A stretch of 64,000 bases of DNA, taken from contig JBHLMN010000006.1 in assembly GCA_048938105.1 (NCBI GenBank), positions 192,001 through 256,000 of the forward strand, read 5' to 3'. The first letter of the stretch is position 1. Each line of letters opens with the position of its first letter. Below, piece by piece: positions 1 to 64,000 of the stretch. The translations under genes and the position numbers were made by a program. The stretch comes from Promethearchaeota archaeon. GTDB lineage: Archaea; Asgardarchaeota; Heimdallarchaeia; Hodarchaeales; Hodarchaeaceae. The notes under the pieces were generated by a model. The model was given only the letters and a program-made list of their open reading frames with translations, made no database searches and was not told where the DNA came from.

Positions 1-2455
1 TATCTTAAGCAATGGGGAGGAGATCAAAACTCATCCCATTGAGATTGGTTCTGATGAATATAATAATATTATCTCCGCTGATACACTAGAAGCTAATCTT
101 TACAAATCAGCAGTAAAATTAATTAATAATCCAGAGATCCAGAATCTTATTTCAGAGAGATGGCCCAAGGTTAAAATGAATGTCAGTGGCTATAATATAA
201 AAGATATGATAACAGATAATATGATTGATTTATCAAAAGCATTTTTAGGATCGGAAGCAACATTAGGGATCGTTGTCGAGGCCAAACTTAAGTTTATTGA
301 CAAACCAAAGAATGTAACCTTAGTAGTCATGGATTTTGATAATCTTGCTAATTCGGGAAGAGCTGTAGACTTAATTGTCAATCAGATAGGAGTAGCTGCT
401 ATTGAAGTCCTTGGTAAAAGTGTTATTGATTTCGGAGTTGAAATGAATCCTTCATTAAAACAGTTTATTCCTGAGGGTGTAGATAATATCCTTTACATTG
501 AATTTGACGAACAAGACGAAAAGATCCGAGCTGAAAAAGTTGAAAAAACCAGGAAATTAATTATGGAGCAAGAAAAACTTGCTACTGATATGAGGTTTTC
601 TGATGACCCCGTTGAACAAGCAAACCTTTGGAAAGTTAGGAAAGATGCTGTACCGTTACTTCAAAAAGTTCGGGAACCTCGTCGAATCATGGCTTTTGTA
701 GAAGATCAAACAGTTCCTCTTGAGCATTTAGGTCACTATATGACGAAATTACGAGAGGAAGTATTCCCAAAACATGGAATACAAGCAGCAATATATGGTC
801 ATGCATCAAAAGGCCTCGTTCATACACGACCATTTGTTAATACGAAAGATCCAAAGGATTTAAAGATTATTAAGGAAGTTGCTGATGAGATCAATTCGTA
901 TGTCATCAGTATAGGAGGAGCTGTCTCTGGGGAACACAATGATGGCCTTGATCGAGTCAATTATGTTGTTGATATGTATGGAGAAGACCTTTACGATGTC
1001 TTTAGGAAAATGAAGGCGCAATTTGATCCAAATGGAATTCTTAATCCTGGGAAAAAGATTCCAAAAGAGCAAGACCTCTTGATAAAGAATCTACGATTTG
1101 GAGCGGACTATTCAACTATAGATATAGAAACTAATTTAGTCTGGGACAATAAATGGGGATTTAAGGATGTTATCGAATCATGTCACGGTTGTGGGAAGTG
1201 TACTGTAGAATTAATTCCCCAAAGAGATTGTCCCATCTATAGGGCTAAAAAATCAAGTACAGGAGAACTAGCTTCCCCAAGGGCTCGAGCAAACTTGTTG
1301 CGTGGTATTATCTCAGGACAATTAGATCATAAGATTCTTTACTCAAAAGAGGCCAGACAGGTATTGGAAGACTGTGCAGGTTGTATGATGTGTATTGTCG
1401 ACTGTCCATCTGGCGTGAATATACCCAAGACAATGTTTGATGCAAAAATCATGCATTATAAGAGATCAAAATGGCCTTTTATTGGTAGAATTCCGAGAGG
1501 GCATTATTTCACAGGTAATTATGAGCTAATCGCGAGATTAGGAAGTACTTTTGCACCTCTATCAAATCTAGGGCTATGGGGACCAAACAAGTACATGATG
1601 CAACTTTTTGGAGGGGTGCACCGAAAAGCGAATTTTCCGAAGTTTCGTCGTAATACATTCCAAAAATGGTTTAAAAATTATCGAAAGACGAATCCTCCTC
1701 CAAAAAATCCAGTAAAGAAAGTCGCACTTTTCCATGGATGTTTTGCTAATTATACTGAAAACACAGATATTGCTATTGCAGAGGTTCAAGTTCTTGAGAA
1801 GAATAATATTGAAGTAGTTGTTCCAGATAAACAATATTGCTGTGGAATTCCACTTCTATCCAATGGTCTTGGTCATGTTGCGGTAAAGAAAGGTGAAAAG
1901 AACGCAAAAATCTTTGCGGACTATGTAAAACAAGGATATGATGTTATAACTCAATGCAGCTCCTGTTTCGCTACTTTAAAGGATGAATTGCACGATACAC
2001 TTGTTGGTAACGATGATTCCAAGTTAGTTAAAGATAATACCTATTTCTTCTCAGACTACATTCTAAAACTCTTAGAAGAAGGCAACTTAAACACTGATTT
2101 TAATGGAAAAACAGGTAAAAAACTTCGTTTTGGCTACCATGAACCATGTCATCTTCTTAGTACTGGAAAAAAAGGAATTTCAGTAAATCTACTTAAGAAT
2201 GTAGATGCTATAGATCTAGTTCCCCTGAAGACCGAGTGTTGTGGTCAGCTAGGATCTTGGGGTTTTAAATCAAAGAATTATAAATATGGACAAATGATCG
2301 CTGAAAGAAGCTTATATCCTGAAGCAAACAGAGATGATATTGATGTTCTAGTTACCGATTGTCCAACGTGTAAACTCCAACTTCTAAACGTTGATAAAGA
2401 GGTATATCATCCCACTCAAGTTCTTCGAGACGCTTATGGTTTGGAGAAAGTTTAA
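1..2455 (+). CDS. FAD-linked oxidoreductase with C-terminal 4Fe-4S and CCG domains (GlcD-GlcF/YdiJ-like D-2-hydroxyacid dehydrogenase); 5'-truncated by the window edge
   Basis: The frame is open from base 2 (ILSNGEEIKTHPIEIG...) and aligns with the interior of the next paralog, so the track start at 176 is internal. Motifs: GSEATLG, YGHASKGLVHTRP, GEHNDG, CHGCGKC, CAGCMMCIVDCP, CCG x2. Confidence 0.85.
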   Translation, partial: ILSNGEEIKTHPIEIGSDEYNNIISADTLEANLYKSAVKLINNPEIQNLISERWPKVKMNVSGYNIKDMITDNMIDLSKAFLGSEATLGIVVEAKLKFIDKPKNVTLVVMDFDNLANSGRAVDLIVNQIGVAAIEVLGKSVIDFGVEMNPSLKQFIPEGVDNILYIEFDEQDEKIRAEKVEKTRKLIMEQEKLATDMRFSDDPVEQANLWKVRKDAVPLLQKVREPRRIMAFVEDQTVPLEHLGHYMTKLREEVFPKHGIQAAIYGHASKGLVHTRPFVNTKDPKDLKIIKEVADEINSYVISIGGAVSGEHNDGLDRVNYVVDMYGEDLYDVFRKMKAQFDPNGILNPGKKIPKEQDLLIKNLRFGADYSTIDIETNLVWDNKWGFKDVIESCHGCGKCTVELIPQRDCPIYRAKKSSTGELASPRARANLLRGIISGQLDHKILYSKEARQVLEDCAGCMMCIVDCPSGVNIPKTMFDAKIMHYKRSKWPFIGRIPRGHYFTGNYELIARLGSTFAPLSNLGLWGPNKYMMQLFGGVHRKANFPKFRRNTFQKWFKNYRKTNPPPKNPVKKVALFHGCFANYTENTDIAIAEVQVLEKNNIEVVVPDKQYCCGIPLLSNGLGHVAVKKGEKNAKIFADYVKQGYDVITQCSSCFATLKDELHDTLVGNDDSKLVKDNTYFFSDYILKLLEEGNLNTDFNGKTGKKLRFGYHEPCHLLSTGKKGISVNLLKNVDAIDLVPLKTECCGQLGSWGFKSKNYKYGQMIAERSLYPEANRDDIDVLVTDCPTCKLQLLNVDKEVYHPTQVLRDAYGLEKV

Positions 2456-2768
2456 TCTGCAAGTCTAAAAGTGTCTATAGATTTAACCCTGAAGAATGTT
2501 AAAGCAACAACAAGCAGAACTCAGTTTGTTTTAGTGAAGAACAATATATGTTCTTGAAAAGCTTTACAATTAAGAATTTAGTATATACAGAGTCTATACA
2601 GGATAATTTAGAAACATCTACAGATATAATTCAATTATTTCATAACTATTCCAGTCTAGGTCTTGCTTGGTAGGTTTAAGCGTTATAGTTTTAAGATAGT
2701 ATTAACTATTGTAAAGCTGTGGTTTTCACCGAATCAAAGATATTTTCATTTAAAAAGAAAGTGAAAGT

Positions 2769-5735
2769 ATGTCTAATATTAAGCTTGAACCTAAAATAAT
2801 TAAGAATGAACTCGAACAAAGAGTAAAAGGGGAAGTAGCGATTGACGATATAACACGCAACTTCTATAGTACTGATGCTAGTGTTTATAGGATTGTTCCT
2901 TCATGTGTTGTCCGTCCAAAAGATAAAGAAGACGTTAAAGCTGTAATAAAATACGCCCACGAAAGAGGTATCCCTATCCACCCTAGAGGAGGCGGATCTG
3001 GGTTGGGTGGGGCTTGTTTAGGTCCAGGAATTGTATTAACTATTAGAGATCATATGAACCAAATTATTGAAATAAATGAAGAAGAATCGTACGCAATTGT
3101 TCAAACAGGCGCCATTATGGGAAATTTAAATCATGAACTGGCAAAGATAGGAAAAATTGTATATATAGATAATTCTTCAGAAAAATATTCTACAATTGGA
3201 GGGAATATTGGAACAAATTCCTCAGGATCTCATGCTGTAAAATATGGATACATGGCGGATTTTGTGGAAGAGCTGACTGTGATTCTTAGTAATGGAGAGG
3301 AAATAAGAACTCGTCCTATTGAAATCGATTCGGAAGAATACAAAAGAATCACTGCTGCCGACACATTGGAAGCTAAGCTTTATAAATCGGCAGTAGAAAT
3401 GGTTAATAATCCAGAGGTACAAAATCTCATTTCAGAGAAGTGGCCCAAGGTTAAAATGAATGTCAGTGGTTACAATTTGAAAGATTTAATACAAGACAAT
3501 AAGATTAACTTGTCTTATATGTTTTTAGGTTCGGAAGGAACATTAGGAGTTGTAATAGAAGCTAAACTTAGATTCATCAACAAACCAAAAGATAAAACCC
3601 TAATCGTCATGGACTTTGACAATCTTGCTGATTCAGGAAAAGCTGTAGACTTAATTGTCAAAAAGATAGGAGCAGCTGCTATTGAAATTCTAGGGAAAAG
3701 CGTGATACAAATTGGAATCGAAATGAATCCTGCTTTAAAGAAGTTTATCCCTGAAGGTATCGATAATATTCTGTATGTAGAGTTTGATGAGCAAGACGAA
3801 AAGATTCGGTCAGAAAAAGTTGAAAGAACGAGAAAATTGATTATCGAGCAAGAAAAACTTGCCAAAGACATGAGGTACTCTGACGATCCTGCAGAACAAG
3901 CTGAACTATGGTATGCAAGACATAATGCAGTACCACTACTTCAACGAGTTCGTGAACCTCGTCGAATTATGGCATTTGTCGAGGATCAAACAGTTCCCCT
4001 TGAATATCTAGGGAATTATATGGTGCATTTAAGAGAAGATGTTTTTCCTAAATATGGAATTAGAGCAGCAATTTATGGTCACGCATCTAAAGGACTCATT
4101 CATACCAGACCATTCATAAATACAAAAGATCCAAAAGATCTAGAAATTGTAGAAAAAATCGCGGAAGATGTAAATTCATATGTTATCAAAATCGGGGGTT
4201 CAATTTCAGGTGAACACAATGAGGGAATGATGAGAATAAACTTCGTTAAAGAATTGTATGGGGAAGAGCTTTATGAGCGTTTTAGACAAATAAAATTACT
4301 ATATGATCCTAAGAATATTCTAAATCCTGATAAAAAGATTACTGATAAAGAACACCGAATAGTGAACAATCTTCGCTTTGGAGGAGACTATTCCACAATT
4401 GATATCGAACAAAATCTTTATTGGGAGCCAGAATGGGGATGGATGGATGTCGTTGAACAATGTCATGGATGTGGGAAGTGCACAGTGGATTTATACCCCC
4501 AAAGAGATTGTCCAGTTTACCGTGTGAAAAGAGATGACAGAGGAGAGCTAGCCTCGCCAAGAGCGAGAGCAAACCTGATGAGAGGTATAATATCAGGACA
4601 ATTAGATTATAACATCCTATATTCTAAAGAAGCTGGAGAAATAATAGAAGACTGTGCAGGTTGCATGATGTGCACAGTTGATTGTCCTTCAGGAGTTAAT
4701 ATTCCTAAAGCTATGTTCGACGTAAAAACAATACATTACAAGAAGTCAAAATGGCCATTCATTGGAAAAATACCAAGAAGTAATTATTTCACAGGTAATT
4801 ATGGATTAATAGCAAAATTAGGCAGTTTATTCTCTCCTTTATCCAATATTGGTTTGTGGGGCCCAAATAAATATTTCATGCAGGTTTTTGCTGGAGTTCA
4901 TCATAAAGCTAATTTCCCAAAGTTTCGCCATAATACTTTCCAAAAGTGGTTCAAAAAGTATCGTAAAATGAATCCTCCTCCAGAGAATCCAACAAAGAAG
5001 GTCGCACTTTTCCATGGTTGTTTTGCTAATTACACAGAAAACACAGATATTGCCATTGCAGAGGTTCAGGTTCTTGAGAAAAACAATATTGAGGTTGTTG
5101 TCCCTACTAAACAAGTTTGTTGTGGCATACCACTTCTTGCGAATGGTCTAGGTCATGTAGCTAGAAAGAATGGAGAAAAAAATACAGCAATTTTCGCAGA
5201 ATATGTAAAACAAGGATATGATATTGTCACTCAATGCAGTTCTTGTTATGCCACTCTGAAAGATCAACTTTATGAAACTCTTGTTCATACTGATGAAGCA
5301 AAGCTAGTAACAGATAATACATATTTTTTCTCTGAATATATTCTAAAATTACTAGAGGAAGATAACTTGCAGACAGATTTTAACGGAAAAACGATAAAAA
5401 ATCTTAGTTTTGGATATCATGAACCTTGCCATCTTATAAGCACTGAAAACAAAGGAATTTCAGTCAAACTTTTCAAAGACTTAGAAATTATCAATTTTAA
5501 ATCGTTGAATACGGAATGTTGTGGCCAAATTGGTTCTTGGGGTTTTAAATCGAAGAATTATAAGTATAGCCAAATGATTGCTGAAAGATCATTATACCCT
5601 GAAGCAAAGAGAGATGATATCGACGTTCTGATTACTGATTGTCCAACATGTAAGCTACAACTTCTAAATGTTAATAAAGAGGTTTTTCATCCCACCCAGG
5701 TTCTTCGAGACGCCTACAGCTTAGAGAAACCCTAA
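2769..5735 (+). CDS. FAD-linked oxidoreductase with 4Fe-4S and CCG domains (YdiJ/GlcDF-like D-2-hydroxyacid dehydrogenase), tandem paralog
   Basis: PRGGGSGLGG FAD-binding PCMH motif, TIGGNIGTNSSG, GSEGTLG, GHASKGLIHTRP, GEHNEG, two 4Fe-4S motifs and two CCG domains. Highly similar to the upstream gene. Confidence 0.9.
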   Translation: MSNIKLEPKIIKNELEQRVKGEVAIDDITRNFYSTDASVYRIVPSCVVRPKDKEDVKAVIKYAHERGIPIHPRGGGSGLGGACLGPGIVLTIRDHMNQIIEINEEESYAIVQTGAIMGNLNHELAKIGKIVYIDNSSEKYSTIGGNIGTNSSGSHAVKYGYMADFVEELTVILSNGEEIRTRPIEIDSEEYKRITAADTLEAKLYKSAVEMVNNPEVQNLISEKWPKVKMNVSGYNLKDLIQDNKINLSYMFLGSEGTLGVVIEAKLRFINKPKDKTLIVMDFDNLADSGKAVDLIVKKIGAAAIEILGKSVIQIGIEMNPALKKFIPEGIDNILYVEFDEQDEKIRSEKVERTRKLIIEQEKLAKDMRYSDDPAEQAELWYARHNAVPLLQRVREPRRIMAFVEDQTVPLEYLGNYMVHLREDVFPKYGIRAAIYGHASKGLIHTRPFINTKDPKDLEIVEKIAEDVNSYVIKIGGSISGEHNEGMMRINFVKELYGEELYERFRQIKLLYDPKNILNPDKKITDKEHRIVNNLRFGGDYSTIDIEQNLYWEPEWGWMDVVEQCHGCGKCTVDLYPQRDCPVYRVKRDDRGELASPRARANLMRGIISGQLDYNILYSKEAGEIIEDCAGCMMCTVDCPSGVNIPKAMFDVKTIHYKKSKWPFIGKIPRSNYFTGNYGLIAKLGSLFSPLSNIGLWGPNKYFMQVFAGVHHKANFPKFRHNTFQKWFKKYRKMNPPPENPTKKVALFHGCFANYTENTDIAIAEVQVLEKNNIEVVVPTKQVCCGIPLLANGLGHVARKNGEKNTAIFAEYVKQGYDIVTQCSSCYATLKDQLYETLVHTDEAKLVTDNTYFFSEYILKLLEEDNLQTDFNGKTIKNLSFGYHEPCHLISTENKGISVKLFKDLEIINFKSLNTECCGQIGSWGFKSKNYKYSQMIAERSLYPEAKRDDIDVLITDCPTCKLQLLNVNKEVFHPTQVLRDAYSLEKP

Positions 5736-5760
5736 TATTCATATCTAATTATGTTAAAAC

Positions 5761-5792
5761 GTTGGAGGCCTTCCCAATCCAACCTTTTTTTC
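5761..5792 (+). terminator. Hairpin plus T-tract terminator
   Basis: GTTGGA-11 nt-TCCAAC followed by C and T8, just downstream of the stop at 5735. Confidence 0.5.
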
Positions 5793-5847
5793 ATTAAAAG
5801 AGACAAATTTCTGTTTTGTTGAACATCTAAAGGATTTACTTTTTCTT

Positions 5848-7617
5848 TTATTTCAAAAAACGACCTAAGAAGTATCTATCGGGGTCAAAGGATCTCAGAA
5901 ACTGCAACCATTCCACTGAGGGGGATGTAAACTGCTTTAGAGGCTTTCTTATTTCTAATTCCCAATTAATTATTTCTCTGATTTCATCAATTATTTGGGC
6001 TTCGTCTGAAATATCTCCAATATATCCAGTCAATATAAATGTCCCTTTGTTAGTCTTCTCAAGAAGGGCCCGAGTTGTTACACATATCGAAACATTATTA
6101 CCGGGGACCGTGATATAAGGTACCTCAATAGGAAACCTTCCAGCTTTAAGAGGAAGAAGCACGATGATTTCATTAGCATTTAATCCCACATCATTAGCAC
6201 CACCAGATCCAAATAAAATGAAAGAATCAACCCTAGTAGAATTGATATTACCATATATATCAATTTGACCAGCACCAAGCACTCCAAGGCTCTTTGTTTT
6301 TCGTAATAATGGGCCTAGGGATATAATAGAATCAACAATCGCAGTTGAACTGATTAGATTATTGAATTCAAAGATGTAAGGGCTAGCAGGCTTTGGTTGA
6401 TATCCGTAAAAACCCACTTCTGCGAGAAGATTAATATTTTGACCAGTCTCATGAAGTGAATAAGTAGCTAACCATGCTGCAAGATTGGATGCTCCCTGGC
6501 CTGCTAATATCGTTGTATATCCCTTCTTCTGAGCTTGGTTTTTTATAATCTCTGTTGCTACCCAAATCATATTCTCAACAGGAGTTGCAGGGTGATCTGT
6601 TTGGATCATGGATTTCTTGGCGGTTATAGCCCATTTCCAGTAAGATTCGTCCAAACGTCCACAATTTGCGGTTAAACGCTCTAGTCCTATTTTTTGCAGG
6701 TAAGATTCGGAATTTGTTTCATAAACCCATTCTTTCATCCATGAGCGCATTTTTTCAGGTTCTTTTGCTGATTCTCTAAAACTAATCAAGTGTTCAAGAT
6801 CTATATCATAACCAGCGCCTTTTGGCCCGTAATGAGAACCAGGATGCGCACCCCACGGTGATTCAACCACAAAATCTACAATTCCACCTGGTAGTGTGAG
6901 ACATTGATAAGTATTGGCTAATTGTCTAATAATATGAGAAGTTACTATCTTTTCTGCTGTAACTATAACCTTCTTACTTGCAAAACAACCCCAAAGGTTC
7001 TCACTATATGGGGGAAAAATAACAGCGTTTCCTGATTGATCTGCAGCCCAAGCATGAAGGAAACTAATATCTGGCACTAATTCCTTCACAATAGCAACAT
7101 CTTGAACTGAATTGAAAGGATTAGGAACGGTTCTGAAAGAATTTTGATTATCAATTGCCATTGTACTTCCAATAAGTGATGTAGTTGGAATGAATTTCAG
7201 ACCAAGGGCACCAGCGTACAATCGAAGAGAGAAAACCATTAATGACCATTGCTCAATCTCGAGACTATTATCTACAGCACGTTGAAAGACGGGTGAAATC
7301 CCTGGTCTTGGATAAACATCTCCCACATAGCTTGTTACTAACTTTGATACTAATCCTTCAGCTACAAGCATCTGAATTTGACTAGCTGAACCAAGTGATA
7401 TTACTTCGAATTGGGAATCCTGACCTACCGTTTGTCTGATAATTTCCCTGACAGAGGAATAAGGTAATGCACTGATACAAGCTAAATGTAGTTTCATTTG
7501 TGGTCTCAAAGTATCCTTTATTGCACCTGATAGACTAATACGCTTATCAGAATGGGTTTCCTGAATGGTATTCAGCTTTCCTTCAAGATCATGAGAAAAA
7601 AAAGCCATCGGACTCAC
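5848..7617 (-). CDS. Family I CoA-transferase, fused alpha+beta (glutaconate CoA-transferase GctAB-like)
   Basis: Alpha half: HAWAADQSGN, PWGAHP. Beta half: LLAEVG (putative catalytic Glu), GAGQIDIYGNINST, GSGGANDV. The likely start is the ATG at 7608 after a GGTGA RBS. Confidence 0.8.
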   Translation of the reverse strand: MSPMAFFSHDLEGKLNTIQETHSDKRISLSGAIKDTLRPQMKLHLACISALPYSSVREIIRQTVGQDSQFEVISLGSASQIQMLVAEGLVSKLVTSYVGDVYPRPGISPVFQRAVDNSLEIEQWSLMVFSLRLYAGALGLKFIPTTSLIGSTMAIDNQNSFRTVPNPFNSVQDVAIVKELVPDISFLHAWAADQSGNAVIFPPYSENLWGCFASKKVIVTAEKIVTSHIIRQLANTYQCLTLPGGIVDFVVESPWGAHPGSHYGPKGAGYDIDLEHLISFRESAKEPEKMRSWMKEWVYETNSESYLQKIGLERLTANCGRLDESYWKWAITAKKSMIQTDHPATPVENMIWVATEIIKNQAQKKGYTTILAGQGASNLAAWLATYSLHETGQNINLLAEVGFYGYQPKPASPYIFEFNNLISSTAIVDSIISLGPLLRKTKSLGVLGAGQIDIYGNINSTRVDSFILFGSGGANDVGLNANEIIVLLPLKAGRFPIEVPYITVPGNNVSICVTTRALLEKTNKGTFILTGYIGDISDEAQIIDEIREIINWELEIRKPLKQFTSPSVEWLQFLRSFDPDRYFLGRFLK

Positions 7618-7741
7618 CTAGTTTGATTTCAAATGAATTCAATATTTCAGCAAAGTCTTTTTAATTTATATTATCTCGATATTTGGCCAGAATAAATAAT
7701 CGTCTTAAGTAAAGAAAAGTATATTTCTAGCTGCGTGGCGA

Positions 7742-8254
7742 ATGTTGAAGTATGAATATCTAATGGATCCAATATTATTTAGACAGCATATTAAACATAA
7801 TTATGCTGATATAGTTTGGAATGCCTACCTTCAAAAAGAAAAAATTGAACAACTACTTAATAGGGAGCTTGTTGGATCTCTAAATTCAATAGTTCAGCTT
7901 TTCTTACAATATGTACTAAAAGAATGGAGTTGTCCAAATTGCTTACAAGTCATCCTTCCATTTATGAAAAATTGTTATCGAGATCTTCCAGAATATGGAG
8001 ATATTGTCTATGTTTCCTCTTCTGTCTTGTTAAGTAACTTTCCTGTATTATCGTGTCCTCATTGTGAAACAAAGATTGTTGTAATCGCTACGAGTGAACA
8101 TAGTGATATTTTTGAATTTCGCTATCAATTTATTAAGGGGGAAATTTTCGATTTGATTGAACAACGAGCTTTAACTGATTCTGAAATAAAAGAACTTCGT
8201 TTAACAAAAAAGGATCAGCGATCGTTGATAGATAAAAAATTAAGAACATTCTGA
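7742..8254 (+). CDS. Hypothetical protein with a CPNC...CPHC zinc-ribbon-like motif
   Basis: 170-aa ORF with an ATG start and two CxxC pairs, divergent from the CoA-transferase. Confidence 0.6.
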   Translation: MLKYEYLMDPILFRQHIKHNYADIVWNAYLQKEKIEQLLNRELVGSLNSIVQLFLQYVLKEWSCPNCLQVILPFMKNCYRDLPEYGDIVYVSSSVLLSNFPVLSCPHCETKIVVIATSEHSDIFEFRYQFIKGEIFDLIEQRALTDSEIKELRLTKKDQRSLIDKKLRTF

Positions 8255-8316
8255 GTAAAAATATCCAATCAGGGGATTATAAAAAAGAGGAGGAGGTTGA
8301 TGAAAACTTTATTAAA

Positions 8317-9183
8317 CTACAAGTATGTTTTAACTGCTTCAGGAATATCCCACGGTGTTTCAGTGACTTTAGCACCAACAGCTTCCAAGGAAGCGATTTT
8401 TCCTTGAGCTGTTCCAACATTTCCAGAGATTATAGCACCAGCGTGACCCATGCGCTTTCCTTCAGGAGCACTCTTACCTGCAATGTAAGCAACAACAGAT
8501 TTGCTTATATTTTGATCTTTAATATATTGTGCAACCTTTTCTTCGTCATCACCCCCAATTTCACCTATTAATACAATTATTTTAGTTCCCTGATCTTTTA
8601 CGTAATAATCAAAAGCCTCAATCAGAGTTTTTCCTCTAACTGGATCCCCACCAATGCCAATATATGCGGAAACCCCGATATCGGCATTTCCGATGGCTTT
8701 TGTAATCTCATATGATAGTGTACCGCTTTTTGCAATGACTGCTACATTCCCAAAATGAGCCATATCTCCTGGCATGATTCCTAGTTTGATTTTGTCAGGG
8801 ATGAGCATTCCTGGAGTATTAGGACCAATCAAATGCAATTTTTTCGCCTTCGCTGTTTCTACAAGACGAACCATGTCAAAAACTGGAACACCTTCAGTTA
8901 TAATACAGGTCATATTAACTCCAGCATCCAAACTTTCCATAACAGCACTATAAGTGAACCGAGCTGGGACAAAAATGATACTGGTGTCGACTCCACGCTC
9001 ATTGACAGCTTCTTGGACAGTATTGAATACTGGTACCCCAAGAACTTCTTGGCCACCTTTTTTAGGAGTGACTCCTGCAACGATATTAGTACCGTACTTT
9101 AGCATCAATTGGGTATGGAACTTTCCCTGATTACCAGTAATACCTTGCACAACGACTTTCGAATCTTCATTAATATACATCAA
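8317..9183 (-). CDS. sucD: Succinyl-CoA synthetase alpha subunit
   Basis: VVVQGITG, GPNTPG, KSGTLSYE, GIGGDP, and the phospho-His motif KRMGHAGA. Confidence 0.95.
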   Translation of the reverse strand: MMYINEDSKVVVQGITGNQGKFHTQLMLKYGTNIVAGVTPKKGGQEVLGVPVFNTVQEAVNERGVDTSIIFVPARFTYSAVMESLDAGVNMTCIITEGVPVFDMVRLVETAKAKKLHLIGPNTPGMLIPDKIKLGIMPGDMAHFGNVAVIAKSGTLSYEITKAIGNADIGVSAYIGIGGDPVRGKTLIEAFDYYVKDQGTKIIVLIGEIGGDDEEKVAQYIKDQNISKSVVAYIAGKSAPEGKRMGHAGAIISGNVGTAQGKIASLEAVGAKVTETPWDIPEAVKTYL

Positions 9184-9192
9184 AACACCTAC

Positions 9193-10329
9193 TTAAGCCA
9201 TAACCTCTTTGAGCTTACCAACTGCATCCATCATATCTTGGTAAGCATCAATACCCGCATTTTTGAGTATTGCAACACCTTCAGCCTCTCGTGTTCCAGT
9301 CAATCTTATTACCATAGGGGGAGCATCTGGAAATTCTTTCATTGTCAGTAATATAGCTTCTGCCACAACATCACACCTTGTTATACCACCATAAATGTTG
9401 ATTAAGACTGACTTAGGTCTCATTGTATAAATGAGCTTAAGTGCTTCATATACTCGTTCCTTACTGGCACCTCCACCAACATCCAAGAAATTCATACCTG
9501 CCAAGCCGTGTTGAGCCAAAACATCAAGTAAAGCCATTGTTAACCCTGCTCCATTTGCTAGAATTCCTATTTCACCATCTAGTTCAACAAAAGAAAAACC
9601 AACCCTTTGAGCAGTTTTTTCTAATTCAGTAAGTTTTCGTTTCCGTAATTCCACGATAAGCTCCTGACGAAACGCAGCATTATCATCCAGAGTCATTTTT
9701 CCATCTACAGCGACCAGGCCTGAAGGAGTAAGCACCAGTGGGTTGATTTCAACAAGTTGTGCTTCTTTTTTAGTTGTAATCTGCCATAGCTTCATGAAGA
9801 GATCTACAGCTGAATTAAGATTTTCACCTGAAAAACCTAATTTTTCAGCGACTCCTTTTGCAGCGACCTCACTCAATCCTTCTGTTAAAGAGATATTCTG
9901 CTTGATTATTGCCTCTGGGCGAGTGGCAGCTACTTCTTCAATGTCAATACCCCCTTCAGCACTTGCAATGAGAACGAAACGTCTTCCAGAAGAATCTAAG
10001 GCAATAGAGCAGTAATATTCATGTTTAATATCAGCAAGACCCTCTATGAGGATTGCTTCGACTCCATATTCTCCCACCATTCTGTCAAAGAATTCGTTAC
10101 ATATCGAAAGAGCTTCTTCTTTTGTTTGAGCTATTTTGATGAGACCTCGCTTCTTTCGACTACCAACTGCTATTTGGCTTTTTACTATAGCAGGGAAGTT
10201 GAATTGACTTATCTTTTCTTCAACATCTTCCCCTTTTATGATAACAAGACGATCAGCAAGGGGAATCTCATATTCACTGAAAATTTCTTTGCTTTCATAT
10301 TCGAGTAAACGAATTGTATATACCTCCAA
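9193..10329 (-). CDS. sucC: Succinyl-CoA synthetase beta subunit (probable true start is ATT at 10314)
   Basis: RLLEYESK N-terminus, EGGIDIEEVA, EINPL, NGAGLTMA, NFLDVGGGA, GGITRCD. Confidence 0.95.
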   Translation of the reverse strand: MEVYTIRLLEYESKEIFSEYEIPLADRLVIIKGEDVEEKISQFNFPAIVKSQIAVGSRKKRGLIKIAQTKEEALSICNEFFDRMVGEYGVEAILIEGLADIKHEYYCSIALDSSGRRFVLIASAEGGIDIEEVAATRPEAIIKQNISLTEGLSEVAAKGVAEKLGFSGENLNSAVDLFMKLWQITTKKEAQLVEINPLVLTPSGLVAVDGKMTLDDNAAFRQELIVELRKRKLTELEKTAQRVGFSFVELDGEIGILANGAGLTMALLDVLAQHGLAGMNFLDVGGGASKERVYEALKLIYTMRPKSVLINIYGGITRCDVVAEAILLTMKEFPDAPPMVIRLTGTREAEGVAILKNAGIDAYQDMMDAVGKLKEVMA

Positions 10330-10382
10330 AAATTACCATATAAAAGAAGGTAGTGAATTTTTGATGTATGGATTGGAAATGT

Positions 10383-10988
10383 TCAGAAAGTAATGCCTAA
10401 AAACTCACCTATTTTACCTAGATTTTCTTGAGCCTGCATAGCTACATTTTTAAAAAGACTATCACCGTTTGTATCGATACCTACGATTAATGGCCCGAAT
10501 TTATCGACTTCTAGAACCCATAAACATTCAGGAGTTCCAAGATCTAACCAATGAACCTCTTTAACCCTTTTAATCCCTTTAGCAGCGACTACTGCGGCAC
10601 CGCCTACGAAGGCGGTATATATGGCCTTATATTCCTTCATAGCTTTAGCTGTTCTATCACCCATACCACCTTTACCGATAACAACATTCACATTAAAGGT
10701 CTTAATGAATCTGTCTTCAAAAAGATCCATACGGGTTGATGTCGTGGGCCCAGCAGCAACAATTTCCCATTCATCTCCTATTTGTCTCACAACTGGGCCA
10801 CAATGATAAACAGCTAAACCTTCAAAATCAATGGGCATTTTTTCACCTTTTTTTGCCAGGTGTAATGCTCTCTCATGAGCTTCATCTCTAGCAGTGAATA
10901 TTGTTCCCGATATGTAGATAACATCGCCTATCTTAACTTTTTGTACATCTTCTTTTGAAATTGGGGTTGTAAAATGAAATTCAGCCAT
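10383..10988 (-). CDS. fumB: Class I (Fe-S) fumarate hydratase beta subunit
   Basis: TARDEAHER, YHCGP, GPTTSTRM, GKGGM. Lies between the sdh and suc genes. Confidence 0.9.
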   Translation of the reverse strand: MAEFHFTTPISKEDVQKVKIGDVIYISGTIFTARDEAHERALHLAKKGEKMPIDFEGLAVYHCGPVVRQIGDEWEIVAAGPTTSTRMDLFEDRFIKTFNVNVVIGKGGMGDRTAKAMKEYKAIYTAFVGGAAVVAAKGIKRVKEVHWLDLGTPECLWVLEVDKFGPLIVGIDTNGDSLFKNVAMQAQENLGKIGEFLGITF

Positions 10989-10990
10989 GA

Positions 10991-11896
10991 TTATTCCTCC
11001 TTGTGAGTTAGATATTCTACTCGTTTATCTGGGTAGATACGAGCGGTTGATCTTCTAGCAGCCCAGCATTGATAAGCTACAGCAGCAGGTAGGGAAGCTG
11101 GGTGTCGATGAGCATATTCAATCTTTACATCTAACGCTGTAGAGACATCTCCACCTAATCCCATTGCACCAATACCAGTCATATTAATTGCTTTCAAGAG
11201 GTCTTCTTCAAGCTTGGCTATTTCGGGATCAGGATGTCGTTCTCCGATTGGCCGCATTACTTGTTTTTTTGCTAATTTCAACGCGATATCTGCGCCACCA
11301 CCTATACCAACACCAACGACTCCAGGTGGGCAAGGTTGGCCACCTGCGTTTATAATAGTATCAATAACAAACTTTTTTATTCCATTAATTCCTTGGCCTG
11401 GTTTCAACATCCCCAAAGCGCACATATTCTCTGATCCCCCGCCTTTGGGAAATACTGTAATTTCCAGATAATCAGCTCCGGGAATAAAATCATAATTAAT
11501 GAATGGAATATGATTTCCTGTATTGTCCCCAGAATTTCCGCCTACAATAGGATTGACCGCATTTGGTCTTAAAGGAACTTCCTTGGTTGCTCGAACTGAA
11601 GCTTTCCTTAGTGTCTCTTCAATGCCTATAACTTTAGGAAAATTCTCACCAATATTAACATAATATATGTGAATTCCAGTATCTTGACACATTGGAGTAG
11701 ACGTCTCATCTGCTATGGTAAAGTTATCCACAATTGTTTTCAACGCAGCTTTACTTGTTGATTTCGTTTCTTGTTCATACATAGTTTTCAATGCGTCGGA
11801 AACATCTTTTGGTAGTTGAGTTGAGGCAAATTTGTGCAATTTAACAACTACATCTTCAATTATCGTGTTATCGAACGTTTCTGTCATAGTTATCAC
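10991..11896 (-). CDS. fumA: Class I (Fe-S) fumarate hydratase alpha subunit
   Basis: PMCQDTG, KGGGSEN, PCPP, GIGG, QCWAARR. TCA-cluster context favours fumarase over tartrate dehydratase. Confidence 0.9.
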
Positions 11897-12074
11897 TAAT
11901 CACAAACTATTGTTATATGAAAAACTGATAAAATATTTCTTTTGGTGTAAATAAAAATTCTCTCACTTATAACTTGTAAATACAATGTAGCCTTTCGAGT
12001 TGTTCATTCTTGCCTTGTCAAAATTCACATTGCTATGAAATATGAGAAAGTAGTGAAAAAAAGGAAGTCACGTT

Positions 12075-12815
12075 TTAACGTGACCAAAATTTAAGTGCTT
12101 GCTTCGCTGATTGGCGTTTTAATGCTTGGATAGCTTCTGTAGGATTAAGTTCTTTTGGGCATGCCTCAACACAATTAAATGCAGTATGACAGCGAAAGAC
12201 TCCGTCTTCAGCAGTTACACGTTTTACACGGTTCTTAGTATTTTCATCTCTAGTATCCTTAGTGAAACGGAATGCTTTTAGAAGTGCTCCAGGGCCCAAG
12301 TAATTCTTGTCTGTCCATACTGATACACATGAACTGTGACACGCTCCACATAGAATACATCTAGTTGCTTCTTCGATAATTTTAAAGTCTTCAGGGCTTT
12401 GAATGATTTCATCTTCAGGATCTTTAGAGTGATCCCTTATTAGGAAAGGATTAATAGCAAGTAATTTCTCATAGAAGGGATCCATATCAACTACCAAGTC
12501 TTTTATCACTGGAAAGAATGGTAATGGTTCCAACTTGATTTCTTTTTTGTTTAATTGTAAAACGAGAGTTTCACAAGCTAATTGGTACTTATTATTAACA
12601 AGCATTGCGCAAGATCCACATACGCCTGCACGACAATTGTATCTCATCGAAACGGAGCCATCGTACTTAGCAATGATCTCTTGTACTGCAATTAATACTG
12701 TTGTCCCTTTGTCACAATCTACTTCAAAGCTATCCCAGTATGGTTCATAATCTGTTGCTGGATTGAATCGCTTTATCTTGAAGGTTATTTTTTGAGTTTC
12801 TTTTGTTTCACTCAT
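12075..12815 (-). CDS. sdhB: Succinate dehydrogenase/fumarate reductase iron-sulfur subunit
   Basis: CRAGVCGSC (2Fe-2S), CILCGACHSSC (4Fe-4S), CHTAFNCVEACP (3Fe-4S). Confidence 0.95.
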   Translation of the reverse strand: MSETKETQKITFKIKRFNPATDYEPYWDSFEVDCDKGTTVLIAVQEIIAKYDGSVSMRYNCRAGVCGSCAMLVNNKYQLACETLVLQLNKKEIKLEPLPFFPVIKDLVVDMDPFYEKLLAINPFLIRDHSKDPEDEIIQSPEDFKIIEEATRCILCGACHSSCVSVWTDKNYLGPGALLKAFRFTKDTRDENTKNRVKRVTAEDGVFRCHTAFNCVEACPKELNPTEAIQALKRQSAKQALKFWSR

Positions 12816-12825
12816 TCATTTCACC

Positions 12826-14553
12826 TCAATACGTTCGTTCCTTTGGCTCCCATTTTGTTATAACGACATCTAAGTAGCTCAATTTTGCCTCTCCATCTGC
12901 ATAATTGGCCAATGTATGCTTTAAGAAGTTCTCATCATCTCTCTTGGGATAATCGAGACGCCAATGACATCCTCGACATTCTGTTCGTTTCAATGCACCT
13001 AAACACATAACTTCAGCGACATCAAGCATACCTTCAATAGCAAGTACCCACTCTAATTCTCTATTATATTGTCTGACCTTAGACTTTAAATATGCACCTT
13101 CTTTGAAACGCTTTTTAAGTTCCCTAATCTTATTAAGAGCTTCTGTAAGGGGGCCTTCTTCACGATATACAAAAACCTTGGTCATCATTGTAGCTCTCAT
13201 TTCTTCCATAATTGAGAAGGGATCATCCTTACCTTCACCATTGAACCATCGATCAAGTTTTGCTTCTTGTTTTTGTAATTCTGAAAAAAGGACATTTACA
13301 TCAGATGAGGATGTTACCCCCTTTGCATATTTAGCTGCCTCTAATCCGGCAATTTTTCCCATAACAGCACATTCCAGAAGAGAATTCCCACCTAAACGAT
13401 TAGCACCGTGGACTGATACACAGGAACATTCACCACAAGCAAAAAAGCCCTCTAATTCTTTGCTAGAGCAGTTTTCATCTACATGAATACCCCCCATCAT
13501 ATAGTGAAAACCAGGTTGAACTGGAATAGGATCTTTGATCATATCTTGGTTAGTAAATATTAATGCTAGCTCACGTATCTGAGGAAGACGCTCAAGAATT
13601 TGTTCTGCTGGCAAATGAGTCAAATCAAGGTGGACATAACCATTTTCTTTTGTACCAAATCCTCGTCCTTCAAGAACTTCTTGATAAATTGACCGAGAGA
13701 CAATATCTCTTGGAGCAAGTTCCATTTTCTCTGGCGCGTATTTTTCCATGAAGCGTTCACCCTTATTATTTCGTAAGTAACCACCTTCACCTCGTGCTGC
13801 CTCAGAAATTAGGACATTATTCCCATATAATGTTGTTGGGTGAAATTGAATGAATTCCATATCCTTGAGACCGACACCTGCCCAATAGGCTATTGCCATA
13901 CCAAAAGCGTTACAGCTAAGAGCATTGGATGTTGCTCCATAAACCTGTCCAGCACCACCAGTGGCGAAAATAACTGCATCACATTCCCACATCTCAAGAT
14001 CGCCTGTTCTAAAGTTATAAACAATGAGTCCTTGAACTTTTTTGTCTTTAACTGCTAATCGGGTAACAAGGCGATCTTCATAAACAGAGACACCGAGTTT
14101 GACAGATCTTTCCCAAGCTACATGAAGTACAGAGTGGCCAGTTCGGTCTGCAGCAAAACATGTTCTTGGGTATCCAGCTCCTCCGAAAGGTCTCTGTCCT
14201 ATTCTTCCATCTTCAAACCTTGAAAAAGGACAACCCCAATGTTCTAGTTCATAAACTGTTTCTTTAGCCAAACCTATCATTTTAATGACAGCTGGTTGAT
14301 CAGCCAGATAATCTGAACCTTTAACTGTATCGAAAGCATGTCGTTCAACAGAATCATCCTCTGATTCTGGATTATTGCATAATGGTGCATTAATTCCTCC
14401 TTGAGCTGCAACAGAGTGGCTTCTCACTGGTTGACATATTGAAATAACGGCTACATCTGCTCCAGTTTCTCTGGCAGCTACTGCTGCACGCATTCCAGCC
14501 AGACCTGACCCCACTACGAGTATTGAATGTCTTTGTATCTTCATTTTTATCAC
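12826..14553 (-). CDS. sdhA: Succinate dehydrogenase/fumarate reductase flavoprotein subunit
   Basis: [15 protein letters not shown] (covalent-FAD His), [31 protein letters not shown]. Confidence 0.95.
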
Positions 14554-15080
14554 TCACCTGCTAAAATCACAATTTCTGGAACAATTAGAATGAATACTAA
14601 AGCTACAAGCCAAGTAATGATCCCTAGGATCAGTAAAATCCAGAAAATTGTTTTTTGACTACGAATTCCTATTCCCAAGTCAAAAAGGACAACCCGAATG
14701 CCATTAAATCCATGATATACAAGAATCGCAATTAAACCTATATCTATCATATATCCGATACTAATAATGTTTTGGATGTTGATAACAATGTTCCCAAATT
14801 CTAGGGGAGCAAGGTCGGGGAAAATTGGTGAATTAACCCAGTGTATTAGGCTATTGTAGAATTGGCCAGCATTTAAGCCCCAAATTGAGTCTACAGCGAG
14901 TGTAAAGATCATTCCGAAATGGAATATTACATAAAATATTAGAAGAAGACCTGTAATTCGTTGAAGTAACCACGCCCACATTCCAATTCCGCGGGCAAAA
15001 GGATTGAACCATTGAAGAAAGTTTGTTGCTTTACTACTCGTATTTATTTGTGAATCATGTAGTTCCTCGTTTTTTGCCAT
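14550..15080 (-). CDS. sdhC: Succinate dehydrogenase cytochrome b membrane subunit
   Basis: WLLQRITG, two conserved His ([12 protein letters not shown]), three TM helices, overlaps the sdhA start. Confidence 0.85.
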
Positions 15081-15086
15081 TAAAAA

Positions 15087-15530
15087 TCACCTTATTCCAA
15101 TACTTGCGACAGTAAGATTCAACCAAAGAGTGTAACTGATAGCCAAAATTCCTATGATTATTAACAAGAATGCGATTAATTTTCGAAGTGTTTGATTTGT
15201 TGTGAGGTCTAATATTACTGTTCGAAATCCATTCAACATGTGAAAGACTAATAGTGTAACCATGCAGAAAGATATTACAAGATACAAAGGTATTCCTAAG
15301 TATGTATATTGCATCTTCCATTGAACTGCTTCAAAAGAAGCAACACCAAATGCCCGTATGTCCTTTGGTAGGAGAGCTGTTAGATAATGATTTGCCAGCA
15401 TGTGAAATAAAATAAAGAAGAATAATAAAAACCCAGAGACCCGCTGGAAAACCCACCAAATTGCACTCCTTGCCTGATGTTTGGGCACAAAACGCTTAAG
15501 TTTACTTTCAGAAGAAATTTCTATTCCCAT
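15087..15530 (-). CDS. sdhD: Succinate dehydrogenase hydrophobic membrane anchor
   Basis: WVFQRVSG, LFHM, FHMLNGFRTVILD, three TM helices. Confidence 0.8.
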   Translation of the reverse strand: MGIEISSESKLKRFVPKHQARSAIWWVFQRVSGFLLFFFILFHMLANHYLTALLPKDIRAFGVASFEAVQWKMQYTYLGIPLYLVISFCMVTLLVFHMLNGFRTVILDLTTNQTLRKLIAFLLIIIGILAISYTLWLNLTVASIGIR

Positions 15531-15869
15531 ATTTTGATCACATCATGTAACTATATTGCGATAGACTTTCAATTTTTACGAATATCGAAAGTTAAAGGCT
15601 CTGTGGAATATATTGGCAACCAGCTAATAGTATCTTATCTTTTTTTTCATTGGAAGGAAAAAAAAAGGCTATTTTTTAAACATAAAATAAATTCAGTTAA
15701 CAATTGTGGACTGATTTTAAAATTAAATTTTCAATTCAAAGCAATTCTGAGTACACAATTGTAAAAAGAAATTACTTGATGATATAGAAGCAAAAAGTGT
15801 CTGGAATATTAGTAGGTGAAAAATTAGGGATTGCCGTTTATCTTCAAGAGAAAATAGATTAAAGATAAA

Positions 15870-15897
15870 AAATGAGATGTGATTAAGAATCTCATTT
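15870..15897 (-). terminator. Hairpin downstream of larA
   Basis: AAATGAGAT-10 nt-ATCTCATTT inverted repeat just after the larA stop, followed by T-rich sequence on the minus strand. Confidence 0.45.
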
Positions 15898-15899
15898 CT

Positions 15900-17258
15900 T
15901 TATCGATTCTTCACATCAATGTAATTCCCAGCATCTGGTAAAACATAAATAAGGGGATCTCGATTCCTTTCTTCTCTGTACTTCTGAATCCATGAACGAA
16001 GACTCTCTTGAATCGTACCTGTTCGTGGGACATATTTCATTTGAAAAACATTTTCAATCTCGTCTTTATCCATTTCAGTGATTATATGACAAGTACAGCG
16101 CTTTAAAATTCGTAGTAAATCGACTACCTTTTGATTACCAATTTTAAAAGTTTCAATACTGCACTTTGTTTCAATAACATGATTCATTGCTTCACCAAGA
16201 TCCATTCCCTTAATTTCTTGCATTGTGTCATAGTAATTCTGAGATCCATGACCAAAAGGGCAGTGAGCAAGTAGTAAAACATTTCCACCTTGTTTAACTG
16301 CATTCCAGCCAGCGTGAAAACCTTTTCCACCTTGGTATAAATTAATACTCAATGCTCCTGTAGATACAATTACTAGATCAGCAGGATCCTCAACTTCAAC
16401 GATTCGAAGGGGTTTTAACGTTTCTAGTACTAATTCATGTAAAGAGTTGATATCTCCTCCGTTAAGAATAACAATATCATCACCCTCCATAACAGCATCG
16501 ATACAGAATACAGGGACTAGTTTCTTGGTAGATTTAGCCATCTCAATCATGTCTTGAATGACTGGATTACCTGTTGTATTCCCTAGACGACATTCTGGTT
16601 TAAATCCATGAACCTTATCAAACATTTGTGGATGATTTCTGGCAATGGTTTCTTTACCAGCACATCCTGGGAAGAAGGATTTAACTGTTCCTGCAACTCC
16701 AGCGAAATAGTGATATTCGCTATCTGAGACAGCAATAACTAATCCAGATTCCAATACATCAATATCAACTTCAATCGGTGTACCTAATGACGAGGTTCCA
16801 AGATTTTTGCAATTTTCATCTTGTTTATGAATTATAACATGATCTTTCCATGCATTGTAAATCTCAGAACCAAGGATTTTATTTTCAAGTAAATCATCAC
16901 TTGGAGGACTATGGGATCCACTTGCGATCATAAGACGAATATCATCTTTATTTACTCCAAAATCAAACAGTTTTTCTAAAAGTATTGGAAGTAAAATCTT
17001 CGTATGCTTATTTGGTCTGGTTGCATCATCCACAAGAATCATTATTCTCGGTCTTGCCCGATTTTTCACCATTTCCTCTAAGGGAGGTGAATCAACAGGA
17101 TTTTTGATGATTTCGTCAAAACGAGCTTGGAGATCTGTGAAAGTACGTTTTGCTTTCTCGGGCTCCAGAACTCGTACATTCAAATCTGCTGGGATGAAAT
17201 CGGAAATCATTTCATCCCCGTATGCTAACGATATATCCTTGTAAGACATAAGTATCAT
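15900..17258 (-). CDS. larA: Nickel-pincer-nucleotide-dependent lactate racemase family protein (LarA homolog)
   Basis: DDATRP, ASGSH, HYFAGVAGTVKSFFPG (His and Lys), NHPQM, NLYQGGKG. Substrate uncertain. Confidence 0.85.
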   Translation of the reverse strand: MILMSYKDISLAYGDEMISDFIPADLNVRVLEPEKAKRTFTDLQARFDEIIKNPVDSPPLEEMVKNRARPRIMILVDDATRPNKHTKILLPILLEKLFDFGVNKDDIRLMIASGSHSPPSDDLLENKILGSEIYNAWKDHVIIHKQDENCKNLGTSSLGTPIEVDIDVLESGLVIAVSDSEYHYFAGVAGTVKSFFPGCAGKETIARNHPQMFDKVHGFKPECRLGNTTGNPVIQDMIEMAKSTKKLVPVFCIDAVMEGDDIVILNGGDINSLHELVLETLKPLRIVEVEDPADLVIVSTGALSINLYQGGKGFHAGWNAVKQGGNVLLLAHCPFGHGSQNYYDTMQEIKGMDLGEAMNHVIETKCSIETFKIGNQKVVDLLRILKRCTCHIITEMDKDEIENVFQMKYVPRTGTIQESLRSWIQKYREERNRDPLIYVLPDAGNYIDVKNR

Positions 17259-17552
17259 CCCTATTAAATCCGTAATTTACAATATTTTATAATAATTTTT
17301 CCTCCAGTGATTTACAAGATGCAAGGAAAAGCAAGTTTCACTTAATATTCTTTTTCTAACCACAATAAAACACAAATGTAATTAGAATGTAGAATACACT
17401 TTTTGTAATAAAATTCTTATTGACTTGACAATTTTTTTGTAACTAAACTAAAGAACCCCCTCACAAGCAAATAAGAGGGAAATTAAATACGTACGGCACT
17501 TCCTGCCTTTTTCTATATTATATTTAGTAACTAGATTTAGAGAGGAAAGAAT

Positions 17553-18836
17553 ATGGCCCAAAAGTCAATATATGAATTTTCAGCAAAAACTTTGTTAATG
17601 TCGGAGTTACCCAAATATTTTCCTGAATATAATTATCATGGAAAACTTGCGGTTATTACTCCTGATACTGACTGGAATAAATTAGTTACCGACCATCCTT
17701 GGCTTAAGACTGATAAGCTTGCAGCAAAGCCTGATCAACTATTTGGGAAACGTGGTAAGGCAAAATTATTATTATTAGATGCAAACTTTGATGAGCTGAA
17801 ATCATTCTGTTCAGATAGATTGAATAAAGAAGTAGAGATTGGGGGTATTAAAGGCACTCTCAACAGATTCTTAGTTGAGCCATTTATCCCACACGAGAAG
17901 GAATTTTATGTTTCAATAACTTCTGATATGGAAAATGACATCATTCACTTCTCTTTTGAAGGAGGTATCTTCGTTGAGGAAAACTGGGATAAGGTTGTGC
18001 ATATTCCTATTCCCATAGGAACTGATATCTCTTCTTTTGACCTAGCAAGTAAATTACCTGATTTAGGTGATCTTAGAGACAAGCTAATACAATTCATCAA
18101 AGGAGTATTTCAAGTCTATGTCGAACAAGATTTCGCTTTCTTGGAAATAAATCCTTTTGCAATCACTGAAGATAAAACAATTGTACCCTTGGATCTAAAG
18201 GCAAAACTTGATGATACTGCTAGCTTTCAACACATTGACACCTGGGGAAACCCAGATAATCCAATAGAATTCCCAAGAGCATTTGGACAAGTATTATCCA
18301 AGGAAGAGCATTTTATTTCTGATTTAGATGAGAAAACAGGGGCTTCATTAAAATTCACTATTTTGAACAGAGACGCCCGAGTATGGACAATGGTAGCAGG
18401 GGGTGGTGGATCAGTTGTATATACAGATACTATAGCTGACATGGGTTTTGCTAAAGAACTAGGTAATTATGGAGAATATTCAGGAAATCCAAATAGAGAG
18501 CATACACAACTTTATGCTCAAACAATCATAGATATTCTGACAGAAAAACCTGATCCTCAAGGACGACCTAAGATTTTACTTATCGGAGGTGGAATTGCGA
18601 ATTTCACCGATGTGAAAGCAACCTTCATGGGTATTGTAGCTGCGTTACGGAATTCTGCAGAAAAACTACGTAAAACCAACGTTAAAATTTACGTCCGACG
18701 AGGCGGACCAAATGAAAAAGAAGGTTTAAAGCTGATGAAGGAAGTTGGGGAAGAAATAGGAGTTCCTATCGAAGTGTTTGATAGATACACTCACATGACA
18801 AAGATTGTTCCATTATCACTTAAAGGAGATAGTTAA
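17553..18836 (+). CDS. aclB: ATP-citrate lyase, small (ATP-grasp/citrate-binding) subunit
   Basis: MAQKSIYE, KPDQLFGKRGK, EINPF, AKLDDTASF, GASLKFTILN, AGGGGSVVYTD, YGEYSGNP, GGGIANFTDV, VRRGGPN. Confidence 0.95.
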   Translation: MAQKSIYEFSAKTLLMSELPKYFPEYNYHGKLAVITPDTDWNKLVTDHPWLKTDKLAAKPDQLFGKRGKAKLLLLDANFDELKSFCSDRLNKEVEIGGIKGTLNRFLVEPFIPHEKEFYVSITSDMENDIIHFSFEGGIFVEENWDKVVHIPIPIGTDISSFDLASKLPDLGDLRDKLIQFIKGVFQVYVEQDFAFLEINPFAITEDKTIVPLDLKAKLDDTASFQHIDTWGNPDNPIEFPRAFGQVLSKEEHFISDLDEKTGASLKFTILNRDARVWTMVAGGGGSVVYTDTIADMGFAKELGNYGEYSGNPNREHTQLYAQTIIDILTEKPDPQGRPKILLIGGGIANFTDVKATFMGIVAALRNSAEKLRKTNVKIYVRRGGPNEKEGLKLMKEVGEEIGVPIEVFDRYTHMTKIVPLSLKGDS

Positions 18837-18849
18837 AGGAGGATAATAA

Positions 18850-20682
18850 ATGACATCAGAACTATTTAAGCGAAGTACACGAGCGATTATTTATGGTTTT
18901 CAACGTAATGCTATTCAACGAATGCTTGACTTCGACTTTGTATGCAAAAGAGAAACTCCTTCCGTTGCTGCGGTAATTAGACCCAGCCAAGCAGGCGCAA
19001 TTGGTTATCACAAGGTGTTTTGGGGGGGGAAAGAAATTGTTATACCAATCTATCGAAAACTGGATCTTGCAGTCAAAAAGCATCCTGACGCGGATGTTTT
19101 GATCAACTTCTCATCATTCCGTTCTGCATATCCAACAACAATGGAAGCACTGAACTTTGATACAATTAAGACCGTAGCAGTAATTGCAGAGGGAATACCA
19201 GAGCGAAGAAGTCGTGAAATGAATAAATTAGCTAGAAGCAAGGGTAAAGTAATAATTGGCCCCGCTACAGTTGGAGGAATACAAGCAGGAGCATTTAAAA
19301 TCGGTAATACGGCAGGAACAATAGAGAATGTTGTTCTTTCAAAACTCTACCGTCCTGGCAGTGTCGGATTTGTATCAAAGAGTGGTGGTATGAGCAATGA
19401 AATGAATTTTGCTATTTCCCAGAACTCCGATGGTATCTATGAAGGAATAGCTATTGGAGGTGACCGTTATGCAGGATCAACATTGCTAGATCATCTACTT
19501 CGGTACGAAGCCAATCCTAAGATTAAAATGATGGTTTGTTTAGGTGAAGTAGGTGGTACTGGAGAAATTAATATAGTAAATGCCGTAAAAGATGGCCGTA
19601 TAACAAAGCCCCTAGTTATGTGGTGTATTGGAACAGCAGCAAGTCTTCTCCCATCAGGTTTACAATTTGGCCACGCTGGTGCAATGGCTGGAAGCGAGAT
19701 GGAAACAGCCAGTGCGAAGAACAAAGCTCTTGCAGAAGTAGGTGTAATAGTTCCTGAATCATATGATGATTTTGGGGACAAGATTAAAGAAACCTTTGAG
19801 AAACTCAAAGCTGAAGGGAAAATTGACCCTATAGAGGATTTCGAACCTCCTGAGTTGCCCATGGATTACGCTAAAGCTGCGAAAGCTGGACTTGTAAGAC
19901 GACCAACAGATGTTGTATGTACGATCAGTGATGAACGGGGAGACGTTCCAATGTTCTCTGGTGTCGGTCTTGACTCAATTGTAGAACAAAATAAATCTCT
20001 TGGATATACTATTGGTCTTCTATGGTTTAAGAGAGAATTACCTAAGTTTGCTCAAGATTATATTGAAATTGTTGTCAAATTAACATCAGATCATGGCCCT
20101 GCAGTTTCTGGAGCTCATAATGCTATTGTTACTGCCCGTGCAGGACGAGATCTGATGTCTTCACTCGCAACTGGGATTCTTACAATAGGTCCAAGATTTG
20201 GTGGAGCAATTTCTGATGCAGCAAAATATATGAAAATGGCCCTTGAAAAGAACATGACTCCTCTAGAATTTGTTGACCACATGAAAAACGTTGTTGGTAT
20301 TAATATTCCTGGTATTGGCCATAGAATCAAATCAGTTCAGAATCCTGATGTACGAGTAAAGCTATTGAAAGAATTCGTTCTTAAAAACTTTGAAAAACAT
20401 CCATATCTTGATTTTGCTCTGGAAGTCGAAAAAATCACGACAGCTAAGAGGAATAATCTAATCCTCAATGTTGATGGCTGTATTGGAATCTGTTTCATGG
20501 ATCTCTTAGAGAACTTGGACTTTTCAGAGGAGGAAAAGAATGATGTTGTTGAAAGCGAAGTTTTGAATGGATTATTCGTACTTGGACGATCAATTGGAAT
20601 GATGGGTCATATCTTCGATCAAAAGAGACAGAGAGCTGCATTATATCGACAACCTTGGGACGAAATACTCTTTGCGGATTAA
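18850..20682 (+). CDS. aclA: ATP-citrate lyase, large subunit (CoA-binding + citryl-CoA lyase domains)
   Basis: QRMLDFDF, GPATVGG, SKSGGMSNE, catalytic QFGHAGA, DHGPAVSGAHN, PGIGHRIKS, LILNVDG. Confidence 0.95.
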   Translation: MTSELFKRSTRAIIYGFQRNAIQRMLDFDFVCKRETPSVAAVIRPSQAGAIGYHKVFWGGKEIVIPIYRKLDLAVKKHPDADVLINFSSFRSAYPTTMEALNFDTIKTVAVIAEGIPERRSREMNKLARSKGKVIIGPATVGGIQAGAFKIGNTAGTIENVVLSKLYRPGSVGFVSKSGGMSNEMNFAISQNSDGIYEGIAIGGDRYAGSTLLDHLLRYEANPKIKMMVCLGEVGGTGEINIVNAVKDGRITKPLVMWCIGTAASLLPSGLQFGHAGAMAGSEMETASAKNKALAEVGVIVPESYDDFGDKIKETFEKLKAEGKIDPIEDFEPPELPMDYAKAAKAGLVRRPTDVVCTISDERGDVPMFSGVGLDSIVEQNKSLGYTIGLLWFKRELPKFAQDYIEIVVKLTSDHGPAVSGAHNAIVTARAGRDLMSSLATGILTIGPRFGGAISDAAKYMKMALEKNMTPLEFVDHMKNVVGINIPGIGHRIKSVQNPDVRVKLLKEFVLKNFEKHPYLDFALEVEKITTAKRNNLILNVDGCIGICFMDLLENLDFSEEEKNDVVESEVLNGLFVLGRSIGMMGHIFDQKRQRAALYRQPWDEILFAD

Positions 20683-20736
20683 GTCCCAATGTCTCTTTTT
20701 ATTTTAAACTAAAAATGAAATATAAGGTGATAAAAA

Positions 20737-21936
20737 TTGTCTGAAGAAAATATCAAAAAAGCACTCGAACATTTTGAGAACCTTGTTCGTGAACAACTTG
20801 AACGTGTAGAAAGAATGAAAAAAGAGCCAGATTGGACTGATTTCAGCACATTAAAACCAATTATCATTGGTGCCTGCGGTGGAGATGGTATTGGTCCGAA
20901 AATAACTGAACATGCAGTTGCCATTCTAAACTTCCTCTTAGAAGATGATATTAAATCAGGAAAGATTGAGATCCGGAATATTACAGGTTTAACAATTGAA
21001 AATAGAGCAAAAGTGATGAAAGCAATTCCTGATGATGTTTTAGAGGAACTTAAAAAATGTCATGTTATATTGAAAGGCCCAACGACCACACCCTGGAAAG
21101 GAAACAAATATGGCTGGCCAAACATTGAATCTGCCAACGTAGCAATGCGTCGGGAATTAGATCTTTTCGCCAACGTTCGTCCTGTTCGTGTACCCGAGAA
21201 GAATATCGATTGGATGTTTTATCGTGAGAACACAGAAGGAGCATACATTCTCGGCTCAAAAGGTGTTGAAGTCACAGATGATCTAGCTGTTGATTTCAAA
21301 GTAATTACCAATCAAGGTTCAGATCGCATCATCAGAGCAGCATTTGAGTATGCAAAAAAGAACAATATCAATAAAGTCACGGTGGTCACTAAAGCTAATG
21401 TTGTCAAGAAATCAGATGGAAAGTTCTTAGCTATTGCTGAAGAAGTAGCAAAAGACTATCCAGAAGTGGAATGGGACGATTGGTACGTTGACATCATGAC
21501 TGCAAAGCTCATTGATCCTGCACGACAAAGCTCCTTCCGCGTGATAACTGCTCCTAATTTGTACGGGGACATTGTTACCGACGAAGCAGCTCAAATCCAA
21601 GGAGGACTTGGTACAGCTGGAGCCGCAAATATTGGTAAGAGATATGCAATGTTCGAAGCAGTTCACGGTTCGGCCCTTCGGATGGTTGAAGATGGAAGAG
21701 TTGATTATGCTGATCCAACTAGTATCATCAAAGCCACAGCTATGCTTTTGAACCATATAGGGTTCACAGAAAAAGGAAATACACTGGACAAAGCTCTAGA
21801 CATCTGTTCTCAGTATGAAAAGAAGTTAACCATGACAGGGCGAGATACAGGCGCTACTGGCGAAAAATTTGCTGAATATATCATGGAAACGCTTCAAGAT
21901 CCCAACTTAGATCAGAAATGGCAAAGCTATCAGTGA
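20737..21936 (+). CDS. icd: Isocitrate dehydrogenase (isocitrate/isopropylmalate dehydrogenase family)
   Basis: GDGIGP, KGPTTTP, ESANVAMRRELDLFANVRP, RENTEG, NLYGDIVTD, EAVHGSA. Directly follows aclBA. TTG start after a GGTGA RBS. Confidence 0.85.
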   Translation: MSEENIKKALEHFENLVREQLERVERMKKEPDWTDFSTLKPIIIGACGGDGIGPKITEHAVAILNFLLEDDIKSGKIEIRNITGLTIENRAKVMKAIPDDVLEELKKCHVILKGPTTTPWKGNKYGWPNIESANVAMRRELDLFANVRPVRVPEKNIDWMFYRENTEGAYILGSKGVEVTDDLAVDFKVITNQGSDRIIRAAFEYAKKNNINKVTVVTKANVVKKSDGKFLAIAEEVAKDYPEVEWDDWYVDIMTAKLIDPARQSSFRVITAPNLYGDIVTDEAAQIQGGLGTAGAANIGKRYAMFEAVHGSALRMVEDGRVDYADPTSIIKATAMLLNHIGFTEKGNTLDKALDICSQYEKKLTMTGRDTGATGEKFAEYIMETLQDPNLDQKWQSYQ

Positions 21937-22064
21937 GTTGCTTTCCCTTCCCTTTTTCCTTTTTTTATAAATTGACTAGTCTCTATTTTATTTGATTATA
22001 ATTTTTTAATATAATTTATCTTAATCTTGAAAAACTATAAAAAAAAGAGGGGGAGGATGCCAAA

Positions 22065-23984
22065 TTAAATGTAGCTTAATGTGCCTCCAGCAATCAGAAT
22101 TTTTCGGTCACGCTCAGAAAGATCATATGATGTTTTAATATCAAATCCTTGAGTAATATCTCGGATGACGATTGGTTTATTTCCTTCTAAAGCTTTCCGT
22201 ACTCCTTTAATCTCTAGAACATCATTCTCTTTTATTTTATCATAATCTCCTGAATTTGAGAATGATAGAGGAAGAATTCCGAAGTTTATTAGATTATCCC
22301 GATGAATTCGCGCAAAAGATTTTGTCAGTACCGCTTTTATTCCAAGGTACATTGGAGCAAGAGCAGCGTGTTCTCGACTAGAACCTTGACCATAATTTTC
22401 TCCTCCAATGATAATTCCACCACCTTCCTTTTTACTTTCAAGAGCTCTTTCGGGGAAAGTGGGGTCTACTTGTTCAAAGACATATTTACTAATCTCTGGG
22501 AGATTGGACCTTAAAGGTAATATTTTTGCTCCTGCAGGCATAATATGATCCGTTGTGATGTTATCCTCTGTTTTAATTAGAACTTTAAACTGGAAATCAT
22601 CAGGTATCGCGTGAAATTCTGGTAATGGAGCAATGTTTGGGCCTCGGATAATCTCTACATCTTCAGGTTTGCCAGAGGGTTTTAGAATCATTGAATCGTC
22701 TATTTCGATTGAGGTTGGAATATTAACATTTGGATAATCTCCTAACTTCCGAGGATCTGTGAATTCTCCAAAAACAGCAGCAGCTACCGCAACTTCTGGG
22801 CTAACCAAATATGCATTTGCACTCTTTGTTCCACTTCTCCCATAAAAGTTCCTATTGAAAGTCCGAGCTATTGTAGCATTTGTTTTAGGAGCAAAACCCA
22901 TACCGATACAAGGTCCACAGGCAGTTTCCAGAATTCGAGCACCCGCTGTAATCATATCAGCTAAACTACCATCTTTTGATAATTGCATTAATACTTGACG
23001 TGATCCAGGGGAAATGCCTAAAACTGTATGTGGATGAATTTTACGTCCTTTTAAAAGAGCTGCAGCAGTTAACATGTCTTTTAATGAACTATTAGTGCAA
23101 GATCCAATTGCCACTTGATCTACTTTCATCCCCTCAACTTCAGAGAGAGGAACAACATCACCAGGAGAATGAGGTTTAGCAACGAGGGGTTCCAGCTCAG
23201 AGAGATTAATCTCAATTATCTCATCATAATCTTCATCTGTTCCTGCAGGAATTTCCACCCATTGATCTCCCCTTTCTTGCCATTTGAGAAAATCATGTGT
23301 GATTTCATCAGAGGGGAAGATTGAAGTTGTTGCTCCAGTTTCAGCCCCCATATTTGTAATTGTGGCGCGTTCAGGAACAGACAGTGTTTTCACTCCTGGT
23401 CCATAATACTCTAAGATCTTACCAACGCCACCTTTTACTGAAATTCTCCTGAGAACTTCTAAGATCACGTCTTTTGCCGTAACGTAATCTCTTAACGCGC
23501 CTGTCAATTTCACTCCAACAATTTTGGGTGCTTTAAGGTAGAATGGGCCACCTCCCATTGCTACAGCAACATCAAGACCACCTGCACCAATTGCTATCGC
23601 ACCCATACCGCCAGCTGTCGGGGTGTGCGAATCAGAACCGATTAAGGTCTTTCCTGGTCTGGCAAATCGCTCAAGAAACACTTGATGGCAGATACCATTC
23701 CCTGGTCGAGAAAACATGATCCCATACTTGGCTGCAATAGATTGTAGATATCGATGATCATCAGGGTTTTTAAAATCCGTTTGTAACGTGTTATGATCTA
23801 TGATTGACACAGATAACTCTGTCTTGACCTTATCAAGACCCATTGCCTCAAATTGAAGGTACGCCATAGTTCCAGTGGCATCCTGAGTCAGAGTGTGATC
23901 GATTCGAATAGCTATCTCTTCTCCAACTTCATATTTCCCTTCAATAATGTGTTCTTCTAATATTTTCTTTGCTATGCTTACCAT
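22065..23984 (-). CDS. acn: Aconitate hydratase, small (~640 aa) single-chain type
   Basis: TQDATGT, DHNTLQ, GICHQV, GSDSHT, GSCTN, CGPCIG, TTDHI, GSSREHA. Confidence 0.9.
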   Translation of the reverse strand: MVSIAKKILEEHIIEGKYEVGEEIAIRIDHTLTQDATGTMAYLQFEAMGLDKVKTELSVSIIDHNTLQTDFKNPDDHRYLQSIAAKYGIMFSRPGNGICHQVFLERFARPGKTLIGSDSHTPTAGGMGAIAIGAGGLDVAVAMGGGPFYLKAPKIVGVKLTGALRDYVTAKDVILEVLRRISVKGGVGKILEYYGPGVKTLSVPERATITNMGAETGATTSIFPSDEITHDFLKWQERGDQWVEIPAGTDEDYDEIIEINLSELEPLVAKPHSPGDVVPLSEVEGMKVDQVAIGSCTNSSLKDMLTAAALLKGRKIHPHTVLGISPGSRQVLMQLSKDGSLADMITAGARILETACGPCIGMGFAPKTNATIARTFNRNFYGRSGTKSANAYLVSPEVAVAAAVFGEFTDPRKLGDYPNVNIPTSIEIDDSMILKPSGKPEDVEIIRGPNIAPLPEFHAIPDDFQFKVLIKTEDNITTDHIMPAGAKILPLRSNLPEISKYVFEQVDPTFPERALESKKEGGGIIIGGENYGQGSSREHAALAPMYLGIKAVLTKSFARIHRDNLINFGILPLSFSNSGDYDKIKENDVLEIKGVRKALEGNKPIVIRDITQGFDIKTSYDLSERDRKILIAGGTLSYI

Positions 23985-24125
23985 TCAACAAACATCCTTA
24001 TCTTATAAGGTTTTAAGCTGTTTTTTCAGGATTTAGCTCGCTTTACCAAGCGCTTTCACAAATTTATAAATTCTTTTTACGAAAGATTCTGATCGTGCGG
24101 TAAAAATAACTCAAATTTTATGAAT

Positions 24126-24557
24126 CTAGAACATCTGCCTGCTTAATTTCACGAGCGATTCTTCATCTGAGGAAAAAGGGCGTAATCGAAAGCTATAGGA
24201 ATACTCTTGTGGTGGAAGTGTATATTTAGTATGTACAGGTGCACTCCAGCTATTATCCCCTCCAACACCCATTTGTTTGTAGTCGAGATTACATGATATT
24301 ACATTTCTAGGTTTAATTCCATTAGAATGACTTCTCACATCATCTTTGTTTTCTAGTTCCCCTAATTTAAATTGATAAACACTTATACTTAATAGAGGTA
24401 ATCCGATAGCTAACAAACCAAATCCCTCAATATTCGATAGAGCTACCCAACGAACGTCAGGTTTGTTTCCATTTTCCTGTAGACGAACATTTGGATGATA
24501 TTGGTCCCACACCTTTCCAGAGAAAACCCCAATAGCTGCCCCCGTTTATCGATCTCA
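24126..24557 (-). pseudogene. Truncated remnant of a GH2 beta-galactosidase C-terminal (small-chain) domain
   Basis: Aligns with the C-terminus of 27402..30512 ([24 protein letters not shown]). Upstream homology continues as *DR*TGAAIGVFSGKVW versus [17 protein letters not shown], with two in-frame stops, then breaks at a tandem repeat. Confidence 0.85.
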
Positions 24558-24634
24558 GATTTTGTCCTTTTATTATATAGGAATCACAAATATTCTCAGA
24601 TTTTGTCTTTTTATTATATAGGAATCACAAATAT
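24553..24634. repeat. 41-bp tandem direct repeat (2 copies, 1 mismatch)
   Basis: TCTCAGATTTTGTC(C/T)TTTTATTATATAGGAATCACAAATAT at 24553-24593 and 24594-24634. Confidence 0.9.
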
Positions 24635-24760
24635 TCTTAATAATAAATTCTTAGATTGAAGCTTTACAAGATTAAGATTGAATCATAAAGCAAAGTATGG
24701 TAATAAGTTTATACTATAAGTGAAAATTAGAAATCTTCAAAGACGATCAAGTGAAAGTGA

Positions 24761-30521
<5,761 letters not shown>

Positions 30522-30747
30522 TCATCTTCATTTTATGCATACTAACCTAATAATGTATTCATGATGTTATTCAGCCCATTTGAATGCTATGTATCCATCT
30601 CTGAAATCTACCTACATATAAGGGACAGATCTGCTTAATCTACCAACAAAATCTTTGTCGCAAATCTCATTTCCCAATCATTTTCGGCTAAAACTTTAAA
30701 AAATTTTTTATAAAACATCTACCATCAAGTAAGGTTGGTTAAATACT

Positions 30748-31215
30748 ATGAGTAAACAAGAAAGAATCGATTTTTACAAGGATCAAGTCGAATTAGAGAA
30801 TACAATCGTTGAAAAAGCTGAAAAAGCTGTTCAGGGTTTGGACAATGTCCTCATTCGAGAATTGATTCTAGGGATCGCTCTAGACTCAAAAAAACATGCA
30901 GGAATGTTGAATGCACTGGTTAGCATATATACCAAGCCGACTCCCTCTGTAGCAGAAGAATTTGGAGATGAGCTTAAAAAAACTATCGCAGAACATATTG
31001 AGCTAGAACAACAAGCTATAGATACCTATCAAGAAAAATTGGAAACAACTGATAACGAAAGTGAGAGAATTATCATTAAAGCAATACTAAACGACGAAAA
31101 GAAACATCATAAGCTCTTAACAACTATTCAAAAAATGATTGTGGAGAAACTGACTTTATCAGAAAAGGACTTATGGGAAATGGTTGAAGAGAGCTATTTC
31201 GATTTTGGGGAATAG
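30748..31215 (+). CDS. Ferritin-like (rubrerythrin-fold) diiron protein
   Basis: DSKKH and DEKKHH motifs in a four-helix bundle pattern; paralog of 59183..59659. Confidence 0.75.
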   Translation: MSKQERIDFYKDQVELENTIVEKAEKAVQGLDNVLIRELILGIALDSKKHAGMLNALVSIYTKPTPSVAEEFGDELKKTIAEHIELEQQAIDTYQEKLETTDNESERIIIKAILNDEKKHHKLLTTIQKMIVEKLTLSEKDLWEMVEESYFDFGE

Positions 31216-31497
31216 GACGATTACACTTGTAGAGCTCTTATACTTAATATTACCTCTCTCTTTTTTCACTAAAGCTTTACAACGGTGTTAAATCATATAT
31301 ATTCTAGCTTGATATGTCCCTGTAAGGGGTACTGGTAATTTTCTATTTTGACTTACTATTATGTAATTCATTCCTATTGTTTTTAAGAATGTTTAAAAAC
31401 TTGAAACTTCATATAATGATTATCTATTTAATTTTATATAACATTAAATAGTAATTTGAAAATAATTTCAATATTTAAATAAGATGAGGTTAGGTAA

Positions 31498-33408
31498 ATG
31501 GATTTATTCAAAATTCTCAAATTAAACAAAATCGCATATAAAATAGCTGCATTAGCTCTAGTTATAGCGTTAGTACCTATAGTAGTTATTACTGTTTTTA
31601 ATGCATCAGCTCTTCAAAATGAACTTTATTCAAATGTAAAACATGATTTGACCAACAGAGCAACAGATGTAATGCATATCAGCAATGAAATGCTATTAAA
31701 TCCTGTAGAGAGCGTTGAAAGCTTAGCTGAAAGCACAATGGTTCGAAGAAGCGCTTTAAATGCAACAAAACAAAATTTGACTGTATTATGGGATAGTTAT
31801 GAAGGAGCAAACTTTGATAATGATGAGAATATGAAAAATAATAAAACAGCGAAGACATGGAATCCAGATAATGACATTGATCCTGGACTCTCTTCATACT
31901 TGGATACTTTTGCAATCAGATTTGGTTTTTCAGAGGTATTTATTGCCGATTCCCGAGGTTATGTATATGCTTGCTCCCAATCGGTTCCAGGTGATTTTTT
32001 ACAGAAAGATGAGGATTGGTGGACCGCTGCTCGTGATACATCGGATGGGCAATTCATAGAGTTTGGTTACGATGATAGTACTGGTCAATATTTGATGGAC
32101 ATCATTCAGGAAGTTCAGCTATCTGAGGGAACCTTCACTGGAATGATCAAGGCAGGATTTAATGTCGGAACATTGAATGAAGTAATTGCAGATGTTTCTC
32201 TCCTCCATGGATTAGAGGAAGAAGGAACAGAAGTAGAATATACTTCAGAATTCATTACTTCTGCGATAGAAGAAGAGGGGTTAATAGTATTTATGGTTAC
32301 TAGTGATGGTAAAATCTTCTCTCATCTTGACAGTTCACTCGTAGGGAAAAACTTAACTGAAATTATGTCACCAACTCATTCTGCAAACAAACCTATATTT
32401 TCCATCTTGAATAGTGGCGTTTTGGAATATTCTCATGGAAAAAAAATAAATATCAATGGTGTTGATTATTTTGCTTCTTATGAACCACTTGTGAATTGGG
32501 ATATTTTACTATTTTTTGGAGAAAAGGCAGCTCCTATCGAAAATAAGATCTTTAACCAAATTTTAGTTTCAATTGTCTTCTCTGTGGTCTTGGTAGCATT
32601 AGCCGTAGTTAGTGCTGTTTTCATGGCTACAACACTAGCAAAACCTATTAACAATTTATCGAAAGTCACTAATAAAATAGCCTCGGGTGATTTAACTAGT
32701 AGTATAGAGGATCTTGACCTTGATAGACATGATGAAATTGGGAGGCTAAGCCGATCATTTGGTAGCATGGTAGAGAATCTTAGTGCTTTTGTTTATGGTT
32801 CACAATCGTCTGCAGAGGAAGTGGCTTCATCAGCTGAGGAATTAGCATCTACTTCAGAAGAAGTGAACGCTCTTAGCGAAGAAATTGCCGCGACAATTCA
32901 ACAAATTAGCCGTGGTTCATCAAATCAATCCGAATTATCAGTGAAAGCCATTGAAGACGTAAAGCAAATGTCAGAGATAGTTGATCAGTCTCTTGAAAGA
33001 ATTGAAAGTACATTACGAGTCATTGAAGATATTGCAGGCCAAACAAACATATTAGCGTTGAATGCAGCTATTGAAGCTGCACGTGCAGGTGAATATGGTA
33101 GAGGTTTTGCAGTTGTCGCTGATAATGTTCGAAGGCTTGCAGAGGAAACAAAAAACAATTCAGCTGAAATTAGCAAAGTGACTGTAGATATTGTCACAAA
33201 CATTGGTGGTAGTGTAGCGAGCTTACAAGAAACATTACAAGCATTTGCGGCTCAATCAGAAGAATTTAGCGCCTCTAGTGAGGAAGTGGCTGCTGCAACC
33301 GAGGAGCAAACAGCAGCTATGAATCAGATGACTACAGCAGCTCAAGATTTAACGAAGCTTGGTGAAAAAATGGCACAACTTGTTACAAAATACAAAGTTG
33401 ACAAATAA
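31498..33408 (+). CDS. Methyl-accepting chemotaxis protein (TM-dCache-like-TM-HAMP-MA)
   Basis: Two TM helices, HAMP ([10 protein letters not shown]), signalling tip [27 protein letters not shown]. Confidence 0.95.
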
Positions 33409-33426
33409 ATTCTGTGTTGTTATGAA

Positions 33427-33470
33427 TGGAGATCTTATTTTTAAGTATGAGTAGTGATCTCCAATTTTTT
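33427..33470 (+). terminator. Hairpin plus T-tract after the MCP gene
   Basis: TGGAGATC...GATCTCCA followed by a T-run. Confidence 0.45.
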
Positions 33471-33585
33471 TAATTCTTAAAAAGAAGCTTAGATGCACCA
33501 ATTAAACGTATATATTCTATATAGATCAGAATATAGAAAAGAAAGATCCCACCCCTTTTTCACTTGGATATATCCCTTTAAAAAA

Positions 33586-35985
33586 TCAAGCTGCAGCTTT
33601 CGCTTCTTTGTGGACTACTTCATGGTTTTTTCTAGCAATTTTACTCATTTCTGTTACAACGTCTGCAAATTTCTTCCCTTCTGCAGCTGACATCCATTCA
33701 ATGATAAACCGTTCATCAGCGATACCTTCTTTTTTCATCCAGCGACGAATCTTTTTCTCACGTTTCAATGCCCAATCGTTCCCAGAAATGTAATGACAGT
33801 CTTGAGGATGACAACCAGTCAACATCACGGCACCTGCCCCGCGTTCAAAGGCTCTTTTTATAAAATCAACATCGACACGACCCGAGCACATTGTACGGAC
33901 AATTCTAGAATTGGTTGGGTATTGAATGCGACTAGTTCCAGCTAGATCAGCTCCTCCATATGAACACCAGTTACAAGCAAAGATCATTACTTTCTCTGAG
34001 GCGTTGTCTCTAAGGGCAATGTCTATTTGCCGCATAATCATCGCATCTGTAAAGTTGGTCATTGTTATAGCATCTTTCGGGCAATCTGCAGCACATGTTC
34101 CACAACCCTTGCATAAGATGGGATTAACATGAGCAGGAGTCTTCTTTTTCTTATCCACACTAATAGCATTGTAAGGACATCGTTTAGCACAGGTACCACA
34201 AGAATTACAAAGCTCAGCATCAACATAGGCGTATAAGGGTTCAACAGTGAACTCTCCCTTAGCAAGTAACCTTGTCACTCGTCCTGCTGCAGCACTGGCT
34301 TGAGTAACACACTCGCGAATGTCTTTTGGAGATTCTGCCCCACCGGCGATGAAAACACCATCAGTTGGGGTATCAACTGGTTTTAATTTAGGGTGAGCTT
34401 CGATATAAAACCCTTTAGGATCACGAGAAACTGGAAATGGAATAGGATATGGTGAACCCTCTGCTCCAACAGAGAGAACTACAAGATCAAATTCTTTAGT
34501 TAGAAGTTTCCCCGATTGGATATCTTCAACAGAGACGAGAAGATTGTTATTTCCCGGAATTTCTTCTATCAAACCTGGTCGTCCGCGGATGAAATGGACT
34601 CCTTCCTCTCTTGAACGAGTATAAAGTTCTTCAAATCCTTTCCCAAAGGCTCGAATATCCATATAAAACACAGATATGTCTACGTCAGGCCAATGCTCTT
34701 TGATCAAAAGAGTGTCTTTTATAACTTCCATACAACAGAAGTTACTACAGTATGGGTTAAATCGAACGTCTCTCGATCCAACACAATTGATGAATGCAAC
34801 GCTTTTCGGAGGTTTGAGATCACTTGGGCGTACAAGTTCACCAGAAGTAGGCCCAGCTGCATTAATCAATCGCTCAAATTCGAATGTTGTTACTACATTG
34901 GGATAAGCTCCCCAACCATATTCTGGTATCTTGGAGGCATCAAAAATCTGAAAACCTGTAGCAACGATGATGGAACCCACTTTGAAGTTATATACCTTTT
35001 CAGTGTCTTCATAAATGATAGCTTCTTTATCACACGTGGTAGTACATTTGCCACATGCTAATGGAGAAAGACCAAGACAGTTCTCGGTATCTATTAGGTA
35101 AGCTGCTGGAACAGCCTGCGGATATGGAATATAAATTGCTTTCCTCCATCCTAGGTTACCAGAATATTCATCAATGACATTCACAGGACAAATATCAATA
35201 CAATCATTGCAAGCGGTACAAAGGTCTTCATCTACATATCGTGGTTGTTTCGTAATAGTTACCTCGAAGTTTCCTACATATCCATCAATTTTCGTAACCT
35301 CTGCACTTGCAATCAAGTTGATATTTGGATGATTACCTACATCAGCCATCTTAGGGCCAAGAATACAGATTGAACAGTCCATAGTAGGGAATGTTTTGTC
35401 AATTAACGCCATTCTCCCACCAATTGTCGGGCTTTTCTCGACCATGATGACTTCATAGTCATCAGCTAAATCTAACGCAGCTTGAATACCCGCTACCCCA
35501 CCACCAATGATTAATACTCTTTTTTCAACAGGGACAACGATTTCCTCAACAGCTTCTAATAATTCAGCTTTGGCTATTGCCATTTCAGTTAATTCTTTAG
35601 CTTTTAAAGTTGCCTCTTCTTTTTCGTGGAGATGAACCCAACTACAGTGCTCTCTGATGTTAGCAACCTCAACCACTTCTGAATTCATTCCCAATCGTCG
35701 TAAGAGATTCTTCCATGTTGGAAGATGTAATCTTGGGGAACAAGCAGAAATAACTATTTTTTCTATTCCCTGTTCTTTAATAGCTTCCTCAATCTCAACC
35801 TGTCCTGGATCTGAACAGGTATAGGTGTTTACCTGTACCAGTTTTACTCCTGGTAACTGCTCAACTTCTTTGGCGATTTCATCTATATCGACAGTTCCAC
35901 CAATATTCTTCCCACATTTACAGAGAAAAACACCAATTTTAGATTCATTTGTTGGTTGATCAACACTTTCGGTCATTGTAATCAC
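33586..35985 (-). CDS. hdrA: Heterodisulfide reductase subunit A fused to an MvhD-like [2Fe-2S] domain
   Basis: CKCGKNI, ACSPRLH, REHCSWVH, GGGVAG, DKTFPTMDCSIC, CVGSRD, YCSNFCC, C-terminal ferredoxin, then MvhD motifs FACNWCSY, MCSGRVD, GCHPQDCHY. Confidence 0.92.
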   Translation of the reverse strand: MITMTESVDQPTNESKIGVFLCKCGKNIGGTVDIDEIAKEVEQLPGVKLVQVNTYTCSDPGQVEIEEAIKEQGIEKIVISACSPRLHLPTWKNLLRRLGMNSEVVEVANIREHCSWVHLHEKEEATLKAKELTEMAIAKAELLEAVEEIVVPVEKRVLIIGGGVAGIQAALDLADDYEVIMVEKSPTIGGRMALIDKTFPTMDCSICILGPKMADVGNHPNINLIASAEVTKIDGYVGNFEVTITKQPRYVDEDLCTACNDCIDICPVNVIDEYSGNLGWRKAIYIPYPQAVPAAYLIDTENCLGLSPLACGKCTTTCDKEAIIYEDTEKVYNFKVGSIIVATGFQIFDASKIPEYGWGAYPNVVTTFEFERLINAAGPTSGELVRPSDLKPPKSVAFINCVGSRDVRFNPYCSNFCCMEVIKDTLLIKEHWPDVDISVFYMDIRAFGKGFEELYTRSREEGVHFIRGRPGLIEEIPGNNNLLVSVEDIQSGKLLTKEFDLVVLSVGAEGSPYPIPFPVSRDPKGFYIEAHPKLKPVDTPTDGVFIAGGAESPKDIRECVTQASAAAGRVTRLLAKGEFTVEPLYAYVDAELCNSCGTCAKRCPYNAISVDKKKKTPAHVNPILCKGCGTCAADCPKDAITMTNFTDAMIMRQIDIALRDNASEKVMIFACNWCSYGGADLAGTSRIQYPTNSRIVRTMCSGRVDVDFIKRAFERGAGAVMLTGCHPQDCHYISGNDWALKREKKIRRWMKKEGIADERFIIEWMSAAEGKKFADVVTEMSKIARKNHEVVHKEAKAAA

Positions 35986-35994
35986 TTATTATCA

Positions 35995-36870
35995 TCATTT
36001 TTTTGTCTTACTTTGTGCTAACTCTATCACACGATCTACTTTCTGAGTAAAACCCTCCCGTTGCGCATCAACAAACTCCCCGCAAATAATTATGCCTTTC
36101 TTAAAGTCAAATGTAGCTTCGTGGGGTGGACAATTAGTTTTTACTCTAACTTGCTTTTTTAACCATTCTAACATCGCTACAGCATCACCAAGTTTATTCT
36201 TTCGGCCGTATTGGGTAAAGCAAGGAGCAAGAACCTCTATGAAACTGAAACCTGGATTATCAAACGATTTTAGGATACTTTTTCGTAATCGAAGTGTGTC
36301 ATATCCAGGCCACCTAGCAACATAACTGGCTCCTGCAGCTGCAGCTAGAGAAACTAAGTTGAATGGAGGCTCAATGTTTCCGTAAGGTGTTGTTGCTGTG
36401 AAGTCACCAATTTGAGTCGTTGGAGCTACCTGTCCACCCGTCATTCCATACACATTATTGTTTATACACAGAACAGTTACCTCTATATTTCTTCTACATG
36501 CATGAATGAAATGGTTACCTCCTATTGCAAAGAGATCTCCATCTCCTGAAAGTACAACGACTTCAAGATCAGGATTCGCTAATTTCAACCCTGTAGCAAA
36601 AGGAATAGCCCTCCCATGTGTGGTATGAAAAGCAGGTGCTTTAAAACAACCGCTTGATCGGCCAGTACAACCTATACCTGACACAACTGCGTACTCTTTA
36701 GCAGTGAGGCCTCTTTCTCGAATACAACTAGTTATAGACGTAATTGCAGATCCAATTAAACACCCTGGACAAAAGATAAAACGATGCAAGTTCAACCATT
36801 GATGTAAAGGGTGTTCCTCTGGAAAGTCCTCAGAGCTTTCAGGTGATGGTATTTTTTCTATTGTAGTCAT
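35995..36870 (-). CDS. korB: 2-oxoacid:ferredoxin oxidoreductase beta subunit (KorB-like)
   Basis: FCPGC, SGIGC, HGRA, TPP motif GDGD...NNNVYGMTGGQ. Confidence 0.9.
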   Translation of the reverse strand: MTTIEKIPSPESSEDFPEEHPLHQWLNLHRFIFCPGCLIGSAITSITSCIRERGLTAKEYAVVSGIGCTGRSSGCFKAPAFHTTHGRAIPFATGLKLANPDLEVVVLSGDGDLFAIGGNHFIHACRRNIEVTVLCINNNVYGMTGGQVAPTTQIGDFTATTPYGNIEPPFNLVSLAAAAGASYVARWPGYDTLRLRKSILKSFDNPGFSFIEVLAPCFTQYGRKNKLGDAVAMLEWLKKQVRVKTNCPPHEATFDFKKGIIICGEFVDAQREGFTQKVDRVIELAQSKTKK

Positions 36871-36872
36871 AT

Positions 36873-38027
36873 TTAAACCTCCTTAAGTAACTGTTCATAT
36901 ATAAATGTTGGACTAAATGGAATAGTCGTTGGAATTAGGATACCAGGAACTTCAAATCCAAGATGGCGAAATCGTTGAACTTCTCGAATGACCATTCCAT
37001 AGTTCATTTCACTAACAATAACCTTTTTCACACCGAGCTTACTTAATTTCTCCATTAACTCCTGGGGGAATGGCCAAAGTGTCCTTAACCGAACTAATCC
37101 GACTTTATGGCCTTTTTTACGTACGCGCTCTACAGCTTCAGGAACACTTCTTGAATTTATTCCATAAGACAACATGACTATCTCTGCATCGTCTAAATGT
37201 TGTTCTTCCCATGGGATATATTTGTTAATATCGGAACTTGCGTTTCTGATCTTATCACAAAGACGCTTGACAAGTGTTATTGCTGTCTCTGGGGTCATAT
37301 CAGGACTACCAGTTACATCATGGGTAAGACCAGTGACGTAGAAATTATAATCACTTCCTGCAGTAGCCATCCCAGGAACGAGGTCGTCATCAAACACTTC
37401 AAAAGGTTGGTACTTTTCTGGTGGAACTTGAGGGGGTTTACGATTTATAATCTCAAAATCTGTGTGATATCGAACGGGTTCCATCATCTGCCCAACGATA
37501 CCATCTGATGCAACAATCACAGGCGTTCTATATTTTTCTGCTAAATTAAACGCGTAAATCCCAAAATCATACATCTCTTGAACTGATCCTGGAGCTAAAA
37601 CAATAACTTCATAATCACCATGAGAAGCAAATCTTACCTGCATTACATCAGATTGTGATGCTTTTGTAGGTTGTCCTGTACTAGGGCCGCCCCTCATAAT
37701 AGTCACAATAACCAATGGAGCTTCTAACATCACTCCAAGGCCAACAGTTTCAGCCATAAGTGAAAAACCTGGCCCTGAAGTTGCAGTCATTGCTTTTACA
37801 CCAGCATAAGAAGCACCAACAACAGCAACTATTGAAGCAAGTTCATCCTCCATTTGGATAAACTTCCCCCCAACCTGGGGTAAACGTCTGGACATGTAAT
37901 GCGCTATTTCTGAAGAAGGAGTGATGGGGTATCCACCAAAGAATCGACAACCAGCTGCGATCGCGCCTTCAGCTACCGCATAATTACCAGTAGTCAAAAT
38001 TAGTTTGCCATTTTTACTACTACTCAT
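36873..38027 (-). CDS. korA: 2-oxoacid:ferredoxin oxidoreductase alpha subunit (KorA-like)
   Basis: GYPITPSSE, QMEDE, ATSGPG, RGGPSTG. Confidence 0.9.
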   Translation of the reverse strand: MSSSKNGKLILTTGNYAVAEGAIAAGCRFFGGYPITPSSEIAHYMSRRLPQVGGKFIQMEDELASIVAVVGASYAGVKAMTATSGPGFSLMAETVGLGVMLEAPLVIVTIMRGGPSTGQPTKASQSDVMQVRFASHGDYEVIVLAPGSVQEMYDFGIYAFNLAEKYRTPVIVASDGIVGQMMEPVRYHTDFEIINRKPPQVPPEKYQPFEVFDDDLVPGMATAGSDYNFYVTGLTHDVTGSPDMTPETAITLVKRLCDKIRNASSDINKYIPWEEQHLDDAEIVMLSYGINSRSVPEAVERVRKKGHKVGLVRLRTLWPFPQELMEKLSKLGVKKVIVSEMNYGMVIREVQRFRHLGFEVPGILIPTTIPFSPTFIYEQLLKEV

Positions 38028-38311
38028 GGTTCTATACCCTCCTGTGGTATTTGAATTTCAGTAACGAAGATTGAAACCGAGGGACATAGTCTCTCACATT
38101 GTTGACATCCTACACATTCATCAGGCTTCACAGCGACAGCTGGGTGTAGCATTCGTGAGTTATATGCATCCAAATCAATCTCTATAACATTTGTCGGACA
38201 GAATTCCACACATAATTCACATCCATCACACTGTTCAGTTAGTATTGACACAACATACTCATGTTCAGCACGAGGAGGTGGTAATATGGGCTTCCGTTGG
38301 CTTCTTAACAT
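38024..38311 (-). CDS. korD: 2x[4Fe-4S] ferredoxin, OFOR delta subunit
   Basis: CDGCELCVEFCP and CVGCQQCERLCP; overlaps the korA start. Confidence 0.85.
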   Translation of the reverse strand: MLRSQRKPILPPPRAEHEYVVSILTEQCDGCELCVEFCPTNVIEIDLDAYNSRMLHPAVAVKPDECVGCQQCERLCPSVSIFVTEIQIPQEGIEP

Positions 38312-38907
38312 TTTCTTTCCTCTTTATGAAGTTCACACTTCTAATCATATTATTCTTAGTTATGGTTCAATTTAAAGACTAGGCTTTTAAATTTGCTTTT
38401 TGTTGGGTTAATTCGATTTCACTTTATAGTTACTTCTTAGTTATAATCATTCTTATGTAAAATAGATCTTGTTCAATCCCCTAGTATTTTCTCAATTGTT
38501 AACTATTATCATTGATTCTTTCTTCTCAGATATTGATCTTCGATGACAATCCATTCGTTCTTATCATTAAGCATCTCAGTTTATTCTTACGCCAATAATT
38601 CTGGTTTTTAAAGGATTATTAAGATATGGTAAGTTAATTAGTAATCTAACATTAACCTAAAATGAAGATTAGAATAATATTTCTGATAAATCTAATTTAT
38701 TATGGTCATTAACTATTTAAAATGATTGTTATACGTAAATCATACTCCTAAACAATTGTTATTACGTCATAAAAATTGTTCCAATTATATTTTTGAAAAA
38801 ATTCTCACCACTTTTCTCCGTAAGAGTGTTAGAGATAATTATTTCAATCTTAACGTTCTTGTTGCCTTTAAAGATAATAATTTTCTTTTTAATTTTAAAA
38901 GTGTTGA

Positions 38908-39768
38908 TCAAAGTTCTCTGATCTCTTTGATTAATTCCCCTGCTTCATTACACTTTTCCTGAATTAAAAGTATATTAGGTTTCTCTGATTCATCCAAAGT
39001 TCCTCTCATCTCAATAATAGAAGCCGCGCTGATTATGATCTGAAGAATATTTCCAATATTATGTGAGTATTTATCTTTCAGCTGATCTTTGTCCATATAT
39101 GCAATACCTCTTTCAAGATGAATAAAAAGAACAATAATTAGGATGGTTAATAAAATCCCCATTGTATAATTGCTGATTATCGCTAATATATTTGTAGAAT
39201 AATATAATCCATAAGAGTAATCCTCTATTGATAACATAAGGATGATTGATAAGATCAAATAACAGATTACACTAATAATAGTTAAATATAACCATTTAGC
39301 TCCTCCTCTTATAGTTGTATTGATTTCTTTTCCTTTAAGTAAGATCATCAAGGAGATAGCAACATATGATATAAAAATCATCGCAACTGCAAAGGGTAAT
39401 GCAAATGTTTCCCCAAATAGTCCATAAATTGTTAGGGGAAATATCATATAAAATAAAGTCACTAAAAACATTATTTTTCCTGGAACAAAGCGAAAATACG
39501 ATAAAATTCCCATGAAGATAAGGATTAGCCCTTCTGCACTCAAAATCGCATTCATGAGAAGGAGGATTTCATTTAGAAAACCTGTAGTGAGATTATCAGC
39601 AATAATTGGTAAAAATCCAGTCACTACCCAACAGATCCAACCAAAAACAGGTGCGATAAATCTCTTTTTTTTCAGATTGATTAAGAATTCAATAGAAAGA
39701 GCCAAACCAATTATTCGAATAATGGTTAGAAGAATTAAGTTGTAAAACGAGAGAAGATTCATTTTCAT
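38908..39768 (-). CDS. Multi-pass membrane protein with a C-terminal HisKA/DHp-like helix pair and no ATPase domain
   Basis: About 7 hydrophobic segments, then the H-box-like DKYSHNIGNILQII; ends about 50 aa later. Confidence 0.65.
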   Translation of the reverse strand: MKMNLLSFYNLILLTIIRIIGLALSIEFLINLKKKRFIAPVFGWICWVVTGFLPIIADNLTTGFLNEILLLMNAILSAEGLILIFMGILSYFRFVPGKIMFLVTLFYMIFPLTIYGLFGETFALPFAVAMIFISYVAISLMILLKGKEINTTIRGGAKWLYLTIISVICYLILSIILMLSIEDYSYGLYYSTNILAIISNYTMGILLTILIIVLFIHLERGIAYMDKDQLKDKYSHNIGNILQIIISAASIIEMRGTLDESEKPNILLIQEKCNEAGELIKEIREL

Positions 39769-39932
39769 TCAGCATCTAGTATGTCTCAAGAGAACACTTG
39801 ATTGAATTCGATGATCTTTAAAATACTTCTCAAATATGTGATCTCCTCCCTTTTTAGAAACATGTAATATTCACAGGAATTGTGTGCCTTTGGAAAAAAA
39901 GAAAGTTAAAGAAATAGTAACACTGATTGAAA

Positions 39933-40439
39933 CTATTCCCCGAGGAATTGCATCATTTTATTTTCATGTACAACTTCTTCTTCTAAGATATGCATCATGA
40001 GGTTGTAAGTTCGAAAATCTTTGTCTTTAGTTAACTCCATGAGTTTCACATATACCCCGATGGCACATCGTTCGTCCTCTTTTATTAACTCCGCCATCGC
40101 AGTCAAATCATTGGCATCTGGAAGCGTATTTGGATATTTACAATTCGCCTGGCGGTTGACTTCATCCCACATGACAATTGGCTGACCTCCCAATTCGAGA
40201 ATTCTCTCAGCTAATTCATCAGCGTGTTCTAACTCTTCTTCTGCAATTTCTTTTACTGCATCTGCAAATTGAAAGGATCCCCTACCATTTGCGATAGTTG
40301 CTAAACTAATGTATTGAAAGTAAGCTAACCACTCATCGCAGTATGCTTTATTCAATTCTGATACTATTTCTTCTTTATTCCCCTTTACAAGATCAACACT
40401 TTTTGTACCCATCTTTTCTGTCTCCTTTGAAATACACAA
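39933..40439 (-). CDS. DPSL/bacterioferritin-related ferritin-like protein
   Basis: DEWLAYFQY, EELEHA, NCKYP, DERCAI, EEVVHE. The likely start is the internal ATG (MGTKS) after a GGAG RBS. Confidence 0.8.
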   Translation of the reverse strand: MCISKETEKMGTKSVDLVKGNKEEIVSELNKAYCDEWLAYFQYISLATIANGRGSFQFADAVKEIAEEELEHADELAERILELGGQPIVMWDEVNRQANCKYPNTLPDANDLTAMAELIKEDERCAIGVYVKLMELTKDKDFRTYNLMMHILEEEVVHENKMMQFLGE

Positions 40440-40576
40440 TTTATATCATTCGAATGGATTTATTTTTTTAAGCCTAGTTTGAGTGTCTTTTAATTGTCTC
40501 TACCTTACTTATTAATGTCAGTATATTTTTTTCGGAACTTCATCTTCAAAAATATTGAATATTAATTAATACTTGA

Positions 40577-40614
40577 TATTAACTAATATTCAAATCCTAA
40601 TTTATTAGTTAATA
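40577..40614. promoter_or_regulatory. 12-bp inverted repeat, candidate operator in a divergent promoter
   Basis: TATTAACTAATA-14 nt-TATTAGTTAATA, about 30 bp upstream of dps. Confidence 0.4.
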
Positions 40615-40642
40615 GACTACTAAACTAAAAGGATATGAAAAT

Positions 40643-41200
40643 ATGACAGCAGAAGTAGCTAGAAAAATGGTAGAGAAAGCTGGAATTGATGTCGATAAAT
40701 TGTTGGAGCTATTAATTAAGAATGCAGCAGCAGAACTAACGACATATTATTATTATACCATATTACGGACAAATCTTATTGGATTTGACGGAGAAGGTTT
40801 GAAAAAGATTGCTGAAGATGCAAGAATAGAAGACAGAAATCATTTTGAGGCTTTAGTTCCTAGGATCTATGAGCTCGGTGGAAAATTACCTGATGATATG
40901 AAAGAGTTCCATGATGTTTCGGCTTGTCCGCCTGCGTATTTACCGAAGGATATTACTGATGTGAAAGAAATTGTTAAAGTCTTACTAAAAGCAGAACAGT
41001 GTGCAGTTCGAGGATACACTGAAATCTGCAATATGACGGCTGGGAAGGATCATAGAACCTATGATTTAGCTTTAGCAATCCTAAATGAAGAAATTGAGCA
41101 TGAAGCATGGTTCACAGAATTTTTAGGAAAAGGGCCTTCAGGACACTTTCTCAGACCTAATGGTGTGAACAGCCCCTATGTTTCAAAGTTTCTTCATTAG
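40643..41200 (+). CDS. dps: Archaeal DPS-like (DPSL, thioferritin) protein
   Basis: [51 protein letters not shown]. Confidence 0.92.
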
Positions 41201-41308
41201 AAACACATCCCCTTTTCTTCTTTTTTCTAATTCCAAATTTTTTTTTAACTGAATGTAGAATGCATAGATTAAATTCAGATTTACACCTTAACAATATTTT
41301 AAGGACGG

Positions 41309-41698
41309 ATTACAATAAGATATACCAACCAGCGAATTACTATCTTAGATTTTCTCAAAGACAATCTTAATCATCCTACTGTAGAAGAGATCTTTAAAGA
41401 AGTTAGGAAGAGCTTACCAAGAATAACTAAAGCCACTGTTTATAAAAACTTAGATGTTCTTACCGAAGAGGGGTTAATTAGGGAAGTCAATGTAAAGGGA
41501 GTCTCAAGATTTGAAGCAAAGACAGAAGCTCATCATCATCTTATATGTAAATCCTGTGGGAAAATTACCGATTTTAATTCCAAAGAATTAATAGATTATG
41601 CTTTACAATTGATACAGAATCAGAAAGATTTTAAAATTAGCACTGCAGAAACTAATTTTTATGGTTATTGTGTAGAATGTAAAAAAGATGAATTATAA
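41309..41698 (+). CDS. fur: Fur/PerR-family metalloregulator (absent from the ORF track; no ATG/GTG/TTG start)
   Basis: Hand translation: ITIRYTNQRITILDFLKDNLNHPTVEEIF...ATVYKNL...HHHLICKSCGKI...FYGYCVECKKDEL*. An in-frame TAA at 41300-41302 bounds the ORF. Confidence 0.88.
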   Translation: MTIRYTNQRITILDFLKDNLNHPTVEEIFKEVRKSLPRITKATVYKNLDVLTEEGLIREVNVKGVSRFEAKTEAHHHLICKSCGKITDFNSKELIDYALQLIQNQKDFKISTAETNFYGYCVECKKDEL

Positions 41699-41748
41699 AC
41701 ACCATAATTTTAATTGATCAAAATAAAAAAATAAAGAGAGGAATATCT

Positions 41749-42291
41749 CTACTTCAAGATTGGATATCTCTCAACAAAAGAAAGCTTTGACCACTTTTTA
41801 CCTAAGCCAAGATAATTACCAACTGGTACCATAATGAACAATAATAGTACGAGAATATAGATAATGTGTTCATCGATTAAAGGATTGAATACCATCGTAC
41901 CTTGAGCAGGAGCAATAAGCCACTCGGAAAGATATACAGAGATTAGGAAGATTATAGTAGAAATACTCGATAATCTTACAAGAACTCCAGACATAAGGCC
42001 AATACCAGCAAATAGTAACATCCCCATATATGCAACATCTACGAGTTGATATGTGCTCCCTAAGATATCTGTGAAAAGAAAAGCAAATGGACTATTTTGA
42101 TTCACACCGTAGAATTTCAAGAATCCTTCTGTAGGAGATGCACCAGCAATCCACGAGTTCTCAGGTGTCGTAGCAAACCCTAATCCAAACATTTTATCTA
42201 AGAATGGCCATAGAAACACGAATCCCATCACTATTCTTAATACACCAAGAGTTATTTGTTCAAAGTTATATTTCTCAAATTTTGAATTCAA
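41749..42291 (-). CDS. DoxX/DoxD-family membrane protein
   Basis: LRIVMGFVFLWPFLDKMFGLGFAT, SPTEGFL, NPLIDEHIIY, LGLGKKW. Confidence 0.85.
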   Translation of the reverse strand: MNSKFEKYNFEQITLGVLRIVMGFVFLWPFLDKMFGLGFATTPENSWIAGASPTEGFLKFYGVNQNSPFAFLFTDILGSTYQLVDVAYMGMLLFAGIGLMSGVLVRLSSISTIIFLISVYLSEWLIAPAQGTMVFNPLIDEHIIYILVLLLFIMVPVGNYLGLGKKWSKLSFVERYPILK

Positions 42292-42413
42292 TTATTGTCC
42301 CTTCTATTGAATTAATATTACTAATTAACAATTGTTAACTTGTTATATTTCAATAATATGATCTGATTTTCGTAAGATTTAATAAAGAATCTTTATTCTG
42401 CTATATTGAAATT

Positions 42414-43094
42414 ATGCAAACAAAAGAACATGAATCGTTTTTAGATGTGAATAAAGGTAGACTCTTATTCTCAACTATATTCACGATCTTACTCCCAATC
42501 TTTACCCTTCTATCTCCGCTCTTAGTAATAATTTTTAATTTCCTTTATTTTCCTTTCACTTTGATTCATGAATTAGGACATCTTCTTACAACAACTCTAT
42601 TTTTACCTAATTTAAATCCTCACTTAGAATTTCATCAATTTGAATGTGAATTCTGTTGTGCTTGCCTAACTACTAATGAATTTCCTTATTGTTGGCAATC
42701 TATAATTGTCATGCTTGCTGGATCTGTTTCAGTAATAATTTTCGCAATTCTTTGTATTTTTTCATTGTTTCGGATGGGTTCGGACATCTCATATAATATT
42801 GGAAAGTATTATTTTTTCTTTGGCATATTAGCTGATCTTCCCAATCTTTTACCAATCCACCCTTCTTCCTTAGGATTCATTACCGATGGTTTTGCGATAA
42901 GCACTTGTTTGTGTCAAATGGGGTGTTTCCCCTTTTTATCAGATGAATTGTCATATATTTTTTCTCTAATCTCGATTCTACTAGTTCTGGCATCCTTTTT
43001 CCTCCTTGGAACTTTTTTTTATCGCTTGGGAGAACTTATAATGAATAAATTCGAGAAAGACGAGGTAAATGAACCAGTTTCATCTAATAAGTAA
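42414..43094 (+). CDS. M50-family (M50B-like) intramembrane zinc metalloprotease
   Basis: TLIHELGH (HExxH) in a TM segment, LAG motif, NLLP...TDG. Confidence 0.7.
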   Translation: MQTKEHESFLDVNKGRLLFSTIFTILLPIFTLLSPLLVIIFNFLYFPFTLIHELGHLLTTTLFLPNLNPHLEFHQFECEFCCACLTTNEFPYCWQSIIVMLAGSVSVIIFAILCIFSLFRMGSDISYNIGKYYFFFGILADLPNLLPIHPSSLGFITDGFAISTCLCQMGCFPFLSDELSYIFSLISILLVLASFFLLGTFFYRLGELIMNKFEKDEVNEPVSSNK

Positions 43095-43268
43095 TTTTGA
43101 AGATACTGGTTATAGTAAGTAGTTATATGTTTGTTTTTGTTGTTATCTAATTCGAAAAAAGAACGAACATACTTAATAAATAAAATCATCCTCCTCAAGA
43201 ATGTTCAGAAATTTGAATTTTTAGATAAAAAATGAAAAATGGTTCAATTTCTGTAAGAAAAGTTAGAG

Positions 43269-43781
43269 TTGATACTTATGGGAAAAATAGAAGAGGATTT
43301 AATGGCAGCTTTTGCTGGTGAAAGTCAAGCAAACCGAAAATATCTAGCATATGCAAAAAAGGCGGAAAAAGATGGATTTCCTCAGATAGGACGGCTTTTT
43401 CGTGCAGTTGCTCATGCTGAGACTATACATGCTCACAACCACCTACGTGTTTATGGTGGAATTAAAACAACTCTTGAAAATATTAGGGCAGCAATAGAGG
43501 GGGAACATTATGAATTCACTAAGATGTATCCTGAATTCTTGGAGGATGCCAAGGAAGAAGGGAGGAAAGCTGCGGAACGGACGTTTGATTTTGCCAATCA
43601 AGTAGAGAAAATACACCATGAATTATATTCACGTGCGCTAAAAACGGTTGAAAGTGATAATGACCTTCCAGAAAAGCCAATGTACGTGTGTGAAGTCTGT
43701 GGTTATACGATTGAAGATGGGATCCCAGACAAATGTCCCATTTGTGGTGCCTCTCACGAGAGATTTACTAAGATAGAATAA
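43269..43781 (+). CDS. rbr: Rubrerythrin
   Basis: AFAGESQANRKY, AETIHA, EKIH, and a C-terminal rubredoxin-like CEVCG...CPICG. Confidence 0.95.
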   Translation: MILMGKIEEDLMAAFAGESQANRKYLAYAKKAEKDGFPQIGRLFRAVAHAETIHAHNHLRVYGGIKTTLENIRAAIEGEHYEFTKMYPEFLEDAKEEGRKAAERTFDFANQVEKIHHELYSRALKTVESDNDLPEKPMYVCEVCGYTIEDGIPDKCPICGASHERFTKIE

Positions 43782-43852
43782 GAAAGTCTTTTTCTAAGAG
43801 ATTTCTATATCTTTTTTCTTCTATACTTTCCTTAAGACAAGGTGATAATGGA

Positions 43853-44416
43853 TTGACATTTGAAGACTTAGTTAATAGAAGAAGAGCATATAGAGCATTA
43901 GAATCTGTTGAGATAACAAAGGAATTAATCGAAAAAACTGCGTATATAGCTCAATTAGCTCCCTCATGCTTCAATAAACAACCATGGAGATATATCTTCG
44001 TTTTTGAGAAAACATTACTCACAAAATTGCAGAATGAGGGTCTTTCAACAGGAAATAAATGGGCAAAAGATGCTAGTATGATCATTGCAGTATTTTCCAG
44101 AGTTGATTTAGATTGTGTAATAGGTGACCGACAATATTATCTATTTGATACGGGAATGGCAACTGCACTTATGATTCTGTATTTAACTGATCAAGATTTA
44201 GTTGCACATCCAATAGCAGGATTTGATCCAGTAAAAGTAAAGGAAGTCTTGGAAATCCCTAATGAAATGCATCTGATAACTTTAATAATCGTTGGGAAAA
44301 AAGCAGATAAAATTCCAGACTTTTTTGAAGACTATCAAAAGAAAAGTGAAGTAAAACGCCCAGCACGAAAACCTTTAGATGAGTTTATCTACATGAATAA
44401 ATACTTCAAAAAGTAG
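43853..44416 (+). CDS. Nitroreductase family protein
   Basis: RRRAYR, APSCFNKQPW, DTGMA, HPIAGFD, RKPL. Confidence 0.9.
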   Translation: MTFEDLVNRRRAYRALESVEITKELIEKTAYIAQLAPSCFNKQPWRYIFVFEKTLLTKLQNEGLSTGNKWAKDASMIIAVFSRVDLDCVIGDRQYYLFDTGMATALMILYLTDQDLVAHPIAGFDPVKVKEVLEIPNEMHLITLIIVGKKADKIPDFFEDYQKKSEVKRPARKPLDEFIYMNKYFKK

Positions 44417-44435
44417 TGTTAAATAATCCTTCTAA

Positions 44436-44576
44436 CTAGTCATTGATTCTTACAAAGTACTTTTTCGGAGCTTTACACCAAGGACAAACCCAATCGTGTG
44501 GAAGCTCTTCAAACGGAATTCCTTTTTTTTCGTCATCATATGTATATCCACACATTCTACATTCCCAAATTGCCAT
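44436..44576 (-). CDS. rub: Rubredoxin (46 aa; absent from the ORF track)
   Basis: Hand translation MAIWECRMCGYTYDDEKKGIPFEELPHDWVCPWCKAPKKYFVRIND*, with an AGGTG RBS upstream. Confidence 0.92.
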   Translation of the reverse strand: MAIWECRMCGYTYDDEKKGIPFEELPHDWVCPWCKAPKKYFVRIND

Positions 44577-44823
44577 ATTTTGCACCTTGTTAAATGTTGA
44601 TATTTACTGAAATCAAAACTTTGGGATTCAGAATAATATTTGCTTAGAAATAGGCTATTTTATCAAAGATTATTTGGATTAATATCTTTAATCAGTCCAT
44701 CTAATTTTTGATATGGTATAATTGATAACGAATTTCATATTGAAAAGATTATAATCCAATAAATTAATGTCATATCGAGAACCATGTATTTTATTCAAAG
44801 ACTCTGATATAAGTGATGAATGA

Positions 44824-45375
44824 ATGAAATTTAATACTTTATTAGATGTCTTCAAAAGAAAAAAACAACCTCCTCAAATTCACTTAGAATATATCATTAT
44901 CTGTCAAAATTCAGGCCAACCTATCTATACAAAATGTTGGGGGAATGTTTGCGGGATGTTGGGAAAAAAAGATGAATTAATGACTGCATTTCTAGCAGCA
45001 ATTTCCACAATGCCAAGAATGTTTGCCGAATCAGATAGAAAAGTCCATAGTATGAGTATTGGATCATTAGAATTGTTATTTTCATATACAGAATCAGAAA
45101 ATATTATATGCCTGGCATTTCCAATGAGGGACGTAAATAAGAACACAATGGGAATTGTAAATAATCTCTTCAAGGATATCTCTCAATTGTTAGATGAGGA
45201 TTTTTCTAAAACACCCTGGGATCGATTAAACGATCCAAAAGTCCTCTTGTTTGAAAAGGAACTCCTGAAGAAAGCTATTCATCCATGGTTCCATCTTGTA
45301 TTGGCAAATAATGGAGCTAAACATGAAGAGAATTGCCCAATATGCATGCCAATGATTTTACAATCATGTTCCTGA
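44824..45375 (+). CDS. Longin-like domain protein with Cys motifs (CWGNVC, HEENCPIC)
   Basis: Pattern YIII-xx-SGQPIY...ELMTAFLAAI...SMSIGSLELLF...IICLAF plus a helix, typical of Asgard longin domains (from recall). Confidence 0.65.
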   Translation: MKFNTLLDVFKRKKQPPQIHLEYIIICQNSGQPIYTKCWGNVCGMLGKKDELMTAFLAAISTMPRMFAESDRKVHSMSIGSLELLFSYTESENIICLAFPMRDVNKNTMGIVNNLFKDISQLLDEDFSKTPWDRLNDPKVLLFEKELLKKAIHPWFHLVLANNGAKHEENCPICMPMILQSCS

Positions 45376-45450
45376 TCTACTTACTGAATGATTGTTTTAA
45401 TGTAATCTCAACAATATTAAAAAGAATATATTAAATTACGTGAGGAATAA

Positions 45451-46548
45451 ATGAAACTCAAATCCATACTAAATATTTTTAAAAAAAAGAAACGATCTAG
45501 GGGAATTAACTTAGAGTACCTCATCATTTATCAAGATTCGGGGCAGCCAATTTATTCCAAGTGTTGGGGAAATGTTTGTGGGTTGTTAGGAAAAAAAGAC
45601 GAATTATTAACAGCTTTTTTAGCTGCTGTCTCCACGATGCCAGGGATGTTCGCTGAATCAGACACCAAAGTTCATAGTATGAGTATTGGATCCTTAAAAT
45701 TATTATTCTTTTATACAAAATCAGATAATATTATTTGTGCAGCATTTGAGGAGAGAGATGTCAATCCTGAAACAATGGAAATTGTAAATAACCTCTTCAA
45801 AAGTGTTTCCTTGTTATTAGATGAAGAATATCAAGGAACTCCCTGGGATCGATTGAACGATCCAAGAGTCCAAGCATTTGAAAAAGAACTACTTTCAAGT
45901 ATAATCTACCCTTGGTTTCATGTTGCCTCATACATTAATGGAAGTTCTCATGATGAGAATTGTCCTTTATGCATGCCTACGATACTAAGCATGGATAAAA
46001 AGCTTCCTGTCTGGGGAAGAATCAAGAATAATTATTCAACAGAGACTCAATCACTAGCAAAAGTTGAAACACAAAGCGGTTCATTGCAAATAGGTGATCT
46101 AGCTCCTGACTTTGTTGCGGAAACTGATAGAAGTGAATCAATAAGACTTTCTGATTATCAAAACAAAAAAAATGTTGTTCTCTTCTTTTACCCCAAGGCA
46201 AACACTCCAGGATGTATTATTGAGGCACAAGGATTTCGTGATGCCTATAATGAGCTGAAAAATCTAAATGCAGAAGTCATTGGAATCTCGGTTGACAACA
46301 TTTCTGATTTGCAATCCTTTAGAAACGACCAACAACTCCCATTTCCACTAATAACTGACATTGAAAAAGATATTTCAACTAAATATGGCTGTTTAAATGA
46401 CAAAGTTGGATTGGCTAAAAGAACAACTTTTCTAATCGATAAGCAAGGGAAGATTAGAAATATCTGGAAGCTTTCAGGGACGTTTGTTCAAGAACGATTG
46501 TTTCAACATGCACTTGATATTAAAAAAACTCTATTAGACTTAAATTGA
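45451..46548 (+). CDS. Longin-like domain fused to a BCP/PrxQ peroxiredoxin
   Basis: The N-terminal ~180 aa are a close paralog of the upstream gene. The C-terminal part has GDLAPDF, FFYPKANTPGC (peroxidatic Cys), GISVD, RTTFLID. Confidence 0.85.
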   Translation: MKLKSILNIFKKKKRSRGINLEYLIIYQDSGQPIYSKCWGNVCGLLGKKDELLTAFLAAVSTMPGMFAESDTKVHSMSIGSLKLLFFYTKSDNIICAAFEERDVNPETMEIVNNLFKSVSLLLDEEYQGTPWDRLNDPRVQAFEKELLSSIIYPWFHVASYINGSSHDENCPLCMPTILSMDKKLPVWGRIKNNYSTETQSLAKVETQSGSLQIGDLAPDFVAETDRSESIRLSDYQNKKNVVLFFYPKANTPGCIIEAQGFRDAYNELKNLNAEVIGISVDNISDLQSFRNDQQLPFPLITDIEKDISTKYGCLNDKVGLAKRTTFLIDKQGKIRNIWKLSGTFVQERLFQHALDIKKTLLDLN

Positions 46549-46589
46549 AAATAATTTATTTTCATAATTATAATCCAGGTGATTGAAAT

Positions 46590-47573
46590 TTGGTGGGTTT
46601 ATCAGGTGATTTTGATGTCATTGTTGTAGGAGGTGGCCCAGCAGGGCTGTCCGCTGGAATTATTTCTTCTCTTAAAGGATTAAATACGGCAGTTTTCGAG
46701 GGAGGAACGTGGGGAGGGCTTTTAAGCACCATATATCCTAAAAAGAAGATCTATAATTACCCTGGCACCCCTCGTATTCGGGCTGAACATCTTGTTTCAG
46801 AGTGGGTTCGTCAAGCTGCAGATCACGGAGTGCATCTCATCAAAGAACGAATAACAAAAATATATAAGAATCTAGAAGTTGAGACTTCTGAAGGGGCAAT
46901 CTATCAAGCAAAATCAATTATTATTGCCACAGGAATGAAACCGAATGAATTGGGGATTCCTGGCGAATCAAAACTCTCTAAGAAAGATAGGGGAGTATAT
47001 CCTTATGTTATTGAACCAGAAATCTTTAATAATCGTCGTGTATTAGTTATAGGGGGTGGAGATACCGCTATTGATGCAGTTATCGATCTAAATAAGATTG
47101 CGCAAAAAATATATCTAGCACACCGACGAACAGAGTTCAGGGCATCAGAAACAAACTTGGAACTAGTAAAAAACGAAAAAATGGCCGACATTCTAACAAA
47201 TGTAACTATAAAAGAGATTCTTGGGCAACGTAAAGTGGAAGGAGCTATCCTAGAGGACGTTAACACTAGAGAGAAAATAGAACTTAACATTGAAAAAGTC
47301 ATCCTCGCAGTAGGGTTAACACCAAACACTGAGATTTTTCAGGATTTAGGATTAGAATTCCAAGGTAAATTCCTTAAGGCCGATGAACTTCAACGTACAA
47401 ATATTGAAGGAGTATTTGCTGCAGGAGACATTGTTACTCCTTACCAGTTAGCTACGGTGGCAGCTGCTCAAGGAGCTCTAGCTGCTCATGGTGCATATCT
47501 TTATATTCGTGATCCATACTGGAAACAAGAACATATGAAAGAGAAATCAGAAATTAAACACCAGATTCTCTAA
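46590..47573 (+). CDS. TrxB-fold flavoprotein lacking CxxC; likely ferredoxin-NADP(+) reductase (YumC type)
   Basis: GGGPAG, GGLLSTIYPKKKIYNYPG, GGGDTAID, HRR, FAAGD. GVYPYV occupies the position of the thioredoxin-reductase CxxC. Confidence 0.8.
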   Translation: MVGLSGDFDVIVVGGGPAGLSAGIISSLKGLNTAVFEGGTWGGLLSTIYPKKKIYNYPGTPRIRAEHLVSEWVRQAADHGVHLIKERITKIYKNLEVETSEGAIYQAKSIIIATGMKPNELGIPGESKLSKKDRGVYPYVIEPEIFNNRRVLVIGGGDTAIDAVIDLNKIAQKIYLAHRRTEFRASETNLELVKNEKMADILTNVTIKEILGQRKVEGAILEDVNTREKIELNIEKVILAVGLTPNTEIFQDLGLEFQGKFLKADELQRTNIEGVFAAGDIVTPYQLATVAAAQGALAAHGAYLYIRDPYWKQEHMKEKSEIKHQIL

Positions 47574-47635
47574 ATTCACTCTAATCATAAGGGCTTCTCA
47601 TTTGTTTAAAAAACCCGTAAGTTGAAGTGTGAGAA

Positions 47636-48475
47636 TTAATCATTTGACAAGAAAAAATCTTTCCTTCCTTCAAAAAACCTAGCTAATCTTCCAAGAATAG
47701 CTGATTCATCTTGAGAGAAGTATCTATCTTCATTTGAAATCTCCTTAATAGCTGGGATAAAATTTTTCAAGAAAGATTCTTTATTTATTCTTTCAGTTTC
47801 CGCTAATTTCCTAGTTCTACGAGCTATTGTGAAAGCTTTGTAAAGAAGTTCCTTATTTTTCCCAATACGATGAATAATCTCTTTATCTTCCTCAGATAAT
47901 TTATTACTAGGAATAGCCTCTTTGAAACTATTTAAAACCTTATCAAAACCTCCCAAGCTTGGATATAGCTCAACAATATAGTGTAATATATCTCGAATGT
48001 TGATTACCCGAATCGGATCATCTTCAATGATTGCGTAAGAATATCCTTGAACTTCCATCATATGGAGAGCACATGCTACTGAATCAGTCTTTTTGAGAAC
48101 AACAGGTGATTTTAGCATTGCTTCTCGAATTGGCTTATCTAAATTTATTGGTGATTCATTGCATACTCTTCGAAGAAGAGATCGTTCTGTAAATATCCCT
48201 TCTATCGATCGATCTAATCCTACAACAACCACTGAGCATTTTTGATGATCAATCATCAACCCAACTACTTCTCTAACTGATTTATTTGGTGGAACTTCAA
48301 GAGCTAGTGATTCTTGTCCTCCAACTTCCCCAAGACAATCCTCTAATATTGCTTTCTCGATTCTAGAGTCCATTTTTGGCTTTCTTTTTTCGATAACAAT
48401 ATCACTATTACAATTGGAGCAATAAAGTGATCCAGGTAAATTCTCATGTCCACAAACAGCACATCTTATCATCAA
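47636..48475 (-). CDS. Zinc-ribbon + CBS-pair protein with a C-terminal helical domain
   Basis: CAVCG...CSNC at the N-terminus; GIFTERSLL and VINIRDIL CBS motifs. Confidence 0.75.
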   Translation of the reverse strand: MMIRCAVCGHENLPGSLYCSNCNSDIVIEKRKPKMDSRIEKAILEDCLGEVGGQESLALEVPPNKSVREVVGLMIDHQKCSVVVVGLDRSIEGIFTERSLLRRVCNESPINLDKPIREAMLKSPVVLKKTDSVACALHMMEVQGYSYAIIEDDPIRVINIRDILHYIVELYPSLGGFDKVLNSFKEAIPSNKLSEEDKEIIHRIGKNKELLYKAFTIARRTRKLAETERINKESFLKNFIPAIKEISNEDRYFSQDESAILGRLARFFEGRKDFFLSND

Positions 48476-48510
48476 AGTAACCTCTTAATTTAGCGATTAG
48501 ATTCTTCAAA

Positions 48511-49527
48511 CTAGGTAACACTCCAAGTTTCTCCTTCACTAACCAAATCTTGGAGTGACTTGGTACGAGTTTCCTTGGCTTCTCTCATTGATTGTTCTAA
48601 CATCTCATTATATGTTTCCTTTTGTATTGCGCGAAATACACCAACTGGTTCAGGGAACTGAGGGTGACGCATTCGTGATAAAAAGAATGCTAAAGTAGGT
48701 TCTGTAGCATATTCATCATGATAAAGTAGATCTTCACGATTAAATCCTGCATCTTTATACTTAATGACTTTAGGTGTCAGACCGTGAAGAAAAATACCTT
48801 TTTCCATATCTCGACCAAAAACCATCGGCTCTCCATGTCTAAGTTCTAAGACATTATCATAACGTAATTCTTTATCTGTGGCGTAATTGAAGGCCCCATC
48901 ATTAAAAATTAAACAATTTTGATAGATTTCTATAAAAGCTGTCCCCTTATGGTTTGCAGCTCGTCGTAAAACCTCTCTCATATGGTCTCCGTATGAATAA
49001 ACAGTTCTAGCAATAAATGTTGCCTCAGCTCCAAGTGCCCATGAAATAGGATTGACAGCATAATCAATAGAACCTCTTGGTGACGATTTTGTTTTTTTAC
49101 CAAAAATAGAGGTTGGTGAGTATTGCCCTTTAGTTAATCCATAAATCTGATTGTTAAATAGAAGAATCTTGATGTCAACATTTCTCCGCATTGCATGCAT
49201 TAAGTGATTCCCTCCAATGCTCAATCCGTCCCCATCTCCAGTGACTACCCAAACAGAGAGATCAGGCCGACTACACTTTAATCCTGTGGCAATTGCTGGA
49301 GCCCTACCATGAATAGTATTCATCCCATAAGTGTTCATGTAATAAGGAAATCGTGAACTACAACCAATACCGCTAATGAATACAATATTCTCCTTTGGTA
49401 TGTTTAATGTTGGTAGAGTTTTTTTAATATTTGCTAAGATACTGTAGTCTCCACAACCAGGACACCAGCGAACATCAAGATCGGTAGCAAAGTCTTTTGG
49501 TGCTAAAACTGGTTCTGATTTGTTCAT
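48511..49527 (-). CDS. korB: 2-oxoacid:ferredoxin oxidoreductase beta subunit (two-subunit type)
   Basis: WCPGCGD, SGIGCSSR, HGRA, GDGD, NNQIYGLTKGQ. Confidence 0.92.
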   Translation of the reverse strand: MNKSEPVLAPKDFATDLDVRWCPGCGDYSILANIKKTLPTLNIPKENIVFISGIGCSSRFPYYMNTYGMNTIHGRAPAIATGLKCSRPDLSVWVVTGDGDGLSIGGNHLMHAMRRNVDIKILLFNNQIYGLTKGQYSPTSIFGKKTKSSPRGSIDYAVNPISWALGAEATFIARTVYSYGDHMREVLRRAANHKGTAFIEIYQNCLIFNDGAFNYATDKELRYDNVLELRHGEPMVFGRDMEKGIFLHGLTPKVIKYKDAGFNREDLLYHDEYATEPTLAFFLSRMRHPQFPEPVGVFRAIQKETYNEMLEQSMREAKETRTKSLQDLVSEGETWSVT

Positions 49528-49531
49528 CGTC

Positions 49532-51415
49532 TTATTCAGCTCCTAAAACGTTCAGAATTTTATCTTGAATCTCCCTTACTTGGAATGGTCTTCCCTGTAC
49601 TTTAGATAATCCAGTAGTTTTAATTGAATACCTTGCTTGAACCATAAATTGTAATTGTCCTAAATTCATCTCCGGAATCAAGATCTTATTGTAAGATTGT
49701 AGAATTTCTTCCAAATTTGGAGGAAAAGGATTTAAGTATTTTAAATTTGTATTTGCAACGCTGTAACCCTGTTTTCTCATATTTTTTGCAGCCGTATAAG
49801 CTGCTCCATATGTCGATCCCCAACTAAGGACTAATAAATCACCCTTTTTAGGACCTTCTATCTTTTGCAGAGGAATGTCTCTCGTAATCCTTCTAATTTT
49901 CTCTGCTCTTACATTGACCATTTTTTCATGATTTAAAGGGTCGTAGCTTACATTACCAGTCACCTCTTCCTTCTCCAACCCCCCTGTACGATATTCTAAT
50001 CCTTTAACTCCTGGGATCGCCCATGGTCTTACTAGATTCTCATTACGAATGTATGGATGAAATATGTCAGAATCTTTTAGGAATTCTTTTGAAGGATGTT
50101 GAACATCTATTTCTTTGTACTGGCTTATATCAGGGATTCTCCAAGGATCAATGTTATTTGCAACAAAACCATCACTGAGAATTACGACAGGAGTCATATA
50201 TTTAATAGCAAGTCTTACAGCTTCTATCGCAGTCTCGAAACAATCCCCAGGTGTCTGTGGGGCGATAACTGGTAGAGGAGACTCACCATTTCGTCCAAAT
50301 AGTGCTTGCAAGAGGTCTCCTTGTTCTGATTTGGTTGGCATCCCAGTACTCGGACCTGCTCTCTGTACATTAATAACTACGAGTGGTAATTCAGTAATTA
50401 CGGCAAGCCCCAACGCTTCGGTCATTAAAGCAAATCCTGGCCCTGATGTTCCAGCGACTCCAATAATTCCTCCAAATGAAGCACCAATGGCTGAACCAAT
50501 AGCAGCTATCTCATCCTCAGCTTGAAAAACCCGTACCCCAAACTCTTTATGCTTTACTAGTTCATGTAATAGATCGCTAGCAGGGGTTATTGGATATGCT
50601 CCATAAAATAATTCTTTTTTTGCAAGATTGGCTGCTGCAATTAAACCCAAACTCAAAGCTTCATTACCAGAAATGTATCTGTAAAGTCCTGGTTTCATTT
50701 TAGCTGGGGGAACATGATACTGAATTGGAAATAGTTCAGCAGTTTCTCCAAAATTGTACCCGGCTTTTAATGTCTTAATATTTGCTTTTACTATCGCAGG
50801 ACGATGTTTGAATTTTTCTTCAATCCATTCAACAGTAGGGGTAAGAGGTCGATCATACAACCAAGAAATTAATCCGAGAGCAAAGAAGTTCTTTGTTAAA
50901 TCAATTTGCTTAAAAGATAACCCCTCAGATTCTACAGCTGTCTGATTTAGTTTTGTTATACTTATAGGGTAAACATGATAATTTCGTAGCGAATTATCCT
51001 CCAATGGATTTTGATTATATCTGGCTTTTTCTAAGTTTCTATCAGTAAATGTGTCTTGATTTACTATCAAGATTCCTTTTGGTTTTAAATCTGGTAGATT
51101 AACTTTTAATGCAGCAGGATTCATTACTACAAGAGCATCTAAATCATCCCCAGGAGTAGAGATAGTCTCCGAAGAAAAATGTATCTGAAACCCCGAAACA
51201 CCTGCAAGTGTACCTGCAGGTGCTCGGATCTCTCCTGGGAAATCAGGGAAAGTAGAAATGTCATTACCATAAATTACTGACGCAGTAGTGAATTTTAATC
51301 CAGCTAATTGCATTCCATCTCCACTATCCCCTGCGAGTCGAATCACAACATGATCAAGAGTAGAAATTTCCTTATCCTGATCCGTTTTCTTCTCCTCTGA
51401 GACTATTTCTTCCAT
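49532..51415 (-). CDS. korA: 2-oxoacid:ferredoxin oxidoreductase alpha subunit with fused gamma domain
   Basis: AGDSGDGMQL, EIRAPAGT, YPITPAS, QAEDE, RAGPSTG. Confidence 0.92.
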   Translation of the reverse strand: MEEIVSEEKKTDQDKEISTLDHVVIRLAGDSGDGMQLAGLKFTTASVIYGNDISTFPDFPGEIRAPAGTLAGVSGFQIHFSSETISTPGDDLDALVVMNPAALKVNLPDLKPKGILIVNQDTFTDRNLEKARYNQNPLEDNSLRNYHVYPISITKLNQTAVESEGLSFKQIDLTKNFFALGLISWLYDRPLTPTVEWIEEKFKHRPAIVKANIKTLKAGYNFGETAELFPIQYHVPPAKMKPGLYRYISGNEALSLGLIAAANLAKKELFYGAYPITPASDLLHELVKHKEFGVRVFQAEDEIAAIGSAIGASFGGIIGVAGTSGPGFALMTEALGLAVITELPLVVINVQRAGPSTGMPTKSEQGDLLQALFGRNGESPLPVIAPQTPGDCFETAIEAVRLAIKYMTPVVILSDGFVANNIDPWRIPDISQYKEIDVQHPSKEFLKDSDIFHPYIRNENLVRPWAIPGVKGLEYRTGGLEKEEVTGNVSYDPLNHEKMVNVRAEKIRRITRDIPLQKIEGPKKGDLLVLSWGSTYGAAYTAAKNMRKQGYSVANTNLKYLNPFPPNLEEILQSYNKILIPEMNLGQLQFMVQARYSIKTTGLSKVQGRPFQVREIQDKILNVLGAE

Positions 51416-51438
51416 AATGTTTCACCGAAATTTGCTGT

Positions 51439-51918
51439 TCAAGCTCCTTCTCTCTCTTTCTGGTCTGGTTGATCTGGTATTAGAGTATAAATGCTCTCAG
51501 CAAAATAGTCTACTAAATAAGATACAAAATCTCTAACTGAAACAACACCTTTCACTTTTCCTTGATCGACTATCGGCATATGCATGAAATTATTTTTTTC
51601 CATTGTCATTACAAGTTGGGATATCGGTTCAGTCCTTTCCATACAACACTCTAATTCAGTTGACATTATAGTACTTATTGGAGCTTCCTCATCCAGAGTA
51701 CTATCTCTCACCCAACGCACAATACGCTGTTCTGTAACGATACCCTTAAATCTCTCTTGATCATCTAATATGCAGACATAATCTGTTTCCTTATCTAGCA
51801 TGGATTTAATGGTTTCTCTAATACTTGCTGTTTCAGGTAATGTATTAAGCTGTTTGCGAATTAAACGCTCACATGGATCCTTTCGGAATAACTTAAGAAT
51901 ATAGTCTCCATATTCCAT
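51439..51918 (-). CDS. CBS-domain pair protein
   Basis: GIVTEQRI and GVVSVRDF CBS motifs. Confidence 0.85.
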   Translation of the reverse strand: MEYGDYILKLFRKDPCERLIRKQLNTLPETASIRETIKSMLDKETDYVCILDDQERFKGIVTEQRIVRWVRDSTLDEEAPISTIMSTELECCMERTEPISQLVMTMEKNNFMHMPIVDQGKVKGVVSVRDFVSYLVDYFAESIYTLIPDQPDQKEREGA

Positions 51919-51979
51919 TTTTTAACCACATTATTTCAGTTTTTTTTAAAATACATGTAATTATGCTGTTGACACTCCA

Positions 51980-54694
51980 TTAACTAATGATTGAAACTAG
52001 ATATTGCAGAATTCCTCCACTCTTATAGTATTCAATTTCAATAGCCGTATCCAAACGCACTGTGACAGAAAATTCAAGTGGAGAACCATCTGTTTTACAT
52101 GCAATCACCTTGAGCTTCTTTTTTGGAGTTATACCTTCGCTTAATCCTACAATATCGAATTTCTCTGTCCCATTTAAACCGAGTTCCTGCCACCCCTGAT
52201 TAGCTTCAAATTCTAATGGAAGTACCCCCATTCCAATAAGGTTACTTCTATGAATCCGTTCAAAAGATTTGGCAATTACTGCCTTAGTTCCTAATAAAGC
52301 AGGTCCTTTTGCAGCCCAATCTCTAGAACTTCCTACACCGTATAGATCTGAACCTAAAATGATTGTTGGAGCGTTTTCTTTATCGTATCTCATTGCTGCA
52401 TCATATACACTCATGACTTCCCCAGTGGGATGATATTTAGTCCACCATCCCTCTTTTTCTGGTGTTAGCTGGTTTCTAACCCTAACATTGGCGAAAGTGC
52501 CCCGCATCATTACTTCATGATTCCCTCTTCGACTGCCATATGTATTAAACTCTGTTTTAGGGATCCCCTTATCTATTAGATATTTCCCTGCAGGACTTTC
52601 TGGGGCAATAGCTCCTGCGGGTGAAATATGGTCTGTAGACACTTTATCTTCTAGCAAGATTAGTACATTAGCATCCTTGATATCCTCGGGTTCCTTAAGC
52701 TGAGGGGAAAAGAATTTTTTACTGAAAAATGGAGGTTTTTTAATATATGTCGAATCAGGATCCCATTCAAAGAGAGTTGTTGTTGGAGCTTCTAATTTTT
52801 GCCAATTAGGATCTCCTTCTGTTATCTTAGCATATTCTTTCTTATAAATTTCGGCTGAAATACAACGATCGATCGCTTCTTGTATTTCTTCCTGACTAGG
52901 CCAGATGTCTTTCAGAAATACAGGTTTACCGTTTGGTGTATAACCAATGGGTTCAGTCGTTATGTTAATGTCAATGGTTCCAGCCAATGCATATGTTACA
53001 ACTAGCATTGGAGATGCAAGAAAGTTTCCACGAGTTAATTGGTGAATTCGTCCACCATAATTCCGATTTCCACTTAGAATGGAAGTAACATACAAGTCAT
53101 TCTTCTTGATAGCATCTTCAATTTCTGTTCTTAATGGACCACTATTCCCAATACAAGTGGTACACCCGTATCCAACAAGATGGAAACCTATAGCCTCCAG
53201 ATATGAAGAAAGGCCAAGATCTTCTAAATAATCTGTCACAACTTTAGAGCCTGGTGCCAAACTAGTCTTAATAAAAGGCCTCACTCGCAATCCTAATTTA
53301 ACAGCTTTCTTTGCTAATAAGCCTGCTCCAACCATAACTGATGGATTCGAAGTATTTGTACAAGATGTTATTGCAGCAATGACTAAATCTCCCTCTTTTA
53401 TAGGCCAAGACATACCATCCAAATCAACATTGGTTACCAACCGTTCTCTCCCTCGAGCTCTTGTATGCTCATCTAAAAACTTGTTTAACCTGGCTTTAAC
53501 TTCTGAAATGCCAACCTGTTCTTCAGGATTTAATGGCCCAGATATAGATGATCTGATATTACTCAAGTCTACTTCAATAACCTCTGTAAATGTCAGATCT
53601 GGCGTATCAGGATATCTAAAGAGTTTATTCTTCTTTGCATAATTTTCAACAAATTTAATGTGAACAGGATCTCTACCACTTAATTTCAAATATGAAATGG
53701 TCTGATCATCAATCGGAAAAAATCCAATAGTAATTGCTTGTTCTGGAGACATATTTGAGAGGGTCGCCCGATCAGGAACAGTCAAACTAGCAACTCCTGG
53801 TCCAAAATATTCTACAAAACGCCCTACTAAGCTTCTTTTTCGGAGATTTTCAGTTATTGTCAGAACAAGATCGGTTGCTGTAGTCCCTTCAGGGAGAGTT
53901 CCTGTTAATTTAATACCAATAACTTCAGGAAGCGGCATATAATACGGTTGGCCTAACATTACCGCTTCTGCTTCTATCCCTCCAACCCCCCAGCCAATCA
54001 CTGCAACACCATTTACCATAGGAGTGTGTGAATCCGTACCTACACAGGTATCTAGAACAGCAGTCATTTCTCCTTTAAAGTTTCGCATATCAACAACTGA
54101 AGCTAGGTATTCTAAATTCACTTGATGGCAAATCCCAGAACCAGTAGGTACAATTCTTGTGTTATCAAAAGAATTTTGGGCCCATTTGATTAACTTATAA
54201 CGCTCACTATTCCTTTCATATTCTTTCTCCAAATTTAACGGGTAAGCATCATGAACCCCATAGAAATCCACTTGAACACTATGATCAATAACTAAATCTG
54301 TTGGGATTAAAGGATTTATCTTAGTAGGATCTCCACCCAATTCACTAACTGCATCTCGAATAGCTGCCATGTCCACAATCAACGGAATACCCGTTAAGTC
54401 TTGTAAAAGAACACGTGAAGGCATATATGGAATTGTTTCCCCCGTAGACTGAGGCCAATTCGCAATAGAATTCACATGTTCAAGAGTGACGAGTTTACCA
54501 TCATAATTACGTATACTATTTTCAAGAAGCACACGAATTGAAAAAGGTAGTTTATCAAGATTAATACCAGTAAGCTTTCCTAGTGTTGGTAAGCTATAAA
54601 ATGTACATTCACCTAAACCAAAATCTTGTTTCAGTTTAGTTTGAGTAATTATTTCTTCATCTAATTCATTCATAATATAAAGATTAAAACACAT
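51980..54694 (-). CDS. acnA: Aconitate hydratase AcnA (IRP1-like large type)
   Basis: LPFSIRVLLEN, RVLLQD, DHSVQVD, GTDSHT, ITSCTNTSNP, GCTTCIGNSG, TDHISPAG, GSSRDWAAKG. The likely start is the internal ATG (MNELD). Confidence 0.95.
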   Translation of the reverse strand: MCFNLYIMNELDEEIITQTKLKQDFGLGECTFYSLPTLGKLTGINLDKLPFSIRVLLENSIRNYDGKLVTLEHVNSIANWPQSTGETIPYMPSRVLLQDLTGIPLIVDMAAIRDAVSELGGDPTKINPLIPTDLVIDHSVQVDFYGVHDAYPLNLEKEYERNSERYKLIKWAQNSFDNTRIVPTGSGICHQVNLEYLASVVDMRNFKGEMTAVLDTCVGTDSHTPMVNGVAVIGWGVGGIEAEAVMLGQPYYMPLPEVIGIKLTGTLPEGTTATDLVLTITENLRKRSLVGRFVEYFGPGVASLTVPDRATLSNMSPEQAITIGFFPIDDQTISYLKLSGRDPVHIKFVENYAKKNKLFRYPDTPDLTFTEVIEVDLSNIRSSISGPLNPEEQVGISEVKARLNKFLDEHTRARGRERLVTNVDLDGMSWPIKEGDLVIAAITSCTNTSNPSVMVGAGLLAKKAVKLGLRVRPFIKTSLAPGSKVVTDYLEDLGLSSYLEAIGFHLVGYGCTTCIGNSGPLRTEIEDAIKKNDLYVTSILSGNRNYGGRIHQLTRGNFLASPMLVVTYALAGTIDINITTEPIGYTPNGKPVFLKDIWPSQEEIQEAIDRCISAEIYKKEYAKITEGDPNWQKLEAPTTTLFEWDPDSTYIKKPPFFSKKFFSPQLKEPEDIKDANVLILLEDKVSTDHISPAGAIAPESPAGKYLIDKGIPKTEFNTYGSRRGNHEVMMRGTFANVRVRNQLTPEKEGWWTKYHPTGEVMSVYDAAMRYDKENAPTIILGSDLYGVGSSRDWAAKGPALLGTKAVIAKSFERIHRSNLIGMGVLPLEFEANQGWQELGLNGTEKFDIVGLSEGITPKKKLKVIACKTDGSPLEFSVTVRLDTAIEIEYYKSGGILQYLVSIIS

Positions 54695-55092
54695 TAATTT
54701 AAGATTTAGGGCTTGGTTTTCGTAATTTTTAATTAATGACCAGTATATTCACTCATTATCTTAAGTTTACACCATATTACTCTCCCTTACAAATAAGGAT
54801 CCATTTGATATAAATAAAAAATGCAAGAAATGAGAATTAAGGCGATTAAACTGAACAATCTTACAATAAGAAATACCTTAGTGATAAAGAATGGAATAGA
54901 AATTCCATGGATAGGAGGAGGAGTTTACCGTAGTACTCCCAGTGATGTAACTAGATAGACAGTATTATTGTTATTATAAGTTTGATATTGTCCTTACAAA
55001 AAAAGCATGAACAACCTACGTAATTTTCTTTTGAAGAATTGAGAATTCTTGAATATTATTATACTAATTTGAAGAACTTTTGTTTATATCAA

Positions 55093-56115
55093 CTAAATAA
55101 CGATTTTTTTTATTATCATTTCATTATCATCATCAATTTTTAGGAAATAAATCACTCCTTCTTCATTCGAGGGTTTAAACTCGATGGAAAGATCGGTTTT
55201 TGGGGCCCAGTTTTTTAATGATGATACATAGACATTCTTACCAAAAAATCCCTTTGATTCAATAACTTTCAAAAGAACATCATGTATAATATCTGGACTA
55301 TCATTGCGAACGATCACTCGAATGATTTTTTCATTAATCACATGTTCAGTCCGAATAATTTTGATATGTTCGTGTTTTAGGCCAAAAACTGCTTTTTTCT
55401 CCTCCTCTTGAACCTCAGTTCTCTTTCTTGTGGGTATTGAAAAATGTATCATTTTATGTTCAGAATTGTGTTGTTGTAGTTTTGATTCCAGAATTTCAGC
55501 ATCCTCACCTTCCCGATGGCTTTTTTCCAGTTGAGCTTCTAGCTTTGTTATAGGGAATTTCGGAATTAGTGATTTACATAGCTGGGTAAGATGTTCCTCA
55601 ACTTTTTTAGATTTTTTTTTAAGAAAATCTCCAATTTTTGAAGCTTCATTTAATCTAATATTTTTTTCTACAAGAAAACCTAAATTTTCGCCAATACTGC
55701 CTTCAATCCGAGTCTTTAGTACATGTAGTATTTCATGAGCAATAAAAGATACCAATGAAGGTGCTCTGACAACAAGTACAAATCGTTCGTCTTGCCACTT
55801 TATTGTATTCATTCCAGGGCGTCTTTTCATTCTATGTGTAGGACAAAAAACTAGCGTGGCTGTGTAGACAATATTTCCTAATTCAACATCCATAGTAGTA
55901 AATTTTCTTGTTTCTAAGAACTTATCCTGGTTCCACCAAATGCTATGAATTGAAATTATCTGCTTCTCGTTTTCATTCGTTAGGAGCTCCTTGGGATATG
56001 CAAAAAGTGGGATATGTCCTCTGATTTCGTCAAAAAAGAAGAGAAAAAATCCATAGGAATTGTCCACAACGAATTTATCAGTATTCAAACGTTGGGAGAC
56101 ATTTCCATTCGTCAT
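55093..56115 (-). CDS. Hypothetical protein with an N-terminal uDENN/longin-like region
   Basis: FFFDEIRGHIPLFAYP resembles the uDENN FDxxxGxxxxxxYP motif; beta-rich C-terminal domain. Confidence 0.55.
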   Translation of the reverse strand: MTNGNVSQRLNTDKFVVDNSYGFFLFFFDEIRGHIPLFAYPKELLTNENEKQIISIHSIWWNQDKFLETRKFTTMDVELGNIVYTATLVFCPTHRMKRRPGMNTIKWQDERFVLVVRAPSLVSFIAHEILHVLKTRIEGSIGENLGFLVEKNIRLNEASKIGDFLKKKSKKVEEHLTQLCKSLIPKFPITKLEAQLEKSHREGEDAEILESKLQQHNSEHKMIHFSIPTRKRTEVQEEEKKAVFGLKHEHIKIIRTEHVINEKIIRVIVRNDSPDIIHDVLLKVIESKGFFGKNVYVSSLKNWAPKTDLSIEFKPSNEEGVIYFLKIDDDNEMIIKKIVI

Positions 56116-56702
56116 AGTTAGGTATTTCTCCTTGATACCACTCTTTAAATGAGTCCAAAATTAATCATTTTTCGCAAATGATGATATAAGGTAGATTTAC
56201 TCTTATTCATATGTTTGGTAAGCTCAGTTAGACTAATCAAGATGAACAGTTTAATTAAAATATCTAATGTTGATGAGTTTTCAGCAATTAAAAATATTCC
56301 AGATTCCAGTATTAACAAAGAAGTTATTTGTATTTAAGGAATCTTAATATGAGTGACATCATTCCTACCCTTGTTTAAAACATGTCGAATTAGCAAAACT
56401 GTGAAATTTATTAAGTAATGATTCATGATAAAATCTTTATGTGAGTTTAGACTAATTAAAAGCAATAAACGTGATTAAGATCTAGGAGATATTTAGGATA
56501 GCTAATGAATTTGAATGGATAAAGGAGTAACTTCCCTCATATTATCGACTGAATTCATACCTTCCTTTTTAAGCCCTCTTACCTCCATTGTGACAACTTT
56601 CCATTTAATGTTCTCTGTATATTCCAACTGTTAAAAATCGGCAATTATATTTTTAGCTTCTTCGGTTCCAATAAATGCAGAACTTAGAGCTATTTTCGAT
56701 AT

Positions 56703-56748
56703 TAAAAAAAAGGGAATAATCTAATAATGACTTTTATGTCATTATTAG
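56703..56748 (-). terminator. Perfect hairpin plus U-tract ending the prx-ftn-sor unit
   Basis: CTAATAATGAC-6 nt-GTCATTATTAG (56721-56748) overlaps the sor stop and is followed on the minus strand by CCC and T8. Confidence 0.6.
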
Positions 56749-57101
56749 AGAGAGAGGGGTTGCTCACTTCTCCAAAAGCCGTGGATATTGCAGAAAGAGA
56801 ACGCAATTAATGTTCCAGGTTTACTGGTCTTAATGGAAAATAATCCTTTGGGTTCCGTCTGGCCAGCGTCACCGTGCGAACTAAATTCAATCTTCCCAAT
56901 TTCAACTGGAAATTTCTCCCCTTCTGGGTGGAATACTAGCTGAATCCATCGAATGTGATGTTCAACCGTATTCGGATGTTCAATTTCTTTTCCCACACTA
57001 ACTTCCACCAAAACTGGGTCTTTACTCTTCACCTCAATGACTGGAGCGTGTTTCTCCTTCTTCCAATCCGCTGACTGGAAAAATTCGTTATAATCTACCA
57101 T
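56745..57101 (-). CDS. sor: Superoxide reductase (neelaredoxin, 1Fe-SOR)
   Basis: KEKHAP, HPNTVEHHIRWI, CNIHG. Confidence 0.95.
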   Translation of the reverse strand: MVDYNEFFQSADWKKEKHAPVIEVKSKDPVLVEVSVGKEIEHPNTVEHHIRWIQLVFHPEGEKFPVEIGKIEFSSHGDAGQTEPKGLFSIKTSKPGTLIAFSFCNIHGFWRSEQPLSL

Positions 57102-57158
57102 ATTTCACACCTTTATAACTGTTATTCTCGTTTTATATCCATTTATTTTCTGAGGAAC

Positions 57159-57644
57159 CTAATCTTCGCCTCTCACAGTATGTTGATCAAAGAGTATGTC
57201 ATTTTTAAAAGCAGCTTGCCTTTCCACCATTTCAGAGGCGTTAGATTCTTCCTCGATCTGTTCGGTAACAAACCACTGCAGTAATTCTCTAGGATTGTAG
57301 TCTTTCAACTCTTCAGCAAGAGTCACCAGCTCATGAATTTTCCCTGTTATGTATTGTTCGTGTGCATAACCTGTTTCTACAATTTCTTTCACAGAGGCCC
57401 AATCAGATTTGGGTTCAGGGATTGCTGGGATTTTAGCTGTTCCGCCGACATCAATGATATAGTTGATAAACTTGTAAGCATGAGCTAGTTCTTCGCTGTA
57501 TTGGGCCCAGTACCAACTGGACAGTTTATTAAATGAATGTTCTTTCAACCAAATACTCATACTCAAGTAAATGTATGCAGAATTAAGTTCTTCTCCAATT
57601 TGTTTATTTAGAGCTTCATTGAATTTTTCGTTAATTAAAACCAT
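57159..57644 (-). CDS. ftn: Non-heme ferritin
   Basis: LNKQIGEELNSAYIYLSM, EELAHA, HEQYIT, LQWFVTEQIEEE. Confidence 0.92.
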   Translation of the reverse strand: MVLINEKFNEALNKQIGEELNSAYIYLSMSIWLKEHSFNKLSSWYWAQYSEELAHAYKFINYIIDVGGTAKIPAIPEPKSDWASVKEIVETGYAHEQYITGKIHELVTLAEELKDYNPRELLQWFVTEQIEEESNASEMVERQAAFKNDILFDQHTVRGED

Positions 57645-57726
57645 TTTTTTTCCTCTTTACTCGTTATTAGATTATTTTTTTCAAGACTTAATATAGAATT
57701 AGGTAATGAAATCGAATCTCAAGATA

Positions 57727-58404
57727 TTAGAGTTTCTTATGGCATAACCACCAGTCAAAACATTCAAACTCGCCTGTTTTAGCTTTTACAAGACGATCTT
57801 CCGCGGTTTTCACATCAGAAGCAGGTGGGACGATAACTCGGTCTTTGAGATCGAGACTTGTGTTATTAGGCCAATCAGCGGGCATAGCTACTTTGTGTTT
57901 ATCAGACACTTGGATAGCTTTTACCATTCGGAGTAGTTCATCAAAATTTCTACCCAATTCTGGGGGATAATAGATGATTGTCCTAACGATCCCCTTGGGA
58001 TCAATGAGAAAAACAGCTCGGACTGTACTACTTCCTTTTGATGGGTGCACCATTCCATACAAAGCACCAATCTCACCGTGGTCTGCAATGATTGGAAACT
58101 TTATTTCAACGTTTAATTTCTCTTTTATCCACTCAACCCACTTAATGTGACTGAACACTTGATCGATGGAAAGTCCAATCAATTCTGTATTTAAAGCTTT
58201 GAATTCATCGAATTTCTTTTGAAATGCTACAAATTCAGTAGTACAAACAGGCGTAAAATCTGCTGGATGGGAAAATAAAATCACCCATTTTCCCTCATAA
58301 TCCTTTGGGAAATTTACTGTACCATGGGTTGTTTTGGCCTCAAATTCAGGTGCGGGATCACCTATTAAAGGTAAAAAATATTCTTCTTCGCTCATTGTTT
58401 TCAC
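57727..58404 (-). CDS. Peroxiredoxin, Prx6 family (archaeal type)
   Basis: [23 protein letters not shown]-terminal CFDWWLC. Confidence 0.95.
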
Positions 58405-58535
58405 TCCGCTTGTTTTTTTAGGAATTAATTTTCCAACACTCTGGCAATGTAAAATTTTATTTTATATTTAGGTTCGAAAAATTAACCGGTTGTATATAAA
58501 AAAGGACTTTGATTAATCTAAAAACATCTTAATTA

Positions 58536-58547
58536 AAGTTCGAACTT
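58536..58547. promoter_or_regulatory. Perfect palindrome AAGTTCGAACTT, candidate LrpA operator
   Basis: About 50 bp upstream of lrpA; a second GTTCGAA core lies near 58472 in the same divergent spacer. Confidence 0.4.
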
Positions 58548-58597
58548 AAATTTCAGGATGATATAAAGAACAAAATTTCTTTGGGATTGAGGCTAAA

Positions 58598-59017
58598 TTG
58601 GTCTTTACGGATGATGAATTATTAACCGCGTTACAGATTAACTCTAATATTTCATATGTGGAGTTAAGTAAGAAATTCAAAGTATCAGATGTTTCAGTAA
58701 GAAAAAGAGTGCATAAGCTGAAAAAAGAAGGAATAATCAAACGATATACTATAGAAATCGACCAAAGAAAACTGGGTTTTGAATTGACTGCATTTATCGG
58801 GTTTGATGTCGAGGCCGAATCTTACATTTCAATCATAAATGAAATAAAGGGCTGGAAACAAGTACAAAGTATTTTTCAAACTAGTCTTGACCATGATTTT
58901 CTGATGGAGTGTTGGTTTCGAAATAATGATGATCTTACAACATTTATCAAAAAGTTAGAGAATTTTGATGGGGTAACTAAAGTCTGTCCTGCAACAGTTA
59001 TTCAAAGAATAAAGTGA
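58598..59017 (+). CDS. lrpA: Lrp/AsnC transcriptional regulator, LrpA type
   Basis: N-terminal HTH (SVRKRVHKLKKEGII), DHDFLME, C-terminal GVTKVCPA as recalled for Pyrococcus LrpA. Confidence 0.85.
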   Translation: MVFTDDELLTALQINSNISYVELSKKFKVSDVSVRKRVHKLKKEGIIKRYTIEIDQRKLGFELTAFIGFDVEAESYISIINEIKGWKQVQSIFQTSLDHDFLMECWFRNNDDLTTFIKKLENFDGVTKVCPATVIQRIK

Positions 59018-59182
59018 TTTCAATTTTTCTTCTTTCGCTATAAAGCGTGAAACTTTGGCCGTAATTTTATTATCTAACGGTATTTAGTATTGTAAATGTA
59101 TAGATTTTGATAAAAACAAAGAACTATTTAAGAATAATTTAAGGAAAAATACCAGTGACCTTTTTGTAGAGGAGTTTTAACT

Positions 59183-59659
59183 ATGAATACACAAGAAAGA
59201 GTTGAATTTTATAAAAAACAGATTCTATTAGAGGAGAAAATTGTAGAGATTGCAAATACCTCCATTAAAGATGTTCCAAATGTTATGGTAAAAGAACTGA
59301 TTTTAGGTATTGCAATGGATTCTAATAAACATGCTTCTTTGTTAAATGCACTTATTGCTTTGAACACAGGAAGTACACCCCTAATCCCAGAAGAGACTAC
59401 AGACCAATTAAAAGAAAACATTTCAAAGCATATTGAGTTGGAACAACAAGCGATCGATACTTACAAAGCATTTTGGAAGGAATTGAAGGATGAGAAAGAA
59501 AAAGTTGTTATTAAAGCAATTTTAAATGATGAAATTCGTCATCACCAATTACTAAAACGCCTTCATGAAATGATAGTCGAAAAAGAGAAACTTACCGAAC
59601 AAGATATCTGGGATTGGACTTGGAAAGATTCACTGTTCCACGGATCACCTGGAGGATAG
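59183..59659 (+). CDS. Ferritin-like (rubrerythrin-fold) diiron protein
   Basis: DSNKH, HIELE, DEIRHH; paralog of 30748..31215. Confidence 0.75.
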   Translation: MNTQERVEFYKKQILLEEKIVEIANTSIKDVPNVMVKELILGIAMDSNKHASLLNALIALNTGSTPLIPEETTDQLKENISKHIELEQQAIDTYKAFWKELKDEKEKVVIKAILNDEIRHHQLLKRLHEMIVEKEKLTEQDIWDWTWKDSLFHGSPGG

Positions 59660-59734
59660 AGTAATAACACTAATATCAAGAAATATTTGATCGAGAGCTA
59701 GTAAAATTAAGTTTAAGTTCAGAGTCGAGGTTTA

Positions 59735-60907
59735 ATGATCGATTTTAGTTTATCAGATGACCAGAAAAAACTCCAATTAAAGGCTCGAGAATTCGCTATT
59801 AAGGAGATCATACCAGTATCAAGAAAATATGATCAAACAGGGGAGTTTCCTCACGAAGTTCTCCAAAAAGCCTTTAAGCAAGGATTAATGAATACGATTT
59901 TTCCCCAAAAAATCGGAGGACCTGGGTTAGGGATCCTAGACACCTGTTTAATAGTAGAAGAAACCGCTGCAGCAGACCCTGGTATTACCACCAGCCTATT
60001 TGATAATTGTTTAGGAGCTGAACCCATCTTAATTGGAGGGACTGAGGAGCAGATTGATCAGTTTCTTAAACCATTAACTAAAGAACTAAAATTCATTGCG
60101 TTTGCCACCAGCGAACCAGGAGTAGGAAGTGATGTCGCGGGCTTAACTACAACTGCTCGTTTGGAAAAAGATGAGATTGTATTAAATGGTCGAAAAATGT
60201 GGGTTACTAATGGAGGAGTGGCTTCTCTACTCAGCACTTTTTGTCGTTTGGAAGGGACAAAGAGACATGAAGGCATTACTGGCGTTGTTGTACCTATGGA
60301 TATCGAGGGAGTGAAAATTGGAAAACCTATTCCGAAAATGGGCCATAAAGCTTCAAATACAGTGATGGTTCGGTTTGATGAAGTACATATTCCTGCAGAA
60401 AACATCCTTGGGGAACCAGGAAAGGGGTTCTCAATAGCAATGCATACATTTTCGCGTACACGTCCAACAATAGGGGCATTTGCCTGCGGAATGGCGAGAG
60501 CAAGTATGGAATATGCGATTGCATATGCAAAACGTAGAAAAGCCTTTGAAACAGAAATTGCCAACTTTCAAGCTATTCAATTCCTGATTGCCGAGATGAA
60601 AATGAATGTAGACGCGGCTCGTTTACTGACATGGAAAGCCGCTTGGGAAGCAGATCAAGGCCGTGATAATACTATTTCAGCAAGTATCGCTAAAGCTTTT
60701 GCCACTGATTATGGGATGAAAACAGCGTCTGATGCTCTCCAAATCTTCGGAGGATACGGTTACACAACAAACTACCTCATAGAGAAATTGTTCAGGGATG
60801 CAAAGCTTTACCAAATATACGAAGGAACTTCTCAAATTCAAAGGATGGTTATTGGTCGCTACCTACTTACAAAATATAATCCGATTTTTGATAAGACATT
60901 CACCTAG
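59735..60907 (+). CDS. Acyl-CoA dehydrogenase
   Basis: ATSEPGVGSD, NGRKMWVTNG, QIFGGYGY, FRDAKLYQIYEGTSQIQ. Confidence 0.93.
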   Translation: MIDFSLSDDQKKLQLKAREFAIKEIIPVSRKYDQTGEFPHEVLQKAFKQGLMNTIFPQKIGGPGLGILDTCLIVEETAAADPGITTSLFDNCLGAEPILIGGTEEQIDQFLKPLTKELKFIAFATSEPGVGSDVAGLTTTARLEKDEIVLNGRKMWVTNGGVASLLSTFCRLEGTKRHEGITGVVVPMDIEGVKIGKPIPKMGHKASNTVMVRFDEVHIPAENILGEPGKGFSIAMHTFSRTRPTIGAFACGMARASMEYAIAYAKRRKAFETEIANFQAIQFLIAEMKMNVDAARLLTWKAAWEADQGRDNTISASIAKAFATDYGMKTASDALQIFGGYGYTTNYLIEKLFRDAKLYQIYEGTSQIQRMVIGRYLLTKYNPIFDKTFT

Positions 60908-60918
60908 GAGCCAATTTA

Positions 60919-62004
60919 ATGACATTAGCTTTTGAACAATTAAATCCACACGCGTGCTTATCTTATTTAGTAAAAAAGGAAGGATCAAATGAGTCTATCC
61001 TAATTGATCCCGTCTTAGACCATGTTGATGATTACCTCGAGATGTTAAAAGATCAAAATTTAAGATTAACACATATCATTGAGACACATACTCATGCAGA
61101 TCATATTTCGGGTGCGGCAGCAATCAAAGATCGTACAGATTGCAAGATAATAATGCACAAAAATGCACCTGCTAGGTGTGTAGATATTCATGTAGAGGAA
61201 GGAGAGGAGCTAGATCTCCTAGGAAGTCCAATTAAAGTTATTTATACCCCTGGACACACTCAAGATTCGATATCTTTAATTTTCGAAGAATCGAATCGAA
61301 TTTTCACTGGTGATGCATTATTTTTAGATGAAGGTGGAGCAGGGAGGGATGATTTACCAGGAGGAGATCCTGCTAAACATTACGACAGTATTCAGAAGTT
61401 TTTAAGCCTCCCCAACCATTTTATTGTATTCCCTGCTCATGAATATCGTGGCCGTCAACCATCCACGCTTGCTAAGCAAAAAACTAGCAATCCACATCTC
61501 AAACCACGAACCCGAGAGGAATTTGTTCATTATCTTGAAGATTTGAAACTTGGGCCTGCAGATTGGATGCGTGATGTTCTTAAGTCAAATTATGCATGTG
61601 CTCGTGATCCAGGAGGCATTTGGATACCTGTTGACTCACCTGCGTGTGAAGTAAAAGGTACTCTAGAAATAGGTGTTAATGAACAGGTTGTTTCTTCAAT
61701 TTCAGTCCAAGAACTAAAGAATCGCTTAAATACTCAACAAATACCTTTGATGATTGATGTACGAGAAGAAGATGAATTAAAAGGGCCACTTGGCCAACTT
61801 AAGGATATTAAACACATCCCATTAGCTCAATTAATTTCTAATCTTGAGAAATTATCCAGTCTAAAGGATCAAGAAATTATTATAGTTTGTAGAAGTGGAG
61901 CCAGAGCTCATACAGCAGCGCAAATTATGCAGATGAAAGATTTCTCTAAAGTGTTTGTTTTGGAGGGGGGTATGAAAGCTTGGAGAGATTTTGCAGCTAG
62001 TTAG
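60919..62004 (+). CDS. MBL-fold persulfide dioxygenase-like protein fused to rhodanese
   Basis: ETHTHADHISG, TPGHT, FTGDALF, PAHEY; rhodanese IDVRE and CRSGAR. Confidence 0.88.
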   Translation: MTLAFEQLNPHACLSYLVKKEGSNESILIDPVLDHVDDYLEMLKDQNLRLTHIIETHTHADHISGAAAIKDRTDCKIIMHKNAPARCVDIHVEEGEELDLLGSPIKVIYTPGHTQDSISLIFEESNRIFTGDALFLDEGGAGRDDLPGGDPAKHYDSIQKFLSLPNHFIVFPAHEYRGRQPSTLAKQKTSNPHLKPRTREEFVHYLEDLKLGPADWMRDVLKSNYACARDPGGIWIPVDSPACEVKGTLEIGVNEQVVSSISVQELKNRLNTQQIPLMIDVREEDELKGPLGQLKDIKHIPLAQLISNLEKLSSLKDQEIIIVCRSGARAHTAAQIMQMKDFSKVFVLEGGMKAWRDFAAS

Positions 62005-62027
62005 TTCCATCGAAGAGTGAATATCTT

Positions 62028-62987
62028 ATGAATGATAGAAAGAAATATCCCACTGAAGAGGTTGAACCAGAGAATTTTTTAGATAATGATGAGGTTATGA
62101 AACTTTTAGAGAATCGTAAAAGCTATAAATTCAAACAAGAGGATTATCTAAAATTATTGAATTGTGTACATTGTAATGCTTGTGGAACCTCAGAGGAGAG
62201 ATGTCAGCTAAATCAAAAATTTTTAGAAGATGGAAATGAAATTAAGGGCCTTGCTGAAATGATTATTAGTTTCGAAAAGTATGGTACTCCATATTCAACT
62301 AATAAAATGCGAATCAGAAAGCCTGAAGGTATTCCTGAAGAAAGTAAGACCCTTTATTATATGGGGTGTTTATCGACCATTAGAGTTCCTCGCTATACTG
62401 AAAATTCTTTGAAATATCTCCTACAACAGAATATTGACTTTACTATCTTAGATAAAGAAATATGCTGTGGGTATCCGTTATATGTATCTGGTGCATTTGA
62501 TGAATATGAGAAATGCAAAAAAGAGAATGTAGAAATATTCAAAGACTACGAGAAAATCATTTGCGCTTGTCCTGCCTGCTACTATGTGTTTAAAGCCCAC
62601 TATCAAGAAGATGTTGATGCAGAAATATCATTTGTAGTAGATTATTTAAAGCCAACAGACACGAAAAAAACGGGTCAAATTGCTGTTCAACACCTCTGTC
62701 AATTAATGAATCGTGGACGCCCTGAAGTTACAAAGTTTGTCAATGATGTTCTTCATGAATCGGGCTATGAGGTTCTTGATGTTCCTCATTGGTGTTGTGG
62801 AGGTGGGATTGGATACATGCATAGGCTAGACATTATTGACAAAATAGCGATGAAAAGGATGAGTGATTTCAAGGAAGGAGATTATAGCACCACGTATTGC
62901 GTTTCGTGTTGGTGGATTCTCTCCCACTTTGGTAGAAAGTATAAGATCACACCAAAACCCAAAGATATTTTTGCATTATTAATGTAA
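62028..62987 (+). CDS. Fe-S oxidoreductase with two CCG domains (HdrD/GlpC-like)
   Basis: CVHCNACG, YMGC, ICCG, CACPAC, HLC, WCCGGG, YCVSC. Confidence 0.8.
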   Translation: MNDRKKYPTEEVEPENFLDNDEVMKLLENRKSYKFKQEDYLKLLNCVHCNACGTSEERCQLNQKFLEDGNEIKGLAEMIISFEKYGTPYSTNKMRIRKPEGIPEESKTLYYMGCLSTIRVPRYTENSLKYLLQQNIDFTILDKEICCGYPLYVSGAFDEYEKCKKENVEIFKDYEKIICACPACYYVFKAHYQEDVDAEISFVVDYLKPTDTKKTGQIAVQHLCQLMNRGRPEVTKFVNDVLHESGYEVLDVPHWCCGGGIGYMHRLDIIDKIAMKRMSDFKEGDYSTTYCVSCWWILSHFGRKYKITPKPKDIFALLM

Positions 62988-63079
62988 CTTTTCCCATTTC
63001 TGCCTTTAAAGAGGAGCCATCTTTTTAAGCAGAAGTAGATTTCAATTTTGGGTGTATATTAACGAAGGGCGTAAAAATT

Positions 63080-63361
63080 ATGTTTGGACAGGTACCTATT
63101 AATCTTGAAAAAATAAGTAAAGAACATATGAACATGGAAATATTACGGATAGCTCTAATTGCTGAATTGGATGCTATAAACCTTTATGAACAAATGGCAG
63201 CTTATACTGACGATGGTAATATAAAGAAGGTTCTTCTAGAAGTAGCTAAGGAAGAGAAAGAACATGTTGGAGAATTCCAGACTCTCCTCCTAGGACTAGA
63301 CAAGGAACTGGTAGAAGAGATGGAAGAAGGGAAAAAAGAAGTTGAAGAATTGACTGGGTAA
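63080..63361 (+). CDS. Small ferritin-like protein (encapsulin-associated Flp type)
   Basis: IAELDAINLYEQMA, EEKEHVGEF, EGKKEVEEL. Confidence 0.85.
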   Translation: MFGQVPINLEKISKEHMNMEILRIALIAELDAINLYEQMAAYTDDGNIKKVLLEVAKEEKEHVGEFQTLLLGLDKELVEEMEEGKKEVEELTG

Positions 63362-63411
63362 TTAAAAGAATCATCCTTATGTGAATTGTTGAAGTAAAGA
63401 CACCATTTACT

Positions 63412-63996
63412 TTAATTTTCACGCTGTTTCATACATAAAAAAAACCCTAAATCTTTCAGAAATTTATATTCTTTGAGAATTAAAAAACCAGCATCAGCAA
63501 GACCTTGATTGAACTCATTCCAAGTGAAATAAGCTTTCCTAGGATGGAACACCTTTAGATACCTCTCGAACCAGCTTAATGACCTACTGTTAATTTCATT
63601 TATCAGTAATAATCCTTTTGGTTTTAGAACCCTGTTGATTTCTTTTAATCCATCTTGCCACCCTTCAACATGGTGAAGTACAGTAAAAACAAAGACCATA
63701 TCAAATTTTTTTGAGGGCAGGTTGATTTCTTTAACATCCCCTATAAAGACCTTAACTGGGAGGTTTTTCTTTTTTACTTTAGCAGTTGATAATAACACCA
63801 TTTTTAGACTTATATCGAACGCAAAGTACTCTTTAGGCTTAAAACTTCTATAAATAGGTTCTATTCCGTATCCAGCTCCACATCCTACTTCCAAGATATT
63901 CTTCCCTATTAAATCAAAATTACAAGACTTTATAAAGAATTTAAAAACTTTTAATTCAAGAAAGGAGAGCATTAGCTTCTTAATTGGGCTAACCAT
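63412..63996 (-). CDS. Class I SAM-dependent methyltransferase
   Basis: ILEVGCGAG, FDMV, LHHV, RVLKPKG. The start lies at the window edge. Confidence 0.88.
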   Translation of the reverse strand: MVSPIKKLMLSFLELKVFKFFIKSCNFDLIGKNILEVGCGAGYGIEPIYRSFKPKEYFAFDISLKMVLLSTAKVKKKNLPVKVFIGDVKEINLPSKKFDMVFVFTVLHHVEGWQDGLKEINRVLKPKGLLLINEINSRSLSWFERYLKVFHPRKAYFTWNEFNQGLADAGFLILKEYKFLKDLGFFLCMKQREN

Positions 63997-64000
63997 TAAT

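Follow-up and report, generated by a model that had tools for sequence, protein, structure and literature searches.

The window, by which we mean the whole stretch of 64,000 nucleotides, comes from a Hodarchaeales (Asgard) archaeon and carries an island of TCA cycle and ATP-citrate-lyase genes. Genes were called from an ORF listing together with Pfam and NCBIfam profiles, and the island was found to contain sucCD, fumAB, sdhCDAB, aclBA, icd, an aconitase and 2-oxoacid:ferredoxin oxidoreductases. At its left end lie two tandem paralogs of a fused FAD/Fe-S dehydrogenase, 76% identical and both read towards the cluster on the plus strand: copy 1 at 2-2455 (Pfam FAD-oxidase_C, Fer4_8 and two CCG domains) and copy 2 at 2769-5735 (988 aa; FAD_binding_4, FAD-oxidase_C, Fer4_8 and two CCG domains). 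The true start of copy 1 lies about 494 bases left of the window, which gives a full length of 989 aa. An earlier note on this DNA had the two dehydrogenases flanking the cluster; instead, both stand on the same side of it. Next to them, a family-I CoA-transferase with two fused domains, belonging to the glutaconate CoA-transferase group (5848-7617, minus strand; Pfam CoA_trans) gives a weak PDB match to glutaconate CoA-transferase 1poi (7e-20, 74 bits) and keeps its position beside sucCD in G009 and L025. A conserved protein of 170 aa (7742-8254, plus strand) has no Pfam or NCBIfam match, and copies 76-85% identical to it occupy the equivalent site in L022, L024 and L025. On the minus strand follow sucD (8317-9183) and sucC (9193-10329) for succinyl-CoA synthetase (Pfam ATP-grasp_2, Ligase_CoA and CoA_binding over the pair), the beta (10383-10988) and alpha (10991-11896) subunits of a two-subunit class I fumarate hydratase (Fumerase and Fumerase_C), and succinate dehydrogenase/fumarate reductase over 12075-15530 in the order sdhC-sdhD-sdhA-sdhB. 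The latter consists of sdhB (12075-12815; Fer2_3 with Fer4), sdhA (12826-14553; FAD_binding_2 with Succ_DH_flav_C) and two Sdh_cyt subunits (14550-15080 and 15087-15530).

As the earlier note had said, a larA homolog (15900-17258, minus strand, 452 aa) sits between sdh and acl, divergent from aclB. The ATP-citrate lyase genes aclB (17553-18836) and aclA (18850-20682) are on the plus strand (Citrate_synth_N, Citrate_bind, Ligase_CoA and Citrate_synt over the pair), as is an Iso_dh protein (20737-21936) of the isocitrate/isopropylmalate dehydrogenase family. It is presumed to be isocitrate dehydrogenase, its best NCBIfam models being isocitrate dehydrogenases, all below cut-off. An aconitase-family hydratase of 639 aa (22065-23984, minus strand; Aconitase and Aconitase_C) follows, and the subunits of 2-oxoacid:ferredoxin oxidoreductases lie farther right. 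Malate/oxaloacetate was thought to be the only cycle step lacking a gene here. There is indeed no malate dehydrogenase gene in the window, but citrate synthase is missing from it as well, a step that is covered only if ATP-citrate lyase is counted.

The LarA homolog is intact and exceeds the Pfam cut-offs for Lar_N (143 bits) and LarA_C (48.8 bits). Its set of catalytic and cofactor-binding residues is complete: in L. plantarum LarA numbering, R75, K184 and H200 for the cofactor and the catalytic H108 and H174 are found in it and in 37 of 38 aligned relatives, the lone exception (L029) having Gln at H108. The accessory genes sought by a whole-genome profile search are all there and above the NCBIfam cut-offs (given in brackets), larB and larC on contig C4 and larE on C15, with 238.7 bits for LarB (175), 133.6 for LarC1 (90), 88.8 for LarC2 (50) and 257.5 for LarE (150). 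The signature of the protein reads D R H H Y F K H / Y Q G G K / G N Q K, and its alpha-14 G-N-Q-K aligns with the G-H-K of Mar2. According to the published rule, malate racemases (LarAH4/5/6/62) carry H-K or Q-K at the alpha-14 positions that match W358/T359 of LarA1 (PMC11770544; PMC7583248). This Q-K is found in the window protein and is kept in all copies of lineage A and nearly all of lineage B. Lactate racemases would need F, F, W and E/Q at 175, 176, 358 and 359, where the window LarA has Y, F, Q and K. Judged by these published signature residues (PMC11770544, PMC7583248), the protein looks like a malate racemase rather than a lactate racemase. A 2-hydroxyglutarate racemase signature (Y, F, H/Q and T, with V/I at 294) agrees at Y, F and Q, but K stands in place of T and Tyr294 is kept.

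Mar2/LarAH6 of Thermoanaerobacterium thermosaccharolyticum (6d6z, the best PDB match at 9e-48) and the putative archaeal LarAH group 4 share with the window LarA the Lar_N/LarA_C fold family, the catalytic His pair, the Arg/Lys/His that hold the cofactor and the alpha-14 Lys, thought to bind the second carboxylate; group 4 also has its Y-F loop. Mar2, however, is only about 33% identical, and both Mar2 and group 4 have a Gln (Gln297, in Y-Q-x-Q-K) before the catalytic Lys298, where the window LarA and most of its subfamily have Gly (Y-Q-G-G-K). The best NCBIfam model is the LarAH6 malate racemase, and the scores against the malate-racemase equivalogs NF052593 and NF052595 lie below cut-off (253.9 against 500 and 233.4 against 462 bits). 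The protein falls in a small separate subfamily of about 17 of 2245 clusters. The 2-hydroxyglutarate racemases (LarAH7 of Deferribacter and LarAH32 of Geobacter; groups 7a and 11) resemble it in the Y-F loop, the alpha-14 Gln and the dicarboxylate class but differ in having V/I at Tyr294, Q/H at 297 and Thr at its Lys. Of the suggestion that this LarA is a malate racemase, the Q-K signature and larBCE speak in favour, while Gln297 and the LarAH6 cut-off do not.

Directly 3′ of the larA stop, a 12-bp hairpin followed by a U-run (15858-15900, minus strand) folds with -9.9 kcal/mol (z = -3.68 against shuffles), and from this terminator-like element larA would appear to be separately transcribed as a unit of its own. 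The acl-larA-sdh order is preserved in at least 5 other species, where the syntenic LarA orthologs share only 80-95% identity with the window LarA. The equivalent acl-adjacent spot in G010 is taken by a LarA from another lineage, which is 41% identical but has the same signature. In other congeners (L027, L029-L033) larA is parted from sdh or acl by other genes. Outside the genus the context is not cycle-related: the neighbours are purD/purQ/purL in the sister family f4, whose LarA ortholog is 52% identical with the same signature, PRPP synthetase and polB in f3, and GNAT and NTP-transferase genes in Anaerolineales. It may be noted that LarA orthologs co-occur with canonical Ldh_1 in at least 7 congeners (G004, G005, G011-G014 and G017), and that the fused FAD/Fe-S dehydrogenase is absent from all five f4 genomes.

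The two flavoproteins have the domain layout of NAD-independent D-2-hydroxyacid dehydrogenases, which supports the earlier note on this point, and are predicted to be of this type. The order FAD_binding_4, FAD-oxidase_C, two [4Fe-4S] and two CCG, the size of about 1000 aa and the independence from NAD are those of YdiJ (E. coli, Pantoea) and the fused GlcD-GlpC type (PMC9504171). Copy 1 is the version that relatives retain, the only copy in G009 being 89% identical to it, and copy 2 is a tandem duplicate found only in the window genome and G003. The NCBIfam matches of copy 1 are GlpC (266 bits, cut-off 278) and YdiJ (237.9 bits, cut-off 1350); for copy 2 the top model is YdiJ (NF049975), with 381.8 bits against 1350 and a match that spans the N-terminal half only. 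Among PDB structures the nearest to copy 2 are LctD 7qh2 (1e-42), glycolate oxidase 9qgz and mouse D-LDH 8jdc, while D-2-hydroxyglutarate dehydrogenase 6lpn reaches only 1e-23, so that the FAD domain is closer to the D-lactate dehydrogenase/glycolate oxidase structures. The pair lies about 10 kb from larA on the opposite strand, and a fused dehydrogenase stands beside the cluster, within 10-12 kb of larA, in G000, G009 and G011. In G015 the two genes are 169 kb apart, and none of the 5 distant homologs examined has a LarA neighbour.

The genome (5.85 Mb, 99% complete, 7.25% contamination) was searched with profiles for a malate dehydrogenase. Ldh_1_N, Ldh_1_C and Mqo gave zero matches in the whole genome, but contig C49, outside the window, encodes a 365-aa protein of the Ldh_2 family (PF02615, 395.5 bits over profile positions 1-332 of 333). 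The absence of mdh assumed in the earlier note therefore holds for the canonical family only, since the genome carries this candidate. A canonical mdh elsewhere was to have counted against a replacement of Mdh; none turned up in the genome search, and the non-canonical Ldh_2 protein most likely fills the gap. A distance of 2.3 kb separates its gene from that of a citrate/2-methylcitrate synthase, which passes TIGR01800 and is the sole true citrate synthase of the genome; prpB and prpD are neighbours too. The protein shares the full-length Ldh_2 domain with Methanothermus fervidus MDH, M. jannaschii MJ1425/ComC, 1v9n, 3i0p (E 1e-95 for both of the latter) and sulfolactate dehydrogenase 2x06 (6e-59), and is below every NCBIfam equivalog cut-off. 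Characterised archaeal members of the family convert oxaloacetate to (S)-malate (PMC5695019). The C49 protein groups with the clade of 1v9n and 3i0p, which has no published activity and is named by homology alone (bioRxiv 10.1101/495713). On dividing 50 genomes of the class (at least 85% complete) by dehydrogenase type, 10 have Ldh_1 only, 29 an Ldh_2 ortholog only, 5 both and 6 neither; with the genus left out, these numbers become 7, 24, 0 and 5. Ldh_2 thus alternates with canonical Ldh_1, the pattern expected of a functional replacement. Counting against this are three genomes that lack both types, G015 (70% complete), G010 (87%) and G007 (71%), the first of which does carry LarA, fumarase and the fused dehydrogenase.

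The reading to which we give about an even chance combines a type-2 malate dehydrogenase for the malate/oxaloacetate step with a separate malate-type LarA and NAD-independent D-2-hydroxyacid dehydrogenases, the activities and their physiological direction being predicted from gene content, residues, phyletic patterns and synteny. The NAD(P)H-dependent Ldh_2 enzyme on C49 would most likely stand in for canonical Ldh_1, a case of non-orthologous displacement. LarA is probably linked to the cycle as a racemase of malate type. As a nickel-pincer-nucleotide-dependent enzyme acting on a dicarboxylic 2-hydroxyacid, with D/L-malate the most probable substrate, it would connect a pool of the D-isomer, possibly arising by uptake or side reactions, to L-malate, the form used by fumarase and the dehydrogenase. 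The tandem flavoproteins may supply 2-oxoacids to the island from D-lactate, glycolate, D-2-hydroxyglutarate or D-malate as candidate substrates, with electrons probably passing to the respiratory chain. Against this reading stand the Gly at Q297, unlike tested malate racemases, the score at half the LarAH6 cut-off, the Y-F loop shared with 2-hydroxyglutarate racemases and the non-cycle neighbourhoods outside the genus.

An alternative is another cycle-related hydroxy-dicarboxylate as the substrate, most plausibly 2-hydroxyglutarate, which LarA would convert from the L- to the D-form for oxidation by the YdiJ-like dehydrogenases to 2-oxoglutarate, as repair or feeding. Glutaconate CoA-transferase uses (R)-2-hydroxyglutarate, and the adjacent CoA-transferase, closest to that enzyme, could share the theme, though the likeness is weak. 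Dehydrogenases of the Ldh_2 type are known to form the L-isomer as a by-product, ComC converting 2-oxoglutarate to (S)-2-hydroxyglutarate (PMC5695019). Loop and alpha-14 Gln agree, the Gly at Gln297 enlarges the pocket, and YdiJ, a D-2-hydroxyglutarate dehydrogenase, tops the models for copy 2. However, the Lys is of the malate type, Tyr294 is kept, the YdiJ match is far below its cut-off and partial, and such racemases are reported from bacteria only (PMC11770544); we regard this substrate as unlikely.

That LarA and the dehydrogenase replace Mdh, as the earlier note proposed, is unlikely. L-malate would be turned by LarA into D-malate and this oxidised by the fused FAD/Fe-S protein to oxaloacetate with a quinone-level acceptor, as the main Mqo-like step, Ldh_2 being otherwise employed. 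Mqo, which is missing here and has no homology to either enzyme, would be the functional analogue, an NAD-independent quinone-level enzyme doing in one what the two would do together. Thermodynamically, malate is more readily oxidised with a quinone as acceptor than with NAD. Further in favour are the lack of Ldh_1 and Mqo in a nearly complete genome, the malate-racemase-like signature with intact larBCE, the proximity of dehydrogenase and larA in three genomes, and the gene content of G015, a genome, however, of just 70% completeness. Also, some GlcD-type D-2-hydroxyglutarate dehydrogenases oxidise D-malate (PMC9504171), although E. coli YdiJ does not, and COG0247 and COG0277 genes recur beside the putative and proven malate-racemase groups 4 and 6 (PMC7583248). 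Yet a conventional dehydrogenase step is favoured by the way Ldh_2 alternates with Ldh_1 and by the citrate synthase close to the Ldh_2 gene, seven congeners have a canonical mdh alongside LarA, and f4 keeps LarA without the dehydrogenase. The opposite strands, the distances of 10 and 169 kb, the larA hairpin, the FAD domain nearer to D-lactate dehydrogenase/glycolate oxidase and the distant homologs lacking a LarA neighbour argue likewise, and in the literature surveyed we found no demonstration of the two-step route in any organism. It is quite improbable that larA is a stand-alone gene with a cycle-unrelated substrate that ended up between two operons of the cycle in this genus, for although its own hairpin, the intervening genes in some congeners and the context lost outside the genus would fit, the position is held across species with diverged orthologs and by the other lineage in G010, and the signature points to a C4/C5 dicarboxylate as substrate, in keeping with the chemistry of the cycle.

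Under the preferred reading, with a type-2 malate dehydrogenase and a separate malate-type LarA, the racemase bypass is not needed, because the missing Mdh is most likely the type-2 enzyme beside citrate synthase. If the fused dehydrogenases take D-malate, LarA and dehydrogenase would form a parallel route in this archaeon and not a replacement.

The gene list of the earlier note for the window proved correct on an ORF listing combined with Pfam and NCBIfam scans. At the left edge there are two fused FAD/Fe-S dehydrogenases (2-2455, + strand, truncated by the window edge, and 2769-5735, +), which had been described as flanking the cluster but are in fact tandem copies, 76% identical, both on one side of it. 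These are followed by a fused alpha/beta family-I CoA-transferase (5848-7617, - strand), a 170-aa protein that matches no Pfam or NCBIfam family (7742-8254, +), sucD/sucC (8317-10329, -), the two subunits of a class I fumarase (10383-11896, -), sdhB and sdhA with two Sdh_cyt subunits (12075-15530, -) and the LarA homolog (15900-17258, -). Divergent from larA are aclB and aclA (17553-20682) and an Iso_dh gene (20737-21936), on which the aconitase gene (22065-23984) converges; 2-oxoacid:ferredoxin oxidoreductase genes are present further right within the window. The source assembly (G000; the window is part of contig C41) has 5.85 Mb, 99% completeness and 7.25% contamination. A second, partial aclA and Iso_dh pair at the end of another contig (C19:580-2442) is either a duplicate of the acl-icd block of the window or, at that level of contamination, a strain or contaminant copy. 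The nearest solved relative of the CoA-transferase is glutaconate CoA-transferase (1poi, 7e-20), and its location beside sucCD is kept in relatives; the 170-aa protein is 76-85% identical in three relatives, at the same spot between the CoA-transferase and sucD. On C41, shortly before the left edge of the window (L056:9246-11165), a 639-aa protein is encoded that joins an acetyl-CoA hydrolase/transferase to a GNAT acetyltransferase domain; its gene diverges from that of the first flavoprotein and adjoins a UbiA prenyltransferase.

Searches with Ldh_1_N and Ldh_1_C, for the canonical malate dehydrogenase family, and with Mqo (malate:quinone oxidoreductase) gave zero matches across the entire source genome; control genomes were matched by the same searches. 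The type 2 family PF02615 (Ldh_2) gave two matches, the strong one being a 365-aa protein on contig C49 (395 bits). This protein matches PDB 1v9n (Pyrococcus horikoshii) and 3i0p (Entamoeba histolytica) at E 1e-95, against 6e-59 for the M. jannaschii sulfolactate dehydrogenase, and scores below all NCBIfam equivalog cut-offs. Both of these nearest structures were deposited as malate dehydrogenase, a name given from homology only (bioRxiv 10.1101/495713). Characterised archaeal Ldh_2 members, namely M. fervidus MDH, MJ1425 and the M. marburgensis enzyme, convert oxaloacetate to (S)-malate (PMC5695019). A stretch of 2.3 kb separates the C49 gene, whose immediate neighbours are kept in five relatives, from prpB, a citrate/2-methylcitrate synthase and prpD. 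The synthase is above the TIGR01800 cut-off and is the single true citrate synthase of the genome, as the other three Citrate_synt matches are ACL-type lyase domains; thus the two cycle steps absent from the window adjoin each other elsewhere. Of 50 genomes of the class Heimdallarchaeia with a completeness of 85% or more, Ldh_1 alone is present in 10, an Ldh_2 ortholog (54-84% identical) alone in 29, both in 5 and neither in 6, and for those outside the genus the corresponding counts are 7, 24, 0 and 5. The two families never occur together outside the genus, which is the pattern expected from non-orthologous displacement. Neither is seen in the relatives G015, G010 and G007, which are 70%, 87% and 71% complete. 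Because the C49 gene sits beside citrate synthase and its family has a phyletic distribution complementary to canonical mdh, the apparent gap at the malate step would be best explained by this type-2 enzyme, and we put the chance of this at about even. On one contig of genome G005 (C8:22-3672) a canonical Ldh_1 gene and an Ldh_2 ortholog are about 2 kb apart. The Ldh_2 ortholog alignments in G002 (C19:74611-75702) and G013 (C179:14856-15947), both of which also have Ldh_1, each contain one in-frame TAA, perhaps a stop upstream of the true start or a sign of gene decay.

The window LarA keeps all catalytic and cofactor-binding residues (D72, R75, H108, H174, K184, H200, Q295 and K298 in L. plantarum LarA numbering), and LarB, LarC and LarE of the genome are all over their curated cut-offs. 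The larBCE pathway is shared with a further LarA homolog, on C39 (80436-80918, L004), which at 555 bits scores over the threshold of NF052594, the NCBIfam model for putative nickel-dependent hexonate epimerases; its listed ORF begins within the domain match and the start codon is uncertain. PurE was not found in the 99%-complete genome, where the sole AIRC-domain (PurE/LarB) match is the LarB beside LarC (C4:7612-7998); other purine genes do exist, such as an AIRS-family gene just left of the window.

Specificity positions were taken from PMC7583248 and its supplement and from section 6 of PMC11770544. At positions 175/176, at 294-298 and in alpha-14 the window LarA reads Y-F, Y-Q-G-G-K and G-N-Q-K. 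The corresponding residues are F-F, Y-Q-V-K and W-E in lactate racemases, Y-K, Y-Q-Q-K and G-H-K in Mar2, Y-F, Y-Q-Q-K and G-H-K in the archaeal group 4 of putative malate racemases, and Y-F, V/I-Q-Q/H-K and N-Q-T in 2-hydroxyglutarate racemases (PMC7583248, PMC11770544). The window LarA follows the 2024 malate-racemase rule (H/Q then K; PMC11770544) and departs from both the lactate-racemase and the 2-hydroxyglutarate-racemase rules, yet unlike all tested malate racemases it has Gly at position 297. Its top PDB match is Mar2 (9e-48, against 4e-33 for lactate racemase) and its top NCBIfam models are two malate-racemase families, each reaching about half of the cut-off. In an exhaustive search over 1.84 billion representatives, the Y-F / Y-Q-x-G-K / G-x-Q-[KN] pattern was found in about 17 of 2245 LarA-like clusters (E 1e-10 or better); next nearest to the G-x-Q-[KN] clusters are G-G-H-K (malate-racemase-like), then N-G-x-T (2-hydroxyglutarate-like). 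A quick IQ-TREE tree, in which the G010 copy is on a long branch, divides the Asgard copies into three lineages: A, the window type, with family f4 and Anaerolineales; B, with families f2 and f3 and one copy of G010; and C, a genus-only paralog with the motif G-I-Q-N, which has neither conserved neighbours nor cycle genes nearby. The window LarA is most aptly called a malate-racemase-like representative of a small subfamily. Malate is its most likely substrate, at a probability of about one half, 2-hydroxyglutarate ranks after it, and other C4-C6 hydroxy-dicarboxylates are possible; that the enzyme instead works on 2-hydroxyglutarate or another substrate is unlikely in our estimate. In one ortholog (L029:9998-11362, Hodarchaeota YT2_065; 79% identity) Gln replaces the catalytic His108, which could reflect loss of activity, a variant working with a single histidine or an error in sequencing.

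The flavoproteins contain FAD_binding_4, FAD-oxidase_C, two [4Fe-4S] sites and two CCG domains, and on the GlpC model (cut-off 278) their C-terminal half reaches 264-266 bits. This architecture and the GlpC-like half fit NAD-independent dehydrogenases that would pass electrons to a quinone-level acceptor. Relatives keep the left copy only, which shares 89% identity with the one copy of G009. The best matches of the FAD domain are LctD, glycolate oxidase and mouse D-lactate dehydrogenase (1e-42 to 1e-40); human D-2-hydroxyglutarate dehydrogenase is far more distant (1e-23), and the pairwise alignment with it is restricted to the FAD-binding part. E. coli YdiJ, of the same architecture, is strictly specific for D-2-hydroxyglutarate, and D-malate is also accepted by other GlcD-type enzymes (PMC9504171). 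With more than 1200 matches at E 1e-50 or better, the fused form occurs widely, and it was found in 14 of 17 genomes of the genus; no LarA lies beside the five distant homologs whose neighbourhoods were read. In the f2 genome G019 a 39% identical copy is 4 kb from LarA, with unrelated genes in between. That COG0247 and COG0277 genes occur close to several LarA groups, malate-racemase groups 4 and 6 among them, had been pointed out by Desguin et al. (PMC7583248), so the pairing of LarA with a flavoprotein is a known recurrent pattern. In a Nitrososphaerota MAG (L074:6745-18019) a 33% identical fused dehydrogenase directly follows an Iso_dh gene, with cytochrome b, Rieske and sdhA/C/B genes nearby, giving a second archaeal phylum in which this enzyme has a respiratory/cycle neighbourhood.

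The earlier proposal that LarA and a D-2-hydroxyacid dehydrogenase replace Mdh is unsupported, since the Ldh_2 enzyme, placed beside citrate synthase and complementary to mdh, is the simpler explanation and LarA is kept with or without canonical mdh. LarA orthologs (78-90% identical) coexist with canonical Ldh_1 in G004, G005, G011-G014 and G017, so LarA does not track mdh loss in the genus, and all five f4 genomes examined carry LarA (51-52% identical, same signature) with no fused dehydrogenase found. One observation favours the replacement, namely that in G015 LarA, the fused dehydrogenase and fumarase occur together while neither Ldh_1 nor Ldh_2 is seen, though the low completeness of this genome (70%) weakens the case. 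On balance we consider such a bypass improbable. The same holds for its wider form, in which LarA and a fused D-malate dehydrogenase would give Hodarchaeales a quinone-linked, NAD-independent conversion of L-malate to oxaloacetate, beside the type-2 enzyme or in some species replacing it. The Iso_dh gene beside aclA was also considered as a decarboxylating D-malate dehydrogenase and set aside; its best models are isocitrate dehydrogenases, with nothing distinctive.

The closest LarA orthologs (75-95% identical) are from Candidatus Hodarchaeota or Heimdallarchaeota, and the next are from Anaerolineales (43-49%). At least five other species (L022-L025, L028) preserve the order icd, aclA, aclB / larA / sdhCDAB, fumAB, sucCD, and locus L021 shows the sdh side. 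In G010 a lineage-B LarA, just 41% identical, occupies the same place beside aconitase, aclBA and icd, which argues against pure chance. In our estimate a meaningless adjacency of larA to cycle genes is very unlikely. Directly 3' of the larA stop codon there is a 12-bp hairpin with a U-run (-9.9 kcal/mol, z -3.7), then an AT-rich spacer of 370 bases before sdhC; for these reasons larA looks like its own transcription unit, with a divergent control region common with aclB. Outside the genus the neighbours are PRPP synthetase and polB in f3, and purine genes in f4, where the ortholog lies between purD and purQ-purL (L047, L048, L069). In Anaerolineales they are, by Pfam annotation, GNAT and a MobA-like NTP-transferase, then an amidohydrolase and a purine-nucleoside-phosphorylase-family gene, and nucleotide-related genes thus recur beside LarA in all three groups. 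An MFS transporter beside larA in L029, L033, L035 and L051 was rejected as a conserved uptake partner, the four proteins being mutually unrelated.

What remains is probably a malate-type racemase inside the cycle island of one Hodarchaeales genus, beside respiratory-type D-2-hydroxyacid dehydrogenases and two CoA-transferases. It represents a small uncharacterised LarA subfamily (Y-F / Y-Q-x-G-K / G-x-Q-K) kept beside ACL and SDH genes in that genus, and if it racemises malate, the origin of D-malate in these cells becomes a question. Should the flavoproteins accept D-malate, the bypass would be a new way of malate oxidation, a two-enzyme analogue of Mqo that would place an irreversible oxidative malate step in the cycle of close archaeal relatives of eukaryotes. 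As Hodarchaeales belong to the nearest of these relatives so far known, their central carbon metabolism is under close reading; the alternation of Ldh_2 with Ldh_1 across Heimdallarchaeia offers a testable annotation correction for metabolic reconstructions.

Follow-up and report, generated by a model that had tools for sequence, protein, structure and literature searches.

A conserved gene neighbourhood around ATP-citrate lyase holds nearly all citric-acid-cycle genes of a Hodarchaeales archaeon

When the genes of a citric acid cycle are gathered around ATP-citrate lyase (ACL), is the cycle they encode a device for CO2 fixation? The question is raised by the 64000-nt stretch of archaeal DNA analysed here (the window), in which an initial annotation had described a reverse-TCA-type supercluster, while warning that sequence does not reveal the direction of the cycle. 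In this Hodarchaeales archaeon nearly all citric-acid-cycle genes are located in one conserved neighbourhood around ACL. The genes sucDC, fumBA, sdhBADC, aclBA, icd and acn are packed into 15.7 kb (8317-23984), and korDAB is separated from this block by a gap of 12.0 kb; a profile search confirmed these distances and placed every gene named in the annotation at its position, with Pfam or NCBIfam matches for each (Table 1). As had been stated, neither a citrate synthase nor a 2-oxoglutarate dehydrogenase (E1 dehydrogenase) was found within the window. The block goes beyond the one first described: it also includes a larA-type gene, an HdrA2/MvhD gene, a second, two-subunit 2-oxoacid:ferredoxin oxidoreductase (OFOR) and AcnA.

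Table 1. Features of the window and the profile evidence for them
Feature	Position	Strand	Evidence or description
YdiJ-like D-2-hydroxyacid dehydrogenase paralogue pair (2-2455, 5' end open; 2769-5735)	2..5735	+	FAD-oxidase/Fe-S/CCG; Pfam FAD_binding_4, FAD-oxidase_C, Fer4_8, CCG
Family I CoA-transferase-like gene, 589 aa	5848..7617	-	Pfam CoA_trans, 56 bits; NCBIfam search without match
Succinyl-CoA synthetase, sucD 8317-9183, sucC 9193-10329	8317..10329	-	NCBIfam: sucD NF004230, 382 bits, above cut-off; second model NF001913, 369.5 bits versus cut-off 370
Class I (Fe-S) fumarate hydratase, beta fumB 10383-10988, alpha fumA 10991-11896	10383..11896	-	Pfam Fumerase_C, Fumerase; PRK06246, 344 bits versus cut-off 276
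Membrane-bound complex II, sdhB 12075-12815, sdhA 12826-14553, two Sdh_cyt anchors	12075..15530	-	Profile matches
Membrane anchors sdhD and sdhC	14550-15080, 15087-15530	-	Sdh_cyt
LarA-family nickel-pincer 2-hydroxyacid racemase/epimerase homologue	15900..17258	-	Lar_N, LarA_C domains
Divergent intergenic region, 294 bp	17259..17552	.	AT-rich; common to larA-sdh-fum-suc and aclBA-icd strings
Two-subunit ATP-citrate lyase, aclB 17553-18836, aclA 18850-20682	17553..20682	+	Domain matches; AclB: Citrate_bind, 264 bits, and ACL ATP-grasp domain, 229 bits (229-bit match named Citrate_synth_N in the aclBA entry)
icd, isocitrate dehydrogenase, NAD-IDH/IDH3-like subfamily	20737..21936	+	Iso_dh, 221 bits
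acn, aconitate hydratase, 639 aa, PRK07229 type	22065..23984	-	PRK07229, 973 bits versus cut-off 612
Further rubrerythrin-like gene	30748-31215		Profile match
HdrA2-type HdrA-MvhD fusion flavoprotein	33586..35985	-	NF040770 HdrA2, 1076 bits versus cut-off 1100
2-Oxoglutarate-type ferredoxin oxidoreductase, korB 35995-36870, korA 36873-38027, korD 38024-38311	35995..38311	-	Profile matches
Oxidative-stress block: two ferritin/Dps-like genes, rubrerythrin, nitroreductase, PrxQ fusion, thioredoxin reductase	39933..47573	.	Profile matches
Two-subunit OFOR, beta 48511-49527, fused gamma-alpha 49532-51415	48511..51415	-	TIGR03710, 650 bits (above cut-off); TIGR02177, 258 bits
acnA, AcnA-type aconitate hydratase, 904 aa	51980..54694	-	TIGR01341, 1273 bits versus cut-off 945
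1-Cys peroxiredoxin	57727-58404		Profile match

Two divergent gene strings, larA-sdhCDAB-fumAB-sucCD and aclBA-icd, start from one intergenic region, which is conserved in length (293-295 bp) and sequence in four genomes and presumably acts as the promoter region for both. Near the strings lie acn, korDAB-hdrA2/mvhD, the oxidative-stress block, the two-subunit OFOR and acnA; on the same contig, 1.7-6.9 kb beyond the end of the window, we observed an entire cydAB pair together with FumC and an LldD-like gene, which may hint at an oxidative mode.

Could the cluster be an artefact of assembly or binning, or the contig not be of Asgard origin? The genome is 99% complete by marker genes, with an estimated bin contamination of 7.25%, and a 2.9-kb contig of the bin (C19), which carries a second aclA-icd copy, is probably foreign and mis-binned. 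Against an artefact, the window sits on a 270-kb contig with GC content fitting the genome, and ~46 kb are collinear with the closed Hodarchaeales chromosome CP070695.1 (G009); protein identities are 84-95% among the TCA enzymes and Kor/HdrA, and lower among the Sdh anchors and part of the accessory genes. Positions 20494-39500 are covered by Logan contigs with zero mismatches, one independent contig of 11.7 kb joining acn to hdrA. We therefore take the contig to be non-chimeric and regard an artefactual or non-Asgard origin as very improbable; in line with the Asgard assignment, the cluster proteins are 85-95% identical to counterparts from MAGs whose titles name Hodarchaeota, Heimdallarchaeota or Promethearchaeota. 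Synteny over ~46 kb was seen with G009 and likewise with G011. Since the same order recurs in congeners, the closed chromosome included, the clustering is not due to chance. The description of the locus as ‘unusual in archaea’ holds in part: of 120 Asgard genomes sampled, 24 have ACL, which within this class is nearly confined to this genus, and ACL has been reported for various Asgard lineages (PMC11976288; bioRxiv 10.1101/385732).

The supercluster is thus real and conserved, and the ACL on which it is built looks catalytically intact, because it retains its phospho-His loop and its lyase Asp (motifs QFGHAGA and LNVDGCIG in AclA). ACL is the only dedicated enzyme of the genome that joins citrate with acetyl-CoA and oxaloacetate. 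The sole citrate-synthase-type gene encodes PrpC and is located outside the window, in a methylcitrate operon prpE-D-C-B with an Ldh_2 dehydrogenase alongside. Many congeners carry a ~620-aa fused citrate synthase (CS) gene, ACL and CS coexisting in the genus; this CS type is absent from the present genome. The icd gene is co-directional with aclBA, an order also kept in distant Asgard loci (L015-L019), while other Asgard lineages have aclBA grouped with sucCD. Icd has a domain match only, scoring under every NCBIfam equivalog cut-off; its nearest solved structures are NAD-type isocitrate dehydrogenases (181-183 bits), which may hint at the oxidative side. A similar hint comes from SdhA, which appears SQR-like: in a ten-residue motif it has the Gln that characterizes succinate:quinone reductases (SQRs), by a Gln/Glu rule that separates SdhA from FrdA in bacterial work, and the top solved relatives are SQRs (445-423 bits; Escherichia coli FrdA, 407 bits).

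The larA-type gene heads the leftward string and belongs to the cluster throughout, with its position conserved in loci L009-L012, G009 and G011. The top solved relative of its product is the malate racemase Mar2 (166 bits), with which both catalytic His residues, the tether Lys and the Ni-ligand His align; larC was found in nine of nine genomes from the genus. The two YdiJ-like proteins are 76% identical to each other, their top NCBIfam match being D-2-hydroxyglutarate dehydrogenase YdiJ (382 bits, under cut-off), and one of the two genes has a syntenic counterpart in both G009 and G011, where the CoA-transferase-like gene also adjoins sucD. The lacZ gene, the 2-hydroxyacid dehydrogenases and the CoA transferase that adjoin the cluster are features of a heterotroph.

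The korDAB genes have no adjacent gamma gene; a gamma orthologue was found elsewhere in the genome (G000:C50:52709-53275). The hdrA2/mvhD gene, with an FlpD/MvhD domain, Fe-S motifs and GxGxxG, starts 9 nt past the korB stop codon; its product is 94% identical in G009 and 78-79% identical in another class, the gene directly following korB every time, a tight operon kept across two Asgard classes. The two-subunit OFOR, flanked by CBS-domain genes, and the oxidative-stress block are both syntenic in G009 and G011; in G011 acnA adjoins fumC.

In searches with positive controls, PEP carboxylase of both types (PEPcase, PEPcase_2), pyruvate carboxylase/oxaloacetate decarboxylase (PYC_OADA) and GTP-dependent PEPCK (PEPCK_GTP) were not found in the genome; PEPCK_ATP gave one match, marginal and partial. 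Nor were acetyl-CoA synthase (CdhC), 2-oxoglutarate dehydrogenase or haem-copper oxidase found in the genome, or a futalosine-pathway marker in seven genomes; a search for RNA runs holding this DNA found none. Present are malic enzyme, PEP synthase, three strong genes of the glutamate dehydrogenase family, beta-oxidation and ior genes, an Mvh-type hydrogenase cluster (MvhGA-HdrA(D)CB) with other NiFe hydrogenases, and several further OFOR paralogues. The sole candidate for the malate dehydrogenase step is an Ldh_2-family gene under all equivalog cut-offs. Such content points to a flexible feeder on organic matter rather than to a CO2-fixing cycle. Two strains of Hodarchaeales in culture, HC1 and SC1, are strict anaerobes that break down peptides in syntrophy and have O2-detoxifying oxidases and pathways of glutamate and aspartate degradation (bioRxiv 10.1101/2025.02.26.640444).

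We assign a probability of roughly 0.6 to a heterotrophic cycle, reversible or branched, in which ACL forms the citrate node. On this reading, which seems rather likely, the cluster would encode the core of organic-acid metabolism in a Hodarchaeales anaerobe that is heterotrophic and tolerates oxygen, and we lean towards the view that its main role is something other than net autotrophic fixation of CO2. The ACL step, ATP-coupled and near equilibrium, could run either way, making citrate with ATP gain as in Desulfobacter postgatei or cleaving it as in the reductive TCA cycle or by eukaryotic ACLY. Carbon would enter mainly as amino and organic acids, glutamate being converted to 2-oxoglutarate by glutamate dehydrogenase and propionyl-CoA being taken in by way of the methylcitrate operon. 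Succinate and ATP would then come from Kor and SucCD, and Kor would exchange low-potential electrons, in one direction or the other, with the HdrA2/MvhD flavoprotein co-transcribed with it. In anoxic conditions complex II may serve as a fumarate reductase sink, giving a branched cycle, and with traces of O2 it may oxidize succinate towards cytochrome bd. FumC, AcnA and two-subunit OFORs are oxygen-tolerant in bacteria; in the presence of O2 these sturdier isoenzymes, placed among peroxiredoxins and rubrerythrins, could carry the flux.

The idea of the initial annotation, a reductive TCA (Arnon-Buchanan) cycle run autotrophically or mixotrophically, appears unlikely. In such a cycle ACL would cleave citrate, complex II would reduce fumarate and KorDAB(G) would act as 2-oxoglutarate synthase, with low-potential electrons supplied by flavin-based bifurcation at HdrA2/MvhD, e.g. 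from H2 through the Mvh hydrogenase. The three clustered ‘marker enzymes’ (ACL, Kor-type OFOR, complex II) do not mark direction, because the oxidative, ACL-containing cycle of D. postgatei has all three; the caution on direction was right, the markers as its sign were not. In its favour are the clustering of these three enzymes and the conserved kor-hdrA2/mvhD operon, which resembles a Kor-HdrA link in the expressed reductive TCA cluster of the autotrophic symbiont Ca. Endoriftia (PMC11636981); the hydrogenases, PEP synthase, the OFOR paralogues and the lack of a dedicated citrate synthase, PrpC aside, also fit. CO2 fixation as the purpose is not supported: neither the carboxylases nor acetyl-CoA synthase were found, and lacking a carboxylase the cell could refill intermediates drawn off for biosynthesis only through malic enzyme. 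Against it stand, too, glutamate dehydrogenases, methylcitrate operon, beta-oxidation, cytochrome bd, the heterotroph features beside the cluster, the character of SdhA and Icd, and the reliance of cultured relatives on peptides.

Comparably doubtful is a purely citrate-cleaving, eukaryote-like ACL that provides acetyl-CoA and oxaloacetate for biosynthesis, e.g. of isoprenoid lipids, beside an ordinary oxidative or branched cycle, the citrate coming from PrpC side activity or uptake. AclA does score 750 bits against human ACLY, near the 790 bits for Methanothrix ACL and far above the 417 bits for Chlorobium AclA; PrpC exceeds the cut-off of TIGR01800 ‘methylcitrate/citrate synthase II’, and many congeners have the fused CS gene as well as ACL. 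Yet that CS type is missing here, PrpC belongs to a propionate operon, and a synthase together with ACL in one compartment would form a futile, ATP-wasting loop. Co-transcription of aclBA with icd, and its grouping elsewhere in Asgard with sucCD, links ACL with flux through the cycle, not with the making of lipids.

Against the heterotrophic cycle count the likeness of the Kor-HdrA coupling to that of Ca. Endoriftia, the chance that malic enzyme in reverse stands in for a carboxylase, and the Mvh-type hydrogenase-HdrA(D)CB cluster, which could yield reduced ferredoxin from H2.

Family scans of the listed ORFs recovered in place all genes of the reverse-TCA-type supercluster that the initial annotation had named. 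The first block is 15.7 kb long and the kor genes begin 12.0 kb beyond it, in agreement with the distances described; the scans also bear out that the window holds neither a citrate synthase (CS) nor an E1 dehydrogenase. The cluster turned out both bigger and better organised than that description had it (see table). It consists of a leftward string, running from larA through sdhCDAB and fumAB to sucCD, and a rightward string, aclB-aclA-icd; a 294-bp AT-rich intergenic region, flanked by the divergent larA and aclB genes, is common to both. The length and sequence of this region are kept in four genomes of the genus, and it may be a shared regulatory site. Gene order is the same as in congeners, whose loci always include the larA-type gene. 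Upstream of sucD, a CoA-transferase-like gene and two genes for YdiJ-like FAD/Fe-S/CCG D-2-hydroxyacid dehydrogenases are syntenic as well.

Coordinates of the main features (window positions)
Feature	Position	Direction	Remarks
sucD	8317-9183	leftward	succinyl-CoA synthetase models matched
sucC	9193-10329	leftward	succinyl-CoA synthetase models matched
fumAB (class I fumarase, two-subunit)	10383-11896	leftward	PRK06246, 344 bits, above cut-off
sdhB, sdhA and two Sdh_cyt membrane anchors	12075-15530	leftward	anchors at 14550-15530
larA-type gene	15900-17258	leftward	
larA/aclB intergenic region	17259-17552		TGTAAT occurs three times
aclB	17553-18836	rightward	ACL ATP-grasp and citrate-binding domains
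aclA	18850-20682	rightward	CoA-ligase and citrate-synthase-like domains
icd	20737-21936	rightward	
acn (639-aa aconitase)	22065-23984		973 bits
beta-galactosidase C-terminal fragment	24126-24512		insertion relative to G009
FtsX-type permease gene	24761-27412		insertion relative to G009
methyl-accepting chemotaxis protein gene	31498-33408		insertion relative to G009
korB, korA, korD	35995-38311		
two-subunit 2-oxoacid:ferredoxin oxidoreductase	48511-51415		
acnA (canonical AcnA)	51980-54694		1273 bits

The contig is neither chimeric nor of non-Asgard origin, possibilities that had been raised for it, since the identities of its proteins, its collinearity with related genomes and mismatch-free Logan contigs all agree. 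Between the proteins of the cluster and those of MAGs titled Candidatus Hodarchaeota, Heimdallarchaeota or Promethearchaeota, identity is 85-95%; the closed Hodarchaeales chromosome CP070695.1 (G009) is one of these. About 46 kb are collinear in G009 and in another congener, G011; this stretch starts at sucD, takes in kor and the stress block, and ends at acnA. In G011 collinearity reaches on to fumC and cydAB. Logan contigs tile positions 20494-39500 with zero mismatches, and a single 11.7-kb contig bridges acn to hdrA. In G009 the interval between acn and hdrA holds only lacZ and a rubrerythrin-like gene. The three insertions listed in the table for this interval are supported by independent contigs, with Logan pieces from a different study spanning their junctions. 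For positions 15900-23984, no RNA run was listed as containing the DNA.

The genome comprises 5.85 Mb in 65 contigs (99% completeness, 7.25% contamination); 22 contigs of the bin are shorter than 10 kb. A second aclA-icd copy was found on the 2.9-kb contig C19 (stretch L003). Its two genes share 93% and 90.5% identity with those of a Promethearchaeota MAG of another Asgard lineage (locus L016), against only 74% and 70% with the window copy. Given this closer kinship, and given that ATP-citrate lyase (ACL) is single-copy in each of the 19 further genomes of the class that carry it, we rejected a paralogue; judging from the identities, C19 is probably a mis-binned contig that stems from another Asgard lineage of the same sample.

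By its sequence, the ACL looks functional. The small subunit, AclB, carries Citrate_synth_N (ATP-grasp; 229 bits with a cut-off of 83) and Citrate_bind (264 bits). AclA gives full-length alignments with Methanothrix ACL (790 bits) and human ACLY (750 bits, residues 490-1093), and only 417 bits with Chlorobium AclA. Its phospho-histidine loop, QFGHAGA, aligns with the loop of the Methanothrix enzyme (6HXI), and its citryl-CoA lyase module keeps LNVDGCIG, the Asp of which is the residue mutated to Ala in 6ZNW. The features by which a two-subunit AclAB is recognised (ATP-grasp/citrate-binding small subunit, GHAGA loop, lyase Asp) are all present.

Among 82 sampled genomes of the class, ACL was found in 17 of the 20 congeners, in neither genome of the order's other family and, as a weak match, in one of the 59 others; within the sampled class it is almost confined to this genus. 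A sample of 120 genomes from the phylum contained 24 positives, from 9 of 46 genera, mostly this genus and a family of another class (f14). The distribution is patchy; the sucCD-aclBA-icd string is kept in more distant Asgard loci. The presence of ACL in various Asgard lineages was reported earlier, and the eukaryotic ACL clades were placed outside Asgard archaea, together with DPANN and Thermoplasmatota-E3 (PMC11976288).

The gene inventory suggested at the outset was run on the whole genome, with positive controls for absences. Four Citrate_synt domains were found: in aclA, in the C19 copy, in a fusion on contig C6 and in a full-length synthase on contig C49. The C49 protein passes the cut-off of the 'methylcitrate/citrate synthase II' model; it was rejected as a dedicated CS because its gene is a member of a prpE-prpD-prpC-prpB operon (C49:193347-201477; 5347-13477 of stretch L006). 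An Ldh_2-family dehydrogenase gene is found 2.4 kb from this operon. An Ldh_2 gene near prpC also occurs in G009 and in a further genome, G008, and this recurrence suggests that the Ldh_2 enzyme would regenerate oxaloacetate for the methylcitrate cycle. A fused CS gene of ~620 aa, frequent in congeners and not present in the genome under study, probably encodes the CS-phosphotransacylase that bioRxiv 10.1101/2025.11.08.687404 describes for a microcompartment operon. The fusion on C6 is part of a divergent ACL-like pair (C6:280594-284066; 10594-14066 of stretch L005), made up of a SucC-like protein of 444 aa and a SucD-citryl-CoA-lyase fusion of 713 aa. The pair is 29-34% identical to SucCD; its neighbours are iorAB, genes of beta-oxidation and a single CitF-like gene (TIGR01584, 503 bits).

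With controls positive throughout, the whole genome yielded no LDH-type malate dehydrogenase, COX1, CdhC or GTP-dependent PEPCK, no E1 dehydrogenase (present in most congeners) and no match to PEP carboxylase of either type (PF14010, PF00311) or to PYC/OAD (PF02436). The sole PEPCK_ATP match, partial and of 26.5 bits in a 660-aa frame, was not accepted as PEPCK. Malic enzyme is present and is the only C3-to-C4-type candidate found. We also found PEP synthase, three strong genes of the glutamate dehydrogenase family, NiFe hydrogenases, IorAB and at least five further loci for 2-oxoacid:ferredoxin oxidoreductases (OFOR). Cytochrome bd, encoded by complete cydAB genes on the same contig as the window, is the only terminal oxidase found. 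A quinone is required by both SdhCDAB and CydAB, yet MqnA/D, the marker of the futalosine pathway, did not turn up in any of seven genomes searched (this one and six congeners).

The 2-oxoglutarate-type ferredoxin oxidoreductase (Kor) is encoded in a tight operon: korD and korA overlap by 4 nt, korA and korB are 2 nt apart, and 9 nt further follows the gene for a 799-aa HdrA-MvhD fusion, which matches the HdrA2 model NF040770 over its full length (1076 bits; cut-off 1100). The order gamma-korD-korA-korB-hdrA/mvhD was observed in four genomes of another class, and the Kor gamma encoded there shares 53-60% identity with the product of an orphan gamma gene in the genome under study (C50:52709-53275). 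A Kor lacking gamma was thus rejected: the orthologue has been relocated to C50; in G001 and G062, both congeners, it adjoins korD, and in the other class it is the first gene of the operon. The relocated gene stands directly behind an Lrp/AsnC-type regulator gene (the two together at C50:52162-53275; 8162-9275 of stretch L035); this pairing is absent from the other loci examined, and the regulator was rejected as a conserved partner of gamma. HdrA2/MvhD is the last operon gene in both classes and is about as conserved as KorB, with 94% identity in G009 and 78-79% across classes. In the gene neighbourhood, no HdrBC or Flx genes adjoin korB-hdrA2/mvhD; a separate mvhG-mvhA-hdrA/mvhD-hdrC-hdrB cluster is located on C50. 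The tight operon and its conservation across classes make a functional coupling of Kor with HdrA2 likely. It could run in either direction, with bifurcation feeding the synthase or with disposal of low-potential electrons from 2-oxoglutarate oxidation.

To the initial annotation, the clustering had suggested a coordinated reductive or reversible cycle serving CO2 fixation or acetyl-CoA generation. Its structural part stands: identities and synteny establish a real, conserved ACL-based supercluster in an Asgard archaeon. CO2 fixation is the part that suffers, from the missing carboxylase and the heterotrophic context. We estimate at about 0.6 the probability that the role of the cluster lies in a heterotrophic metabolism of organic acids, reversible or branched, that has an oxygen-tolerant backup, and we consider autotrophic CO2 fixation an unlikely role. 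ACL does supply the citrate-cleaving enzyme of a reductive TCA (rTCA) cycle, KorDAB with its relocated gamma and the second OFOR are candidates for the 2-oxoglutarate oxidoreductase, and SdhCDAB is the candidate fumarate reductase, such Sdh/Frd enzymes being reversible. For assimilating acetyl-CoA there is PEP synthase, but none of the further OFOR loci was assigned to pyruvate. To refill intermediates lost to biosynthesis, an autotrophic cycle also requires an anaplerotic C3-to-C4 carboxylase, which is replaced at best by malic enzyme; the autotrophic cycle is therefore disfavoured. This absence is a stronger argument than the features of SdhA and Icd, which are weak hints of oxidative operation. 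A 10-residue SdhA motif has Gln, as is typical of succinate:quinone reductases, at a position that is Glu in E. coli Frd; SdhA scores 445-423 bits with such reductases and 407 with E. coli FrdA, a slight preference, and Icd is closest to NAD-type enzymes among solved structures. The heterotrophic context consists of lacZ, the prp operon and genes for 2-hydroxyacid dehydrogenases, a CoA transferase, beta-oxidation and glutamate dehydrogenases. The Hodarchaeales in culture are strict anaerobes that degrade peptides in syntrophy and use oxidases for detoxification (bioRxiv 10.1101/2025.02.26.640444).

The three rTCA 'markers' do not define a direction in any case, since ACL, Kor and a membrane Sdh also form the oxidative cycle of Desulfobacter postgatei. 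In this sulfate respirer, which is said to oxidise acetate completely, all three reportedly run oxidatively, with ACL used for ATP-yielding citrate synthesis (work credited to Moeller, Schauder, Fuchs and Thauer, in 1987). The likeness extends to an anaerobe having ACL, a ferredoxin-dependent 2-oxoglutarate oxidoreductase and a quinone-linked membrane succinate dehydrogenase. The archaeon differs in having cytochrome bd, a candidate acceptor for the electrons from succinate, as the only terminal oxidase found and a PrpC-type synthase; this PrpC, in the prp operon, is the sole CS-family gene to be set against a cycle of the D. postgatei type. The Arnon-Buchanan cycle of Chlorobium and Aquificales likewise uses ACL, Kor, fumarate reductase or succinate dehydrogenase, Icd, Acn, Fum and SucCD. 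In the archaeon, however, AclA is much nearer to the type of archaea and eukaryotes than to that of Chlorobium, the genome yielded no anaplerotic carboxylase, and the genomic context is heterotrophic.

A closer parallel to the Kor-HdrA arrangement comes from the Riftia symbiont Ca. Endoriftia persephone, in which an expressed rTCA cluster has KorABCD between hdrA and hdrBC beside aclAB; a second, dimeric KorAB isoform is encoded elsewhere, and flavin-based bifurcation was proposed to feed the cycle (PMC11636981). Both organisms have aclAB, a four-subunit Kor, HdrA and other TCA genes in one neighbourhood. The symbiont, a proven autotroph, has Kor inside an Hdr-Flx complex with pntAB and tfrAB (PMC11636981), whereas here only HdrA2/MvhD follows korB, with no HdrBC, Flx or Pnt genes adjacent, a membrane SdhCDAB and no carboxylase found. 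As a complete HdrABC-Flx set beside aclAB is missing, the likeness is one of working principle only. The Kor-linked protein also resembles HdrA2, an HdrA-MvhD fusion, of Methanosarcina acetivorans in matching its model over the full length; it differs in scoring just below the cut-off, in lacking adjoining HdrB2C2 and in being co-transcribed with an OFOR. The biochemistry of the methanogen's HdrA2B2C2 is reportedly due to Yan, Wang and Ferry, in 2017.

One could speculate, with little confidence, that KorDAB(G) and HdrA2/MvhD form one redox machine, with flavin-based bifurcation allowing the 2-oxoglutarate step to run freely both ways. Combined with the intact ACL and the Mvh hydrogenase, such a machine would permit the Hodarchaeales genus an H2-driven reductive (mixotrophic, CO2-assimilating) mode of the cycle alongside the heterotrophic mode. 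If true, a facultative rTCA cycle would exist in close relatives of the eukaryotic ancestor.

Asgard reconstructions of an ACL-containing TCA cycle (bioRxiv 10.1101/385732; PMC11976288) likewise combine two-subunit ACL with Icd, Acn, Kor, SucCD and Sdh. ACL and the rTCA cycle were, however, assigned to Lokiarchaeia and the oxidative cycle to Heimdallarchaeia (bioRxiv 10.1101/385732), whereas here ACL occurs in a Hodarchaeales genus together with SdhCDAB and cytochrome bd. A literature search, with subscription journals largely outside its reach, found no publication on this supercluster in Hodarchaeales as such or on an Asgard kor-hdrA operon. Asgard ACL, SdhABCD in Hodarchaeales (bioRxiv 10.1101/2024.07.04.601786) and a precedent for the Kor-HdrA link are already in the literature. 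The value of the present analysis is mainly corroborative, with the whole-genome inventory arguing against equating the 'three rTCA markers' with CO2 fixation. Few known archaea are as closely related to eukaryotes as Hodarchaeales, so that their handling of citrate, acetyl-CoA and oxygen informs models of the host cell in eukaryote origin. Here a complete citric-acid-cycle gene set forms one neighbourhood, in which ACL, also the eukaryotic cytosolic enzyme, stands in place of CS, isoenzymes predicted to be oxygen-labile neighbour others predicted to be oxygen-tolerant, and a predicted electron-bifurcating flavoprotein is linked to the 2-oxoglutarate step.

Downstream of the core, the window contains an oxidative-stress block (ferritin/Dps, rubrerythrin, a PrxQ fusion, thioredoxin reductase and a 1-Cys peroxiredoxin). 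Complete cydAB, a gene for an LldD-like FMN dehydrogenase and fumC follow 1.7-6.9 kb past the window end; FumC is a true class II fumarase (708 bits, above cut-off). The gene content of the core and downstream regions therefore amounts to two enzyme sets: an Fe-S-rich one, with FumAB, the 639-aa Acn and KorDAB-HdrA, and one resembling bacterial stress-resistant isoenzymes, with FumC, AcnA, the two-subunit OFOR and cytochrome bd. The oxygen tolerance of a set of this latter type is known from work on E. coli.

The nearest solved relative of the LarA-type protein is the malate racemase Mar2, with which both catalytic His residues, the cofactor-tethering Lys and the Ni-ligand His are aligned; larC, for cofactor maturation, was found in all nine genus genomes searched. 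The gene is clustered with those of the two YdiJ-like dehydrogenases (2-5735). The only malate dehydrogenase candidates in the genome are Ldh_2-family genes below equivalog cut-offs. This clustering and the lack of an LDH-type malate dehydrogenase make a racemase-dependent step on malate or 2-hydroxyglutarate possible.

The Sdh anchors of the genome under study are 82-85% identical to those of G011 and of the related locus L009, and only 47-54% identical to those of G009 or locus L010. In a comparison of loci L009, L010, L011 and L028, SdhA and SdhB stay 84-92% identical where the anchors diverge. Two anchor variants seem to circulate inside one genus.

Follow-up and report, generated by a model that had tools for sequence, protein, structure and literature searches.

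The locus examined here raises the question of why the genes of a 2-oxoacid:ferredoxin oxidoreductase (Kor), with no gamma gene among them, run directly into a gene for an HdrA-MvhD fusion, and what the two enzymes might do together. It lies in a 64,000-nucleotide stretch of a Promethearchaeota archaeon contig, referred to below as the window. Read 5′ to 3′ on the minus strand, the order in the open reading frame (ORF) list was korD, korA, korB and hdrA-mvhD, with the following features:

38312-38907, minus strand: AT-rich intergenic spacer 5′ of korD, 596 bp, GC about 0.31, presumed promoter region (sequence reading)
38024-38311, minus strand: korD, delta subunit, 95 aa, two CxxCxxCxxxCP motifs for 2x[4Fe-4S] (ORF list, Pfam, NCBIfam)
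36873-38027, minus strand: korA, alpha subunit, 384 aa, domains I and II without domain III (ORF list, Pfam, NCBIfam)
35995-36870, minus strand: korB, beta subunit, 291 aa, TPP-binding GDG and cluster cysteines (ORF list, Pfam)
33586-35985, minus strand: hdrA-mvhD fusion, 799 aa, HdrA2-type (ORF list, Pfam, NCBIfam)
33640-33990, minus strand: MvhD ([2Fe-2S]) domain of the fusion, residues 666-782 (Pfam FlpD, solved MvhD chains)
33580-33585, minus strand: T6 run right after the hdrA stop codon, likely an archaeal terminator (sequence reading)

The genes were tightly packed, as the initial annotation had reported. korD and korA overlapped by 4 nt, korA and korB were 2 nt apart, and korB was followed after 9 nt by the GTG start of hdrA, or after 18 nt by an alternative ATG three codons downstream. 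A GAGG-type ribosome-binding site was present a few nucleotides upstream of the korD ATG, and the neighbour beyond the 3′ end of hdrA was a convergent MCP gene (31498-33408). No hdrB/C or hydrogenase genes adjoining the operon were detected in the ORF list, by Pfam or in the genome domain searches. The korD-korA-korB-hdrA/mvhD genes form a single block resembling one transcription unit. Among RNA runs, none containing the locus was found.

The first three genes code, in this order, for delta, alpha and beta of a 2-oxoacid:ferredoxin oxidoreductase of the four-subunit Oor/Kor type. KorA matched POR_N (232 bits) and PFOR_II (65 bits) in Pfam, exceeded the cut-off of PRK08659 (494 bits against 411), displayed a YPITP motif at residue 33 and was similar to the solved alpha chains 8YS5 and 1YD7 (330 and 264 bits). 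KorB matched TPP_enzyme_C (116 bits) and 8YS5_C (214 bits), with GDG at residues 109-111 and Cys34, Cys37, Cys68 and Cys217 for the proximal [4Fe-4S] cluster, while KorD was assigned to Fer4 families. All cofactor motifs of the four operon proteins were intact. The top NCBIfam matches of KorD, OorD and OGOR_delta, were both under their cut-offs (OorD, 53 bits vs 93), as was the specific OorB model that ranked first for KorB (244 bits, cut-off 364); for KorA, OorA came third after generic 2-oxoacid models (368 bits, cut-off 579). As regards the 2-oxoglutarate specificity of the putative Kor, the TCA-island context described below is suggestive only.

A complete HdrA2-type HdrA-MvhD flavoprotein is encoded after korB. 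An N-terminal Fe-S domain is followed by the FAD domain, inserted and C-terminal ferredoxin domains and finally MvhD, and the 33 cysteines of the protein include three CxxCxxCxxxCP motifs. The score against the NCBIfam HdrA2 model NF040770 (1076 bits) was narrowly under the cut-off of 1100, with an identical architecture. Residues 14-662 aligned to 5ODC_A with 744 bits, and this alignment bore out the earlier observation that the Glu and Lys of the FAD site are retained: FEFERL (368-373) aligned with LELERM, placing E371 at E356, and CCMEVIK (417-423) with CCMYAMK, placing K423 at K409. The MvhD domain (FlpD, 153 bits in Pfam), with Cys671, 674, 700, 725 and 730, matched the solved chains 9SW2_D, 8RVU_F and 5ODC_D.

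A gamma subunit is missing from the operon. OFOR activity requires domain III (PMC13768988). The Pfam search found no PF01558 (gamma) domain in KorA, which consists of POR_N and PFOR_II only, or in the rest of the operon. The reported absence of a fused gamma domain from the alpha subunit and of a gamma gene from the operon was thus correct at this locus; genome-wide it did not stand. One orphan gamma gene was identified on another contig, C50 (G000:C50:52709-53275; PF01558, 68.7 bits), the sole PF01558 gene of the genome outside por/vor/ior-type operons. It and the kor-linked Loki gamma were reciprocal best hits (59% identity vs 24% for the runner-up). Its orthologues (55-72% identity) immediately preceded korD in 26 Loki-type loci, in G-D-A-B order, were inverted in 4 Hodarchaeales loci, and were distant from the operon in the closest relatives of the genome. 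In these relatives the relocated gamma was intact (79-86% identity), and in the closed genome G009 it lay 2.29 Mb from korB. Orthology and synteny therefore identify the C50 gene as the predicted CoA-binding gamma subunit of Kor, encoded in trans, and it presumably assembles with KorDAB. Gene order further indicates that gamma left a korG-D-A-B-hdrA/mvhD(-hdrC-hdrB) operon in the ancestor of a Hodarchaeales subclade. The initial annotation had placed hdrA-mvhD where korC usually follows; since the orthologue stands upstream of korD in sister lineages that also carry hdrA, hdrA does not take the slot of gamma. Elsewhere, gamma was found between korB and hdrA (Thermoplasmata and bacterial versions) or after korB, downstream of hdrA (Bathyarchaeia version), and KorB-gamma fusions were common among KorB relatives. 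For genome-based metabolic calls this provides a practical caution, as a subunit absent from an operon may be relocated and not lost.

The linkage of kor to hdrA was considered across genomes. korB lay directly upstream of hdrA in 42/42 Asgard-type loci with enough flank, with a spacing of 0-118 bp in 41 of them and 457 bp in the remaining one (L034). Among distant loci from Bathyarchaeia, Thermoplasmata and several bacterial phyla, Kor genes were located within ≤7 kb in 20/34, and in 11 of the 14 with full flanks. In more Heimdallarchaeia and other Asgard families, kor was found beside other HdrA lineages. The orthologous operon was patchy in Asgard archaea (11/150 sampled genomes), and KorB, HdrA and gamma were all missing from a same-genus genome, G002 (93% complete). 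Kor and HdrA-MvhD have been inherited, kept and lost together. Recurrence in dozens of independent genomes places the linkage far beyond chance. Because it is conserved, the scenario that the initial annotation had set against its own proposal, a linkage unique to this genome with HdrA serving a standard Mvh-Hdr complex encoded elsewhere, does not apply.

Such a complex does exist in the genome. A separate mvhG-mvhA-hdrA/mvhD-hdrC-hdrB operon was located at C50:67353-73578; as it owns an HdrA, 36% identical to the kor-linked one, the latter is an extra paralogue. hdrC-hdrB followed hdrA in basal relatives (L011, L034, L042) and in bacterial loci. The search of the genome for a close orthologue of this kor-linked HdrC/HdrB returned none, the best matches (40-43%) belonging to the Mvh-Hdr operon. 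That the operon lost hdrCB but retained hdrA/mvhD argues that the core pairing is that of Kor with HdrA-MvhD. The genome also contained 27 CCG-domain matches, most such proteins having two of these domains, and six MvhD-domain matches, five besides that of the kor operon. The CCG proteins of the window had been suggested as the high-potential branch, which was not borne out: they consist of fusions with GlcD-type FAD dehydrogenases and of a CCG protein of 319 aa, 25-30 kb off, and as partners of HdrA they were rejected for want of synteny to the operon in other genomes.

The operon belongs to a TCA island that also includes ATP-citrate lyase, isocitrate dehydrogenase, two aconitases, sucCD, fumarase and sdh/frd, and it stays near acn and icd in two relatives (L003 and L004). 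The fumarate reductase / succinate dehydrogenase of the window is of the membrane ABCD type and is about 18 kb away. A GltD-like gene accompanies hdrA-kor in a Bathyarchaeia locus (L057); no such gene was found in the window. CofH and CofE of F420 biosynthesis scored over their cut-offs in the genome and in operon-bearing relatives. In Asgard archaea, the oxidation of 2-oxoacids is regarded as the principal step that yields ATP, and it is part of eukaryogenesis models; MK-D1, the only cultured member of the class of the Loki carriers, ferments amino acids and oxidises 2-oxoacids (PMC7015854).

The best overall explanation, to which we assign a probability of roughly 0.4, is that Kor oxidises 2-oxoglutarate with HdrA-MvhD as its dedicated acceptor, the two forming one redox module. 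Such a module could in principle run in either direction. Electrons would pass from TPP to the [4Fe-4S] cluster of the beta subunit and on to the two KorD clusters, and this chain would join, probably via the MvhD domain and not only by free ferredoxin, the Fe-S clusters and the FAD of HdrA-MvhD. The conversion of 2-oxoglutarate into succinyl-CoA plus CO2 would be the most likely direction in a genome without a cognate HdrBC. HdrA-MvhD would gather single electrons on its FAD and pass a hydride to a two-electron carrier. F420 may be the best candidate by analogy, because F420 biosynthesis genes are present and HdrA2 of Methanosarcina alone couples ferredoxin oxidation to F420 reduction, acting as a ferredoxin-dependent F420 reductase (Yan, Wang and Ferry, 2017; PMC5296606). 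Alternatively, electrons might leave HdrA-MvhD for HdrBC/Mvh modules encoded elsewhere. In basal relatives and in bacteria, where hdrCB is encoded in cis, the module could carry out true bifurcation or confurcation.

A TCA island containing ATP-citrate lyase would also fit a reductive role, the one that the initial annotation had suggested, and this counts against the oxidative direction. HdrA-MvhD would then bifurcate mid-potential electrons (from H2 via Mvh, NAD(P)H or F420H2), the low-potential one driving carboxylation of succinyl-CoA to 2-oxoglutarate by Kor via KorD and the high-potential one going to an HdrBC-type module elsewhere. The persistence of the operon near acn and icd agrees with this, as do the hdrCB, HdrD-like or GltD-like NAD(P)H modules that share its cluster in relatives and bacteria. 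There is also a structural precedent: in the solved Fdh-Hdr-Fmd complex, the low-potential branch of HdrA is wired straight into the CO2-reducing enzyme, and 7BKB_A, the HdrA chain of that complex, was among the structure matches of the HdrA studied here. A kor-tfr-flx-hdr system has been proposed in the literature, with co-expression reported (PMC6315080, PMC13147460). However, the operon has no donor module, and without a cis or orthologous HdrBC for the exergonic branch, which the genome does not have, nothing obvious would drive the uphill direction. The second, two-subunit OFOR that adjoins the large aconitase could serve the cycle instead, and the class of the Loki-type carriers includes the 2-oxoacid-oxidising MK-D1 (PMC7015854), a comparison at the level of the class. 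We therefore consider the reductive direction unlikely.

It is equally doubtful that the two enzymes are only loosely coupled, that is, that an ordinary ferredoxin-reducing Kor is co-expressed with HdrA-MvhD merely for re-oxidation of its ferredoxin, without a complex, HdrA-MvhD and HdrB/C paralogues elsewhere acting as a soluble ferredoxin:disulfide (or ferredoxin:F420) oxidoreductase like HdrA2B2C2. In Methanosarcina acetivorans, hdrC2B2 is not known to be linked to hdrA2, which would match this arrangement. The five further MvhD-domain matches and the 27 CCG-domain matches offer possible partners in trans, our search found no Kor-HdrA fusion proteins, and free ferredoxin is the donor for HdrA2B2C2 (PMC5296606). 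Yet a spacing resembling translational coupling and a gene order kept across classes and phyla would be unusual for mere co-regulation, and a ferredoxin domain is already built in as KorD. Last, the local gene order alone, with no PF01558 domain in the operon, would suggest that HdrA-MvhD structurally substitutes for gamma and that Kor has three subunits only, being independent of CoA or novel in some other way, which is highly improbable, as it is already contradicted by the intact orthologous gamma on C50, by its place beside korD in hdrA-bearing sister lineages, and by the Thermoplasmata, bacterial and Bathyarchaeia versions that carry gamma as well as hdrA.

If Kor and HdrA-MvhD do act as one module, it spans Asgard archaea, Bathyarchaeia and Thermoplasmata as well as more than five phyla of bacteria. 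The handling of low-potential electrons from Asgard 2-oxoacid oxidation is currently accounted for as "ferredoxin plus Mvh-Hdr"; a conserved module devoted to this task would link a TCA-cycle carbon step to flavin bifurcation in a new way, in either direction, and would add a further partner to those of the HdrA module. A physical Kor(alpha, beta, gamma, delta)-HdrA-MvhD complex, with the 2-oxoacid/acyl-CoA + CO2 couple wired to a bifurcating flavin, is a tentative proposal at somewhat less than even odds. It would represent a new enzyme class, namely an oxidoreductase between 2-oxoglutarate and F420 (or a disulfide) or else a 2-oxoglutarate synthase driven by bifurcation, and an old, widely shared module at the 2-oxoacid step that is central to Asgard energy metabolism in current models. 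Versions with HdrBC, HdrD, a GltD-like subunit or none would provide a natural series for biochemical dissection.

Among known systems, OorDABC/KGOR (PDB 8YS5; P. furiosus alpha 1YD7) resembles Kor in its close alpha, beta and delta sequences, its YPITP, TPP and cluster motifs and its need for a separate gamma subunit; Kor differs in the unlinked gamma gene and in the hdrA-mvhD gene appended to the operon. HdrA2B2C2 of Methanosarcina acetivorans shares the HdrA-MvhD fusion architecture, but here Kor, not the methanogenic pathway, is the partner, CoM/CoB chemistry is not expected, and the genome has no cognate HdrB2C2 orthologue. The solved HdrA of MvhAGD-HdrABC / Fdh-Hdr-Fmd (5ODC, 8RVU, 7BKB) aligns end to end with the one described here, with the FAD-site Glu/Lys and Cys motifs conserved and MvhD as the electron-entry adaptor, whereas the present operon contains no hydrogenase, formate dehydrogenase or HdrBC. 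In the Fmd supercomplex, HdrA is wired directly to a CO2-converting enzyme via a ferredoxin-like subunit.

In the Azoarcus evansii 2-oxoglutarate:NADP+ oxidoreductase and the phenylglyoxylate:NAD+ oxidoreductase PadEFGHI, an OFOR core is coupled with a flavoprotein in which single electrons are combined into a hydride, to be taken up by a nicotinamide-type carrier. Kor-HdrA-MvhD is proposed to work on the same principle; the flavoproteins of those two enzymes are GltD/NfnB-like, while the Asgard operon has HdrA. Of the published ideas, the nearest is the one put forward for an rTCA cluster, korABCD-tfrAB-flxABCD-hdrABC, in tubeworm symbionts and Thioflavicoccus mobilis, namely direct electron shuttling to OGOR (Rubin-Blum et al., 2019; PMC6315080). 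That cluster owns the FlxABCD NADH dehydrogenase, HdrBC, thiol:fumarate reductase and korC in cis, whereas the Asgard operon is a minimal korDAB with HdrA-MvhD, with gamma in trans and without Flx, Tfr or HdrBC. In both, the genes of an OGOR, a putative one in the Asgard case, are interleaved with an HdrA-containing bifurcation system, direct shuttling is a proposal, and kor adjoins hdrA, here across a gap of 9 nt in an arrangement conserved in relatives.

The korDAB-hdrA/mvhD operon lies on the minus strand of the window, and the ORF list gives its genes as follows:

38311-38024, minus strand: korD, 95 aa
38027-36873, minus strand: korA, 384 aa
36870-35995, minus strand: korB, 291 aa
35985-33586, minus strand: hdrA-mvhD fusion, 799 aa

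Neighbouring genes overlap by 4 nt (korD-korA) or are separated by 2 nt (korA-korB) and 9 nt (korB-hdrA); the 9-nt spacing becomes 18 nt if hdrA starts at the ATG three codons past the GTG. An AT-rich spacer of 596 bp precedes korD, while a T6 run follows 3' of the hdrA stop, where the neighbouring chemoreceptor gene is convergent. Two 4Fe-4S motifs were identified in KorD (Pfam, NCBIfam), and Pfam assigned POR_N and PFOR_II domains to KorA, TPP_enzyme_C to KorB and HdrA with a C-terminal FlpD/MvhD domain to the final protein. KorA scored over the NCBIfam cut-off for PRK08659 (494 bits), and HdrA-MvhD reached 1076 bits against the NCBIfam HdrA2 model, narrowly below its cut-off of 1100. The cofactor motifs are whole, namely YPITP in KorA, GDG and four cysteines in KorB, two CxxCxxCxxxCP in KorD, three CxxCxxCxxxCP and additional cysteines in the HdrA part, and five cysteines in the MvhD domain. 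Coordinates, domain matches and intact motifs therefore confirm the tight operon described in the initial annotation. The FEFERL and CCMEVIK motifs that it had pointed out are also present; HdrA residues 14-662 align to the solved HdrA 5ODC_A (744 bits), pairing them with LELERM (E356) and CCMYAMK (K409). Sequence identity to solved chains already fixes the folds of HdrA and the Kor chains. Upstream of the operon lie a protein of 286 aa that matched no family (38908-39768) and is conserved in the related locus L004, and a ferritin/Dps-like and rubrerythrin cluster, an oxidative-stress and iron module (39933-44416).

The Pfam search did not find the PF01558 gamma domain in KorA. Genome-wide, nine PF01558 matches were identified, eight of which are part of other operons, of the por/vor/ior type or for two-subunit OFORs. 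The lone exception is an orphan gene of 188 aa on contig C50 (52709-53275), flanked by an AsnC-type regulator and an amidohydrolase. In 26 Loki-type loci its orthologues (55-72% identity) immediately precede korD in the same orientation, and in four Hodarchaeales loci (L007, L008, L009, L011) they lie beside kor in the opposite orientation. The five closest relatives (L002-L005, L037) have none within 7 kb of kor, a state that the window shares. The C50 gene and the kor-linked gamma of locus L016 are reciprocal best hits; the latter matched the C50 gene at 59% identity, with the next paralogue at 24%. The relocated gene is intact in the relatives sharing this state (79-86% identity), and in the closed genome G009 it is 2.29 Mb away from korB. 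Domain III, the gamma part, is regarded as essential in the OFOR family (PMC13768988), and KorB-gamma fusions are common among the longer KorB relatives. In this genome the gamma gene of the kor operon has been relocated, not lost, and the earlier statement that there is no gamma gene holds for the operon only. On this evidence, the ancestral order of this Asgard clade was korG-D-A-B-hdrA. In Thermoplasmata and bacterial versions gamma follows korB and precedes the hdrA genes (korABG before hdrA), and the Bathyarchaeia order is hdrA-korD-A-B-G. That HdrA had taken the place of gamma was ruled out, as the orthologous gamma is kept elsewhere and both genes coexist in the operons of relatives.

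The kor-hdrA linkage is not unique to this genome. The Asgard-type set comprised 46 loci whose HdrA-MvhD shares at least 72% identity with that of the window; korB was directly upstream of hdrA in all 42 with enough upstream DNA, at a spacing of 0-118 bp in 41 and of 457 bp in L034. Among more distant loci (49-56% HdrA-MvhD identity), from Bathyarchaeia, Thermoplasmata, Deltaproteobacteria, Fibrobacteres-type, Eisenbacteria-type, Planctomycetota and Acidobacteriota, Kor genes occurred within 7 kb in 20 of 34, and in 11 of 14 where the flanks were full. The Bathyarchaeia loci carry an extra GltD/NfnB-like NAD(P)H-type flavoprotein, and Thermoplasmata and several bacterial loci run from korABG through a ~1000-aa tandem HdrA, MvhD and an HdrD-like CCG protein to HdrA-MvhD. 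In two such stretches (L075:2477-7002, L063:2249-5691) the tandem HdrA resembles BamE or Qmo, MvhD is free and the HdrD-like protein is Fer4+2xCCG; the L063 tandem HdrA frame has a seeming in-frame stop, possibly selenocysteine.

The strict orthologous operon is patchy, occurring in 11 of 150 sampled Asgard genomes and two families, with direct adjacency in all of those 11 whose two genes share a contig. Genomes of the genus have either all of KorB, HdrA and gamma or none of them, contig-edge cases aside; one relative, G002 (93% complete), is without all three. Kor adjoins other HdrA lineages in other Heimdallarchaeia families and in Asgard families f6, f17 and f18, and in family f11 the related HdrA-MvhD does not adjoin Kor. 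No HdrA fusion was found among the best 120 of 457 longer KorB relatives, all 120 being KorB-gamma or KorA-KorB, and no fusion was found among longer KorD relatives; these missing Kor-HdrA fusions are weak negative evidence. Horizontal transfer between the Hod and Loki-type clades, prompted by their ~78% identity, is not claimed, as the HdrA tree resolves them as reciprocally monophyletic sisters. Three Asgard-type operons (L030, L034, L040; 72-78% HdrA identity) are filed under the bacterial MAG names Nanopelagicaceae, Desulfobacterales and Rhodobacteraceae and are probably mis-binned Asgard contigs. An in-frame TGA in the KorB orthologue of G011 (C1:81550-82416), a genome where no gamma was found, may mark a pseudogene or sequencing error, and those in a second HdrA-MvhD paralogue (G011:C25:39051-41414, G009:C1:1528958-1531330, G005:C42:815-3196) may encode selenocysteine.

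The Kor-linked HdrA is an additional paralogue, because contig C50 holds a full mvhG-mvhA-hdrA/mvhD-hdrC-hdrB operon with its own HdrA (36% identical). The combination of a linkage confined to this genome and an HdrA serving a standard Mvh-Hdr complex, against which the initial annotation had weighed its proposal, was thus not found. The C50 operon (67353-73578; L081, L082) is ~14 kb from the orphan gamma gene, a nearness that is probably coincidence. The genome's Hdr repertoire is unusually rich, with 27 CCG-domain and six MvhD matches, and several tandem-HdrA clusters occur on contigs C6 and C4 (C6:36859-47193, C6:388731-392252, C4:70416-74853), whose HdrA-like proteins (~1000-1200 aa) neighbour MvhD, CCG and FrhB-like proteins.

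The genes hdrC and hdrB directly follow hdrA/mvhD in L011, L034 and L042, which are basal in the Asgard-type clade of the HdrA tree, and in deltaproteobacterial and Fibrobacter-type loci. Crown Hodarchaeales, the window included, and the Loki-type clade are without them. A relocated hdrCB orthologue was sought in the genome and no close one was found, the best matches (40-43% identical) coming from the Mvh-Hdr operon. The CCG proteins of the window, suggested earlier as the high-potential branch, were rejected for that role, since they comprise GlcD-type dehydrogenase fusions plus a protein of 319 aa, lie at a distance from the operon and are non-syntenic in relatives.

The window, contig C41 of a 5.85-Mb MAG (99% complete, 7% contamination), is a TCA-type gene island with sucCD, class-I fumarase, sdh/frdABCD, aclBA, icd, two aconitases and a second OFOR:

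17553-20682: ATP-citrate lyase, aclB/aclA
49532-51415: second two-subunit OFOR, gamma-alpha fusion
48511-49527: second two-subunit OFOR, beta

This TCA/reverse-TCA-type island spans 5848-23984 and 47636-54694 and also has a CoA-transferase and a LarA-like gene, with CBS-domain proteins on both sides of the second OFOR. A LacZ-type beta-galactosidase (1036 aa; 27402-30512) and an FtsX/MacB-type permease (24761-27412) separate the kor-hdrA operon from the acn-icd-acl block; they look like insertions, because this distance is ~5 kb shorter in L003 and L004.

These comparisons show that Kor, with gamma in trans, is kept together with an HdrA2-type flavoprotein over large evolutionary distances. 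Kor and HdrA-MvhD may exchange electrons directly, with KorD in the role that ferredoxin or polyferredoxin has for other HdrA systems. The downhill, oxidative direction is tentatively favoured in this genome, given that it has no cognate HdrBC to cover the cost of an uphill branch. It is further favoured by Methanosarcina acetivorans HdrA2, which by itself performs ferredoxin-dependent F420 reduction (PMC5296606), and by CofH and CofE, which exceed their cut-offs in this genome, as CofE does in four of four operon-bearing relatives and CofH in three. The lifestyle of MK-D1, the sole cultured Lokiarchaeia member, taken as class representative and not as a known operon carrier, points the same way, as it ferments amino acids and oxidises 2-oxoacids (PMC7015854).

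A serious, if unlikely, rival is the reductive direction, in which the low-potential branch of HdrA feeds Kor. The methanogen Hdr-Fmd complex offers a parallel, its low-potential HdrA branch feeding a CO2-reducing enzyme. The ATP-citrate-lyase island around the operon also speaks for it, as do versions that carry hdrCB in cis, and the same wiring has been proposed for tubeworm symbionts (PMC6315080; PMC13147460). Loose coupling, with free ferredoxin between Kor and HdrA and HdrBC in trans, is similarly improbable. For the favoured oxidative reading, a ferredoxin:F420 activity as in HdrA2 is a concrete and testable candidate function of the Kor-linked HdrA-MvhD.

No description of the Asgard korDAB-hdrA/mvhD operon was found in the literature searched. 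The general idea of an Hdr-linked OGOR is already published for bacteria; the tubeworm-symbiont proposal (PMC6315080) and a later citation of it (PMC13147460) were all that the searches brought up. The present analysis adds the relocation of gamma, the distribution of hdrCB and the putative F420 function.

Follow-up and report, generated by a model that had tools for sequence, protein, structure and literature searches.

Eukaryotic trafficking and GTPase regulation have longin domains among their signature building blocks, commonly as dimeric platforms; the roles of these domains in Asgard archaea are almost entirely obscure. Peroxiredoxins are found in hybrid proteins such as the peroxiredoxin-glutaredoxin of Haemophilus influenzae and the peroxiredoxin-nitroreductase of Thermotoga maritima. 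A structural study of Asgard longin and roadblock proteins (Tran et al. 2024, PMC10933270) observes that their genes generally lie outside GTPase operons and reports fusions to GTPase, roadblock or TRAPPC3 domains, with no mention of a metal site or of a peroxiredoxin as partner. Our literature search found no published account of a longin-peroxiredoxin fusion or of a metal-site longin, in line with the earlier note on this DNA, which knew of no such fusion. The fused architecture found here is real, conserved and undescribed; a role for it in peroxide sensing is purely hypothetical.

The locus is located in a window of 64,000 nucleotides, the whole stretch of DNA that was analysed. Its features are the following (coordinates, strand, description).

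43269-43781, + strand: rubrerythrin with a C-terminal rubredoxin-like domain (Rubrerythrin 3.1e-24, RUBY_RBDX 3.4e-11)
43853-44416, + strand: nitroreductase-family flavoprotein (Nitroreductase 3.8e-15)
44436-44585, - strand: rubredoxin, 49 aa (ORF with CxxC...CxxC; Pfam Rubredoxin at the same position in relatives)
44723-44742, + strand: conserved 20-bp block TGATAACGAATTTCATATTG in the divergent intergenic region between the rubredoxin gene and g1
44824-45375, + strand: g1, stand-alone longin-fold protein, 183 aa (ORF list)
45451-46548, + strand: g2, longin domain plus peroxiredoxin, 365 aa (ORF list)
45451-46005, + strand: g2 residues 1-185, longin domain paralogous to g1, with the same Cys/His site
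46006-46089, + strand: g2 residues 186-213, linker with the P186, W188, Y195 motif
46090-46461, + strand: g2 residues 214-337, PrxQ/BCP core (AhpC-TSA match)
46590-47573, + strand: g3, Cys-less NADPH flavoprotein of thioredoxin-reductase fold (FNR-like), 327 aa (Pyr_redox_2)

The three co-oriented genes g1, g2 and g3 are spaced by 75 and 41 bp, exactly as the earlier note gave them, and the motifs that it quoted (SGQPIY, CWGNVC, TAFLAA, SMSIGSL, H-x3-CPxC and TPGCIIEAQGFRD) are all present in the translations. Its proposal that g1 and the amino terminus of g2 are paralogous longin domains also stood: BLASTP gives 69% identity between g1 and residues 1-179 of g2 (E 4e-96), far past chance, and the fold is borne out by the AF2 model, Foldseek and VIA superposition. 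The g1 model (pLDDT 73) has the topology bb-a-bbb-a-a (strands 23-27, 33-38, 75-79, 82-88 and 94-100; helices 46-62, 106-126 and 138-155). This is the longin order b-b-a-b-b-b-a-a, without the N-terminal helix that would mark a roadblock domain, and the order in g2 is the same. The best VIA match is sedlin/TRAPPC2 (2j3w_A, Z 12.2, rmsd 2.9 over 130 aa), with Z 11.4-11.6 to 7b6d_H and 2zmv_A; 28 chains reach Z>=8 and all of the top 30 rows are longin domains. Foldseek TM-scores against longins, normalised to target length, are 0.62-0.67. The sole Pfam longin family matched is PF19036 (Fuz_longin_1), to which g1 (19.7 bits) and g2 (14.5 bits) score under the gathering cut-off of 26.1 and which is matched at E<=0.01 by 17 of 40 members of the wider family (best 1.5e-6); the relationship is thus distant. 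An ESM Atlas feature search returned only unnamed archaeal clusters.

The longin domains feature a Cys/His site composed in g1 of C38, C43, H167, C171 and C174; g1 has in addition a conserved Cys next to its carboxyl terminus (C182). The five site residues are invariant across 13 fusion orthologues, and C38, C43 and C171 are near-invariant among 40 divergent Asgard family members, so that the Cys motifs pointed out in the earlier note prove to be conserved in the alignments of g1 orthologues and of the wider family. In these 40 members the fourth ligand alternates between the arrangements H-x3-C-x2-C and C-x4-8-C-P; most wider-family proteins and one divergent fusion (P0071) have another residue in place of C174 and a Cys or His farther upstream instead. 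Such a swap points, as far as sequences tell, to a metal site rather than to a disulfide. We infer that the metal is most likely zinc and that its four ligands would pin the C-terminal tail to the beta2-alpha1 loop, the regions (residues 160-183 and 42-47) where AF2 confidence is lowest. All 16 g1 orthologues terminate in (S/A)-C-(S/P), with or without one extra residue. Most wider-family proteins that carry the site have no peroxiredoxin or redox neighbours, and no redox synteny was found around the family loci L009, L010 and L045-L050. The distribution of the site argues that it is ancestral to a broad Asgard longin family and older than the fusion, and therefore not an adaptation to the tethered peroxidase.

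The fusion itself is genuine, as the earlier note had supposed, and recurrent. It is present in at least 13 protein clusters, one of them from a complete genome (CP070695.1), and in two further divergent proteins, P0054 and P0071, a distribution that excludes an assembly artefact. The only longer homologues of the longin family that were found are peroxiredoxin fusions. The peroxiredoxin domains of P0054 and P0071 are 44-51% identical to that of g2, as compared to 32-38% for the other peroxiredoxins of this genome. This similarity favours, without proving it, the view that the fusion arose once; the longin tree does not place the two proteins reliably, their branches being very long. Conservation of a longin plus longin-peroxiredoxin gene pair was rejected for P0071, whose upstream gene codes for an unrelated 219-aa protein, while the P0054 contig is too short for its gene neighbours to be judged.

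Residues 214-337 of g2 match AhpC-TSA with 134.6 bits (2.2e-39; cut-off 26) and the closest solved relative of this domain is S. solfataricus Bcp1 (3drn, 1.9e-27). The peroxidatic Cys255 lies within PKANTPGC, and P248, T252, C255 and R324 are invariant in the fusion orthologues. The sequence and the orthologue alignment agree with the earlier note that the usual resolving Cys is missing: position Cp+5 is occupied by Gln260 in g2, by Glu in P0071 and by Arg in P0054. The loss is confined to the fused peroxiredoxins, the standalone BCP of the same genome being a two-Cys enzyme that retains the resolving residue (TPGCTKEAC). Cys314 was considered as a substitute and discarded; it is invariant in the close fusions and missing in P0071 and P0054. 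Note that loss of the resolving Cys from the fused peroxiredoxins also fits a functional hand-off of the thiol to the longin module, a point against the explanation preferred below. The linker motif P186-x-W188 ... Y195 is invariant in the fusion orthologues, and a 'PIWxxLxxxY' motif also follows the metal site in distant longin-family members. AF2 predicts a helix at 187-194 within a segment of low pLDDT, next to a peroxiredoxin core of pLDDT ~93. Fixed docking of the two domains was not retained, as the full-length g2 model (pTM 0.54, low-confidence segment 160-200) has no defined pose, an absence that is not evidence against contact.

The heterodimer of g1 and g2 longin domains proposed in the earlier note is weakly supported by modelling. 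The g1+g2 longin model has an ipSAE of 0.53 against 0.01 for the best control, a score that does not distinguish heterodimer from homodimer and to which solved longin dimers may have contributed; at least 81% of contacts agree between runs and partner pLDDT is at least 69. Of 80 solved complexes 58 attain the ipSAE mark, as do 2 of 110 mismatched pairs; among those that reached it at 0.60 or under were 7 of the 80 solved complexes and both mismatches.

The third protein, g3, matches Pyr_redox_2 (4.9e-42) and TIGR01292 (thioredoxin reductase) with 234 bits, under the equivalog cut-off of 343. Its earlier description as FNR-like and devoid of CxxC is correct: g3 has zero Cys, 'PYVI' being aligned to 'CAIC' of thioredoxin reductase 4zn0, and its orthologues likewise have no CxxC. 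It matches 4zn0 and the FNR-like 2zbw; GGxL..YPxKxIY is common to g3 and 2zbw, and GGLLSTIYPKKKIYNYPG of g3 resembles GGQLTALYPEKYIYDVAG of the latter. The fold without CxxC, the NADPH motif HRRTEFR and an aromatic C-terminal extension are the sequence features of the FNR type, and the g3 orthologues share GVYPYV(I/T)EP, HRRxxFR and the C-terminal IRDPYWKQEH. Two proposals built on this protein were weakened or found no support. Re-reduction of the longin site through the FNR is not feasible by thiol exchange, since a Cys-free g3 cannot reduce a disulfide in this way. Nor do g1, g2 and g3 form a dedicated unit, since in sister species the g3 orthologues have no longin or peroxiredoxin gene next to them and lie mostly near rubredoxin, and none was found beside P0071. 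Rubredoxin is the most frequently recurring g3 neighbour across species, at no more than ~3 kb in L035, L036, L037, L039 and L040. The gene orders observed are rubredoxin<->g1-g2-g3, rubredoxin<->g1-g3 with no fusion (G261), g3-HSP90<->rubredoxin-FDP (G118, G106 and G301) and rubredoxin-GNAT-g3 (G291); g3 follows rubredoxin and stress islands, with or without longins. Elsewhere in the genome there is already a gene for a canonical rubredoxin reductase of 398 aa that includes a Rubredoxin_C domain, so that g3 is not obviously needed for rubredoxin. Note that g1 and g3 are neighbours in G261, where the peroxiredoxin is missing, so that these two proteins may be linked.

The rubredoxin gene, which the earlier note did not mention, is found immediately upstream of g1 and divergently oriented, and the positions of the rubrerythrin and nitroreductase genes are syntenic in relatives. 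The window, G255 and G138 have the same 20-bp block between rubredoxin and g1, which G261 retains in part; it may be a promoter or operator element. No second close copy was found elsewhere in the genome, which precludes the definition of a regulon. A regulator shared with the DpsL genes was considered and rejected: the operator TATTARTTAATA is present only at 40560-40721 and at a few scattered sites, and it was not found upstream of g1 or of the rubredoxin gene.

The explanation that best accounts for these data, and to which we give an even chance, is that the locus is part of a Hodarchaeales oxidative-stress island and not a closed three-gene system: a metal-stapled longin scaffold would carry a 1-Cys peroxiredoxin and g3 would belong to the electron supply of the island. 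The genes g1 and g2 would be born of a recent duplication of a longin-fold protein from the wider Asgard family. In g2 the longin module would bear a 1-Cys PrxQ peroxidase through a flexible linker. The longin domains would pair, g1 with g2 or each with itself, and would thus scaffold or target the peroxidase. The Cys255 sulfenate would be resolved by an outside thiol, for instance from the thioredoxin or glutaredoxin system of the cell; canonical CxxC thioredoxin reductases are encoded elsewhere in the genome (C9 and C31), and an FTR-beta/glutaredoxin pair on contig C50. An NADPH flavoprotein without redox Cys such as g3 could serve rubredoxin, rubrerythrin, a flavodiiron protein or ferredoxin, and is probably not a dedicated longin reductase.

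An unlikely alternative is that the resolving thiol is built in: the 1-Cys peroxiredoxin would be resolved by the longin CPxC tail or by the near-C-terminal Cys of g1, to yield a self-contained peroxidase recycled by thioredoxin. It would be comparable to the partner-subunit resolving Cys of typical 2-Cys peroxiredoxins or to peroxiredoxin-glutaredoxin hybrids. Throughout the fusion clade C171-P-x-C174 is unchanged, and it looks like a CPxC redox motif; the near-terminal Cys is kept in all g1 orthologues and the Cp+5 Cys is missing in the fused peroxiredoxins only. However, most wider-family members, like P0071, have an upstream Cys or His in place of C174, which is the behaviour of a metal ligand and not of a catalytic dithiol, and metal-bound Cys are poor resolving thiols unless the metal departs.

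We consider quite unlikely a redox relay along the lines of the earlier note, in which Cys255 oxidises the longin Cys/metal site, the metal is released, the g1:g2 platform signals to GTPases or membranes and g3 resets the system. The resolving Cys is gone in all three fusion lineages but present in the standalone BCP, peroxiredoxin is the sole fusion partner, the Cys/His site is conserved and the modelled heterodimer gives weak support; in addition, the genus has a second stress island in which a third longin, Lg156, adjoins another peroxiredoxin. Yet the site is older than the fusion and is retained in members with no redox context, g3 has no Cys and is present without longins in sister species, and AF2 gives no fixed pose of longin and peroxiredoxin. 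The connection to small GTPases finds no support in gene content: the genome (5.85 Mb) has 72 Ras-family matches, but the window contains none of them and the nearest is ~80 kb off. Two Arf/Ras genes lie ~2 kb from another family member, P0035; at this density of Ras-family genes such proximity is expected about once in eight cases by chance and it was rejected as evidence. The specific proposal that peroxide oxidises and demetallates the longin site, thereby switching a g1:g2 dimer that controls a small GTPase or membrane association, is highly improbable.

A [2Fe-2S] or [4Fe-4S] cluster in the Cys3His/Cys4 site, with the longins as one-electron partners of g3, is very doubtful. In favour of it, 3Cys-1His ligation is known in redox-active 2Fe-2S proteins, g3 resembles the ferredoxin-reducing branch of the thioredoxin-reductase fold and follows 41 bp downstream in the same orientation, and G261, which lacks the fused peroxiredoxin, still has g1 next to g3. 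Against it, the spacing of the site fits no cluster signature that we know of, one-electron input is of no obvious use to a thiol peroxidase, clade B g3 orthologues and most longin family members occur apart, and the rubredoxin gene next door offers a ready partner.

These results define a longin family that is widespread in Asgard archaea and has a conserved metal-type site; the only enzyme found fused to it is a peroxiredoxin without its own resolving Cys. One archaeal longin thus gains a concrete handle for study, and cultured Hodarchaeales exist. If the link is functional, it would tie oxygen stress, which is central in eukaryogenesis models, to a eukaryote-type regulatory fold; if not, the protein would be an unusual scaffolded antioxidant enzyme. 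Were the demetallation switch true, the closest archaeal relatives of eukaryotes would possess a prokaryotic forerunner of those redox relays in which peroxiredoxins act on trafficking-type machinery.

Compared with known systems, g1 and g2 share their fold with the TRAPP longins (sedlin/TRAPPC2, TRAPPC2L/Tca17, synbindin/TRAPPC4) and with the first longin of Fuz, Mon1 and HPS1. They differ from them by the conserved Cys/His metal-type site and C-terminal tail, which to our knowledge are not found in eukaryotic longins, and by the fusion of the g2 copy to an enzyme. The Loki Roadblock-Longin dimer 8yqg, from the same Asgard phylum, has the same fold (8yqg_B, Z 9.9 by VIA). The thioredoxin-reductase-type FNRs (B. 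subtilis YumC 3lzw, T. thermophilus 2zbw, C. tepidum 3ab1) have in common with g3 the fold, the loss of CxxC, GGxL..YPxKxIY, HRRxxxR and the aromatic C-terminal extension, although the best sequence match of g3 is a true thioredoxin reductase, 4zn0. The PrxQ/BCP enzymes (S. solfataricus Bcp1 3drn, E. coli BCP) share with g2 the AhpC-TSA domain, PxxxTxxC, the catalytic Arg and the domain size, whereas g2 lacks the Cp+5 resolving Cys and is extended by a 200-aa longin part at its N terminus and by an additional helix at its C terminus. Like the hybrid peroxiredoxins g2 combines a peroxiredoxin with a second domain, and a nitroreductase gene is found two genes upstream here; the partner domain in g2 is, in contrast, a longin and not a thioredoxin-fold or flavin domain.

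The longin-peroxiredoxin fusion encoded by g2 is genuine, old and specific. It is the middle one of three co-oriented genes spaced by gaps of 75 bp (g1/g2) and 41 bp (g2/g3), a layout described in an earlier note and borne out by the ORF listing, and lies close to a rubredoxin gene overlooked there:

44436-44585, minus strand: rubredoxin (49 aa), between a nitroreductase gene and g1, divergent from g1
44824-45375, plus strand: g1, stand-alone longin-fold protein (183 aa)
45451-46548, plus strand: g2, longin domain followed by a PrxQ/BCP peroxiredoxin (365 aa)
46590-47573, plus strand: g3, flavoprotein (327 aa)

The domain common to g1 and the g2 amino terminus is, by its modeled structure, a longin. 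The two copies, correctly taken as paralogous from the outset, align without gaps over g2 residues 1-179 (69% identity, E 4e-96). The Pfam family Fuz_longin_1 scores 19.7 and 14.5 bits on them, both under the 26.1 cut-off. It is found in 17 of 40 divergent family members (best E 1.5e-6), in which no other longin or roadblock Pfam family was matched. The AF2 model of g1, built on a 29-sequence alignment, has the element order b-b-a-b-b-b-a-a (mean pLDDT 73, pTM 0.73); its least confident stretches, residues 42-47 and 160-183, are where the conserved cysteines sit. Foldseek against the PDB retrieved TRAPPC2/sedlin, Tca17, AP sigma subunits, VAMP7, Sec22b and zeta-COP. The independent VIA search (48,161 chains) gave sedlin 2j3w_A (Z 12.2, rmsd 2.9 over 130 residues), its best 30 rows being longin domains throughout, including the Lokiarchaeota longin dimer 8yqg.

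The carboxyl part of g2 carries an AhpC-TSA domain (residues 214-337, 2.2e-39). At 90% identity, fusion proteins with lengths of 361-369 aa fall into 13 clusters from NCBI, JGI, ENA and Logan assemblies, and one is encoded in the complete 4.94-Mb genome CP070695.1, so that an assembly artefact is ruled out. In two divergent fusions, P0054 and P0071, the longin parts have 24-30% identity to g1. Their peroxiredoxin domains share 44-51% identity with that of g2 and with each other, versus 32-38% for other peroxiredoxins of the window's genome, and all three fused domains end in an "IWKLTG.FAQ" motif. In a maximum-likelihood tree g1 orthologues and g2 longin domains are two sister groups within one clade (support 100/96), hence their duplication is recent; the distant fusions, on long branches, are placed unreliably. 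A profile search limited to proteins above 350 aa revealed no other fusion partner, an absence that is weak evidence. Both the architecture and the fact that it is conserved are established; no publication was found on a metal-site longin or on a longin fused to a peroxiredoxin.

The replacement of the resolving cysteine, first noticed in g2, extends to the distant fusions: the fifth position after the peroxidatic cysteine (Cys255 of g2) is Gln, Glu or Arg in the three fused domains, and the stand-alone BCP of the same genome keeps TPGCTKEAC. Cys314, invariant in close fusions, is missing in distant ones. A built-in resolving thiol, supplied by the CPxC tail of the longin domain or by the cysteine adjoining the g1 carboxyl terminus, is an unlikely reading. 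The longin cysteines behave differently from a catalytic pair. C38, C43, H167, C171 and C174 are invariant in 29 close homologs. Among 1.84 billion representative proteins, searched exhaustively with HMMER, 46 family clusters came up, and in the 40 aligned C38, C43 and C171 are kept, confirming the expected conservation of the Cys motifs. The remaining ligand alternates between H-x3-C-x2-C, as in the window, and the commoner C-x4-8-C-P, with His-rich variants in a few members. Metal centres, unlike catalytic disulfides, typically let a ligand move while keeping four in all; on this pattern the Cys/His site, which is ancestral to the family, is read as a probable metal site. The preferred reading, with about an even chance of being right, is a metal-stapled longin scaffold with a 1-Cys peroxiredoxin in a rubredoxin-centred stress island; the identity of the metal and any transfer from Cys255 onto its longin module are put forward as hypotheses.

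The named family members belong to Hodarchaeales and Kariarchaeaceae. When 300 genomes of the phylum were searched with a profile, strong full-length matches turned up in the window's genus and in several other families, one of them in a different class (f11), and weak generic-longin matches nearly everywhere. In other classes, members show C-x4-C ... C-x5-C together with a helix, "IWxxIxxxY", that is conserved. The wider-family neighbourhoods examined (L009, L010, L045-L050) gave no match when compared with query proteins from the redox island. A large share of the members that measure 210-240 aa carry a basic and hydrophobic carboxyl tail, rich in aromatic residues (e.g. P0042, P0044, P0047, P0057; ...FFVKLYMKFFNWWDLRSFKRK), that looks like an amphipathic membrane anchor. 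The g2 peroxiredoxin takes the place of this tail; g1 ends eight residues past CxxC, a cysteine adjoining the carboxyl terminus in all its orthologs. The gene of the distant member P0035 (214 aa; L010:5001-6490, L011:1545-3034) shares 4 bp with a conserved 282-aa gene that has no Pfam family; on the opposite strand, at a distance of ~2 kb, there are two Arf/Ras-like GTPase genes.

A g1:g2 dimer is a hypothesis from modeling. Co-folding of g2(1-190) with g1, with alignments for both chains, gave an ipSAE of 0.53 (best control 0.01), rated weak support: of 80 solved complexes, 58 attain that mark, as do 2 of 110 mismatched pairs, and the range up to 0.60 contains only 7 of the former and both mismatches. 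Between runs at least 81% of contacts agree, with partner pLDDT of at least 69. Since solved structures include many longin dimers and the chains are 69% identical, the co-fold shows likeness to known dimers and does not separate a hetero- from a homodimer. Full-length g2 is modeled as two confident domains (peroxiredoxin ~93 pLDDT, longin ~70; pTM 0.54) with residues 160-200 poorly defined and no fixed pose between them.

The window's island also codes for DoxX-like and M50-like membrane proteins, rubrerythrin, nitroreductase, a CBS protein and a two-subunit 2-oxoacid:ferredoxin oxidoreductase, and its gene order is the same in relatives. Three species share, without a single difference, a 20-bp block, TGATAACGAATTTCATATTG (44723-44742, ~85 bp upstream of g1). 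It has no second close copy across the genome, and may be an operator/promoter element of the divergent rubredoxin/g1 pair. A separate motif, TATTA(A/G)TTAATA, clusters at 40560-40721 in the DpsL spacer (three exact copies at 40560-40614, one with a mismatch at 40710); the whole window holds 14 matches with at most one mismatch versus 2.9 expected, none near the longin genes. A second oxidative-stress island lies on another contig of this genome (C50:4000-16000, L023) and codes for:

rubredoxin reductase (398 aa, Rubredoxin_C domain)
FTR-beta-like protein, its gene overlapping that of a glutaredoxin-like protein
rubredoxin and flavodiiron protein
stand-alone peroxiredoxin (166 aa)
157-aa protein of unknown kind
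third longin, Lg156 (156 aa, C-x5-C as CYGGDYC, Fuz_longin_1 E 3.8e-4)
HTH regulator

Its longin-peroxiredoxin proximity is kept, rearranged, in three other genomes of the genus and not in the more distant Heimdallarchaeia examined.

The earlier note had proposed a sensing relay in which the tethered peroxidatic Cys oxidises the longin Cys/metal site and g3 re-reduces it, so that H2O2 sensing would be coupled to longin signalling. None of the genome's 72 Ras family (PF00071) matches (~one per 81 kb; several in tandem, e.g. C6:74011-75506) is in the window. Asgard GTPase genes are generally not in operons with longin genes (Tran et al. 2024), so this absence is only mild evidence against GTPase coupling. 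The contexts of g3 across the genus speak against a dedicated three-gene unit:

subclade with g3 at least 79% identical: rubredoxin divergent from g1-g2-g3
G261: rubredoxin divergent from g1-g3, without the fusion
G118, G106, G301: g3-HSP90 divergent from rubredoxin-flavodiiron protein
G291: rubredoxin-GNAT-g3-hemerythrin/PAS-peroxiredoxin
G240: g3 adjoining a 451-aa disulfide-reductase-like gene, and none of the others

Rubredoxin is the most often recurring neighbour of g3. The longin genes fill the slot held in three sister species by HSP90 (HtpG-like; L035:6480-8342, minus strand, also L037 and L039), and g3 is absent near the distant fusion P0071. Note that the 451-aa gene (Pyr_redox_2 and Pyr_redox_dim, CoA-disulfide-reductase-like) lies between g3 and the CBS gene in G255, G138 and G240; compared with L004:8173-9528, it is missing from window positions 47573-47636, and G261 has only a 31-codon remnant.

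The proposed re-reduction step is weakened. G3 has no cysteine, and a Cys-free flavoprotein is unable to reduce a protein disulfide via thiol exchange; to be of use to the longins, it would need a one-electron centre on them. The relay is rated unlikely, a little below the built-in thiol. Lowest ranks an iron-sulfur carrier role for the longins, which would offer g3 such a centre. On base rates the metal is more likely zinc than a cluster. Canonical CxxC thioredoxin reductases are encoded on contigs C9 and C31 of the same genome, and the classical rubredoxin reductase with its Rubredoxin_C domain on C50. G3 itself is a Pyr_redox_2 protein whose nearest model is thioredoxin reductase (234 bits versus a 343 cut-off), with GVYPYVIEPEIF at the active-site position where 4zn0 has SYCAICDGPFF. 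Its orthologs keep the Cys-less site, the HRRxxFR NADPH motif and a carboxyl-terminal IRDPYWKQEH. With these features the label "FNR-like" is a fair one, g3 sharing the motif GGxL..YPxKxIY with Thermus 2zbw, an FNR-like protein that also has no CxxC.
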